Origin: Chiloscyllium plagiosum
Lineage: Eukaryota
Assembly (NCBI RefSeq): GCF_004010195.1
Contig: NC_057735.1
Span: forward strand, 18,134,056-18,198,055
Reading direction: 5' to 3'
Length of the DNA stretch: 64,000 bases
The first letter of the stretch is position 1, and every line of letters begins with the position of its first letter. The translations under genes were made by a program, and so were the position numbers. Of this stretch, positions 1 through 64,000 are shown piece after piece. The notes under the pieces are model-generated. The model had not been told where the DNA came from and did no database searches. It saw only the letters and a program-made list of their open reading frames with translations.

Positions 1-1299
1 CGCGTTTCTCCAAACGTGATTTTGGAAATATACATAAATCCTATTAAAATTCTAAATGACCCCTGCATTTTTTTGAATCAGACTATCATGTTTTTTTTAA
101 AGTAGTTTGAACATCGCTTTGTAAATTTCAAAAGGGAACAGGGCGGAAGAATCCAGTTTTAAAACAACCCTACAATTTCGTTTCTTCACTAGGAAATGTA
201 AAAGGGAGGAAGAGAGAAACAGAGGTTCTCCTTTTGGTCTGAACTTCAAATTCAACATTTAACAAATGAGCGTTTCCCCCACGACGCGCGATGATTTAAC
301 TTGTCCACCACACGGTTACACCTCTCCTTTCAGTGAACACTCGAATAAACGAAGGGGCAAAGTATGCTCAGGCATGCACGAAGAAAGCAGCATTTTTACC
401 CAATAAGATTAACGCAAATTGCTCCTGCAATATCAGGTTAGTCGAGCGGCCAGTATTCAACCCACTATGTCAGGTCATGTGATGGTATTGACAAAAGGTG
501 GGGATAAGATTCAGCTCAAACTGAACATTTCTTTTTTTAAAAAAAAACCTCCTTATAACACAGAATATCTGCTTTAAAAACAAAAAAAGGTAGAAACGAA
601 GTACTGGAAGTGTACTTTACACAATACACCAACTGGGTATTAATACATAGTTCAGGCTAATCCTTTGGTTACTTTTAGATCCAAGAATAATGAGTCAAGA
701 ACATTCTGCACACTTTCCCACCACATAGTTTCAAAAATCTCAGTCTTTGCCCAACAAATCATAACGAAACTGGAGGGTTTTTAACAGAGAAAAAAAAGAG
801 CCTGGAAACGACTTCGGAGCAAGCAAAATTAATTCTGGAATAGAATGACGTTGATATAGTTTGGGTACAACCCACTTTCCGTTCAAGTAGATGGCAAATC
901 AACTTTCCCCGATACACAATCAGCTCGTTCACCGAGAATCCAGTGTTATCACAGATCTTTCATTTAGTCTGGATCAAAGTACGCGGAAAGCTTGAACGCA
1001 TCGAGTGTCCCAGGTCAGAGACGGATTCGTTGTACAGTCTGGGATACAGTTCATCAACCTTTTACTAAACCTGAAGCGCGCTGATTGCTGCGAAATCCCT
1101 GATCTCGACACCGGACAACGCTGTGCCTTCTATCCTACCAGATTAACCCTGACAAACGATCATACTTTCATTTAGAACTGAGTCATGAGAACTTCACCCA
1201 GCGTTTTCTTTAGCGCTCTCAATGACATTGAAAGGGACTCCCAGTTTAATCATTTACTCACCTGAATACAACCAATCCCGATAAATCCAACTACGTTTG

Positions 1300-1800
1300 G
1301 AAAGAGCTCATAGACAATTCAAAACAAATGAAACTCACTCTCGCTGGTTCTTCCGGTAAATTGTCGTGTTTTAGTGCGTCCGCTGGTTAAATTCTTTGCT
1401 TAATCCTTCCCTTTACAGCTTCAGAGATGCACCCTTCCGCGCCAGCCAATGAGCTTTGGCTTTCGAACTGCAATAAACATACCAGCCCTCTCGAATCTCT
1501 GCACGTGGTGACAAATCAGATTCCTTCATTTTTACGGAACCTGTCGAGCGCATCCCGCTCACTCACCTTAGTCAACAAAACCTTGCCTCGCCTCTCTCTT
1601 ACTCGCATCCAACCAGATCCAGTTTCGTTCAGCTCATCAACCAATCAGCGCTTCTCGTAGCATACCTCCCGACCAGATCGCTGGGAATGCTCCGCCTCTT
1701 TCTACTAGGAAATACCCCTTTAGAAACGGGGCTGGCCGATGTGGATGTTTTCGTCAAGTTGTGGAAACCTTACCCTTATCAGGATGAACCGTTACAAATT
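1300..1800 (-). promoter_or_regulatory. CpG-enriched promoter/first-exon region of a minus-strand gene leaving the window to the left
   Basis: CpG-dense relative to the window, with CCAAT boxes near 1446 and 1642. Minus-strand donors: AGA|GTGAGT (~1338), AAG|GTGAGT (1566), AGG|GTAAGG (~1773). No recognisable ORF. Confidence 0.45.
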
Positions 1801-1803
1801 CCA

Positions 1804-1958
1804 TTCAGGCAGCATCCGACGAGCAGCAAAATCGACGTTTCGGGCAAAAGCCCTTGATCAGGAATAAAGGCAGAGTGCCTGAAGCGTGGAGAGGGTGGGG
1901 TTGGGGAGAAAGTAGCATAGAGTACAATGGGTGAGTGGGGGAGGAGATGAAGGTGATA
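1804..1958 (-). mobile_element. Penelope-like element 3' terminus (pseudo-LTR) with degenerate hammerhead motif, running into an N gap
   Basis: Minus strand reads ATTC-CTGATCA-A-GGGC-TTTT-GCCC-GAAAC-GTC-GATT, similar to the termini at 49200-49330 and 8400-8533. Core G8 is mutated to C. Confidence 0.8.
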
Positions 1959-2165
1959 NNNNNNNNNNNNNNNNNNNNNNNNNNNNNNNNNNNNNNNNNN
2001 NNNNNNNNNNNNNNNNNNNNNNNNNNNNNNNNNNNNNNNNNNNNNNNNNNNNNNNNNNNNNNNNNNNNNNNNNNNNNNNNNNNNNNNNNNNNNNNNNNNN
2101 NNNNNNNNNNNNNNNNNNNNNNNNNNNNNNNNNNNNNNNNNNNNNNNNNNNNNNNNNNNNNNNNN

Positions 2166-3660
2166 TGCACTAACTCTTCAGCGATCTCCCTTACAAGGCT
2201 GGGGTGTAGTCCATCTTGTCCAGGTGAGTTATCCACATTCAGGCCATTCGGTTTTCTAACATGTTCATCTTGGTGATGGCCACTGTATTTAGGACTGCCC
2301 TCTCACTCTCTTCAATTCTTGGGAAATTACTCGTGAAGACTGATGCAAAATTCCTCAGCTATTTCTTTGCTTCCCACTACTGTCTTTCCAGCATCATTTC
2401 CCAGTGGTCCATATTCACATTTACCTCTCTTTTTCACTTTATATATCGAAAGAATTTCTGACAGTTTCCTTTATATTACTGGTTAGCTTGCCCCATACTT
2501 AATCTTCTCCATCATTATTTATTTTTTCTTGCCTTCTGTTGGTCTCAATTCTCCAGTTTCCCACTGCCCTTCACTCTGCTTGCTCTTTTGCATATATACA
2601 ATCCCTGACTTCCCTTGTCAGCCCTGGTTGCCTCATCCTCCCTGTACCATGCCTCTAATACACAGCATGAATTTCTGCAGTGTCGTTTAAATTATCGTGG
2701 AATCTCCAGCCATTGCTGTTATCCTGTCTTTCCTGCTAGACGCCTGTCCCGGTCAATTCTACCCAGCTTCTCCCTTATGTCTCTCCAGTTGCCTTTATTC
2801 AGCTGAAATACTGTTAACTCTGATTCTATGTTCTCTCTCAAATTGCAGAATAGATTCAACTATGCTCTGATCACTGCTTCTGAAGTTTTCCTTCACCTTA
2901 AGTTCCCTTGTCCATCCTGCGTCATTAAATCCACTGTCATCTGTTCCCGAGTGGGCTCCACCACATGATGCTCCAAAAAGCGATCCCGTAGACATTATTC
3001 AAATTCCTTTTCTTGCGATTCACTACCAACCTGGTTTCCCATTACAGTTGCATATTGAAATTCCCCGTGATCACTGTAACTTTGCCTTTCCTACAGATCT
3101 TTTCTATATCTTGGTGTATCTTGTGCCCCAGCTCCTGACTACTCTTTGGAGGCTTGTGCAAGTCTCCAACTGTGATTGTCTTACCTTTGTGGTTCCTCAA
3201 TTCTACCCACGCAGATTCTACACCATCTGACCTTATTTCCTTTCTTATTGTTGATTTAATTTCATTTCTTATTAATAAAGTAAACCCACTCCCTCTGTCA
3301 TTTCCATAGGGTATATGTCCTTGAATATCCTGATCCCCTTGCAGCCACTTCTCTGTGATGCCCATCACGTCATACCTACCAATTGAAATCTATGCTACAA
3401 GCTCTTTTACCCTATTCCTTATACTGCACGCATTCAAATATAACCTTTCAATCTTGTATTAACGGTCCCTCTTCTATTGCCATTTATTTGTCCTGTGTGC
3501 TTGAAGTTTGATTGGTTACACTTTCCATACACTCTCTCCTATTTGCGTCTCTGCTGGAGATTTTAATAACCTCTCCTGAGCTCTGTACTCTTACCTACTC
3601 TTTTCTAATTAAACTCTATAACGGAACTCCCACCCCGCGCACACACACACTCCTAATCAG
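2166..3660 (-). mobile_element. Decayed CR1 LINE fragment (APE endonuclease and linker region)
   Basis: ORF remnants GITEKWLQGDQD...VESAWVELRNHKGK...VITGNFN (APE domain) and SPGQDGLHP..LVREIAEEL (pre-RT motif of CR1). Confidence 0.8.
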
Positions 3661-3669
3661 TTTAAAACT

Positions 3670-3813
3670 CTGTCTACATCGGCTTCAGCGGTGTAGAGGT
3701 CAGTGCGCCAGACTACCACTGCGCCCCCTTTATCCGCTGGCTTAATTGTGAGGTTGGGATTAGAGCAGAGGGATTGGATGGCTGTGCAGCATCTGCAGTC
3801 ATTGTTTTTACCC
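3670..3813. mobile_element. Small chimeric Penelope-like insertion (inverted RT fragment plus pLTR end)
   Basis: 3670-3785 is the reverse complement of PLE RT sequence at ~47090-47200 (IKPADKGGAVVVWRTDLYTAEA), joined to the plus-strand pLTR end CAGCATCTGCAGTC. Confidence 0.65.
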
Positions 3814-3984
3814 TGTTACAAATTCCAGACTAGCCCCACTGGAGAAAAACTACCCACAGAAAATTTCTAATGTTGCTGATAGTGTAACATATTTTAATAA
3901 ATGCAATATAGCTGGGGAATTGTGATGTTAAAATAGTATTGAAGAATATAAGCAGATCGGAGTGGAGAAGCAAACATTACGACT

Positions 3985-5395
3985 CAGAGTCAGATGAAAA
4001 GCGTGGAAACAGACCCTTCGGTCAAACCCGTCCATGCCGACCAGATATCCCAACCCAATCTAGTCCCATTTGCCAGCACCTGGCCCATATCCCTCCAAAC
4101 CTTTCGTATTCATATACCCATCCAAATGCCTCTTAAATGCTGCAATTGTACCAGCCTCCACCATATCCTCTGGCAGCTCATTCCATACCCATACCACGCT
4201 CGGTGTGAAAAAGTTGTCCCATAGGTCTCTTTTATATCTTTCCCCTCTCACCCTAAACCTATGCCCTCTAGTTCTGGACTCCCCCACCCCCAGGGAAAAG
4301 ACTTTGCCTATTTACCCTATCCATGCCCCTCATAATTTTGTAAACCTCTATAAGGTCACCCCTCAGCCTCTGACACTCCAGGGAAAACAACCCCAGCCCG
4401 TTCAGCCTCTCCCTATAGCTCACATCCTCCAACCCTGGTAACATCCATGTAAATCTTTTCTGAACCCTTCAAGTTTCACAATATCTTTCCTATAGGAAGG
4501 AGACCAGAACTGCACATAATATTCCAACAATGGCCTAACCAATGTCCTGTACAGCTGTAACATGACCTCCCAACTCCTGTACTCAATACTCTGACCAATA
4601 AAGGAAAGCATACCAAACACCTTCTTCACTATCCTATCTACCTGCGACTCCACTTTCAAGGAGCTATGAACCTGCACTCCAAGGTCTCTTGGTTCAGCAA
4701 CACTCCCCAGGACCTTACCATTAAGTGTATAAGTCCTGCAAAGATTTGCTTTCCCAAAATGCAGCACCTCGCATTTATCCAAATTAAACTCCACCTGCCA
4801 CGTCTTGGCCCATCAAGATCCTGTTGTAATCTGAGGTAACCCTCTTCGATGTCCACGACACCTCCAATTTTGGTGTCATCTGCAAACTTACTAACTGTAC
4901 CTCTTATGCTCGCATCCAAATCATTTATGTAAATGACAAAAAGTGGAGGACCCAGCACTGATCCTTGTGGCACTCCATTGGTCACAGGCCTCCAGTCTGA
5001 TAAACAACCCTCCACCACCACCCTCTGTCTTCTACCTTTGAGCCAGTTCTGTATCCAAATGGCTAGTTCTCCCTGTATTCCATGAGATCTAACCTTGCTA
5101 ATCAGTCTCCCATGGGGAACCTTGTTGAACGCCTTACTGAGGTGTATATAGATCACGTCTACTGCTCTGCCCTCATCAATCCTCTTTGTTACTTCCTCAA
5201 AACATTCAATCAAGTTTATGAGACATGGTTTCCCACGCACCAAGCCATGTTGACTATCTCTAATTAGTCCTTGCCTTTCCAAATACATGTACATGCTGTC
5301 CCTCAGGATTCCCTCCAACAACTTGCCCACCACCAAGGTCAGGCTCACTGGTCTTTAGTTCCCTGGCTTTACCACCCATCTTAAATAGTGGCAAG
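3985..5395 (-). mobile_element. 5'-truncated CR1 LINE (RT domain and 3' end), frameshifted
   Basis: ORFs 4656-5348 (SLTLVVGKLLE, GVPQGSVLGP, KFADDTK), 4420-4794 (LYRTLVRPLLEY..QFWSP) and 4060-4287 (RTRGHRFRV...VWNELPE), ending in a CR1-type tail. Confidence 0.95.
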
Positions 5396-5756
5396 CATGA
5401 CTCCGGCTCAGTTCTGAAGAGTCGTCACACTGGACTTCAAATGTTAACTCTGTATTTCTCCTCTCAGATACTGTCGAACCTGCTTAGTGTTTCCAGCACT
5501 TTGTTTCTTTTTAAATTTCTGTTGTCTGAATAGGGCAGGAGCAAAAAAAAGGCAGAAGTTGATTTATGTTTCTCAACTGAAGAAAATTAGCACTACGCGT
5601 AGGAATAAGTTGTATATGAAATATGCAAAAATGTGCTAGATCAGGCACGATGGGCCGAATGGCCTAATTCTATTCCTATATCTTATGATGCAACCCTTTG
5701 AAATCACATATCATTCAAATTGATCAAAGCCAATTTAATTTTGGCTATTAAAACCG

Positions 5757-5942
5757 GAGTCATTGAGATGTACAGCACAGGAACAGACTCTTCGATACCA
5801 ACTCGTCTGTGCTGACCAGATATCCTAACATAATCTAGTCCCATATCCTCTAAACTTTCCTATTCACACACCCATCCAGATGCCTTTTAAATGTTGCATT
5901 TGTACCAGCCTCCACCATTTCTTCTGGCAGCTCCTTCCATAA
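5757..5942 (-). mobile_element. CR1 3'-end fragment
   Basis: Same tail as 3985-4190 (gagtcat..agatgtacagcac..gaaacagac..., ccatccagatgccttttaaatg). Confidence 0.8.
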
Positions 5943-6024
5943 TTGGAGACAGGTGGTAAATTCAGAAGCTTCCTGGACAGCCATCTTCCAGAAGATGGAC
6001 AAGTGTGGATTAAGCCAATTGAAG

Positions 6025-6360
6025 TTTTTTTTTATTCATTCAGGGGGTGACAGCATAATTGGCCACTCCAGCATTTATTGTCCATCCCTAATTGCCTGGG
6101 GGCAGTTAAGTTAATTTGGAGTCACAAGTAGGCCAGACCAGGTAAGGAGGGCAGTTCCCTTTCATAAAAGGACATTGGTGAAACAGATGGGTTTTTCTGA
6201 CAATCAGCCATGATTCATAGTCATAATTAGATTCTTAATTCCAGATATTTATTGAATTCACCATCTGCTGTGGCAGAATCTGAACCCAGGTCCCCTGAAC
6301 GTAATCTAGTGACCCAGGTAAAGAATCTAGCAATAATATCACTAGGCTATTGCCTCCTCT
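6025..6360 (-). mobile_element. Diverged tRNA-derived SINE
   Basis: Minus-strand head GGAGGCAATAGCCTAGTG...GGGTTCAGATTC (A/B-box-like), A-rich tail near 6025. The 3' part resembles the element ends at ~54070 and ~56390. Confidence 0.6.
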
Positions 6361-6465
6361 TGGGCCAGCCATGGCCCAATCCTTAGAAATAAGGATGGGA
6401 GGAAAGATAGACTTTGTACTGCTGACCAATACAAATGAATTGAATCCAAACTGGTTTTATTGCTG

Positions 6466-7270
6466 GGAGAAAGTGAGGACTGCAGGTGCTGGAGATCAGA
6501 GCTGAAAATGTGTTGCTGGAAAAGTGCAGCAGGTCAGGCAGCATCCAAGGAGCAGGAGAATCGACGTTTCGAGCATGAGTCCTTCTTCAGGAATGAGGAG
6601 AAGGTGCCAAGCAGGCTAAGATAAAAGGTAGGGAGGAGGGACTTGGGGGAGGGGCGTTGGAAATGCGATAGGTGGAAGGAGGTTAAGGTGAGGCCAGAGT
6701 GGGGGTGGGGGTGAAGAGGTCAGGAAGAAGATTGCAGGCTAGGAAGGTGTTGCTGAGTTCGAGGGTTGGGACTGAGACAAGGTGGGGGGAGGGGAAATGA
6801 GGAAACTGGAGAAGTCTGAGTTCATCCAGTGTGGTTGGAGGGTTCCTAGGCGGAAGATGAGGTGCTCTTCCTCCAGCTGCCGTGTTGCCGTAGTCTGGCG
6901 ATGGAGAAGTCCAAGGACCTGCATGTCCTTGGTGGAGTGGGAGGGGGAGTTGAAGTGTTGAGCCACAGGGTGGTTAGGTTGGTTGGTCCTCTGAAACGTT
7001 CCGCAAGTAGGCGGCCTGTCTCCCCAATATAGAGGAGGCCACATTGGGTGCAGCGGATGCAGTAAATGATGTGTGTGGAGGTGTAGGTGAATTTGTGGCG
7101 GATATGGAAGGATCCCTTGGGGCCTTGGAAGGAAGTAAGGAAGGGGGGAGGTATGGGTGCAAGTTTTTCATTTCTTGCGGTTTCAGGGGAAGGTGCCGGG
7201 AGTGGAGGTTGGGTTGGTGGGGGATGTGGACCTGACGAGGGAGTCACGGAGGGAGTGGTCTTTTCGGAAC
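6466..7270 (-). mobile_element. Penelope-like element, 3' part (GIY-YIG endonuclease plus pLTR with hammerhead motif)
   Basis: ORF FTYTSTHIIYCIRCTQCGLLYIGETGRLLAERF...HPVAQHFNSPSH...LEEEHLIFRLGTLQP (GIY-YIG). Hammerhead-like core at 6559-6594. Confidence 0.9.
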
Positions 7271-7639
7271 GTTGTCACTCTACTTCTGCAAATTAAATGT
7301 ATCTATAGTTCTCATGACAGATAGTTCTGTAATCACTCTAATGCTTCCATATTTGCAATGATTTTCTTTTACTTAGCTGCTTTGTGTGAAGTCATGCCGA
7401 ACTATGATCTGTTTGAGTGTTTCCCAAGCATAGATAATGAATAAATACTAACTCCACAGTTCTTATCAGGTGATCTCACTGTCACTTCATGACCTGTTCA
7501 GGTTTATTAGATATTACACAAAAACGTGTTCATGTTTAAATAAGCCCAAGGTCTTTTCCTACTAAGTGAAAGTGCAAAGTTTAATAAATCAATCATCAGG
7601 TAAGAATCTTTCAAATCAAAATCTGTTAACATAATAGCT

Positions 7640-9606
7640 TAGCGAGTTTTTGAGAAGATTTGTAGCTCAGGTTGAGGTTTTGGATATAGGTTTGCTCGCT
7701 GAGCTGAAAGGTTCATTTCCAGATGTTTCGTTACCTTTCTAGGTAACATCTTCAGTAGGCCTCATGTGGAGCAATGCTGAAAATTCCTGCTTTCTATCAA
7801 TCAACATTAACCTGGCCAAGAAAACACTGACTACACTATTAGAAGACCCAAAGACTTGTACATCAAACACCACGAACTTCATCAATAAGGAGAATATCAT
7901 CAAGCTAGTGGACCGATGCCTTTCCACCCACTTCACCTTCAACAACAGAAACTACAGACAAACCAATGGAACACCCATGGGATCTCCGATATCAGGGTTC
8001 TTAGCAGAGGCAGTAATGCAGAGACTTGAGCAAACAGCTCTGCCAACCAACCAACCCAAACTTCCATATCTGCCACAGATTCACCTGCACCTCCACACAC
8101 ATCATCTATTGCATCCTCTGCACCCGATGTGGCCTCCTCTATATTGGGGAGACAGGCCGGCTACTTGCAGAGCGTTTCAGAGAACACCTCTGGGACACCC
8201 GGACCAACCAACCCAACCACCCTGTAGCTCAACATTTCAACTCCCCCTCCCACTCCACCAAGAATATGCANNNNNNNNNNNNNNNNNNNNNNNNNNNNNN
8301 NNNNNNNNNNNNNNNNNNNNNNNNNNNNNNNNNNNNNNNNNNNNNNNNNNNNNNNNNNNNNNNNNNNNNNNNNNNNNNNNNNNNNAGCCTGCTGGACAAA
8401 CTTTCCTCATTCCTGAAGAAGGGCTTATGCCCAAAACGTCGATTCTCCTGTTCCCTGGATGCTGCCTGACCTGCTGCGCTTTTCCAGCAACACATTTTCA
8501 GCTCTGATCTCCAGCATCTGCAGACCTCACTTTCAACCCAAATCCTGGGTCCGCTACATGAATGACCCCTTTGTCATCACTAAATGAAACAAGTTAGAGG
8601 AAACCTTCAAGACCATCAATAATACCCTTACTAGCATAAACTTCACTAAAGAGGAGGAAAACAACAACAAACTGCCATTCCTAGATGTCACAGTAGAGCA
8701 AACAGCCAATGATGAAATTCAAACCAGTGTCTACAGAAAAACAACACATGCAGACCAAATATTGAACTACAGAAGCAATCATCCCAAAACCCACAAATGA
8801 AGCTGCATCAGAACATTATTTCAACGAGCCAACACACACTGCAGCACAGAGGAACAATGCAGAGCAGAGGAAAATCACCTATACTGTGTATTCAAAACAA
8901 ATGGGTACCCAATGAACACAGTCTGCCGATTTCTCAGCAACAAACCCAAACAAGCAGACAAAACACATCCAGAAACCCTAGCCATTCTCCCCTACATCAA
9001 AGACATCTCGGAAATGACTGCCAGACTACTCAGACCCCTTGGCGTCATGGGAACCCACAAACCCACCAACACACTAAAACAGCAACTAATGAACTTGAAA
9101 GACCCTATACAGAAAATGAGCAAAACCAACGTAATTTACAAAATACTGTGAAAGAACTGTAACAAAACACTACATTGGACAAACAGGCAGAAAACTAGCC
9201 ACCACGATACATGAACACCATCTCGCCACAACTCGACATGACCCTCTCTCACTAGTATCCTCACATACTGATGAGAAAGGACACCACTCCTACTGGGACA
9301 ACACATCCATCCAAGGACAAGCCAAACAAAGACACGCACAAGAATTCCTGGAAGCATGGCATTCCAACAGGAACTCTATCAACAAACAGAGTTAGACCCC
9401 ATCTACCACCCCCTAAGAAAAGGAGCAGGAAGTGACTTCACCACAAGAAATGACATCACCAATCCAAAGAAACCCAAACATATAAATAGAAAACAGGAAT
9501 TTTTAACATTGCTTCACATGAGACCCACTGAAGATGATGTTACCTAGAAAGGTAACAAAACGTCTGGAAATGAACCTTTCAGTTCAGTGAACATACCTAC
9601 ATCCAA
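7640..9606 (+). mobile_element. Penelope-like element (second family) with inverted 5' pLTR, RT C-terminus and GIY-YIG, interrupted by a nested PLE
   Basis: YRQTNGTPMGSPISGFLAE (RT) and LPYIKDISE...HKPTNTL...NVIYKI (GIY-YIG). Arm 7640-7797 is inverted relative to 9480-9606. Flanking duplication AACATAATAGCT (7628) / AACATAAATAGCT (9607). Confidence 0.9.
8061..8533 (+). mobile_element. Nested Penelope-like 3' fragment (GIY-YIG plus pLTR), containing an N gap
   Basis: FTCTSTHIIYCILCTRCGLLYIGETGR. Flanked by CAACCCAAA at 8052-8060 and 8534-8542; host RT sequence resumes after it (WVRYMND). Confidence 0.9.
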
Positions 9607-9639
9607 AACATAAATAGCTGTTCTTTCCAGATTCAATTA

Positions 9640-10392
9640 AATGCAATCCGTGACTACCTGGTCAGGTCTGCACTCCCCAACAACCAACCCTCCCTTCCTG
9701 GCACCCTGCCCTGCCACCGCAGGAATTGTAAAACCTGTGCCCACACCTCCTCCCTCACCTCCATCCAAGGCACCAAAGGAGCATTCCACATCCAAATGTT
9801 TCACCTGCACATCCACCAATGTCATTTATTGTATCCGTTGCTCCTGATGCGGTCTCCTCGACATTGGGGAGACTGGACGCCTCCCAGCAGAGCGCTTTAG
9901 GGAACATCTCCGGGACACCTGCACCAATCAACCCCATCACTCTGTGGCCCAACATTTCAACTCCCCCTCCCACTTTGCCGAGGACATGCAGGTCCTGGAT
10001 TTCCTCCACCACCTCTCCCTCACCACCCAACGTCTGGAGGAAGAACACCTCATCTTCCGCCTCGGAACACTTCAACCCCAGGGCATCGGTGTGAATTTCA
10101 CCAGTTTCATTTCCCCTTCCCCCACCTCACCCCAGCTCCAACCTTCCAGTTCAGCACCTCCCTCATGACCTGTCCTACCTGCCTGTCTTCCTTTCCACCT
10201 ATCCACTCCACCCTCCTCTCTGACCCATCACCTCCATTCACCCATTGTACTCTATGCTACTTTCTCCCCACCCCCACCCCCCTCTCATTTATCTCTCCAC
10301 TCTGCAGGCACCCTGCTTCTACTACTTTTGCCCGAAACGTCGGTTTTCCTGCTGCCTGACCTGCTGTGCTTTTCCAGCACCACTCTGATCTA
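9640..10392 (+). mobile_element. Penelope-like element 3' fragment (GIY-YIG plus partly deleted pLTR)
   Basis: FTCTSTNVIYCIRCS and AQHFNSPSHFAEDMQVL...RLEEEHLIFRLGTLQPQG; terminus TTTTGCCCGAAACGTCGG...TTTTCCAGCACCACTCTGATC. Confidence 0.88.
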
Positions 10393-12014
10393 AACACATC
10401 TTTTACCTAGTATACTCTGCTACCTGTTGCAAATGTTTCCTTCACTTTACTGTGAAATTCCAAACAGAAATTGATCTCAGATGCACTGCTGGTTACATGT
10501 AAATCAATAAAATTCATTTTTAAATAGATGCTAATTAAAATGTATTAAAACAATTCCAACATAATTAGAATAATCCTTACATCATTCCTGATAGAAGTTC
10601 CAATGGAGAAGAGGACAAACTTGTCAATTTGCTCTGCGTCTGAGGGAATATAGTCTTTTTAATGAATGCATCCAACAAATACACTTAAGAGGGGCGATTT
10701 TCATTATTCATAACATACTTTCAAAAAAAGATCAACTCACCAAATCCGTCCTGCCTGGTTTAGTAATCTCAGTATCCTTAAAGAATCTGCTTTTTTCAGA
10801 CAGCTGTATTTCACACATCAAGTTCAGGTTTAGCTGCAAACCTTTCTCCCAATACATTGTTATTCATGTAAAAATCAGCCTTGAGAACGGTTTGAACATT
10901 TGATTTCCCCAAGTTGAGAAGCAAAACAAAGGTGGAAAGGAATGGAGCCTGTTAGTGGTGGAATGATTTACAGATGAAGAAAAATAGTAATGTCCCTCAA
11001 AAAACAGCTTTTTTAATCATGCCAAGAACTTGGCAAATGAGGATGTCAATAGTTTTAAAATATTTCTTTTCCCATAATTGCATCTAATTTTCAAATCAGA
11101 AGGCTGTAAAAGGAAGAAATGTAATATTGAATATCCTTTTGCCCCCAGAATTTGTTTTAGTAGTTAGATAGGCCATTTATATATAACAAAACAATATATT
11201 GTTTAACTTGTGCAGACACAATTACATCAGATTACCAACAATTAACTTTGGAATATGACAGTTGGTTATAATCCATGCGTGAGTTTATTAGTGTTTTGAC
11301 ATTGTCTTCTCTGCTGCATCGTTGATCACCAAAAGACACTTAAAGACTTTATATACTTGGTGATATCTGCAAGGATAATATGCTAAAATTGACAGTTTCA
11401 GTTTAGGTCCTAGCATAAATTATTGCTACAACATAATGTAAATAGGAAAAGATCAGTGGCTTTCCCAATACAAACCAGAGACGTCAGTCATGATGTGGCT
11501 TGAGAAGATGTTTGTCCAGTACTTATTACTTCTAATTTGTTTTCATCTTAAGAAACTATTGTTCTGAAAGTTAAGAATTTCATTTGATCTTGAATATTGC
11601 TTGACTTGTTGCAGCAGCAAAACTGTCTGCATTGGTAATTTGCACAAATTGTAGTGGTCATTGAAACATGCTTCTTGCTATCTGTTAATTCTAGGTACTG
11701 ATGAGTTGGAAAAGGGAGGTAACAGTAACTCAGGTCAGTTTTTTTTTGCCTTTTATAGCAGTTAATATTGTGAGTGATTAAGAAGTTTTAATCCCAATAT
11801 ATAACAGTGTCCATAACATAAAACAGCAATGACATTTGACTAAAGTTCACTGTAAAAACGTAGGAGAAAAGAGATTTAGATGTTAAGAAAGCTGAGAAAG
11901 TGTGTTGGGTCACTGGTTCTCATGGCCTATCCCTCATTTTAAAACAAATAAAAAAGTTAAATTCCCACAATCAGGGTGAACTGTACACAATACACACAAC
12001 AAAAAAGAATCAGC

Positions 12015-12040
12015 TCATTTAACACTGTATTCAATTTATT
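12015..12040 (-). terminator. Candidate distal polyadenylation site of YOD1
   Basis: Minus-strand AATAAA at 12035-12040, followed 30-50 nt downstream by a U/GU-rich element (TTCTTTTTTGTTGTGTGTATTGTG). Confidence 0.5.
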
Positions 12041-13561
12041 TTGAAAAATATAAGTTACAAATGACCTTGTATTCAGCGAGTGAGTAAAGATGGACAGAGT
12101 AAAATTCATGTTTTTCTCCCCCCAACAGCATATACATCATACTCAATTACTTGTAGCAGCAGTGAACTGTAAACACCTTATGCTGATAATGCTCATACTC
12201 TTAACACTATTTGAGGTCTACTTTCGGCAAAATGCCACTGCAATTTAAAGCACAATTGAAGTCACCTATCCCACTTGCACGAAGTCACATTGCATAAATA
12301 ACTTGTATCACTAGATACATAACATAAAAAAATACAAATTGTACAATATGTACATATGTACTGAACAATAAGCTCGATAACTAACTGACAGATGTGAGAT
12401 CCTGAGAGTACCAATCGTAGTATACTTTTCCTGAATATAAATATGACCTTTAGAAAATCAATGGTTAAGTTACAATCATTTTAATGCACAAAAAATGGGT
12501 CAGGAATTTATGGCTTCAAAAGGTAAATGCAGTGCCCAGTTTCAAAAGTACATCAACGAAGTGCAAATAACCCAGATATACATCTTTCATTGATCTTTAG
12601 AATTATATAAATTTAAAGATGAAGTACTATTGACACTTTATGTATTAATGTCTCAATCCTGTACTTTTTTTTAAACTTCAAACATCAGCATCATAGGACT
12701 AGAGAAAATTGGAAGCAAATTAATCAAACCTTGTGAGTCACCCTAGACTAATAATGTTACCTTACATTCACGAAAGTCAAACAGCAGCATACACTACTAT
12801 TTTTACCAAATAAGTAGTTCTGAAAGACTATGCCTGAATTTGCACCTCATTCACAGAGGTTACAGAATTGCCAATGAGCAATTTTAAATGCCCCCAAAAT
12901 GATGCCACGGTGCTGTGTGCATGCTAAATAGTGGTGTTGACTATGCATATGAAAATAATCTGGATTTTGTAGTTAGATGCTCTTGGGTCTGTAGAACAAT
13001 CAGGCTGAACTAGAAAATAAGATTGTTTCAGCTCTTGATTTCTAGACATTGCAGGTACCTAGAAAAACAATGAATTTTATGATTTGTATTCTATTAAGAG
13101 CACCTGACAAGGGTAGCTGATTATACCATCTGAACTTAGGTAAATGGATCAGAGCCATGTAAGACATTAGTTTATCAACCCCATATTACTGCCAAGGATA
13201 TTTATGGTTCTATTTTCAAATATCTAATCAGAACAGCATTTTTGAAATGTATGAATGGAACTCAGATTAAAACTCAATTTACAAATATCCAAATAGTCAC
13301 ATGGTATACAGAAATGCTAGTTACCAATCGGAGACATGCTGTTGAAGCTTTGTATCTTTGATTCATCAAGGCAGATACAAGAATACCAGATTTCAAAAGG
13401 AATAATAATTTCTACAAATGAGACTGGGAATCTACTTGGCTGCAAAGTGGATTCTAAGGCCAAGGTAAACTTCATGGAAATTGGTCCTAGAAGTCATGCC
13501 AAAGATTTTATTTAAATTCAAAAATGGTGAGTTGACTCTCAAGCCTCCAGTATGTCTCACT

Positions 13562-13838
13562 GAGTGGCATGGTGGCTCAGTGGTTAGCACTGCTGCCTCA
13601 CAGTGCCAAGGAATCTGGGTTCATTTTCACCCTCAGGTGACTTGTGGCATTTGCACATTCATCCCATGTCTACGTCAGTTTCCTCCCACAGTTTGAAGAT
13701 GTGCAGGCTAGGTGGATTAGTCATGGGAAGTGCAAGGTTATAGCGCAAGGGGATAGGGTCTGGGTGGGATGCTCTTCACAGGGGTGGGTGGACTCAAACG
13801 GACTAAATGGCCTGCTTCCACACTGTAGGGATGTTATG
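13562..13838 (+). mobile_element. Diverged HE1/V-SINE-type tRNA-derived SINE
   Basis: GGCATGGTGGCTCAGTGGTTAGCACTGCTGCCTCACAG head, TTCCTCCCACAG core and a CR1-like 3' tail. Confidence 0.85.
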
Positions 13839-15614
13839 AACTATTTCCTGGTGCATTTTCCATGGCACAGTCTCAATCAGAATTTGCTTACCAGTAACTA
13901 GCACCCTGGTCTCTCATGCACTATAAGTTTCTGTTCCTTCTGAAATTTGGTATTCCTGTCTATCCTGATTTGTGGAAAATGAAAAGCTTTGGTAGCAAGT
14001 TTCATTTTTTTTTAAGCAATACTCTACTTGTAAATCACAAATGAATTGGAATTTATACAGAGTGACATTTATGATCAGTTTTATTAGATTAAACAGACAT
14101 TCTTTTAAGAACCAAACTGTACACGCTGTTATGTTAAAAATTGTTGGACTTCAACTTTTGACCCAATTACAGAAGCTGTAGACAGTAATATTTTGCTACA
14201 CCTGAATTCTACTGACATATAGACCCATACGCACATTGGATCTTTGTTCTGATTAAAATTATTTTTCTAATGTTATTTGATATTCATCAAATAGTAAATT
14301 GCCAGTGAGCAGGTATACTGAACTATACTTCTGTACAGCTAAAGGTGTCAAATTATATATAAACTTAAATAGAACTAAGTACAAGTTGGTATAAATAGTT
14401 TAGTTAACTTTTGACTACTGGCTATAAACAGAATAAAAGATACAAGTCGGTTAACTGGTATGAACTAACTGCAACAAGGTAGCTGTAACTTTATAAATCC
14501 AGTATAACAAATCAATAGAACTGCATTTTATTTTGTCATTAACTAAATTTATCTTTCCCTAAAAGTATTTCCGTTTATATAGTACCTGTACCTTTCATCT
14601 AGAAGTATTGAAGCACTTCACGATGATGTATGGGGAAAAAAAGATTTAGTCTAAAAAGGATAAGGATGTGACAAGAAGTTTGATCCAAAATATAATGCTG
14701 ATGGGATTAGTGATTTAAGAAGAAAATTCCAGAGTGCATCAACCAGGCTTTGAACACCAAGTCTTTAGTTTAAAAAAACTACAATGGTAATTGATAATAT
14801 TTCATGGAATTTTCTATATTTTGCTAAGAAAGTAACATTTATCTATTTGGTTGCTATATTGTTCAAACATTGGAACCTGTAGCACCTGAATTCATGACAT
14901 CCTAACTTCTCTCTCCATGGGAAAAATTAAACAGAAAATCGGTTTCCAAATAACTGTCCGGTTTAGGCATATTAATTTTGCAGTCATCTGGACCCAAATA
15001 TACTGGAAGCAGCAATTAATTACCTTAAATGACAAATCTACTCTGAAAAATCATATCAAACTTGAAACATTAACTTTATTTCTCTCCACAGATGCTGCCA
15101 AACCAGCTCAGTTTATCCAGCACTTCCTTTTCTTTTAGATTTCCAGCATTCACAGGATTTTTGCTTTTAACAGAAATTTGATTCTTAACTATTCCAAAAC
15201 TTGTGTTAAGCATCTTGTTAAAGCTGCAGTAAAATTTAAATGTCCAAAAGTACCAGGCACCAAGGATTATGTTAAAGGCATAGAATTACATTGTCAATAT
15301 AAATAGAAGCTTCTATATAAAAAAAAAGATATATAATGGGATCAATAGCTGACAGATGTTACCAACCTACATGCTCCACATTTAACTATACAAGTAGCGT
15401 GTACTTACTCTTAAAATGCTCAAGGCTTGTTGGGAATGTATGTAAAAAAAAGTGTGCAAAAACAGGTAATAAAATGTACGTTCTAATACATTGTCAACTC
15501 ACTAATGTCTACAGATTCAAATTAACTTAAACCTGTTTTGTATGTTTTCATTTCTTTCAATAAACGAAGTAAATAAAATTTTACAAAATGATAAATATGA
15601 AAATATTTGTGGAT

Positions 15615-16375
15615 ATGGTGCCAATCAAGTGGGTTACTTTGTGCTGGGTAGTGTCAAGCTTTGAGTGTTGTCGGAGTTGCACTCATGCTGGCAAACAGGG
15701 AGTTTTTCATTACACTCCTCACTTATGTCTTGCTGATGATGGAAAAGTTTTGAGAGTCAGGTGGCAAGTTATTTGCTGCAAAATTCCAAGCTTGATGTGC
15801 TCTTGTAACTATAGCATGTACATAGCTAGTCCAGTTCAGTTTTTTGTCAATGGTATTGACAGTGGGAGGAGGATCAGCAGTAGATATGCCGTTGTAAGTC
15901 AAGAAGTGATTGGAAATGGTTTTGCTGGAAATAGCATCACTTGGACAGGGCCTGGCGCTTTGTGACATTTTATCATTTGCCACTTGCTTTCACAAGCCTG
16001 GATATCATCTATGGGCATGTGTCTTGCTGCAGCATAAGGAATCACAAATGGTGCTGGATATTGTGCAATCAAACATTCCAACCTCTAACTCTATGATGAA
16101 AAGTCATCATTGCTGAAACAGCTGAAAATGGTTGGACATTGGACATATTTTAAAGGAACTCACACAGGGACGACTAGCTGCTTTATAGCACTGATGATCC
16201 CCACCAAACTACTTAACTAATAATTGAGGTAAACTGGTGGGGCAGTAATTAGCCAGGTTGGATTTGCTCTGTGTCTACAAGACATACTTGGGCAAATTGT
16301 CACATAGCTGTACTGAAACAAGGTGACAAAAGGTGTAGCTGATTTGGAGCAGGAGCCTTCAGCACTGCTGGAATT
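15615..16375 (-). mobile_element. Old LINE RT C-terminal fragment (CR1/L2 group)
   Basis: Remnant peptides KWQMIKCHKA and NTIDKKLNWTSYVHAIVTRAHQ resemble the LGV.ID.KL.W..HI motif of CR1/L2-clade ORF2. Confidence 0.6.
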
Positions 16376-19300
16376 TATTTCAATATTACCTATTCAAGTT
16401 TACTTTAAAATATGATTGCACAGCCAAATAAACATAATACTAGTTACTCCAACACAAATTCTTTTACCCCTAGAAACCAGTTCTTCAACTCTCCCTTCCC
16501 CTGCTGTGTAAAATTTACATTTTGATTATGCTCACATTGCATCCAATCATTCCTCACTTAGGCGAGTCATGGATTTTATATTTTTGTATTGTTATCCTTA
16601 CAAAATTTACATAATATTTACATGCATACACTGTGCTAATTGCTAGAATTAATTCAGCGTTCATACATGGACCCTGTAAGGTGAATAATGTTATAGGAAT
16701 TGTGAGGGCTAAATTGCATTGGTGAAAACAGATTAAACATAATTATATGGCAACAACATATTGACTAATGAAGAAAAACAAAGTTTTTGTTTTAAAGTAT
16801 ACTTTTCCACATATGATAGATCTCCTACAAGCAATTAAAATCAGTTTAGTCGTTAGTTATTTTACCATGCATACATAACTCAAATTATGCTAATGTAAAA
16901 AAAACCTCACCTTTACTATTCAGATGCAATATTATAAATGAATAAGCAATGGATGTTCAATTCTTTTAGAAAAAAATAACCACTTTCCGATCTTCAAAGC
17001 ATGGAATTCACAATCACAAATACCAGCTCACATTTAGGCTCTTTGGCTGAAATCAATGCATGACTATTGTAGATGACGACCTCACGCTACAATATCTAGT
17101 TCATGTTAAGTTTGCGCTATTCGAAGCGATATGATTTGTGCACACTTGTGAATAGAAAAGATCATGACTAACATCCCTGTTACAAATGTAAATAAAACCC
17201 AAATAAAACAATGCTACCATTTTGGTCATCTTCCAATTACAGACCACTAAAAACATAGGCATTTCTTACCTCTTCCAAGCTCATTCCGGATAACTCACTA
17301 CAATTTTGAATCTTTAATGATAAAGACATTCTGCTCCAATTTAGTTGCAGTTGAGCATTTTGGACATCGTGTAGTTATTAACACTGAATGAGGTCAAGCT
17401 AATTATTTTTAAAAATTGATCTATACAAAGCTGTGCTACAAAATTAATTAAATAAAATGTAATCTTTTATGTTTAACAAGATTTAATCAAATTAAACAAA
17501 AAAATGCGCACATTACAAACTCATTAACTCGAAGTAGCTTCCTGGAAATTGTTGTTTAAGGAAATTATTCCAAATTTTCTTTTTGAAAATTTCTGTAAAA
17601 ATCACTAACACCCACTTCCCCACTAAAATCTGACTTTGCATTAAGTTTATAAAGTCATGGCGCACAAAATTATTGGTGTTATTCTACATCTTCAATTTCA
17701 GGCTGCCTCCGAGGCCTTTAGCTGTACATTTAGGTGAGGAGCAGAAATACTAATAATTCAGTTTTTCTCCATCTTCAACTTTTTCATCTGCCTAAACTGC
17801 TTTGATTTCACATACGAGAAGTTCTCATCATGCAAAAGGATTCCGCTATTGTGATTATTTACACTGTACCAATGAGGATTATAACATTGTGAAGGTTTAA
17901 TAAGGTGAACATAAAGTAGTTGGTAGTATAGAAACTGACTATTGCTGAAAAAAAGTGACATCGTGTTGAAGCTTCTCATCATGTAATCATCAGGACAGAT
18001 GCAAACATGCCAAAACACTTCTCCAATTAAGCCAAAACACATGGGACAATAGCACCCTGTACAACCTCCAAAGCAAAATCTCAACCATCAAGATTGACTT
18101 TCAAAGCCATCAGCAGCCTTTCATGCCATAAAAAATATTGCTTCCTTTGAAATTTCACACTCTTGCGCCAGTCATGATGAACACAAAAAAAGTGACAAAA
18201 GCTGGACTCTTAATTTCAGCAATATCAAACATGAATTGTGGTTCTTTTGGTTTGAGTCACTGATGATAGTTCATCAATTAAAGCCATCACTAAGGAAGGA
18301 AGGAAATATTTGCCGTTAATTCTTTACTTGGTTGATGGAGCATAGAAAATTTTTAACAATGGAAAATTGAGGACAGAAAAAAAGAAAATGTGAAAGCAAG
18401 GCAGTGTCTTTTAGAGTTATAAAATTGGATGACACTGTACGAAGTAGTTCAAGGAACATGCTTTTAGCCAATAAAAATGTTACTGCAAAAGGTGAATTGG
18501 CATGGAATTGTAACCTGGTTTTTCAAGTTCAGTCCACATTGATGAGATGAGTGTCTCTTCAATTTCAAGGGCAACTAGGGACAGGCAGTGAATCTGGCTA
18601 GACAGCAAAGCCCACCAGTGAATAAAATAAAAAAATCTGCCCGACAAGTGAAATAGCTTTTGATCAACGCAGACCAGTTTGTTTTTGATAATTACCTGCT
18701 GTGAGAATACTGATACTAACTTGGTGATTTGTGGGGAAAAAAACCCACTCTTCTTGAGATGCAGCCCAATCTATGGCATTGATTTTGGTAATAAGGCACA
18801 CTTTGTGTCAGTGTAAGAGGGAGCATGATTCTTTCATAAGAATTATTATTTCATTTTGGAGTTAATGAATGAGAATAGCCATATTTGGCACTTTGGTGCA
18901 TTTACATTGCAATTTTTGTAATATGATTTTGACATTTTACTTAGAATCGTAGCATTTTACAGAAAACCACTCGACCCATTGTATCTGTACTAGTTCCTCA
19001 CAAAGAGCTATTTAATTACCATTCAAAGCTATTAATAACAGATGTAGTTATTTTCTTCTCTACAGAATAAAATGGATAAAATACCTTTCAGATCGTATAA
19101 TAATAATAACACGATAATAGCTAATGGAAGTTCTCTGTATAATAGTCGATAGGACAGTTGGGTATAAATTAACATTTTGATACCCAACCAATCACAATTT
19201 GTTCATTTTCTCGACTCAAATTACCAAGTTAAATGAGCATCAGAAATAAAAATGATGTCAAATTTAACAGATTAAGGCAGAATTGTAGCATCAAAAAGTA

Positions 19301-20985
19301 GTGCAGATGAAATGTCATCAACCTGAAACATCTCTCTTCAGATATTGCCAGACCTTCTTAGCATTTCCAGCATTTGGTGATTTTGTTTCAATGTTTAAAA
19401 TCACCATATCAAATGAAGTTCTACCATGATAAGTCACTTAAAAAGTCTCTAAAACCCACAAATATTATTTGATCTACAAGCATTCAAATGGAGTAACACA
19501 TATGTTTCTTTCTGGCGAATACATATCAAGTAATGATAAAAGGATTTAGTTGTTTCAAATTTTAAAAAGTTAGCTTTACATAACTATTACTTTCTAAAGC
19601 ATTTCTTTGTCAATGTTTAGGGATAACCAATACAATATAATTACCTTGATTTATCCACAATGACAATGACGCAAGCAATTTTTCTTCACTAAGGCAGAGA
19701 CAAAAGTCAGTTGTTCACAGGATGCAGGCAGGATCTTACATTTGCGAATGCATCAGCTTACACATAAAAAGATTGGCTCAAGTGCAAATCAGATGTCAAC
19801 TTTTTTTTAAAAACCGCAGCTTGTCAAGGAATTGTATGCTGAGGCACCATTGGGTATTTGTACTAGATTCTTTCAGTAATAACGCTAAGGCTTTGGACTG
19901 GGACATCCATAGCCCTGCTTTTTGACATGCCTTCAGTTTAGCCTTTTTTCAATTGGCCATTCACAAACATCACACTGAAAAATTCATTTTTTCTTCCCCT
20001 TGGAGTTTCAGCTACTTTAACTACTTGCAGGTTAATTCAATTTTTGTTTAAGTATATATATTAACAGTAGATAGTCTTTCTGCTTGTGCATTCATATTTG
20101 TAGGTCAAATATAGCAGGTTGACAGTGTAATATCTATCGACTTTACAATACAATCATGTGTTGAACATATCATTAGCTCACAGTTGCGTTATACTGGAGC
20201 AGAGGGGATAATTACAAGTCCTATGATACAACATCCTATTTCACATATGAAGTGTGCAGATTTCAGTTCAGAGGAATCTCAACCTGTTCATAGAAACTCC
20301 TTTTTTTTTCTTGGAGTGCAAGTAATTAGGATATGCGTGAGAAAATGTTAACTCAAAAGAGCAACTAATTAAAAATATGAAAAGTACTCCCCTGAATATG
20401 TCGATACATGCCAGGTCTAATGTAGTTATTTAAGTATGTACCTGTGACTTCCATGAGCTGATCACAAAATGGTTGCCAAACAAAAAAATACTTTGAAACA
20501 ATAGAACTACAGTTCATTAAACCTCGAGTCTTCTGAAATGACTAGTCACAAAAATAAAAAGATTTATAGCTTATTTTTTGACTTAGCTTGCATTAAACAA
20601 TTTTGCAAATATGACACTTGCAGATGTGTTTAACTCTGCGGAAGTAAAAGCAACCCAAATTTAAGACAAAGAAATTTATCCATGTCTGTAATTTTCAGGC
20701 ACCTAATACTCTATAGGATTAACTAATTTCAATAGCTATGAAATCAAAACATTTATCTTTGAATGAAATAAGATAATTAAAAAGTCAAATGCAATTCCTG
20801 CTATGTAAACAGAAAAATTAAGAATGAGGTCCAGCCTTTGCAAACAACCAACAATTTGATCAGCTCATGGTTTAATCATCCCAGGGTTTAAAAAAAAACA
20901 CTCCTTAAAATTCAATTTAATTCCTAGGGATTAAATTATCCCAGTACATTTTAGGAATATGAGGTAGGTAACAGTATTTTGATTG

Positions 20986-21689
20986 TCATATCTCCCCAAA
21001 GTTGGTGTGCCCAGTCTCTTTGGCATGGTCTCGAGCCTCTACCTGACCCACCAGTCCCTTTTGGCAGACAACACATCGCAAAGTGAATCTATTAAGGTCA
21101 GTAAATTGTCGTTTCCTTCTCGCTTCATCTGCCAACTCCAGGGCTTGGGCCAGCACAACATCATCTGCTGTGGAGAAGATGGTTTGTGGGGGTGTTTCAG
21201 GATCTTCAAATTGTCGTTCTAATGGGTCATAATGGATTCCATCATAAATCAGGAGGACACGTTTTCTGTAACCTACGTCCTCTCCAAACCGGTCTATTCG
21301 CACAGTTTGTGTGTCCACAACACATATTTCACATTGGTAAAACTTGGATAAGAGAGAGATTTCAATGGCTCCTCCCCAAGTGTCTTCTTGTCGAATCCAG
21401 TTGCAGTAATCCCCATTAGATTTTCCTAGTACAGCTTCAGTGTAGGAATCAGGGTCACTTGCCACAATCTGTGCTATCAAATTTCGCATTTCTGGAGCAC
21501 AGGATGGCTCACAAACACCTCCTTCTACCACATAGTGGATGCTTGTGAAGAGACATGAATTATCTGCAGGGACAACATGCCGTATCAGATGTGGGAAAGT
21601 ATCTTTATCTGAACTTTTAGCACTAAAGTTCGACACTGAGACTTTGATCTTCAAAGTATCCCTTTCTTCTTCCACAATCAAAGTATCTC
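20986..21689 (-). CDS. YOD1: YOD1 (OTU1/OTUD2) deubiquitinase, last coding exon (OTU domain plus C2H2 zinc finger)
   Basis: Acceptor cttttctgcAG|GA at 21690/21689. Encodes VPADNSCLF (catalytic Asp/Cys), [17 protein letters not shown] (His) and C-terminal CVVC...HAKETGH; stop TGA at 20986-20988. Phase matches the upstream exon. Confidence 0.97.
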
Positions 21690-24424
21690 CTGCAGAAAAG
21701 TATAATGATACATTTAACGCAATCTTATTTTAGTGATGCCATAATAACCAGCTTAATACTAATAATTTACAGAAATTGAAAATGTTTAAAGTAAGTTTTG
21801 AAATAAATTTTTGTCACTCATTATTGGACAATGAATGTGCATTATAAAAGGTTTTATGCATAACCAAAAGTTGCCGGAAAGTGTTTTACAACTAAGAAAT
21901 ATTGTCTTTTGAAAAATAATCACTGCTATTATGCTGAAAATTAGGATATTTAGCTTGGTTCACACAGCCCATTTTATCTTACAGTTTCATATACAGTTGA
22001 TATTTACACACATTACTTGTTATCGTGCTTCAAAGTTCACATTCCCCAATAAACATTTGGATTACATTTAAATCTAGCGTGAAAGAACAAAGCTATTTCT
22101 AGTGTGCAGAAAAGGTTTTCAGGGGCCTGCATGTTCATTTGATTGTAGTTCTTTTGCAAAGGTTTTATAGTCTGAACAATGAACCTTCACTAATAAATCT
22201 TTGCAGGCTTAGAGAGATATGTCACTAGTTGTATATTGTGTAATCACACTGCATCACAAACTGGCTATCTAGCCACTGAGTTAACCCAAACAATCTCCCT
22301 TTAATGGGAGAGCAGCCGTATGGTTTGGTAGGATTATAGTGACTTTATTATACAATGCCTCTAGCTCTCCAGATAAACATTGCATTGAGTCTTAATGCAA
22401 GCATTGTAATATATTAAACATGTTCATCATGTCTTCTTTACTCTTCTCACTTTTATCTCGTACAGGATATTGTTTTACATGAAATCTTTCACAATTGATC
22501 ACACTCTCTATTACACTAATCACATTCTACATCATGACATTTTTCCCCATCAACTTCAACTAGTCTCCACACAAAGAAACAATTACTAAAAGAGATGAAT
22601 GGTATTAAACAACTCACGTATACTTATGTACACCATGACTCTAGTTGACTGACCCCCAACCAGCAGAGTTTGCCTGTTTCCTAGATTTCCTTCTATGTCT
22701 GCATTCAGCCTACATCCTAAACATGGTTGCCAAACACAAAGTCATGCCTTAACCCAAGTAAATAATTAAGTATGAATTTAAACCAGTTGTCTAACAGCAG
22801 TTACCCAAGTTATTATTTACACAAGCTTGTGCTGCTACATTTTGGAAAATTTAGAATTATTCAATTTGTGCAGTTTTCTTTTTTATTTGCACATGGATGG
22901 ACTTGAGGTTGAGTTTCTTTAGTTGCTGGTTTATTTTAATTTTGCTAGTGCAAAATAATGTTTGGCCTGATCCACCTTGAATGAATCAATTATAAAAAAT
23001 GAAAACATTCAATCAAGTAAAGGTTAGTTATGCAACCCTTGTGGAGTCAACTTTTTCAAATTACTAATAATGATTTCCTCCAAAAGAACCAGTTCAAAAA
23101 AAATGTACGCCTCAGAGTGGTACTGTTGTGTACAAACCAAAGTTTCAAGGTAGATCCCTGACCTAGGCTGAGACTGTCCGTCTCTTCTGGGATTGCTACA
23201 ATTGTGACTACATCTCAGCTTAGCAACACAAGGTAGAGAAGGGACAAATAGGTATTCTTGTGACACAACAGTAGTGTCACCACCTCTGGACCAGAAGGCC
23301 TAGGTTCAAATCCCATCTGCTCCAGAGATGTGTAAAAATATTCTGAACACGTTGATTAGAAAATAAAGAGAGAAGGAACAAGTGATCCTTGATCTTCACC
23401 ACAGATTTGCAAATGGAAACGGGTGTCTATCAATATGAAGAAGGACATTTATTATGCCCTTCAGTTTTCACTTCTTGAATTCACAGACAATGTAATCATA
23501 TCACTTGGGAATGAATCAGCTAGTAGGAGCACTTACAAAACTATACCATAGCTTGTTTCAGTGTCATTAGAAAAGGAATATGGGGGATGGGTGAGCTGAA
23601 AGTCAGAGTAGACAGTCTAGATTTCACCACTCCACATATTTCTAGAATTTGAGATTGTAGATAAATAAGCATTGCATTTTTGTTGAGGGTAATCATCAAT
23701 AGCGATAACAATCAGACAACAGAAATTAAAATTACTTACTTAATGGACAATTGAATGAAATTTATCCTTTCATTGTGAAATATCATAACAGTAAGAAACA
23801 GATACAAAAAAATATCCAAAATTCTGGAAAATATAATTTTAAGTTATTTTTTGGATCAGTAACTAGCAAACAAAGTCTTTCTGGAGATTGCAAGTTGTGT
23901 TCTGTACCTGTAAAGAAAAAAATTGCACTATGATTGAAAATTTCTCAGAAGAACATTAACCTGCTTGGGTTGTTACTCACTAGAATTTGGTGCAATAGTA
24001 AGACATTGGTATAACAAAACAGTTTTGCTTTGTCTCCACGGGCATTATATGAGATTTCCCAAATTGGTGGATCATTGGACAGGAAATAATTCCAAATAAT
24101 GGCTGTAAATATCAAAATGCAAAAGCAATTTGACAATATCGCAAGATCTTGGTATTATTTACATTTCGGATAATTTTCAGGATGATTCTTTGTAGAGTCT
24201 TGTAAGTTCCAGGCAATGGAAAATGAAATTGTAACCTAAGGATAGCAAGCATCCCCAGTTGAGCCATGATTTATAACCGTGATATTAACTTTTTCCAGTG
24301 ATTATATTTTAATGAAATAGTTTGTCTTCTGATTTTTCTGCAGGATGGTCTGACCAAAACAGGCAAAAATCTTTGGGTGTCAGGGCAAGCCAGCTACAGA
24401 GCAGAAAAAAAATGACTATCAATA

Positions 24425-24596
24425 CAGGCAGTTCCTGGGTCGTGAGTCGATTTATACACAAATCAGAACACAATACAGGATGATATAAAATAACCATTTG
24501 GAAGTACAGGAAATATTTGCATGTCAGGTCTTTAAAATTTCATCCCTATTTGGGATGGTGGTCATAAGTCAGATGTTCAAAAAGTGAGGACCCCTG
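24425..24596. mobile_element. Tigger/pogo-like (Tc1-mariner superfamily) MITE in the YOD1 intron
   Basis: TA|CAGGCAGTTCCT ... GAGGACCCCTG|TA: imperfect CAGG terminal inverted repeats with a TA target duplication. Confidence 0.6.
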
Positions 24597-25180
24597 TAAT
24601 GATCAAATTATGCTTACATACACTTTGTATGAACAATACAGCTTTACAAAAAAAAAAGCCAGATCAACATTTGGTTATCCAATTAATATCTTTCTTATCA
24701 AATAAAAATTTGGATCATCATGGCATACATCTCATTTTCAAGGAGTTGTGAACCTTCATATTGTATTTGCTGCAGCTGATGCGATTGCATAAGGCATTAT
24801 ATAAGGAATAGTATGAAGCTGTTGGACTGTTCAATCTGCACACATTTAAACCAGTTCACTGCCATGTAATCACAATACAGCAAAACTGTTAAGAAAAAGC
24901 CAAAGGGAGAAAAGATTGTGCATTTCCTTCCAAATTGAACATGCCAATTTTACCTGCATTTTGAGAACTGAATTAGAACAATTCTTAGTTGAAGTCAATA
25001 CTTTATGAAATATCTCCCTGATCCTTAATAGTATAGTGCAAATTCAGCTAATCAATATTAAAGCAGTCAAACCTGGTCTCACAGTTGTTCAATGTCCCAA
25101 ACAAAGAGACGCAAAAGTGAAAGCAAAGGAATTTAGAATCTAATTTCATAAACATTAGAAGTGCGTTTATATTTTGAACT

Positions 25181-25270
25181 GTTAAAAATCACAACACCAG
25201 GTTACAGTCCAACAGGTTTATTTGGAAGGACTAGCTTTCAGATCAGTTACCTGAAGGAGTAGCACTATAG
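25181..25270. mobile_element. PLE pLTR fragment (same family as 37930-38058 and 55135-55290)
   Basis: GTTAAAAATCACAACACCAGGTTACAGTCCAACAGGTTTATTTGGAAG..CTAGCTTTC is shared with those copies. Confidence 0.7.
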
Positions 25271-25353
25271 GGGCGTAAGAATTCAGGTTAACGACTTTAA
25301 CCAATCCTGATTTTTCAATCTACCTCTCTATACTTTATCTTCAACAGACTTAC

Positions 25354-25561
25354 CAGATTTGATAGGACAATCTTTGAGAGGCAGTTCTCCATTCCGAAGA
25401 TCTAGACTGGATGGAGGAAATCCCACCATGATTTTTTGCAGTGCACTTGGAATTCCAGTTAGCTCTTCCACTTTATCTTTTAACTCTTGGACATTAGATA
25501 CTGAAGTCAGTCCTTGCATCAAATGAGTTCCATTCTTTGCTTTACATCGTAAACGTAGCAT
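25354..25561 (-). CDS. YOD1: YOD1 first coding exon (UBX-like domain)
   Basis: MLRLRCKAKNGTHLMQGL...LTGIPSALQKIMVGFPP...PIKSG with donor G|GTAAGT at 25354/25353. 208 nt + 704 nt = 912 nt = 303 aa plus stop, reading ...[12 protein letters not shown]... across the junction. Confidence 0.96.
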
Positions 25562-26349
25562 GATACTCTAGAATTGGCAAGGTGAATAGATGACAATTGC
25601 AATGAGATATCCATCTTATATCATGCTTCACCTATATGCTCCAGAAGATCTGATCTTTCATTTCATCACCTGCACATTTATACCATACGAATTAGGTATG
25701 GTATAAATTAATTTTCTTGTAGTTATTAAAATATATCACTTAAGTAATCTGCGTAGTTCTCAAAGGGAACAATCCACTCACCAGAATTTTTGAAATAGAT
25801 GTAGACAATCAAACTTTGCATCTCTTTTTCAAATGAACAAAAGCTCAAATCACTGGAGTAAATGTACATTTATGTTCAACATACAAGTGAACACTTCTTT
25901 TGCCTTCAGCAACTATTTTTGACAGCCCACAATAAAGTTCAGAGAGGACAATGAGCAAGCGGTCAAGTATTGCTGGTTACTTTAGCTTGGTTTTACCCTT
26001 GGCTTCTCCGATTAGTCATATGCATGTTGTTTCTTGGTCAGGTTAATCGAAAAGCAGACTGTTAATTCTCACAGATATGCTGACAACTCTCACATTCTAC
26101 GTCAATATCACCTCAATAACTAAGTTATAAGGCCTCTTAACAAATACCTGTTCTAAATAAGCAGAAATATCCTTCAATTAAGTATTCATAAGATTGATGT
26201 CATGTAAGAGAGGACTGAAAACTCTCTCTGTTTTAGCTACCGACTCCCAGACTCTCCTAAAGCAATTATACAATCAGACCATGGCAACCTTGGTGTCATA
26301 TTGGATGGATGAGGTTCTGGCTATAGACATGTATTACCATCAAGACAGC

Positions 26350-27265
26350 CAAGAGAAACAGAATAAGATTAGGCCATCAAGCCCATACTGCCATTCAAAA
26401 GGATCATGGTGCATCCAATATCTCAATGCCATATTCCTGCTCTCTCTACATCTTTTGTTTCTAAAATATCTATATCTTTCTTAAAAACAGTGACTTTACT
26501 TCCATACCATTTGAGGAAGAAATTTCTCATTGCAGTCCAAAATGCCCTACTGCATATCCTCATAACATGACCTCTTGAGTTGAACACCCTGCTCCCCCCA
26601 CCAGTAAAATCTCTTGACAAAAATGCTACCATTTCAGCATTCAGACTGGTGAAAGCTTGTTCACCAAGTATGTCTTTGATAAAGAGATGGTCAAGTTAGG
26701 ATGGTCACACCAAGGCACTGTAGATCTCCAGTAAGACTTCCTTTCTCCTGTACACAAACCCTCTTAAAATGAAGACTAACATACCATCTGCCTCAGACTT
26801 GATGCACTGAATGCTAGCTTTCAACAACCCAGGTGCCTTGTGCATTAATAGTTCCCAATCTATCAGTTTTAACAATACACTGCCATTCTGTTTTCCTACT
26901 GAAGTGGATAACTTCACATTTATCCACATTATATTGTACCTTCTATGTATTTGCCTATTCACTCAACTTGGTTATTTGCCCTGAAGCCACTTCACTTCCT
27001 CCTTACCACTCCTATCTAGTTTTGTTTAGTCATCAAACTTGGAAATAATACACTTGATTCCTTCATTCCAACTGTTGATATCACACTTGTCACCACATTC
27101 AACTCCAAAAATAGCCCACATATTCCTATTTAGTTTCCTGTTTGTAAACTAATTCTCAATTTATGCAGGGGTGTATCCACTAATTTTACATAATAATCAC
27201 TTACATGGGATTTTATCAAAAGGTTTTTGAAAATATTTATCACATTGGCTCTCCTTCATCGAGTC
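26350..27265 (-). mobile_element. Old, decayed CR1 LINE (continues at ~28480-28670)
   Basis: Remnant GMLVFILRGFVYRRKEVLLEIYSALV and a CR1 tail-like sequence at 26355-26470. Confidence 0.65.
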
Positions 27266-27267
27266 TA

Positions 27268-28470
27268 CTGAAGAAGTAACAAAACGAATTGATGAGGGCA
27301 GAGTGGTAGACGTGATCTCTACGGCCTTCAGTAGAGCGTTCGACAAGGTTCCCCACTGCAGACTGGTTAGCAAGGTTAGATCTCATGAAATACAAGGAGA
27401 ACTAGCCATTTGGATATAGAACTGGCTGAAAGGTAGAAGACAGAGGGTGGAGGGTTGCTTTTCAGACTAGAGGCCTGTCACCAGTAGAGTGCCACAAGGT
27501 TTGGTGCTGGGTCCATGACTTTTCACCATTTATATAAATGATTTGGATGTCAACATAGGAGGTATAGTTACTAAGTTTGCAGATGACACCAAAATTGGAG
27601 GTGTAGTGGAAGCGAAAAAGGTTACCTCAGAGTACAACAGAATCTTGACCAAATGGGCCAATGGGCTGAGGAGTGGCAAATGGAGTTTAATTTAGATAAA
27701 TGTGAGGTGCTGTATTTTGGAAAAGCAAATCTTAGCAGGACTTATACACTTAATGGCAAGGTTCTATGGAGTGTTGCTGAACAAAGATGAGTTCAGGTTC
27801 ATAGCTCCTTGAAAGTAGAGTCGCAGGTAGATAGAATGGTGAAGAAGGCGTTTGGTATGCTTTCCTTTATTGGTCAGAGTATTGCATAGAGGAGTTGGGA
27901 GGTCATGTTGTGCCTGTACAGGACCTTGGTTAGGCCATTGTTGAAATATTGTGTTGAATTTTGGTCTCCTCCTTATTGGAAGGATGTTGTGATACTTGGA
28001 AGGGTTCAGAAAAGATTTACAAGGACGTTGCCAGGGTTGGAGGATTTGAGCTATAGGGAGAGGCTGAATAGACAGGGGCTGTTTTCCCTGGAGCATCGGA
28101 GGCTGAGGGGTCACCTTATAGAGGTTTATAAAGTCATGAGGGGCATGGATAGGATAAATAGACGAGGTCTTTTCCCTGGGATGGGAGACTCCAGAATTAG
28201 AGAGCATAGATTTAGGGTGAGAGGGGAAAGATATAAAAAGAACCTAAGGTGCAACTTTTTCACACAAAGGGTAGTGCATGTTAAGAATGAGCTGCCAGAG
28301 GAAGTGGAGGAGGCTGGTACAATTGCAGCATTTAAAAGACATCTGAATGGGTATATGAATAGGAAGGGTTAAAAGGGAAATGGGTCAAGTACTGGCAAAT
28401 AGGACTTGATTAGGTTAGGATATCTGGCCAGCATAGGAGAGTTGTTTCCTGCTGTACATCTCTATGACTC
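27268..28470 (+). mobile_element. 5'-truncated CR1 LINE (RT plus 3' end)
   Basis: EEVTKRIDEGRVVDV, KFADDTK, LYRTLVRPLLKYCVEFWSP, RRLRGHLIEVYK; tail CTGTACATCTCTATGACTC. Same family as 3985-5395. Confidence 0.95.
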
Positions 28471-28689
28471 GACATACATAGAAAAAATTCCAGAATCTTT
28501 CTAGAACAAAATCTCCCTTTCGTAAATCCATGTTGACTCCGAGTAATTTTTAAGTGTCCTGTTATCACATCCTTCATAACACTAACATTTTCCCTACTGG
28601 TGAGATACTAACTGGTGTGGAACAGTTGGTTTTCTCCCTTCATCCTTTTTTAAAGGGTGGGGTCACATTGAAGATGGAAGAAAATTTTA

Positions 28690-29480
28690 ATTGTGTCTGC
28701 ACTGACTGACTGCCCATTCTATTCTAATCCACTTTCCAGCTCCTGGTCCATAGTCTTGGAGATTAAGGCTGTGCAGGTACAGATCCAGGTTCCTGTGAAA
28801 TAAATTGAATGTTTCTATTTCAAGTACTGAACCAGATAGCGAATTTCAGACATTCACCAAATTTGCGTGAAAATATTTTTCTTCCTAAGATTTCTAATCC
28901 TCCTACCAAACACCTTAAGTCTGTGGCCCCAGGTAACTGATCTTTCCATTTGGGTAAATTGGTTTGCACTGTTCAGTCTTATCCAAAATCCCTCATTATT
29001 TATATATCTCAATTAAATTACTTCTCACAGTTCTAAGGGAAGACAACCCCAGACCATCCTATCTTTCCTCACAGCTGTAGTTTTCAATCCCTGATAACAT
29101 TTTTTCCAAATTTCCCCTGTTTTTTCTCCAGAACAATTATGTCCTTCCCTTAATATTGTGACAAGAAAAGTAAATAAAACTCAATCTATGGCCTAACCAA
29201 CATCTTAGATAGTGCCAGCATTAGATTCTGTTTTTGTATTCAATAACTCACCCAATTAAGGAAGCCATCTCATATGCCTTCTTTACTATCTTAATCGACC
29301 TGTTCAGTCACCTTCAGGGACCTATGGACATAAACACTATGAACAAGGTCTCTTCATATCCTCTGACTTAATGTGTATTCTCTTCTTTGTTTTCCCTTCC
29401 CAAACAAACACAGTCTCACAATTTTTCATAATGAATTCCATTTGCCAATTTTTGCCAACTCAAATGAACCATCAATGGGG
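28690..29480 (-). mobile_element. Decayed CR1-type LINE 3' fragment
   Basis: Diverged matches to CR1 3' motifs (cccctcattattt.tata..tc, ggaagacaacccc, tggcctaaccaa). Confidence 0.5.
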
Positions 29481-30259
29481 TAACACTCTAGAAATCAAAC
29501 TGATATTCTCAGGTTTGTCATAACTATTGAAGATACTTAAAATTATGCAATGTACCGATCTTTCTGGCCCAGGGTGACAGATAGCACGTATCAAATTTCA
29601 GTACTTAACAAGAGTTACTATTCATTACACATAAATGCATTCTCGCTAAAGAAAAACAATAATGAACCATTGGTTTAAAACTCTACTAGTTATAACTCTG
29701 ATCTTGTCACAAATGGCCCCTTACAATACACAGACAAAAAAAAAGACATGGGCATATGGTGAAATTGGGAAAGCAGTTCAGATGGTCCTTGTGCTGATCA
29801 GAACGCTGTTATTTCGTCTTCCTTTTCTGGATACTTCCATGGTTTCCATGAGACATAGGGTGACTGGTTCACACTTAGAAAAAGGTCTGACTTTTTAAAT
29901 TAAAAAGTCACAGCATACACCAACTGAAGGAAATATAAACAATTTTTTTTCCAGGCTTGAAGTGGGTTTTACCACAGAGAACAAACAGCGAGATCTCCTA
30001 ATTAGTCAAAGTCTGTTGCCTTCAAACTATCCTGTTCATAACTCCAAGCTGTTCAGATATCCGAGAACCAATCACATTGATGCTGACAGGCAAAAAGCCT
30101 TTCCCATCAATAACCAGTCAATCGCCAACAGATCAATCAGCTACTTGTTACCAGCTGAATCTCAACTTCCCCTTGTCTGCAACTCATCAGTAAACCACGC
30201 TTCAACAACTGCTTGAGACTGTGTTAATGGCATTTATGAATGTCAGGTTACTAGTGTGA

Positions 30260-30880
30260 AAATGTGGTCATTTTAAAAAGGTTATTTTATTCTGGGTTTT
30301 CTTTGAAGGGAGGTGCCAAAGTGGCTACAGAAATAGCCTAAATCCAAAATCTGAGGCCACCTTAAAACAATTGTAACAATGGAAGGGAAGTGGCCAGTTT
30401 TCCTCAGATCGGGTTTTCTCGTTTTTTTTTAGCTGTAGCAGTCAGAAGCTGTTTGGGTCCCAGAAGAATTGGAGCTTCAGTAAAATGATTCCTCGCTGCT
30501 ACATTCTTTGAAATCTCTTGATGCTGTTCCCTCCTGGATTGGAAAACTGAAAGAAAGAACTTTTGTCTCAATTTACCTTTTTGCCAAGGGTATCTTTATG
30601 GGATGTTATGATATTGGAACAATGGGTTCTGTAATAGGTACTGTACCTATTATACAGTTAGGTTTTCCAATAATTAAGTTACTTGAAATAGGTCCTCCTT
30701 TTGTTTGTATTTTAAATGTTAGTGTTCAAATACATTGTGTTTTGCTTAATGTTGAGTGGTTTGACCAGTTGCATTACATCTGCAGCATGCACTTCACATC
30801 TACTATTAAAATAAGAAAAAAAGTTATGGTACAGGCTACCTTTCTAAATTTTGTTCGGGGGTCTGCTCTGGCCCATTATA
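30260..30880 (+). mobile_element. Probable solo LTR
   Basis: Non-coding ~620 bp segment with LTR-like character and a U5-like end (..GGGGGTCTGCTCTGGCCCATTATA). No internal domains; boundaries approximate. Confidence 0.35.
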
Positions 30881-30899
30881 CCATCATTCAAAGCTGTGG

Positions 30900-31680
30900 T
30901 AATAAGACCACAAGACATAGGAGCACAAGTTAAGCCATTCGGCCCATTGAATCTGCTCCACCATTTAATCCTGGCTGATGGGTTTTTCAACCACATTTTT
31001 CCGCTTTGACCCCGTAACCTTTGATCCCTTTTGGCATCCAAGATCTTGTCTACCTTTGTTTTAAGTATACTCAATGACCTGGCCTCCACAGACTTCAGTG
31101 GCAATGATTTCCACAGATTCACCATTCTCTGGCTAAAGACATCACTCCTGATCTGTTCTAAAAAGGTCTTCCCTTTTCTCTAAGGCTGTGCCCTCGGGTC
31201 CTCGTCTCTCCCGCCAATGGAAACATCTTCCCAACGTCCACTCTGTCCAGGTCATTCAGTATTCTGAAAGTTTCATATATAGATACGCCTTCATCCTTCT
31301 AAATTTCATCGAATATAGTCCCAGTGTCAAACGTTCGTCTTCTGTAAGCCTTTCACTGCTGGGATCATTCTCATGAACCTCCTCTGGATGTGCTCAAGGG
31401 CCAATACATCCTTCCTGAGGTATGTGGCCCAAATTGCTCACAATACTCTCAATGTGGTCTGACCAGAACCTTATAAAGCCTTAGAAGTATATCCCTGCTT
31501 TTATATTCTAGCCCTCTCAAGATGAATGACAGCACTGTATTTGCCTTTCGAACTACCGACTCAACCTGCAACTTTACCTTAAGAGAAACCTGGACGAGGA
31601 TTCCAGAAAATAGTCCATGCCTCTATTCTTTCTACCAAAGTACATGACCTCACACTTTCCCATGCAGTAATCTTTCAGCA
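30900..31680 (-). mobile_element. CR1 LINE 3' fragment (second CR1 family)
   Basis: VNLWKSLPLKSVEARSLSILKTKVDKIL and tail GGGCCGAATGGCTTAACTTGTGCTCCTATGTCTTGTGGTCTT on the minus strand. Confidence 0.85.
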
Positions 31681-31837
31681 ATGTTTCTTTATTTAAGAAA
31701 CAATTTTCCATTTCAGACCACAATTAAAAATACAGAAAAATAAATTTTAAAATTGTCTTTATACCATTGATGATATTCTGCGGTTGACAGCCATCCTCTT
31801 CACTATCAACTATATGGCCACTTTGTGTTTTCTGAAA

Positions 31838-32370
31838 ATTCTGGTCTCCTTCCTAGAAGAAAGATGTTGTGAAACTTGAAAGGGTTCAGAAAACATTTAC
31901 AAATATGTTGCCAGGGTTCAAGGATTTGAGCTATGGGGAAAGGTTGAACAGGCGAGGGCTGTTTTACCTGGAGTGTTGGAGGCTGAGGGGTGACCTTATA
32001 AAAGTTTATAAAATCATGAAGAGCATGGATAGAACAAATAGACAACGTCTTTTCCCTGGGGTGGGGGAGTCCAGAACTAGAGGGCATAGGTTTAGGGTGA
32101 GAGAGGAAAGATATAAAAGAGATAAAAGGGGCAACCTTTTTCACGCAGAGGGTGGTACGTGTATGGAGTGGGCTGCTAGAGGAAGTGGTGGAGGCTAGTA
32201 CAATTGCAACATTTAAAAGGCATCTGGATGGGTAAATGAATAGGAATGGTTTGGAGGGATATGGGCCAGATGCTGGCAAGTGGGACTAGATTGGGTTGGG
32301 ATATGTGGTTGGCATGGACAGGTTGGACTGAAGTGCCTGTTTCCGTGCTATACATCTCTATGACTCTATA
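31838..32370 (+). mobile_element. CR1 LINE 3' fragment
   Basis: KLERVQKTFTNMLPG..LSYGERL..RLRGDLIKVYK..ESRTRGH; tail CATCTCTATGACTCTATA. Confidence 0.92.
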
Positions 32371-32704
32371 ATTCTAGAATAATCATAAGATTGTGCAAGT
32401 CCCTCACCTACTTATTTCATTATTTTTCTAACTATCCTCATTTCAACCAGGTTATCCTCATCCTGTAAAGACGGATAAAAATACAAATAATAATCAGCAC
32501 CATTCTTTAAGGGATCAGCATTAAACTCATCCACCCTTTCTCTTTACAGTTCTTTTTAATTAACACATCTGGATAAGTGGGACTTGAACCCAGACCTTCT
32601 GAACCAGGCAGAAGGACACAACCATTTCACCACACCTCTAGATATTTTTAAAATCAACATGTTCAGACATATTATGACATCCCTCTGCACAAGGTGGGAC
32701 TTAA

Positions 32705-34500
32705 GAGTCATGGAGCTGTACAGCACAGACACAGATCCTACGGTCCAACTTGTCCAAGCTGACTACACATTCTAAATTAATCTTGTCCTATTTGCCAGCA
32801 TTTGGCGCATATCCCTCTAAACCTTTCTATTCCTATACCCATACAGATGCCTTTTAAATGCTGCAATTGTACCAGCCTCCTCCATATCCTCTGACATCTC
32901 ATTCCATAATGCACCACTCTCTCCATGAAGTTGCCCCTTAAATCTTTCCCCTCTTATCTAAACCTATGCCATCTAGTTTTGGAGTCCCTTACCCAAGGAA
33001 AAGATCTTGGCTGTTCATTCTGTCCATACCCCTCATGATTTTATAAGCTTCCACAAGGTCACCCCTTAGTCATCAACGCTTCAAGGAAAATAACGCCAGC
33101 CTATTCAGCCTCTACCAATAACTCAACCCCTCCAACCCTAGCAACATCCATGCAAATCTTCTCTGAACCTTTCAAGTTTCATAACATCGTTCCTACAGCA
33201 GGGAGTCCAGAACTTAATGCAGTATTCCAAAAGGTGCCCTTACTAATGCCCTGTACAGCTGCAATACATGATCTCTCAACTCCTATACTCAATGCACTGA
33301 CCAATAAAAGGACCTGTCACAGTGCTGGTGACAGGCCTCCAGTCTTACAAGCAACCTGCCGCAACCACACTCAGTCTCCTACCTTGGACCCAGTTCTGTA
33401 TCCAAATGGCTAGTTCTCTTCACATTCCATGTGATTTAACCTTGCTAACCAGTCTACCATGAGGAACCTTGTCGAACGCTTTACTGAAGTCCATACAGAT
33501 CTTGTCCCACCACTCTTCCCTCAACCCTCTTTGTTACTTCTTCAAAAAACTCAATCAAGTTAGTGAGACATGATTTCCAATGCACAAAGCCAAGTTGACT
33601 ATTCCTAATCAGGCCTTGCTTTTCCAAATACATATAAATCCTGTCCCTCAAGGTCCCCTCCAACAGTTTACCCATCACTGATGTCAGGCTCCCCAATCTA
33701 CAGTTTTCTGGCTTTTCCTTACCCCCTTTCTTAAACAATGACACTATGTTAGCCAACATTCAGTCTTCCTGCACCTCACCTGCAGCTGTCAATGATACAA
33801 ATCTCTCAGTAAGGAGCCCTGCAATCACTTCCCCAGCTTGCCACAGAGTTCTAGGGTACACTTGATCAGGTCCTGGGGACTGATCCACTTTTATATGTTT
33901 CAAGACATCCAGCAGTTCCTTCTCTGTAATATGGAAATTTTTGAAGATGCTGCTATTTATTTTCTGAAGTTCTCTCGTTTCCATATCCTTCTCCACAGCA
34001 AACACTGATGCAAAATACTCATTTAGTATCTCCCACATCTCCTGTGGTTCCACACAGGCAGCGTTGCTGATTTTTAAGGGGCCCTATTCTCTTCCTAATT
34101 ACTATTCTGTTGTTAATGTATTTTTAGAATCTCTTTGGATTCTCCTTAACTCTATTTGCCCTCCTGATTTACCTCAAGTATATTCCTACTGACTTTATAC
34201 ATTTCTCAGGATTCACTCGATCCCTGCTGTCTATACATAAGCTTATTTCTTAATCTTGACCAAAACGTCAACTTCTCTGGTCATCCAACATTCTCTACAG
34301 CTCCAGCTTTGCCCTTCACCCTAACAGGAACCTACTATCGCTAGACTCTAGTGATTGCATTTTCAGCTGTCATTTCACCTGCGCAAAGCTGCCCCTTATT
34401 ATCTTTTGAAAATTGTTGCCTCATACTGTCAAAATTGGCCTTTCTCCAATTTAGAACTTGAATTTTTAGATCTGGTCTATCCTTTCCTATTGCTATTTTA
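32705..34500 (-). mobile_element. CR1 LINE with internal deletion (pre-RT, RT N-terminus, 3' end)
   Basis: EILNEYFASVF, SPGPDQVYPRTL, ANIVSLFKKG...SCLTNLIEFFEEVTK; 3' tail at 32705-32760. Confidence 0.92.
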
Positions 34501-34797
34501 ATACAATTATGATAATCAACTACAAAAATTAAATACCTGAACTATCAAGCAAAGTTTTATTGTGTACAGGATCACATTGTGACTAATACTATCCAGTATT
34601 ATCAGCTGGGATCATAACAGTGTGGTACAGAAAATGCAATCTGGTAGAATTTCCTATTGTACCAACAGAAGGTGTAATAGCAATCTCCACAATTTCCTGG
34701 CATGTGACCCAAGAAATTAGTATAGGGTGGAAGGAAGGAAAGATGCACATAACAAAAATTAAGAGAATTCTATCCTGCAGGAAAGATGCATAGTTTT

Positions 34798-36071
34798 AGG
34801 GTGTAGGTTTGCTCGCTGAGCTGTAGGTTTGATATCCAGATGTTTCATTACCTGGCTAGGTAACATCATCAGTGGCAACCTCTAAGTGAGCCGAAGCTGT
34901 TGTCTCCTGTTTTCTATTTATATCTTTCTCCTGGATGGGGTTCGTGATGATGTCAATTCCTGTTCGTTTTCTGAGGGGTTGATAGATGGCACCTAGATCT
35001 ACGTGTTTGTTTATGGCATTGTGGTTGGAGTGCCAGGCCTCTAGGAATTCTCTGGCATGCCTTTGCTTAGCCTGTCCCAAGATAGATGTGTTGTCCCAAT
35101 CGAAATGATGGCTTTTTTCATCCATGTGTAGGGCTACAAGGGAGAGAGGGTCGTGTCTTTTTGTGGCTAGCTGTTGTTCGTGTATCCTGGTGGCTAACTT
35201 TCTTCCTGTTTGTCCTATGTAACACACACAAACAAAGCTGTATCAGAACACTATTCCAACGAGCCACCACACTGCAGCACAGACGAACTACGCAAAACAG
35301 AGGAGAACCACCTATACAACGTATTCAAGAAGAACGGATACTCAAAAAACACAGTGCGCCGATTCCTCAAGATCAAACCACGACAAGCAGACCAAACAGC
35401 CAGAAACCCTAACCACCTTACCATACATCAAAGAAGTTTCAGAAATGACAGCCAAACTACTAAGACCCCTCGGAATTCTAGTAGCACACAAACCCACCAA
35501 CACACTCAAACAAAAACTAACAAACTTAAAAGACCCAGTACAACCCATGGACAAAAACCAACGTCATCTACAAAATTCCATGCAAGGGCTGCCACAAACA
35601 CTACGTAGGACAAACAGAAAGAAAGTTAGCCACCAGGATACATGAACACCAGCTAGCCACAAAAAGACACAACCCTCTCTCCCTCGTAGCCCTACACACG
35701 GATGAATAAAAGCCACCATTTCGACTGGGAAAACACATCTATCCTGGGACAGGCTAAGCAAAGGCATGCCAGAGAATTCCTAGAGGCCTGACAGTCCAAC
35801 CACAACACCATAAACAAACACAGAGCTCGATGCCATCTATCAACACCTCAGAAAATGAACAGGAAATGACATCACCACAAACCTCAGGAACCCCATCCAG
35901 GAGAAAGATATAAATAGAAAGCAGGAGAAAACAGCTTCGCTTCACTTGGAAGTCGCCACTGATGATGTTACCTAGCCAGGTAATGAAACGTCTGGATATC
36001 AAGCCTACAGCTCAGCGAGCAAACCTACATCCTAAATCTCAACCGGAGCTACAAACCTTCACAAACATTGC
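34798..36071 (+). mobile_element. Penelope-like element with inverted 5' copy of its 3' end and a 12-bp TSD
   Basis: 34798-35220 is a minus-strand copy (YIGQTGRKLATRIHE...AREFLEAWHS) of 35600-36035. Flanked by ATGCATAGTTTT at 34786-34797 and 36072-36083. Confidence 0.95.
35956..35995 (+). ncRNA. Minimal type I hammerhead ribozyme motif in a PLE pLTR
   Basis: CCA-CTGATGA-T-GTTACCT-AGCC-AGGTAAT-GAAAC-GTC-TGG: stem I CCA/TGG, intact core, 7-bp stem II, palindromic ACGT stem III and a GUC cleavage triplet. Confidence 0.75.
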
Positions 36072-37004
36072 ATGCATAGTTTTCTTAACATTATTGTTGC
36101 AACCTTATAGGTTTCAGTTACCATTCTTAAGGATGCAAGGCATGCTCAATTAATTAGGGTTAATCAATTTTCACATATTTCATAATACAAGAATAAGCAA
36201 TGTTGCAATAGCAAAAATGCAACCAATCCAGAAGAAATTCTCCCACGTCAACTATCACGAATAGTAAGTTCCGTGCCAAATCCAATCAACCTGTGTAGTA
36301 AATCAAAAACTCCATGCAGGCCTGGGTTTGAATTGTCTAAATGGAAGACTAAGTACCCTGTGGAATCTAACTTGAAAAAAAAACTGAATAATCTCACCTT
36401 CAAACTAGAAAACGTGAACAATAGTAACAGTTTTCCAAGTGAGATGGTTGGACGTTTAAGATTTATTAGACCAGAACAACATCTAGCTTGCACGCATTTT
36501 ATGGAGAGATGCATGGAAGGATTGATTTTCTGTTGTAGGTGTGACCTTCAGGTTCAAACATTAACCTGTGGCCCTGTTACCCTCTCAGGAGGACGCACCA
36601 AGAATTTGCAGGAGATGCAGGGAAGTTATCTCCAGTGTCATTTAATCCGCAACATCACAAACAAATATTCTGATCATACTGCCGCTGGTGGGACTGTGCT
36701 GTGCACAAATTGATTGCCACATTTCCTACTTTACAACAGGAATACACTATAAAATACTTTATGACATCCCAAGGTAGCAAAAGGCACAATATGAATATTT
36801 ATTTATTTCACTTCTGAAATAATTCAAATATTACAGTGCTGTTACATCATTTGGCTGCCTTACACAACAAAGATGCTTAGGTAACCGCGAAACAAGCACT
36901 CATCATAGGTGACTCCATTCATGAACATACCAGAGTTCTGAGCAAAAAAAAACGTATTTTCAAAAATTAAATAACATACAATCAAGCACAAATTTCAGAA
37001 AATT

Positions 37005-38058
37005 GATCCCACAGACTTATATGTATGTGCATGTGCATGAGGGAGAGATTGAGACGATATGTGTGCATGTGAGAGGGAGAGAGGGAGTGTGTGCATGTAC
37101 ATGCGTGCTTGATAGAGTGTGTGCACAAGTGTGACAGAGCATATACCTATGAGAGGGTGTGCACAGAGTGCAGGTGTGTGCATCTCGTGAGTGTAATCAT
37201 GTGCCAGTGTGCATGTGTATGTGTGTGTGTGTGTGTGTGAGTGTGCAAGAGAGTGGAGAGGGTAGTGAGGGTCATCTGTAGTGTGATACGAACCCAAGGT
37301 CCCAGTACCGAACTTGGCTATCAACCTCTGCTCAGTGACTCTGTTGTTGCATATCCCGCAGTCCTCCTTGGAGGACGGTCACTCTAAGATCTTAAGCCGA
37401 AGTCCCTTGACTGCTGAAGTGTTCAGCAGCCCTGGGAGGGGACAGCCCTGTTTGGTGATTGTTGCAGTGTCTATTCAACCATTATTGTCGACACACACTC
37501 TCTTACTCCCCCTCTCATTCACATGCACATGCATGCGCATACACACAAGTCTATGGGGTAAATTTGCATTTGCAGATACATTCTATTTTATTCAAAAAGC
37601 AAACAATCTGCAGGCAGTCAGTCCATGTGACTTTTATAAATTCCTACTTTTGAAATAGAATCAGTCTGACTCAAGGTTGGAATACAGACAGATGCTCGCC
37701 TCACACCGTTAATGCATTGTCTGAGCTGAGATGTCACTTTTTTAAAAAAATAAAACCTTAAATTATCTCAGGACTGTGACTTGAAAGTAGTTCTGAGATT
37801 TACGTATTAACGAATCGAAACCTGCAACCATTTTAAGTGATTAAGACTTAACAGCAATCTAGTCTTGCTCAATACATTGCATCAGTTGATCTTTTACTAT
37901 AAATTCTGTATCCCCTGATCCTGCCTCACTACCTACCTGTCGAAGGAACAGTGCTCCGAAAGCTTGTTCTTCCAAATAAACCTGTTGGATTATAACCTGG
38001 TGTTGTGTGATTTTTGACTTTGCCCACCCCAATCCAACTCCAGCACCTCCACATCACA
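37005..38058. mobile_element. Third Penelope-like family: inverted 3' fragments with CA/TG-rich tract and pLTR
   Basis: 37005-37060 is the reverse complement of 37510-37565. The minus arm encodes a GIY-YIG C-terminus (VTEQRLIAKFGT). Degenerate hammerhead CTGTCGA-A-GGAAC-AGT-GCTCC-GAAAGCTT at ~37937-37965. Confidence 0.75.
37205..37245. repeat. (TG)n microsatellite within a TG-rich tract
   Basis: gtgtgcatgtgtatgtgtgtgtgtgtgtgtgtgagtgtg. Confidence 0.9.
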
Positions 38059-38254
38059 GTATATTCAAGGCCGAGATTAATAGCGTTTTTTAAAAAAAAT
38101 CAGTGAGGGAATCAAGTTATAAAGAAAAGGCAGGAACGCAGAGTTGAGGATTATGAGATCAGTCATAATCTCACTGAACAGCACAGCAGACCTGATGGAT
38201 TGAATGTTCTACTTTTGCTCCTGTGTAGTTTGGTCTACTTTCCAAACCTGAGGC

Positions 38255-39600
38255 CCTTATAATTTGTATGCCTCAATTGCATTCCCTCTCAGCCTTCTCT
38301 GCTCTAAGGAAAACAACCTCAACATATCTTGTCTTTCTTCATAGCTGAAATGCTCCAGCCAGGAACATATTCATGAATGCCCTCTGCAATCACATCTTTT
38401 CGATATTGCATCAACCAGAAGTGTACACAGTATTCCAGCTATGGCTTAACTTACATTTTATACTGTTCCATCATAACCTAGTGTTGACAAAAATGGCAAG
38501 TATCCTATTAGCATTCGTGACAATCTTATTTCCCATCCTGTTGTCTTCCAGGACCAATGGACTTGAACACCATGGTCCGTCTGATCGCCTGTACTTCCAA
38601 GAGCTCTACTATTCATCATGCACTCCTTTGCCTTGTTAATCCTCCCGAAGTGCATCACCTCATTTCTCAGTATTAAATTTTAATTGCCATTGGATTGCCT
38701 ATCTGACCAGCGTGCAGAGATCATCCTGTACTCTAACGGGCTCTTCTTTGCTAGGGACCCCACCTCTAATTTTCATGTCATATGCAAGTTTACTGATCAA
38801 ATCTTCTGCATTTATGTATTGATCCTTGAAGCATATCACAAGCAGCAAGGGAACTAGCACCAAATCTTATGGTTTCCCATTGGACTCTGGTTTCCAGTCA
38901 CAAAAACAAACTTTCACTAATGTTTGCTTGCTTCCGACTAAGCCAATTGTTTTAGTTTAGATTAGATTAGATTACTTACAGTGTGGAAACAGGCCCTTCG
39001 GCCCAACAATTACACACCGCCCTGCCGAAGCGCAACCCACCCATACCCCTACATTTACCCCTTACCTAACACTATGGGCAATTTAGCATGGCCAATTCAC
39101 CTGACCTGCACATCTTTGGACTGTGGGAGGAAACCGGAGCACCCGGAGGAAACCCACGCAGACACGGGGAGAACGTGCAAACTCCACACAGTCAGTCGCC
39201 TGAGGTGGGGATTGAACCCGGGTCTCTAGCGCTGTGAGGCAGCAGTGCTAACCACTGTGCCACCGTGCCTCCCACGAGGCAAATTGTGAACTTAATTTGC
39301 TAAATTGCCTGGATCTCATACACTCTTACCTTCTTGACCAGTCTGTGACAAAACATTTTGACAAAAGACTTAGGAAGTAAGTAAAATGAAGTACTGAAGT
39401 AAACTTCATTAACGACAGTACCCTCATCTTATGTACCTAGTCAACTTCTTGACAAATTCAATAAAAATTTGTAAGAAATGATCTTCCCTTCATAAAGCCA
39501 TCTTGACTTTCCTCAGTTATTCTTTGTCTCACCAAAGGAGATTAGTTGTTCCTCAGAATTTTTCCAATAGCTTTCCTCAACTACAGAAAGATTGTGTGCA
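38255..39600 (-). mobile_element. Decayed CR1 LINE interrupted by a SINE
   Basis: MHFGRINKAKEC...LGS...HGVQVH remnant; CR1-like RT sequence continues after the SINE at 39290-39600. Confidence 0.65.
38951..39273 (-). mobile_element. Young HE1/V-SINE-type SINE
   Basis: Full tRNA head, V-domain-like core (GGGTTTCCTCCGGGTGCTCCGGTTTCCTCCCACAGTCCAAAGATGTGC) and (TAATC)n tail. Probable TSD GCCAATTGT/GCAAATTGT; near-identical to 48142-48449. Confidence 0.93.
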
Positions 39601-39638
39601 TAATCCAGAACATTACAGAAGTCAACCCCCCATCTACA

Positions 39639-39844
39639 GAGCTGAAAATGTGTTGCTGGAACAGCACAGCACATCAGGCAGCATCCAGGGAACAGGAGAA
39701 TCGACGTTTCGGGCATAAGTCCTTCTTCAGACTTATGCCCGAAATGTCGATTCCCCTGTTCCCTGGATGCTGCCTAACCTGTTGTGCTGTTCTAACAACA
39801 CATTTTCAGCTCTGATCTCCAGCATCTGCAGACCTCACTTTCTC
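39639..39844. mobile_element. Fold-back mini-insertion made of two inverted PLE pLTR ends
   Basis: Arms 39639-39720 and 39731-39812 are inverted repeats, flanked by CCCCATCTACA / CCCCATTTACA. Confidence 0.88.
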
Positions 39845-40649
39845 CCCCATTTACACTTCTCATTGCCGTGGAAAGATTTCCAAAATCAAAGACCCCCTCC
39901 CAGCCCAGTAATACTCTCATACGTTTTCATCAGGCAGTAATACTTTCATCAGGCAGAAGATACAGAAGCTTGAACACACATACAACAGGTTCAAGAACAG
40001 CTTCTCTGCTGTTAATAGACTGATGAATGGACTCACTAAATAATATTGATCTTGCTTCACACACCTCCTGTGCAGTGTAACCTGTATGCCTCATTCTGTA
40101 TAAGCACCCTATGATCTGCCTGTACTGCTCACAAACAAAGCATTTCACTGTACTTAGGTACACACGACTAAAATAATCAAATGATGTTTGACTCAATGAC
40201 CTGCAGCTTCTCAGTTTATCACGATTACTTCTAAGTAATGGTACTACCTTCACGGTCATCCAGTCTTCTGGCATCTTTCCGGGAGATCAGAAAAAAATCT
40301 GAAAATAAATGACTAAAACCCAAATCTACTGCTTTCTTGGTTCCTACAGCACCGTTGTATATACTTCTAGGGCTGCGGATCTCTCGTTTTTTTTTTCACT
40401 TTTATATCGGCCAATACGTCCTTCTCTCGATGGAAACCTGTTTAAGTATAGGTCACCTCGTTGATTTCTATAATTCTTCTTCTCTATAGTGAACACAGCT
40501 ACACCATTTAAATCATTTGCTTTCAGCAGAACTATTCGTAAATGGGATTTGGGCCAGCAGAAGCGATACATTACCTATGCTTCTCAATAAATGTACACTC
40601 TCCCGGTTATAAACTGTCCTGTTAAAGGGATACACAAATAATACCAGGG

Positions 40650-41300
40650 CCTAATGAATCACCCCAGCGCGCCCATCACCACCACAACCAACCGACACAA
40701 TGTTCTTTAATAATCACAACTTTCCTAAATGAAAAAGGCGAACAGGCCCGTCTTCTACTTCCAACAGCTGAAAGCGTTACATAAGTTTTAGAAAAACGTC
40801 TATTTACCCACATAAAAAGGGCAGGACCCGAAGTTGCACCCAAACCAACGACAAACAACAAGCATTCACTCCAGAGACAATGCGGCGCGTCGTTACTACG
40901 CATGTGCACGACATCACAAAGCCCGCAACGTCTATCACGTGTTTATCCCCACCGCCCAGACCGACACACACCGCGATCCTTTGCGAATGGTTTCGACCCG
41001 CCCCTCGAGCCATCGCATCGGTCTCTGCGGCTGACGTCACGCGGACGCCGGCTGGCGGTTGCTGTATTTGAAGCGGCCGCCGGCGACATGTCCCTGCCAG
41101 TGAGGAAGGGTGAGTGAGAAAGAACGCGGGATCAACGCCAGAACCCGAGTGGCTGGTGACTGTCGTCCAAAATTTACTGTCTTCCCCTCACTTCTTCTCT
41201 CCCAAAATAAACATTCGGTTGCGTGTTGAGAAGGAGTGGCACCGGGCTGTCAGATTTCGTGCACTTGCGGTTGAATCTTCCTGACCGACGGTGTCCGGTG
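40650..41300. promoter_or_regulatory. CpG-island promoter of PFKFB2, probably bidirectional with YOD1
   Basis: Highest CpG density in the window. CACGTG at 40936-40941, CCGCCC at 40952 and 40998, perfect CRE TGACGTCA at 41032-41039; the ATG exon follows at 41088. Confidence 0.8.
41088..41109 (+). CDS. PFKFB2: Candidate first coding exon of PFKFB2 (MSLPVRK plus 1 nt)
   Basis: GGCGACATG (G at -3) inside the CpG island, with strong donor AAGG|GTGAGT. Phase 1 matches the exon at 53520, giving [18 protein letters not shown]. Confidence 0.6.
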
Positions 41301-41624
41301 CAAGGTTACAGTAAACCTAGGCTGGTTTACACATTCAGTACTGTACGGCATTGCACTATTGTAAAGCATTCTTAAAACTGTTGATTTAAATATCAAAGTG
41401 ATTACTAAGGGGATCAAGGGTTACGGGAGAACGAAGGAGAACGGGGTCGAGAAACGTCAGCCATGGTCCAATGGCGGAGCAGGCTCAATGGACCGAATGG
41501 TCTAATCCTAGAAATGGCTGGAAATACATAACAGGTCTGTTAGCATCTGTGGACAGAGCATGATAGAAATATCGTTTCGGATCGATGACCTTTCATCAAC
41601 CTTCGTAAGATTTTGAATGGCAAG

Positions 41625-42238
41625 ATGTGAAGGGAGGGTATGCTTTCCTTTATTGGTCAGAGCATTGAGTAGAGGAGTTGGGAGGTCATGTTGTGGCTGT
41701 TGATTAGACCACTTTTGGAATACTGTGTACAATTCTAGTCTCCTTCCTATCAAAAGGATATTGTGAAACTTGAAAGGTTTCAGAAAAGATTTATAAGGAT
41801 GTTGCCAGGATTGGAGGATTTGAACTATAGGGAGGGGCTGAATAGACTAGGGCTGTTTTCCCTGGAGTTTTGAAGGCTATGGGTGACCTCACAGAGGTTT
41901 ATAAAATCATGAGGGGCATGGATAGGATAAACAGACAAGGTCTTTTCATGGGGTGGGGGAAGTCCAGAACTAGAGAGCATAGGTTTAGGGTGGGAGGAGA
42001 AAGATATGTAACCTAAGGAGCAAGTTTTTCACACACAGGGTATAGTGTATGTGGAATGAGCAGCCAGAGGAAATGGTAGAGGCCCGTACAATTGCAACAT
42101 TTAAAAGGCATCTGGATGGGTATATGAATAGGAAGGGTTTAGAGGGATATAGGCCAAGTTCTGGCAAATGGGACTAGATTAGATTGGGCTATCTGGTCGA
42201 AGGGTCTACTTCCCGTGCTGTACATCTCTATGACTCTG
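41625..42238 (+). mobile_element. CR1 LINE 3' fragment in PFKFB2 intron
   Basis: Same family and tail (GTGCTGTACATCTCTATGACTCTG) as 27268-28470. Confidence 0.9.
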
Positions 42239-44032
42239 AGGGCCATGGAGGAAAGATAGGGGAATGGGTCCAGCTAAATTATTCTTGTAAATAATTGGTA
42301 CAGAGTCTGAATCTATGGTTCAAATGCCATTCCTATGTGCTGTAACTATGATTCTGCGAAGAAATTTCTACTCTTGGCTGACTTCTTGTCGTTGAGACTG
42401 AACATATGATAGCCACTGAGCATCAAGCCTTCTCTGAGCTTTTTGTTCCAACAAGATCACTTAGTCTTCTGAGTTCTGCAGCATGTAAGCCCCTTCTCTA
42501 TTTATCCTCCTGGCAACTGTCCCATTCCAGGATTCAGTCTGGTGATTTTTATTGTTCTCAGATATGATTTCATGAAAATAATTGTCAGGCTGTTGATTGG
42601 TTAAGTCTGTGGTACCACCGACACAGATTTGTTGTGAGCCCTTAGGTGTTAAGCAGGAGTTTGTATGATTGACTGGGTAAAGTGTGGCTTTGTTTCTGGT
42701 GCCTGTGATCTGTCCAAATTTGTCTTCTGTGGCTTTTCTGTAGTAATCTGATACAACTGAATTAAAATAAAATAAATTCTGGAAATGTTCAGCGAGTCAG
42801 GAAGCATCCATGGAAAGAAACAGAATGAGTTTTCATCAGAACAGGAAAGTCATCCACCTAAAGTGCGAATTCTTTTTTCATATATGATGCCAAATATACT
42901 GAGAATTTCCAGCATTTTAAAATTTAATTTCACATTTCCAGTGTTTGGATTATTTTGCTTTTGTGATCTAACTGAATGACTTGCTACACCACTTCAGAGG
43001 TCATTTATGAGTGAACTATATTGAAGTGTGAATAGAGTCATCTTTAAGCCAGACTGAGTAAGAATGGCAAACTGGATGGATTTTTCTATCTTATGGCATT
43101 GTATGGCACCCATTAAATCTTGTTTAAATTTGGTTTCTAATTTTTGACCAAAAATCTTTAATTTTTAAATAGCCCATGTAAATGTCACCTCAAAGTTTCT
43201 AGTATATATCACTCTAACTCAACTCACCCCACTTGTGTTCAGAGTTATACCTCAGCGACCAGGATTTGAAGCAGGAGTTTTCTGTTCTATCTACTTCATT
43301 GTTAGATCGCACAGTGCAATTTTTTTCACAAAGGTATTGGGCAAGTTTAATTTGTCATTGAAATGGCAGAGGTAAGATTGGAACAAAATGCAAAATAACG
43401 TGCAAGATTTGTATGATCATCACGCATATTAAACTTTCCCAGAAGCGGAACTACATTCACTGAATGGTCTTCATAGTCTTATGGCCCAGAGGAAAAGGAT
43501 TACGAAAAATATACTTTTTTGGGCTTCCTTTTTACTAAAGAACATTTCCTTATAAGCTGCAAGCATTTGAAACAGAAAGACTGAATACCTAACACAGTTC
43601 TTTGCTGACTGTCCAAAATATTATTTTGTAAAAGTTGACTCTGTGCATTTTGCCTAAACATGTCTTGAATTCATTTAAAACAGTCACTAGTTTAAAAATT
43701 TGAACTTGTATCTACAGAGCATAAAATCGGCCTGTAGACTACTAGTCCAGTGGCATTAGCATTATGCCTCATAATGAAAGCTGAAAGAAAATCTAATTTT
43801 AAAAAAACTTGGGCATTATTTTATACATGACAAGCAAGTTTTATGTTATCAAATTTGATTTAAAAAGTGTGCATTTCAAATCCAACCAACGTTTGACAAT
43901 ACTAAACAATATAAATATTTCACAACATTTTATGTCAAAAAATGACTGCATAGTCCAGAAAATGCCCTTGTGTATGCTCAGACTGAGCCCTCTTCTCAAC
44001 TATAAATATTGCATTTGTGGGATTTCAGTCCT

Positions 44033-44360
44033 AGAGTCATAGAGATGTATAGCACAGAAACAGAACCTTCAGTCAACCAGTCCATGCCGGCCAGATATCC
44101 CAACCCAATCTAGTCCCACCTGCCAGCATCTGGCCCATATCCCTCCAAACCCTTCCTATTCATATATCCATCCAGATGCCTTTTAAATGTTGCAATTGTA
44201 CTAGCCTCCACCACTTCCTCTGGCAGCTCATTCCATACACATACACAAATGTTGCCCCTTAGGTGTCTTTTATATCTTTGCCCTCTCACCTTAAACCCAT
44301 GCCCGCTAGTTCTGGATACCCCCACTACTGGGAAGACACTTTGTCTATTTATCCTACCCA
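44033..44360 (-). mobile_element. CR1 3'-end fragment inserted into older CR1 sequence (44360-45380)
   Basis: SRTSGHGFKVRG...VWNELPEEVVEA...FKRHLDGYM plus tail; the adjacent sequence resembles the decayed CR1 at 2166-3100. Confidence 0.85.
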
Positions 44361-47300
44361 CCAGGACCTTTCCGCAATCTAGGGAATTTTAGATTATTAC
44401 AGTCAACTCATCTACTATCTCTAAAGCCACCTCTTTAAAAACCTATTGGCTTTTAGCTTGTTAGTTTTCCTAATACTTAAATTTATCCCTCCCTTTTCCC
44501 TCTTGATTTTCTTGTATTGGATACTTGTGTTTTCTATTGTGAAGACAGATGCAAAATGCTCAAAGTCTTTGCCATTTCCTTACTTTCCAGTGTTTATTCC
44601 CCAATCTCACCCTCCATTAGCTACTTTTTGAAATACTTGTCAAAACGTTTACTGCCTTTTTTTCATATTTCTTGCTAGTTTTCTCTCTCTCTAATTTCTC
44701 CCATTTTTAAAATCATCCTTTGCTAATTTCTGGAATGTTCCCAATTTTTAGGTGACCCGTAGCCTTTGCAGCATTGTGCGTATTTTTTTAATATGATATC
44801 ACCATTAATGTGCTTCCTTAGATGGATGATGCATCTTTCTTATTCTAGTTTCAGTTTGTCTTTTATATTTGTTGACAGTCATGAAATATTTCCTTAAATG
44901 TCGGTGACTACTTCTCTCTATCTTACCTTTTAACCTATTCTCCCAATTCCACTCTCGCTACCTCTGTCTTCATGCCCAGCTTTATTTCAAAGTTTCAGAC
45001 CTATCTTTGAATTGAATCCCAATATGATAATCATATTGGGATCACTCTTCCCTGGAAGAGCCTTTACCATGAGCCTATTAATCGATGACAAATCATTTTA
45101 CATCTCTGGTTACGGAATGTTTTGCTGTCAGAAAATGTGCTGACTGCATTAGAAGTACTCATTTTCCAAACTACCTTTGCCATTGATTAATTTGATTTAT
45201 GTAAAGATTAATGTCTTCAACAATTATCACAGTACCTTTCTTCCAAGTTCTCAGAATTTCCTGATTTTTGCTGTCCTACTGTATAACTACTGTCAGGTAT
45301 CCTACAAATGACTATCCCTGACATTTTTCCTTTCACAATTATCTTTATTCAAATTGATTCTCAAACCAAGATCATTTGTCACTGTAATCGAAAGGGCATT
45401 GTGTAGTTGGAGCATATCTTTGCTTTTGTTTTTACATGTTTTTGTTTTCTCTGAAGTTGTCACTTATTATTTACAGTTACTTCCCACTCATCCATTGATG
45501 CTATGCTTGTTCTGTCTTCAATTTTAAAATTCTCATTCTGGTATGTCCTACTCCTTGCCTCTGGGCTATTAAGGGTTGGAGCAGAAAGAAATGAAATGCA
45601 AAACCATCAATCGTGCAGACACAGAAAATACAGCACAGTTCTAAATTCCAATGGTCAAATTCAAAAGGAGTAATCAACATATGGTCATCATTCCACATTG
45701 AAACCTCATTAATCAGCGGGTTGAATTTGACCATTGGAATTTAGAACTATGCTATAACCATGCTCTATGTCAGTGATGGTTTTGCACCTTGTTTCTTTCA
45801 TGTGTTCTGCAGCAAACAACACAAACCTCTGGCCAGGTCTAATTGGCGTACTATTTATGGAACTAATTTAGTGAAGTTTTATGTATCTTAGCATGTTCAT
45901 GATGATTAGTGGAGTGGTTGTAATATTGTTAAAGAGATTGGAATGTCATTCAAGATCGACTGTGAACACAATGGTGGGATAAGTTTTACACTAGTTATAT
46001 AGCAAAAACACACAACCATGAGTAGTAAGTACTAGACCAGATCAGGCAGGATGGTTGGCATACATGAAAAGCTCTTTCTCTCTCTCTTATTACACATATT
46101 CTTGCTCCAAATCTATCCAAAGTTTTAAATCAGTCAGGAGTCTTGCTGAGAGTCTTCCTCAACTATCTATTGTACTGAGACCTCCCAAAGTCTTTTAATT
46201 TATACTTGTGAACTTTGAAGCCTTTTCATCCTATTAAGATTTGCTTTATTTCAAAATATGTTATCAGACATCAAGTCTTTTCTATAAACTTTGGACTGAG
46301 TTTGGAGTAGGAGATCAGGCAGCAACTGTGGAAATTGAAACCAAGTTAATGTTTTCAGGTAATAATCTTTCAGTGGAACCTGGGCATATGTTCACATGTT
46401 GTGTTTCAGCTGCTGTAGTTCATAGCTTTCAGGGTTTTTTTAAAATAAATATATGAGTGACATCGATTTTCATTCAGATAGAAAGTCACTTGTATCAAGT
46501 TAGAAATTTCTAAGTTCCCAGAAACACTTGCTGCATACATTTTCTTAGATAAGGGATTTTTGCAAATCTTTCAAATGAGAGTAAAGTACCAATAAAGATT
46601 AAACTTGTGATATTAAAAAGTCCATACAGCTCTTCTTTATGGTTTTGAGCTAGCAATTGAAGATAAGGAGCTCCCTTTTTGCCATGTGCAAGATACAGCA
46701 GTTAAAAGTGTAGTGCAAAAGGAAAACCTTGCCTATGAAGAGCTCCAACCATCATTAATCTGTGTCACATGAAGCTTGAATGGTGTCTCATGGAAAAGTA
46801 AAGAGGAATTTGAGCTCAAAATTCCTGGCTTTCATGAAGTAAGACCAGGTCAGTATTTAGCAGTAGCTGCTCAGTCCCAGCAACATGCCTTGGTATTCAG
46901 TCTCAAAAGATGTTACCTCAAGAAATATGAGCAGGGGTAGACTGTTCAGTGCCTCAGGCCTACCCTGCTATTCTATAAGATCATGGCTTACTGCCCCAAG
47001 CCTCAATTCCTCTTTTATGCCAATGCTGCATGTCCGTCAACTTCCTGATATTCCTCTGTCCTCCACTCCAACCTCTCACCCTCACAACGTGCAGCCCTCC
47101 ACTCCCTCTGCTCCAATCCCAACCTCACCGTCAAACCAGCAGATAAAGGGGGTGCAGTAGTAGTTTGGCGCACTGACCTCTACACCGCTGAAGCCAGATG
47201 CCAACTCGAAGACACCTCCTTCTACTGCCCCCTTGACCATGATCCCACCCCCATCATCAAACCATCATCTCCCAGACCATACAGAACCTCATCACCTCAG

Positions 47301-48141
47301 CAGCTCTCCCACCCACAGCTTCCAACCTCATAGTCCGGGAACCCCGCACCGCCCAATTCTAACCCTTCCCAAGATCCACAAACCTGACCACTCCGGCCGA
47401 CCCATTGTCTCAACCTGCTCCTGCCCCTCCGAACTCATCTCCACCTACCTCGATACTGTCCTGTTCCCCCCTAGTCCAGGAACTCCCCGCATACTTTCAA
47501 GACACCACCCACGCCCTCCAAGACTTCCATTTCCTGGGCCCCCAACACCTCATCTTCCCCATGGACATCCAATCCCTCTACACCTCCACCTGCCATGACC
47601 AGGGTCTCCAAGCCGTCCATTTCTTCCTCTCCCGACGTCCCCAACAGTACCCTTCCACTGACACTCATTCATTTGGCTGAACTGGTCCTCACCCTTAACA
47701 ATTTCTCCTTCGAATCCTCCCACTTCCTCCAGAACAAAGGGGTAGCCATGGGCGCCTGTATGGGCCCCAGCTATGCCTGTTTCTTTGTCGGCTACGTAGA
47801 ACAGTCTATCTTCCGTAGTTACACCGGCACCACTCCCCACATCTTCTTCCACTACATTGATGACTGCATCGGTGCCACCTCGTGCTCCCGCGAGGAGGTT
47901 AAGCAGTTCATCAACCTCACCAACACATTCCACTCCGACCTTAAGTTCACCTGGACCGTCTCTGACACCTCCCTCCCCTTCCTGGACTTCTCCATCAATG
48001 ACAACCAACTTGACACTGACATTTTTTTACAAACCCACTGATTCCCACAGCTACCTGAATTACACCTCTTCCTACCCTACCTCCTGCAAAAATGCCATTC
48101 CGTATTCCCAATTCCTCTGCCGTATCTGCTTCCAGGAGGAC

Positions 48142-48449
48142 TAGATTAGATTAGATTACTTACAGTGTGGAAACAGGCCCTTCGGCCCAACAAGTCCACA
48201 CCGCCCCGCCGAAGCGCAACCCACCCATACCCCTGCATTTACCCTTTACCTAACACTACGGGCAATTTAGCATGGCCAATTTACCTGACCTGCACATCTT
48301 TGGACTGTGGGAGGAAACCGGAGCACCCGGAGGAAACCCACGCAGACACTGGGAGAACGTGCAAACTCCACACAGTCAGTCGCCTGAGGCAGGAATTGAA
48401 CTCGGGTCTCTGGCACTGTGAGGCAGCAGTGCTAACCACCGTGCCGCCC
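48142..48449 (-). mobile_element. Young HE1/V-SINE-type SINE nested in PLE RT
   Basis: Near-identical to 38951-39273; PLE sequence resumes on both sides. Confidence 0.93.
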
Positions 48450-49216
48450 ATAGTTCCACCACAGAACACACCAGATGGCCTCCTCCTTTAGAGATTGAAA
48501 TTTCCCTTCCCTCATGATTGAAGATGCCCTCCAACACATCTCATCCACATTCCACACCTCCGCCCTCAAACCCCACCCTCCAACTGTCACAAGGACAGAA
48601 CCCCTCCAGTCCTCACTTTCCACCCTACCAACCTTCGCATNNNNNNNNNNNNNNNNNNNNNNNNNNNNNNNNNNNNNNNNNNNNNNNNNNNNNNNNNNNN
48701 NNNNNNNNNNNNNNNNNNNNNNNNNNNNNNNNNNNNNNNNNNNNNNNNNNNNNNNNNNNNNNNNNNNNNNNNNNNNNNNNNNNNNNNNNNNNNNNNNNNN
48801 NNNNNNNNNNNNNNNNNNNNNNNNNNNNNNNNNNNNNNNNNNNNNNNNNNNNNNNNNNNNNNNNNNNNNNNNNNNNNNNNNNNNNNNNNNNNNNNNNNNN
48901 NNNNNNNNNNNNNNNNNNNNNNNNNNNNNNNNNNNNNNNNNNNNNNNNNNNNNNNNNNNNNNNNGAACACTTCAACCCCAGGACATCAATGTGGACTTCA
49001 CCAGTTTCCTCCCCTCACCTTACCTCAGTTCCAACCTTCCAGCTCAGCTCTGAGCTCATGACCTATCCTACGTGCCAATCTCTTTTCCCAACTATCCGTT
49101 CTACCCCCCCAACATATCACCTCCACCCCCCCCCATTCACCTATTGTACTCTTTGCTACCTTCTCCCCAGCCCCATCCCCCCCTTTAATCTCTCCACCCT
49201 GGGGCTCCCTGTCTCT

Positions 49217-49252
49217 ATTCCTGATGAAGGGCTTTTGCCCGAAACGTCGATT
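49217..49252 (+). ncRNA. Minimal type I hammerhead ribozyme motif in a PLE pLTR (sense to PFKFB2)
   Basis: ATTC-CTGATGA-A-GGGC-TTTT-GCCC-GAAAC-GTC-GATT: intact core, perfect 4-bp stem II and ACGT palindromic stem III; stem I is weak. Confidence 0.72.
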
Positions 49253-49379
49253 TTCCTGCTCCTCGGATGTTGCCTTTCCTGCTGTGCTTTTCCAGCACTG
49301 CTCTGATCAAAACTCTGGTTTCCAGCATCTGCAGTCCTCACTTTTGCCTTTCAATAATCTACCTAGTGTGCTTTATATA

Positions 49380-51715
49380 GTTTTTGTAATCAAACTTAAA
49401 CAACTTTCTGGCGTAGAGAATTCCAGAGTTTCGTTGCCTTCCAGGAGAAGAAATTGCTTTTCATTTCAGTGATAAATGTGTCTCCTTATTCTGTAACTAT
49501 ATCCCTTATTTCAGATTTCCCCACTAATGGGGACATCACCTTACAATCTACCCTGTCAAGCCCCATCAGAATTTTGTATGTTTCAATAGATTTTTTTTTT
49601 ATTTCGCTACAATCTAATGTTTCGCTGTTCTTGATGTCAATCCTTTCATCCCAGTATCAGCCTCGGGTGAATCTCTTGAACTGCCTCTGAAGCAGTATGT
49701 CTTCTCTTGAATACAGGCATTAAAACTATACCCTTCACTAGGTGTAACCTCGCCAGCACCTTCTATAGTTGTTAGAAGATTTTCTTGTTTTTAAACTCCA
49801 ATCTCCTAAGAGTAAAGGCCAAAATTCCATTAAAAACAAAATTTTGCAGATGCTGGAAAGTGACACAGTGTAAAAATACAGCAGAAAATCAGGTCTGTTC
49901 GCATGTGTGGAGTCAGAAATGGAGATATGTTTTTTGAGCAGTATGACTTCAAATCTGAGTTTTTCTAGCATTTTTCTTTTTTTCCCAAAGTTCCATTTGC
50001 TTAATTCCTTTGCTGTCCCTGCATACTAAATTTTTGTGATTCAAGCATATAAACACCCAAGTCTCCCTCGACTGCACCGTTTTGGTCTCCAAAAATGACT
50101 TGACCTCTATTTAAATAACATTCCACCTTTCTGATTCTTGCCACAAAAGTGCATGATCTCACAACTTCCTACATAAAACTTAATCTGTTTTTCCCTCTCA
50201 CGCAATCCATCAATTTTCCCCTGCATATTTCTTATGATCTCATCATAGCATACCCTCGCACCTATTTTCATATCGCTAGCAAATTTGGATATATTACATT
50301 CTGCCACCTCCTCTAAGTCATCAATATAGATAGTAAATAATTGAGGCCCTTGGATTAATCCCTGTGGAACTCCACTAGTTGCATCTCACCTGAAAAAGAC
50401 CCATTATTCCCAATTCTTTTGGTGTGTTAACCAATTCTTCATCCATGTTAATGCCTTACGCCTAATATCATTGTCTCCTTTCCTTATTCACACATGCATT
50501 GTGGGTATGCACGTTTGAATCGGTATTGCTTGCCCATCCATAGTTGCCCGTGAAAAGTTGATCGTGAGCTGCTGCATTGAACTGCCACAGTCCATGTGCT
50601 ATAGGTAGACCCATAATGCTGTTACAGAGAGAATTCCAGAATTTTGACTCAATTATGCTGGTGCAATAGAGATGTATTTCGAAGTCAAAGTGGTGATTGC
50701 CATTGAGGTAACCTGCAGGAGGTGATGTTACCATGGATCTGTTGACACATCATAGTATTGTGTGCAATCGCCCTTTATGTGGCATCTTATTGAATGCCTG
50801 ATGGAAGTTTGACTACACCTATTGATTCCCATTTATACACTTGTGTCCTAAAACAATTCTAGCAAATTTGTCAAATGTGATCTATCTTTTACTAAGCTAT
50901 GTTGAGTTTGATTGCATAAAGTTTTCCTAAATATCCTGTTATTTCTTCCTTAATAACAGATTCTGGATTTTCCCCAATGACAGCCAAGTGACCTATAGTT
51001 TCCTGCTTTCTGTCTCACTGCCTTCTTGAATAGGGGTTTCACATTACTGGTTTTCCGCTGAACCCTCCTGCAACTGAGTGAGTTCTGGAATATTGTGACT
51101 AAAGCCTCTACTACCTCTGCAACCACTTCCTTCAGAATCCTTGGATATAGTCCATCAGTTCCTTGTGACTTATCTACTTTTAGTTCAATTAGTTTATCAA
51201 ATACTTGGCACAGTGGTTAGCACTGCTGCCTCGCAGCGCCAGAGGCCTGGGCTCAATTCCCGCCTCAGGCGACTGTCTATGTGGAGTTTGCACATTCTCC
51301 CCGTGTCTGCGTGGGTTTCCTCCGGGTGCTCCGGTTTCCTCCCACAGTCCAAAAGATGTGCAGGTCAGGTGAATTGGCCATGCTAAATTGCCCGTATGGT
51401 TAGGTGAAGGGGTAAGTGTAGGGATATGGGTGAGTTGCGCTTCAGTGGGTTGGTGTGGATTTGTTGAGCCGAAGGGCCTGTTTCCACACTGTAAGTAAAC
51501 TAATCTAAAATAAAAACTTTGTCCTTTGTGACAGAGACTATGACGAGATCTTTCCTCCCATTCGCATTATCTTTGGGGTGTTTACAGTATCCTCCACTAT
51601 GAAGACTGATGCAAAATATTGGTTTAAATTATCTAACATTTCCCTGCACCCCATGATTAATTCTGCAGTTGCATCCTCCAAAAGCCTCACACCTATGTTA
51701 GCTACCCTCTTATTT
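49380..51715 (-). mobile_element. Old CR1 LINE remnants with nested fragments
   Basis: CNISKFASDMKIG (FADD-like) at 50107-50307 plus CR1 linker/3' motifs; interrupted by a pLTR-like piece, an L2-like tail (50480-50745) and a SINE. Confidence 0.7.
51207..51510 (+). mobile_element. HE1/V-SINE-type SINE
   Basis: GGCACAGTGGTTAGCACTGCTGCCTC...GGGTTTCCTCCGGGTGCTCCGG...GTTTCCACACTGTAAGTAAACTAATCTAA. Confidence 0.93.
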
Positions 51716-52114
51716 TTTTTAAATTATAAATCACATTGTATGTAAAGCAATAACTGGTGCATGTAAACAGATTTTTGCAGGTATAAAACATGTTTCTATT
51801 TCTCATCTCTCTCCACACCCAGAATTCTTTGGGGCCTCCACCCTGAAGCCATTTTTCATGTGGTTTATAAATTTCAAGATTGGGCAGACCAACGCCTTTT
51901 TCCAAGGAGATCTTCAACTTGATCTTGAATACTCATGGAAGTCAGTTGCTTTTGGTTTTTATGTTTCTTACCAATTTATTTTTATCATCAAATCTTTCCC
52001 TTATTATTAGTTATTTTGTCATCCACCGTGAATTCCTGTATTCAAAAATCCCAATTCTTGCACTACATTACTTTTTTGCATGCTTCATATGCCTGGCAAA
52101 GAACAATAAAGTCG

Positions 52115-52200
52115 AATGTGTGGTGCTGGAAAAGTACAGCAAGTGAGGCAGCATCCAAGGAGCAGGAGAAAAAATGTTGTCGGGCATAAGCCCTTCCCCA
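52115..52200 (-). mobile_element. Short PLE pLTR fragment
   Basis: GTGCTGGAAAAGTACAGCAAG..GGCAGCATCCAAGGAGCAGGAGAA...CGGGCATAAGCCCTTC matches 61390-61470. Confidence 0.75.
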
Positions 52201-53443
52201 ATTCTGAATAGAAACAAATGAATTCAGCCTAAGGGTTAAAGAATGTTATCCTGTTAATTTGTGGCTGAACTTCAACCAGATAACTCTTCAGTGTATGTGC
52301 TTAAGATTTGTTCTGGGAGTCAAAGGTTATTGCCAAAAGTTGGTCAAGATCACAAATGGTAGTTTAAAGCAATTTTTTTTGGTTGTTTCATATTCCAGAA
52401 CTCAATCCATTACAGGATGGTTCCAGCAGAAAACCAAATAATGTGAAACTTTCTGACGATGCTGCTTGCACGCAGAAAGAACCTGTGCATGGAGGCTTTT
52501 TTTTAAATGTGAGAAGGTAATTGCACTCCAGCTGCCACAAAAGTCTGGCTGCCCACTTTTATCACTAGCCATAGGCATATTGGAAGAATTCGCAGGTTGG
52601 TAATCAACCTCTTTGGCTGTTATGACACACTTACTGTGGCTAACAAGATGGGACTTGAATCCAAAGCTTCAGGCTCTGAGGTGAGGTCTCTACAACTGCA
52701 TAAGAGACCTCCTGGAAACTGTATTGCATAAGTTAAATAGACAGGACAGTGTATTTGTTCCAGATTTGGTGATAGGACTGACTGGGAAAATAGTATCGGT
52801 CTCTTCTGTTCTCTTCTGTCTTCAGCGAACCCAAGTGTCAGGCAGAAACCTGACATGTGGGTCCACTTCAAAAAGCTCTCCTCTATTGAAATTGCATTCT
52901 ACTCTTGATTCAATTTATATACTTTACTTCCAAGTGGACTGGTGAGTGTGTTTGAATTCAAATGTCCAATTACTCATAAACAGGCAGACAAGGTGGACAG
53001 CTTTCTCTTACCCCTGACATCATCTTATAGCTTATATATTGTACGCACATCATATTCATTTGGTGAACAAAATATTCCATCTAATCAGGAATGTCGATAT
53101 GGAGACTGTGCTTGAAAGATATATGTCTCTTAGATAACATCCTTGTGAACAATGGACAATTGATTGTGTTGTCTCATTGTTATCTCCTGAACTGGGAACA
53201 GAGAAACTTTATTGCTAAGAAACTGCAGAATCTTTTAGAGCTATTTCTTGCAGTTTCTTTAATTTCAAAACTGTTCTCTGTTGTAACTATAGTATTAAAC
53301 TACCATACTCTCATGTATATATCTGCCCACTGTAATTTGCTGATTTTGAAATCTGCTTCTCGCACATTGTATTTAATACTGTATTACTTTTTCCAGGACT
53401 TTGGTTATTCACTAATACAGTTTTACCTAAATTTTCATGGTAG

Positions 53444-53737
<294 letters not shown>

Positions 53738-54349
53738 TAATTTATCACAGTAATAACCAAGGGTGTTATTCGTCAACGATAGATGTTTCCTGATGAGGAT
53801 ACTCATTTTTGTTAAAGTACTTGTCTCGCTGTAGTGATATAGTCCATTCTGCTGGTGCAGTATTATGATCCTTAAAGTGTTTTATTTATTATCCTGTGGT
53901 TTAGCACTAATTGTAGAACTTATATCATCATAGACCAAATACTTGCAGAAAATTACTGGTGATTTGAACCAACCACATTACTTATTTAAATCTACAGCAC
54001 TTGGAGCATGAACCTACTTTCTGTTTGCTTGTCTTTCCTGATGCAGTAAGTGCTGGTTTCATTAAATTTTTAAAAAATCATGGGATGTGGGCTTTGCTGG
54101 CTGACCAGCATTTATTGCCCATCTGTTGCCCCTGAGAAGGTGATGGTGAGCTGCCTGCTTGAACTGCTGCAACTCGTTTGCTGTAGATGGACCCACAATG
54201 ATATTAGGGAGGGAGTTCTAGGATTTGAAGGAATGTCAGTAGATTTCCAACTTTGGATGGTCAGTGGCTTGGAGGGGAATGTGTAGGTCTTAGTGTTCCC
54301 ATATATCTGCTGCCCTTGGCATTCTAGATGGTAGTGTTCATGGATTTGG

Positions 54350-54685
54350 GGCAGCATGATGGCACAGTGATTAGCATTGCTGCCTCACAGTGCAAGGAAC
54401 CTGGGTCTGCCTTTAGGTGACTGTCTGTGTGGAGTTTGCACATTCTCTTCATGTCTGCGTGAGCTTCTTTAGTGTGCTCCAGTTTCCTCCCACAGTCCAA
54501 AGATATGCAGGTTGGGTGGATTGGCCATGCTAAATTGTCCAGGGATGTTTAGACTAGGCTGGTCAAGGGGAATGCAGGGTTAAGGGGATAGGTGGCGGGG
54601 TGGGTCTTCGTGGGATGTTCTTCAGAGGATTGGTGTGAACTCGATGGGCCGAATGTCCTGGTTTCATACTGTAGGGATTCTATGA
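54350..54685 (+). mobile_element. Diverged HE1/V-SINE-type SINE nested in an older minus-strand LINE tail (54070-54755)
   Basis: GGCACAGTGATTAGCATTGCTGCCTCACAG head, TTCCTCCCACAGTCCAAAGAT core, GGGATTCTATGA tail. Confidence 0.85.
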
Positions 54686-55134
54686 CAGTGCTGTCTAAAG
54701 GGCTTCGGTGAATTTCTGCAGTACAACACATAGATGCTGCATGCTGCTGGTACTGAGCATTGTTTAACACTGAAGCTCATTGTCTGCTTTTTTTTCTGGC
54801 CCAGAATAATTTGGGACTTGGGGGTGGCCTGTGTGATTTTCCGTGCTCTCCCTGTGCATACCATTTGCATCAACAAAATAGATGTACTTGGAAGAAAGAA
54901 TGAAAGCAGAAGTTGCACTGAGATAGAAACGGGGAAAAAATGAAAGCTTAGGGTCAAAATCTAGATTAGAATGGATAATTTTTTAAATTATTGTATATAT
55001 CACTGCATTATCCTATTTCCAGCTTTATCCATATGACTGTATTCTGACTTTATATAAAATCTATAATATTGGATTTCCTTTAGGCATCTGTTTATGAATA
55101 TTAAAAACCTCAAATCTTCCTTTAAGCACACAAT

Positions 55135-55290
55135 TTGGAGATGTCGGTGTTGGACTGAGGTGTACAAAGTTAAAAATCACATAACACCAGGTTATGGTCC
55201 AACAGGTTTAATTGGAAGCACACTAGCTTTTGGAGCGCCGCTTCTACATAAACCTGTTGGTCTATAACCTGGTGTTGTGTGATTTTTAAC
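55135..55290. mobile_element. Fold-back mini-insertion of PLE pLTR (third family) with a 12-bp TSD
   Basis: Arms ~55168-55210 and ~55248-55290 are inverted; TAAGCACACAAT occurs at 55123-55134 and 55291-55302. Confidence 0.88.
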
Positions 55291-55505
55291 TAAGCACACA
55301 ATATTGTGTTTTATTCTAGTACCAGTCCAAAAATACTAGATTTATTAAATTTAATTGTATGATATATCATGATGAGATTTGAATTCACCACCAAAACGTT
55401 TACACTTTGCATCATTCTTCTTAAGATTTCCACTATCTTGAATGGGGATTTCAACTGAATTCTAAGTTCTAAGCATTGCATTTCTTTCTTTCCTAATCCC
55501 CTAGC

Positions 55506-56390
55506 TGTTGATGGTGAATCACTGTTTGGTGAAGTCTTTGCTATTAGGGGCTAGCGATGACTTTTTGTTTAATCTAAAGACTTGAATTTGAAATATGCTT
55601 TTAGGGTTTGTCGGAGAAATTTGCCCAGTAGGTTGGAGATCACAAAACAAAGCTCGAAGTGAAATTAACAAACAGTTTATTGCAAGCAATATCGCTGGAG
55701 GAGAAAACACTAGCTTACACAGAACTGACAGTCTGCACAGAGAATTTGATTTCTCCTCCCAGAGCTGAGGATGAGACCAGTTTTATAGTATTGCTGCACA
55801 ATGACACTGATTAAGAAATGGGAAAATACGATGTTTCTGAAAATGGAGTAATTTAGTTGTAAGGGTGCTAATTGGAAAACAGTTTATCGATGAATGTCCT
55901 GTTCCTTCTCACAATGCAACATCTTGACAGTATCATGGTTCCATTCATCTTCAAAGGTAGGTGTTAAAGTCAAGTGGTGAGGTGCTTCCATTGTCCTGTG
56001 GTGCCTGTCTGTCTGTTCTACTCTTTGTGTGGCTTTGCTGTTGCTGGGTTGTGAAACTGCTCTTAGGGTTTTGAGCTTCTTGTCATGTCCATGGGAGCTT
56101 GAAAGCATATTCCATTGTCTGCGTGCCATCTGATCCAGTTCGTGAGGTGCTCGGGAATTCTGGGTGTCCTGGTACAATTTGGCCAATTTGCTTTTGTGGG
56201 TCTGTCGTGGGTTAGCAAATCTTTTCCCACAAGGTTTGTGGATTATCCTGTTGTCCCTCTGGTCCTGTTAATGCTGTTCAAGAATAAGACTACAAATATA
56301 TCTCCATTCACTCTGATTCTTGCATGTCCCCACTTACAAATTTTGATTATTTTCACTATTAATTGATGGGGTGTTGCTGTTGGATCAGCA
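55506..56390 (-). mobile_element. Probable solo LTR (~885 bp)
   Basis: TGTTGAT...ATCAGCA inverted termini. Minus-strand TATAAAA (55781-55787) lies upstream of AATAAA (55676-55681), matching U3-R-U5 order. Confidence 0.6.
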
Positions 56391-56644
56391 CTGACCATTT
56401 GTATTTGCCCTCAAGAAGATGATGAGCCACCTTTTTGAACCACCACAGTCCATGGGTGTAAGCACAACCACAGTGCTTTTAAGAAAGGAGTTTCAGGATT
56501 TTGACCCAGCAGGAGTGAAGAAACAGCAAGCTAGTCATAATTCAGGATAATTTGTGGCTTAAAGAGTTTGGAGGTGACAGGGGCCCCAATCATCTGCCAT
56601 GCTGACTTGCTAGGTGGTAGAGGTCATGGTTTGGAAGGTGTTGA

Positions 56645-58400
56645 CCATAAGACCATATGAATAGGGAGTGAAAGCAGGCCAATCATCCATCAAGTCTGAT
56701 CTGTCATTCAATGTGCTTTTGGCTGATTTGATAAACCTCAACTTCACTTCTGTCATTTTCCTATAACATTTGATTCAGATACTGATCAAAGATCTGTCTA
56801 TCTCTGCTGTGAATATACTTAACAAAGAAGCCTCAACAGCCCTCTATGGTAAGGAATTCCATTTAGAAGAAATCCCTCCTCATTTTGACCTAACTGGGCA
56901 GCCTCTTAATTTATGCCCAGATTAGAGTGGTGCTGGAAACGCACAGCAGGTCAGGCAACATCTGAGGAGCAGGAAAATTGATGTTTTGGGCAGAAGCCCT
57001 TCATCAGGAATCAGGAATCAGGAACCCTTCATTCATTTCTGATGAAGGGCTTCTGACTGAAACGTTGATTTTCCTCTCCTCAGATGTTGCCTGACCTGCT
57101 GTGCATTTCCAGCACCACTCTAATCTTAACTCTAATCTCCAGCATCTGCAGTCCTCATTTTTGCTTAGTTGATCTTAGCTTATGTCCTCTGGTCCTAGAC
57201 TCTCCTGCAGTGGAAACAATTCTCCATCTGCCCTGTCAAACCCCCAAGAATGTATATATTTCAAGAATGGTGTATATATCACCTCTCATTCTTCTAAATT
57301 TCATACCCTGGGATCAACTGATGAACTTTCTCTGGGTATCTCTAGTGACCTTTGATAGGGGAATCAAAACTTTTCAGTGTTCTAGGTGCCTTGTATAGTT
57401 TTAGTAAAACTTCATTATTTTTCTACTCCATTCACTTAGAATTAAAGTCAAATATTCCATTGCCTTCCTTATAACTTGCTGAACTTATATGCCATTTTTT
57501 ATGATTTATGCACAAGGACTCCCAAATCGCTGTGCTACAGTTTTTGCAGTTTTTCTATTTAAATAATATTTGGCACTCGCTTCATCCTGCTAAAATGCAC
57601 AACCTCTCATTTTTTCACATTTATTCCATCTGCCAAGTTTTTACCCCTCTGGTTTAACCAGTCTATACTCCTTTGCGGACTCTTTATGCCATCCTTGTCA
57701 CTTGCCTTCTCATCTATTCTTGTTATATTCACAAACTTGGTAATGGTACATTCACTTTTCTCATCCAAATCATTAATATATATTAAAATAATTATGGATA
57801 CTACACTTATCCCTGTTATGCACCACTAGCCATCCCGAAATATCCCCTCTTATCCCAACTTTGTCTTCTGCTAGTTAGCCAATTCTCTCTCCATGCTGAT
57901 GTCAAACTCGCCACACCATGGCTCTAATTAAGTAGTCGAAAGGGAGGGAACTTATCAACCACCTTATTTTAATCCAAATATATGACGCCGTTTCGTCTTA
58001 ACACATCCTAGTTATAAACTCTTAAGAGAATTTCAATAAATTTATTAGGAATGATTTCCTCTTTTTGGATCCATGCTGAGTCTGATTATGCAATGTATTT
58101 CTGAAAGGTCTGTTCTTATATCCTTTATAATTGCCTCTAACATTTTTCCAATAACATGTATTTTAAGTTAACTGGCCTATATTTACCTGTTTGTTTTTGT
58201 CACTTCTTTCTGAAAAAAGGCATTATCTTCGTAGTTTTCCCATCCTCTTGCATTTTTCCAGAATCTAATGATGCTTGTAAAATTACTACCTATGCATCCA
58301 CTATCTTTATTGCTACTTTAATAACTCTGTTGCAACAAGTCTAAGGGATCTATTGACTTTTAGCTCCATTAATTTTCCAGCTACTTTTTCTCGAATGATA
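56645..58400 (-). mobile_element. Decayed CR1 LINE (RT to 3' end) interrupted by a fold-back insertion
   Basis: Tail CATAAGACCATATGAATAGG..., similarity to 30900-31680, and RT-region motifs to ~58380. Confidence 0.75.
56919..57179. mobile_element. Fold-back mini-insertion of two inverted PLE pLTR ends
   Basis: Arms 56919-57010 and 57035-57126 are inverted, with junction stutter (TCAGGAA)x3; flanked by TTATGCCC / TTATGTCC. Confidence 0.88.
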
Positions 58401-60443
58401 GTTACTTTTTTTATTTCCAGTCTTCTGTTTTTTTTTCAATTTTGATAACTCATGTCATTGATTTTTTTTAAACTTTGTTTCATTACCTCTGTAAACATAC
58501 CATTCAGTTTCATGAGCGTGTCCCATCATTCGGTTATAAAGGGGGTTGAACTGACTGGTCAGTCTCAAGTAGCATCTTACTACCTAGTATTAAGCAAGTT
58601 CAACAAGAACTAGAAACATATAACCATACAATGAGACTAAATTGGACTTTTGAATTGCATTTACAAACACTTTAAAACGAATCACTTCCTCTAAAACGCA
58701 ATTTTAAGGTCTTGATATGCTGTATAGACATATAGAAGTTCTATTTATTGTCGTTTCTCAATACCCATCGAAATATGAAGCAAGTGACTGGATTTGGCTA
58801 TCTTTAGTACGTTTTGCAAAGTTGAGAATGTAGTTTACATCTGTTCAAATTAATGCTGGACAGTACATATTTATATATGTACATGTTAAGGAATAAAAGC
58901 TTCAAGCAAAGTACATTGGGTGAGGTTAATTTTAATATTAATTATCCATAAACTATATTCACAAATAATAATGGAAAATTATCCTTCAAAAGTATCATAT
59001 GACAAAACTATCAATACTCACTGCTGTTACTCCAGTAAACCTGTTTGCAACTTTGGGAGTCACAGATGCAGAATAATAGAGAAGTCTAGATGTTTTGGAC
59101 AGTAATTCAACTTTTCTCCAAAGATCATACTATTCAAGTCCACTCAAAGTTTAGTCCTTAAGCATTCAGTTAATGACATGGAGGTGCCAGTGTTGGATTT
59201 GGGTGGATTCTCTCTACTTTGAGCCGGCAGTTTGTGATGTCGATAGTAGTCATTCAGTTATTCGACAGTGATTATTTGCATCATGTCGAATGTATTTGCA
59301 TTCAATTGATTGCACCTGCTTATGTCCCAACTCCAGAGTACCAAATGGAGATGAAACGGACTTGGGACCTGCCTGCTGAAGCACATTGGTTCCACACTTC
59401 TTTTCATTACATATAGAGAATAAAGGAAATGTGGATCTGAGGCCTTGTGCAACAAAAAGCAGGAACAACTTAGAAGTGGCTTGGTAGGTGTAAAAGCTAC
59501 CTACCCATCGGCTTTGAGGCTCGTGAAGAATGTGTTTTGGCATGCCCCACTTCAGGCAAGGCAGTTTCAATTTTCAGGAACAGGAATCCACAAATGGGCC
59601 CTATTTGTTGAACCACATTATTGCCATTCTCAACTATTGTCTGAAATGGGGACTGCTGAAGCTTTCTTTTTTCAAGTCTGGTAGTGATGGGAACAATTAC
59701 AACATTTAATAAGTGTTTAGATGAACAATGGACCTGAAACTATTTTTTTACAAATTTCTTTCAAATCATAAAATATGCTCTATGTATAGTCACTAGAGCA
59801 GTTCAGTTCTATACATTCTTTGCTTATTGAAAACAAACATTGGGGTTTGAGTTTCTGTATAGCTACAACAAACACAAAGGCACTTCGTAATTATGCAAAG
59901 TACTATTTACATGTATTTGAAGCATCGGGAGGATCCAATAACTGAACACACCCCCACTGTATTTTTGTAGAAAGATCTTAGATGTTAAATCTGCTTTCTC
60001 TGTACTAATGTTGCCAGATCTGCTGAGTTTTTCCAGTAATTTCTGTTTTTGTTCCATCTTTAATGAGCCCATATTACCCTTTAATGTTTTTCTAAAGTAA
60101 TTATGAAATTTGTTAACTTCTATAGCACTTGCAGATACTTCTGTTGTGGTTTTCTATTGTTTTCTGACTGGCCATTTAGATTGTTTTTCACTTTACCTTG
60201 CATTTTGTGCAAGCTTTTTCTTTAAGCTTAGTTTGTTATGTATATAATTGGTGGTGCTTCCCCTTTAAGACAGCTGTTCAGGTGATTAGAGGAGCAGAAC
60301 TTGCAGTCTAGAGAACTAGCTTTGGAGGTGTGAGTATCATGAGTAACAGGTGTGAGTAACAGGAAAGTGTTCCTGTTCTGATTTGCCATTTGTCTACCTG
60401 GCATATAGTTTCTGGTTCAAAAAGGAAGCACCATCATAATAAA

Positions 60444-60461
60444 TGGCGAGAAGAATGGGAT
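60444..60461 (+). other. Primer-binding site, tRNA-Ser(GCT)-like
   Basis: TGGCGAGAAGAATGGGAT versus the complement of the tRNA-Ser(GCT) 3' end, TGGCGACGAGGATGGGAT (15/18), 2 nt after the LTR end. Confidence 0.7.
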
Positions 60462-61350
60462 CCAGTTCACAAACTGTACGTAAACAGTCTTTTTTTTGTC
60501 CAGGGAGGACGTCATCCAGACTTTGGAAAAGGCGCAATATTAAGGATGTAACATTGCAGAAAAAAGTCGCGAGGAGGCTCATGTTGTGGGTAAATCCAGG
60601 AAAGAACGTATGCTAGCACAGCCAGTGAGGAAGCAGCCAAAATGGAGATGGTTCAGCAAGGGGACCCCAGTTGAAAATGGCTACTGGACTCAAGTGGCAG
60701 GAAAACTAAATGGCAGGCCAATTTGGAGTAGTGGGATCATTTGAAGAGTCAGAAAATGAACTTTACATGGAGCACTTCAGTTCCTTAAAGGTGAACAGAG
60801 GCTGAGGACGTGGTACTTGTTTTCTTAAGTATCTCTGAATCAAGACTTTTGCAATTTTAAGGAGTCTGCTACAGCCACAGAAACAGGCAGAGACGGCATT
60901 CCAAGAGCTATGCCAAGTGTTAGAAAATTATTTCACATGCAAGCCACTGATGATTGCAGAAGGTTTGTGCTTTTACAAATGGGTAGAGGACAAAGGAGAG
61001 TCCTTTAGCAAATTTGTGGCTACTTTCAAGAAGTTAGCAGGACATTGCAAATTCAGAGTGTTCCTCCAAGATGCATTGTGGGGCCTCAGAAATGAAGCCA
61101 TCCAATGGAAGCTTCTAACAAGGAGAAACCTGGATTTCAAGGCAGCTTTCGAAATTGCTGCCTTGATGGAGTTGGCTGCCAGGGAAGCGACCCAGTTGGC
61201 TGTCATCAACTGCTTGTGCCAAATAGTACAAACTCAGCAGAGTGCCATACCAATGTAGAATGCCATCCATGTGGCAAGAGTAGCCATAAGACTCGGAGCC
61301 CAGCACTGCACATGTAAGTCAGTGAGTCATATTGCCCAAAATTGCTGGGA

Positions 61351-61472
61351 GAAAGTGAGGACTGCAGATGCTGGAGATCAGAGCTGAAAATGTGTTGCTG
61401 GAAAAGCACAGCAGGTCTGGCAGCATCCAAGGAACAGGAGAATCGACGTTTCGGGCATAAGCCCTTCTTCAG
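61351..61472 (-). mobile_element. Solo PLE pLTR with intact hammerhead core, inserted in Gypsy gag with a 12-bp TSD
   Basis: AAATTGCTGGGA at 61339-61350 and 61473-61484; minus strand begins CTGAAGA-A-GGGC-TTAT-GCCC-GAAAC-GTC-GATT. Confidence 0.92.
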
Positions 61473-63099
61473 AAATTGCTGGGAACAAGCTAGAGGATGA
61501 GGCATAAAGTATGTGCCACCAACTAGGGAGTGGACAGAATCAGTGGGATCTGTGGAAGAGGCAGAAGGCCCAGGGTCAGCAGTCTATGTTAAATATGTAG
61601 TCAGTACAGGGTGAAACTGATCATTTCTGAATTCTATCCAAAGTAGAGGGAAGACATTGAAAATAGAAGTGGATAGGGGCACAGTAGTGTCCCTTCTTTC
61701 TGAATTGGTCTCTAGGGAGAAGTTAAAGGCACTGCCATTCATACCTGTCAAGATTATGCCACAGACATACACAGAACAAGTGGTGTCACTGAAAACCTAT
61801 GTATTGTTGAAAGTATAGTTAAGGGACCACGTGCAGAACTGCTACTTTATGTAGTAAAAGGTGACTATCCCACATTATTCAGATGTTCCTGGTTACAAAA
61901 ATTGAGGTTGAACTAGGGTGTGGGTAATAGACTGGCGGACTCAAAAATGAATTTGCAAGAAATCCTGGACAAGTACGAAGATGTCTTCAGTGGAATTCTT
62001 GGGAAAAGGGAAGGATTCAAAACTAAATTACAGTTGAAGCCCAAAGGCTTGACTTAGGAGCTTGAAGGTGCATCTGGTACCATATGTCATCCAGTCTAAT
62101 GTGAAGGTGGAACTAGAACGGCTGGTGAATCTGGGAGCATTGGAATCAGTAACCACCAGTGATTTAGGCCACTCCCATTATTCCAGCCTTAATGGGATGA
62201 TGAGGATTTGTGGTGACTTAAGGTCACAGTCAAGCCAGCCCTGAGTGTAGATCAATACCCCTTTGGACTCATATACTAAATCAGTGGACTGGCCAGGGAA
62301 AGAAATTTTCAACAATGGATCTGTTGCAGGCCAACCTCCAGATAGGGTCACACAGGTAGCTGCTGCTGACAATACTGACACGCGGCAGTTTTGATGGGAG
62401 GCTATCATGAAGGCCCCTAGACTCAAATGTGTCTGTACTGAGATTGTTCTTGACACTTGGAAATTACAAAGGTAAGTTTGTGTCTGATCTAGGACCTGTG
62501 CTAAAACCCCTGCATCAGTTGCTAGGAAAAGGGCGGCCATAGAAATGGATCCAGGCATGTGAGGTGGCTTACCGGGAGGTGAAGCAAGCCTTAAAATAAA
62601 AGTTGGAAGTGTTAATGCATTTCTACCTGAAGTTGCATTACAGTTAGCTTGTGAGGCCTCCCCTTATGGGTTTGGCACTGAGCTGTTGTGTATCTTACTA
62701 AATGGAGAGGAAAGGCACATTGCGTTTGCATCAAAGTCACTCTCCAAGATGGAGGAGAATAATGCTCGTTGAGAAATAAAAATTGTGTTGTGTTCAGCAT
62801 AAGGAAGTTTGCCGATTTCCTTTATGGCAAGCACCCCATGCTACTGACAGAACAGAAGTCGCTAACCTCCATTTTTGGCCCGTTGCTTGGGATGCATCAT
62901 TGGCAACAACACAACTGCAGAGATGGGCTCTGGCTCAGTCTACTCATATGAGATCAAATACTGACAGGTAAAGAAACATAGCAATGTAGATTGACCGTCA
63001 ACGCTGCCAGTACCAGGGAATGAAGGTGTTCCCAACTAGAATATGAAAATTATATACTTTGCCCAGGCTGACAGGCTGTCAGGGTCAACAAATCATCAG

Positions 63100-63246
63100 T
63101 AGAGGCTGGTTTTGAGCTGGTCTAGAGCTTGTGTCCAGTCTAGAATTGCCTGTGGAAATGTCAGCATTGTCAATAAAGTGTTCCTGCTCAAATTTACCAT
63201 TTGTCTACCTGGTATACCTGGTTTCAAAGGAAGCACCATCATGACA
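63100..63246 (+). mobile_element. Related LTR copy embedded between RNase H and integrase
   Basis: 63176-63246 aligns with LTR 60364-60441 (AAAGTGTTCCTG...CCATTTGTCTACCTGG...AAAGGAAGCACCATCAT.A.A), carries AATAAA and ends in ACA. The 5' boundary is uncertain. Confidence 0.75.
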
Positions 63247-64000
63247 TGATGCTTTTACTCATCTCATCTCATTTATTGACCACGGTGCTGGACTTATTCC
63301 TGAGAGGGAGGACCAGTTGTGAAAATTGCCCAGAATTACATCCTTCACTATCCAGGCGGTGGGAGTTATCCATATAGGACAGGTGTTTAATGTGGGGAAT
63401 GAGAGTTGTTACTCCTCTCCAATTAAGAGGAAAGGTGCTGGATCAAACGTACCAAGGCCACCGCAACACGGTGTTTCGAAGGCAATAGCTGGGAGGTATT
63501 TTTGGTGGCTGAATGTAGACTTGCAGATTGACAAGAAAGTGAGATCGTGTGAAGCCTGCACATTAGTTAGAAAGGCGCTGCCTTATCAACCCTTCACCCA
63601 TGGGAATGGCCTCAAACACTGTGGCAGCAAAATTTCATCAATTTCATGAGACCATTAGAGATGTTACTAGTGCTTGTGGATGCCCACTCAAAGTGGCTGA
63701 AGGTGCAGTCATGAAGTTGGTATCAGCTGAAACAATGATAGATTGGTTTGAAATGTTTTCCAGGTTCAGGAACCCTGAACAAGTTGAGTGACAATGGAGT
63801 TGGACATGCGAGTTTGGTTCCATATCACCTGGCAAGGAATAGCAAAGGAGAGAGAAATTTTCAAACCTTGAAGGCTTTACAAGGGAAGAGTTGCTTCAAC
63901 AGCAAATCAACAACTTCCTCACTATGTATATGAACATGACCTCATCTTCGCTGGTAACACTGTTGTTCAGCTATCAGCTGAGAGCCATGTCTGACTTGTT

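What the first reader, a model, noticed from the sequence alone, without database searches (positions are those of the whole stretch)
1830..61472. Dense set of minimal hammerhead-ribozyme motifs from at least three Penelope-like families
Seen: the pattern CTGANGA + one extra nt + stem II hairpin + GAAA + palindromic stem III + UH recurs with different stem II sequences. Family A (GGGC-TTWT-GCCC): 1830(-), 6559(-), 8409(+), 39699(-), 49217(+), 56975(-), 57037(+), 61441(-). Family B (GTTACCT-N4-AGGTAAY, stem I CCA/TGG): 7718(-), 9525(+), 34836(-), 35956(+). Family C (GGARC-N3-GCTCC, GAAAGCT): 37937(+), 55224(-, partial). Degenerate others occur near 5417 and 41572. A conserved core with covarying stems across unrelated families argues for structure-level selection. 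Known: PLE pseudo-LTRs carry minimal type I hammerheads that typically need dimers through a palindromic stem III. Inference: this shark genome holds a very large, probably unannotated ribozyme population (more than 12 motifs in 64 kb), all with an extra base after A9.
Basis: partly seen in the sequence, partly recalled or inferred. Interest (0 to 1): 0.7.

Follow-up and report, generated by a model that had tools for sequence, protein, structure and literature searches.

The report
Decayed Penelope retrotransposon ends with hammerheads
These motifs are real copies of the tiny hammerhead self-cutting-RNA motif already known from Penelope-like jumping genes; the genome holds over 68,000 exact copies, but only 3 of the 14 listed here are intact, and most likely record where the element's RNA starts rather than working ribozymes.

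Summary
The motifs are real, but they are of a published kind. All 14 listed sites exist and belong to the end repeats (pLTRs) of three Penelope-like element (PLE) families. GIY-YIG remnants lie upstream of A and B, and C has a pLTR-RT-pLTR copy elsewhere in the genome. The architecture matches the min-HHR of Cervera and De la Pena 2014, including the extra base after A9 and the palindromic, loopless stem III. Only 3 of 14 pass a strict descriptor (35959+, 49221+, 61472-; shuffles 0.01). Across subfamilies the core is kept and stem I covaries (family B, 16 of 18 copies). Within subfamilies the core decays like the flank (2.4% vs 3.0%, p=0.53). Selection therefore likely acts on source elements, not on inserted copies. 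Exact genome counts are 48,069, 2,456 and 18,117; window density is ordinary for this genome. Family A stubs begin at the motif's 5' edge, with a G excess, not at the cut site. An apparent cut-site peak is mostly microhomology. RNA reads show a used poly(A) site 27-29 nt past the family C cut. This scan noted the same thing many times before, in this and other genomes.

The parts
49221..49248 (+). Family A min-HHR, intact (stem I 2 bp, stem II GGGC/GCCC, ACGU palindrome); predicted cut after 49248; in pLTR piece 48965-49357
35959..35992 (+). Family B min-HHR, intact (stem I CCA/TGG, stem II 7 bp); predicted cut after 35992
61445..61472 (-). Family A min-HHR, core intact, stem I pair 2.1-1.1 turned to U.G; short stub 61341-61476 starting at -4
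34792..36065 (.). Family B (Poseidon-type) truncated PLE: + copy 35221-36065 with broken GIY-YIG frame, joined head-to-head to inverted copy 34792-35221 whose motif (34839-34872, -) has lost the palindrome
6457..7250 (-). Family A truncated PLE with GIY-YIG remnant (Pfam E 0.013) and motif 6563-6590 with stem II mismatch
8017..8534 (+). Family A truncated PLE with GIY-YIG remnant (Pfam PF01541 E 4.5e-5) and motif 8413-8440 (G12A); N gap 8271-8385
8786..9616 (+). Family B truncated PLE, broken GIY-YIG frame, motif at 9528 with 3-nt duplication and G12A
9647..10395 (+).
1804..1958 (-). Family A pLTR piece, motif 1834-1861 with G8C
7649..7797 (-). Family B pLTR piece, motif 7722-7755 with palindrome lost
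39637..39846 (.). Head-to-head pair of family A stubs; motif 39703-39730(-) with stem II mismatch; + copy lacks the 5' core
56919..57164 (.). Head-to-head pair of family A stubs; motifs 56980-57007(-) and 57039-57066(+), both damaged
52111..52199 (-).
37898..38054 (+). Family C pLTR: TATAAAT 37898-37904, damaged motif 37937-37965, AATAAA 37975-37980, GT-rich downstream tract
   Evidence: sequence; poly(A) use shown on a family copy
55133..55299 (.). Head-to-head pair of family C stubs, both without the 5' core
25178..25244 (-).
5408..5502 (+). Old D-like relative of family A, degenerate motif from 5414
41512..41602 (-). Old D-like relative of family A, degenerate motif

Best explanation
The motifs are minimal type I hammerheads in the pseudo-LTR ends of three Penelope-like retrotransposon families, and the copies in this window are truncated, mostly mutated insertions that are likely inert. 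Shown: linkage to GIY-YIG/RT remnants, the published min-HHR anatomy, compensatory stem changes between subfamilies, and core decay at flank rate within subfamilies. Inferred mechanism: in a source element (pLTR-ORF-pLTR) transcription likely starts at the motif's first bases, about 30 nt after an AT-rich box in family A, so the hammerhead is the capped first ~32 nt of the RNA. It cannot fold alone because stem III has no loop. It would cut only when two copies pair through the ACGU or AGCU palindrome, probably helped by the element's protein. Reverse transcription likely starts inside the RNA about 90 or 125 nt downstream and runs to the cap on uncut RNA. That would give the many 90-130 nt stubs and head-to-head pairs, each carrying the motif but no promoter. 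Selection keeps the core only in source lineages.
For: PLE link: GIY-YIG Pfam hits upstream of A; GIY-YIG-like frames upstream of B; family C copy L038 has two same-strand motifs 2,517 nt apart around an RT frame. Anatomy equals PMC4209133. Stem I in B: CCA/TGG 8, TCA/TGA 4, GCA/TGC 4 of 18 scorable copies. Stem III is ACGU in A and B, AGCU in C. Within-subfamily mismatch at non-CpG sites: A core 10/421 vs flank 65/2143 (p=0.53), C 5/110 vs 25/550 (p=1.0); G12 (CpG) 6/39 and 5/11. A 5' ends: 79 of 152 at -9..+10 (49 at -9..-1), 2 at the cut site. Base before ATTC in 100 listed stubs: C (reference) 34, G 32, A 27, T 7, counted by eye; G is 32 of 66 non-reference bases, p=3e-5. Two 3' end clusters 35-40 nt apart (loose ends at 6466-7 and 6501-10) fit the PLE tail. 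In Anolis PAc, RT starts internally, the HHR is protein-assisted and cleavage is not needed for insertion (PMC11167929). The active dimer fold lies 12.6-15 kcal/mol above the MFE dimer.
Against: No cleavage assay and no direct 5'-end RNA data. The start site is inferred from DNA ends. Some G's may come from the inverted arm, and 13 of the 27 A's are fold-back junctions. Family B does not show the stub pile-up (1 of 30 at -9..-1; 21 of 30 long) and its AT-rich box lies about 48 nt upstream. B core decay was 0/84 vs flank 17/360 (p=0.052), a weak hint of core retention, from 8 copies. The flank used as control may itself be constrained in source elements. The sample is four regions, not random. 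Nearest-neighbour energies do not model the hammerhead core.
Confidence: 0.8

Rival explanations
1. The genome holds a large population of working ribozymes that cut host transcripts or are kept by host selection (the strong form of the first reader's view).
For: At least 68,642 exact motifs; about 35 strict motifs per Mb; family sequences are in RNA reads; several window copies lie in an intron of a PFKFB-like gene.
Against: 11 of 14 listed copies are damaged. The core decays at flank rate. Close partners are mostly head-to-head (55 pairs vs 5 same-strand), which would fold as long hairpins and not as dimers. No pile-up of RNA ends on either lay. Published min-HHR monomers did not cleave.
Confidence: 0.08
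2. The short copies are an independent non-autonomous element (retrozyme- or SINE-like) that multiplies from its own ribozyme-cut RNA.
For: 110 of 152 A copies start at -9 or later. Tandem retrozymes derived from pLTRs are reported in one chondrichthyan (bioRxiv 10.64898/2026.07.22.740005). Starts at the cut site are about twice the neighbours (990 vs 468 and 500).
Against: No tandem arrays in the window. Stubs lack the upstream AT-rich box. Stubs keep the 5' half of the motif, which cleavage would remove. 70 of the 100 listed cut-site starts are microhomology with the element's own sequence or small indels in full copies (by eye). Family C shows no peak (8 of 100 at the cut vs 10 of 100 at +26, by eye).
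Confidence: 0.07
3. The motif is kept in source elements for a non-catalytic job (initiator, protein-binding or template structure) and no longer cleaves.
For: Family A stem I is mostly 2 bp plus a U.U mismatch (ATTC/GATT 21, ATTC/GAAT 6). Poly(A) reads run through the C cut site. Naiad PLEs spread without canonical hammerheads (PMC8557442). PAc insertion does not need cleavage.
Against: The catalytic core is shared by three families with unrelated stem II sequences. Stems I and III covary as the dimer fold requires. The PAc HHR does cleave with protein, and the C3G/G8C double mutant partly rescues.
Confidence: 0.2

Closest known systems
Minimal hammerheads (min-HHR) in pLTRs of metazoan Penelope-like elements (Cervera and De la Pena 2014, PMC4209133; parts 1-2 of 4 read)
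   Same: Type I, no loop 3, palindromic 15.2-16.2, extra nucleotide between 9 and 10.1, G10.1-C11.1 pair, several families per genome, mostly single dispersed copies from truncated PLEs, opposite-strand pairs 100-700 bp apart.
   Different: Count: at least 68,642 exact matches here against about 4,000 (coelacanth) and 9,000 (Xenopus tropicalis) there, with different descriptors and genome sizes. Family A has the shorter stems (II 4 bp, I 2-4 bp). The parts read do not mention cartilaginous fish; supplements not read.
Poseidon PLE of Anolis carolinensis, PAc (Frangieh et al. 2024, PMC11167929; parts 1-2 of 4 read)
   Same: HHR in the pLTR, two RT start sites giving a 30-40 nt tail, no RNA-seq reads ending at the cut site, uncut RNA as template.
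   Different: In PAc the ORF starts in stem II. In family C the long frame begins about 120 nt past the motif. No activity was tested here.
Neptune/Nematis and Penelope/Poseidon EN+ PLE clades (Craig et al. 2021, PMC8557442; passages read)
   Same: 5' truncation, inverted 5'-truncated copy, tail. Family A has a CX4CXXC linker before GIY-YIG (Neptune/Nematis type). Family B has none (Poseidon type).
   Different: Clade not tested by an RT tree. Family C has only a partial Cys linker before a deletion in the copy examined.
Non-LTR retrozymes (bioRxiv 10.64898/2026.07.22.740005; parts 1-3 of 5 read)
   Same: Type I HHR derived from pLTRs; reported in one chondrichthyan; 1 of 9 dimers tested cleaved.
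   Different: Retrozymes are tandem arrays with an HHR in each unit; the window has none.

Membership tests
PLE min-HHR (Cervera 2014) | CUGANGA and GAAA-UH core in type I order | tested here: met
   3 strict copies in the window, 36 in 1.06 Mb, shuffles 0.01-0.1; 68,642 exact genome matches
PLE min-HHR (Cervera 2014) | Unpaired nucleotide between 9 and 10.1; G10.1-C11.1 pair | tested here: met
   Extra base in 36 of 36; G at 10.1 in 33 of 36
PLE min-HHR (Cervera 2014) | Loopless palindromic stem III | tested here: met
   ACGU in A and B, AGCU in C; note that the descriptor required it
PLE min-HHR (Cervera 2014) | Compensatory changes in stems between families | tested here: met
   B stem I CCA/TGG, TCA/TGA, GCA/TGC in 16 of 18 copies
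PLE min-HHR (Cervera 2014) | Self-cleavage as a dimer | not testable with these tools
   No assay; no footprint in DNA ends or RNA ends
EN+ Penelope-like element | C-terminal GIY-YIG endonuclease next to the pLTR | tested here: met
   Pfam PF01541 E 4.5e-5 at 8017-8268 for A; B by motif in translation only; absent in the C copy examined, where the ORF jumps to the pLTR
EN+ Penelope-like element | RT ORF between two pLTRs with a motif in each | tested here: met
   Family C, L038: motifs 2,517 nt apart, RVT_1 E 0.0044, below the Pfam cut-off; no complete A or B unit was found in the 20 loci picked
EN+ Penelope-like element | 5' truncation, inverted partner, 30-40 nt tail | tested here: met
Neptune vs Poseidon clade | RT phylogeny | not tested
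   Only the Cys linker was inspected
Non-LTR retrozyme | Tandem array with an HHR in consecutive units | tested here: not met
   No array in the window; 5 close same-strand pairs among 248 copies

The most novel reading that the evidence does not exclude
The pLTR works like a retroviral R region with a ribozyme inside it. Start site, hammerhead and (in family C) a used poly(A) site lie within about 65 nt. A full transcript would then carry exactly two hammerheads, one behind the cap and one before the tail. They could pair inside one molecule, remove cap and tail together, and switch the RNA from message to unit-length circle precursor. The tens of thousands of capped-end stubs would map PLE start sites genome-wide.
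Probability: 0.3. Interest if true: 0.55.

Novelty: new member of a known kind. Interest (0 to 1): 0.22.

Why it matters
The motif class and its anatomy have been in print since 2014, so the finding as stated is ordinary. Two things have some value. The count is roughly eight times the largest vertebrate figure in the paper read. The copy ends give clues on an open question, what PLE hammerheads do: stubs begin at the motif's 5' edge, likely the cap; there is no clean cut-site footprint; family C polyadenylates just past the cut. These point to uncut RNA as the usual template and give specific constructs to test.

Tried and rejected
Rfam scan: no hammerhead family among 14 hits. Cleavage footprint in DNA ends: family A starts at +29 number 990 against 468 (+30) and 500 (+28, overlapping set). 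About 20 of 100 rows fall at +29 in the pooled list. But 70 of 100 listed +29 rows have junctions that fit the element's own sequence or indels in full copies, so I rejected it as evidence. Family C had no peak. Looking for full A or B units among same-strand pairs from the hit lists: no complete unit in 20 loci; several pairs were independent stubs or a local duplication. Run search: no RNA holder listed for window 35600-36070. Run X22 laid no reads, so it is no test. No pile-up of RNA ends on either lay; this is a weak test, as a 28-nt cut product would likely be lost from a poly(A) single-cell library. Lunse, Weinberg and Breaker (PMC5785218) is not held; I saw only its title in a reference list, and it may already list motifs from cartilaginous fish. 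Literature searches showed no count of min-HHRs in a shark genome; the library lacks most subscription papers, and the bioRxiv supplements could not be seen. Rows dropped: 173 A copies to 152 (alignment score >=60) for end mapping, 76 for the alignment and 42 in clusters of 3 or more for decay rates; two inverted references removed.
Full report
Observation. All 14 named sites are in the window. A strict descriptor (CTGANGA, optional extra base, stem II of 4 bp or more, GAAA, two complementary bases, UH) passes 3 of them: 35959(+), 49221(+) and 61472(-). One hundred dinucleotide shuffles give a mean of 0.01. The other 11 carry core, stem II or palindrome damage, much of it CpG decay. Profiles built from exact genomic copies find 19 copies in the window (11 A, 4 B, 4 C) and older D-like relics, including the two near 5417 and 41572. 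Rfam has no matching hammerhead model at E<=10.

What carries them. Where a copy extends upstream, it runs into Penelope-like coding remnants. Family A has GIY-YIG (Pfam E 4.5e-5 and 0.013), preceded in one copy by a CX4CXXC linker, the Neptune/Nematis type by PMC8557442 (passages). Family B has a GIY-YIG-like frame without that linker, likely Poseidon type. Family C has a copy with two same-strand motifs 2,517 nt apart around an RT frame (L038). Head-to-head inverted pairs, a known PLE layout, occur four times in the window and 55 times among 248 copies in 1.06 Mb, against 5 close same-strand pairs. No tandem array is present.

Numbers. Exact patterns match 48,069 (A), 2,456 (B) and 18,117 (C) times in the 3.56 Gb assembly, with 0 for reversed controls. 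In four regions totalling 1.06 Mb (41.5 kb N) there are 36 strict motifs, all with the extra base after A9, and 248 profile copies. That extrapolates roughly to 125,000 strict motifs; the sample is not random. The window is not a special cluster.

Selection. Between families the core is shared while stem II is unrelated and stem III is ACGU or AGCU. Within B, stem I reads CCA/TGG, TCA/TGA or GCA/TGC in 16 of 18 scorable copies. Within subfamilies, non-CpG mismatch is 10/421 in the core against 65/2143 in the flank for A (p=0.53; 42 copies), 5/110 against 25/550 for C, and 0/84 against 17/360 for B (p=0.052; 8 copies). The catalytic G12 is a CpG site and is changed in 6 of 39 A and 5 of 11 C copies. 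The structure is thus likely maintained in the few source elements, while inserted copies drift.

Copy ends. Prompted by earlier AI notes, I mapped 5' ends. Of 152 A copies, 49 start at -9..-1 and 30 at +1..+10 of C3, 29 are long, and 2 start at the cut site. An AT-rich box lies at -31 to -39 in 16 of 21 long A copies. Among 100 listed stubs that start at -5/-4 (of 3,565), the base before ATTC is the reference C in 34, G in 32, A in 27 and T in 7 (by eye). G exceeds chance (32 of 66, p=3e-5), which fits a copied cap, though inverted junctions contribute. 3' ends form two clusters 35-40 nt apart, the PLE tail. Family B does not show the stub pile-up. I tested the cleavage-footprint lead. Starts at +29 are twice the neighbours (990 vs 468 and 500), but 70 of 100 listed rows are microhomology or indels, and family C has no peak. 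The lead is not supported in this genome.

RNA. A poly(A) single-cell run with the same species label as the best DNA holder gave 3,303 reads on L009. 393 and 284 carry poly(T) at +58 and +56 of the family C copy, 27-29 nt past the predicted cut, with no genomic A-run. Mean depth on that strand is 837 over 428-484 against 928 at 436, so most of these reads continue through the cut site at 443/444. No pile-up of ends was reported. This shows uncut, polyadenylated motif RNA; it does not measure cleavage.

Mechanism. A loopless stem III cannot close in one molecule, so two copies must pair through the palindrome, with stem I formed across partners. For the three intact window copies the active dimer fold is 12.6-15 kcal/mol above the MFE dimer, in line with low published activity (PMC4209133) and with the protein dependence shown for the Anolis element, whose insertion does not need cleavage and whose RT starts internally (PMC11167929). 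The most likely picture: the motif is the capped start of the element's RNA, the RT copies uncut RNA from an internal site back to the cap, and the products are promoterless stubs that decay. Start site, cap, dimer and protein help are inferred; linkage, anatomy, covariation, decay, end positions and poly(A) use are shown.

Comparison and verdict. A 2026 preprint reports pLTR-derived retrozymes in one chondrichthyan (parts 1-3 of 5; supplements not seen). A 2019 review summarises the dimer model (PMC6765202, passages and section 11 part 2). PMC6155905 was seen as passages. The scan's index holds 1,136 notes with the same words in at least 37 genomes, several reaching the same reading; these are leads and not support. 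New member of a known kind; interest 0.22. The boldest open reading is the R-region model with two terminal hammerheads removing cap and tail (probability 0.3).

Noticed in passing
window 20989-21729(-) and about 25380-25560(-): Two exons of an OTU1/YOD1-like deubiquitinase gene (Pfam OTU and zf-C2H2_OTU1_C; first exon by motif).
   Followed up: partly
window about 53520-53647(+): Exon of a PFKFB-like 6-phosphofructo-2-kinase (Pfam 6PF2K E 1.9e-17), head-to-head with the YOD1-like gene. Copies at 55.1-61.5 kb lie downstream of its splice donor, likely in an intron; the intact 61472 copy is antisense to it.
   Followed up: partly
L009 415-417 (family C copy, - strand): 393 + 284 reads of run X21 carry poly(T) at +58/+56, just after the ATTAAA/AATAAA signal and before a GT-rich tract, with no genomic A-run. 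Reads are mostly 90-95% alike, so they come from many copies.
   Followed up: yes
G000, rows: 19 of 100 listed family A 'cut-site starts' read TCCTGA then TT: a recurrent 26-nt deletion between two GA repeats that removes the core and stem II, possibly a reverse-transcriptase jump across the folded motif.
   Followed up: no
window 5408-5502, 15046-15127, 41512-41602: Old D-like relatives have a pyrimidine tract plus CAG about 20 nt past the motif, just before an ATG; it looks like a 3' splice site.
   Followed up: no
G000 C26, C2, C10 samples: A very young A subfamily (7 copies, 0.6% from their majority) has a perfect 4-bp stem I (ATTC/GAAT), unlike the U.U mismatch of the main subfamilies; it is the best candidate for an assay.
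   Followed up: partly
window 3992-5373, 27254-28470, 31836-33718, 41637-42237, 44032-44360: Several copies of a LINE-type repeat with RT remnants (RVT_1 E 7.6e-19 at 4659-5354).
   Followed up: no
window 13566-13839, 38956-39269, 48142-48448, 51206-51514, 54354-54685: A 300-nt SINE-like repeat family without a hammerhead motif.
   Followed up: no
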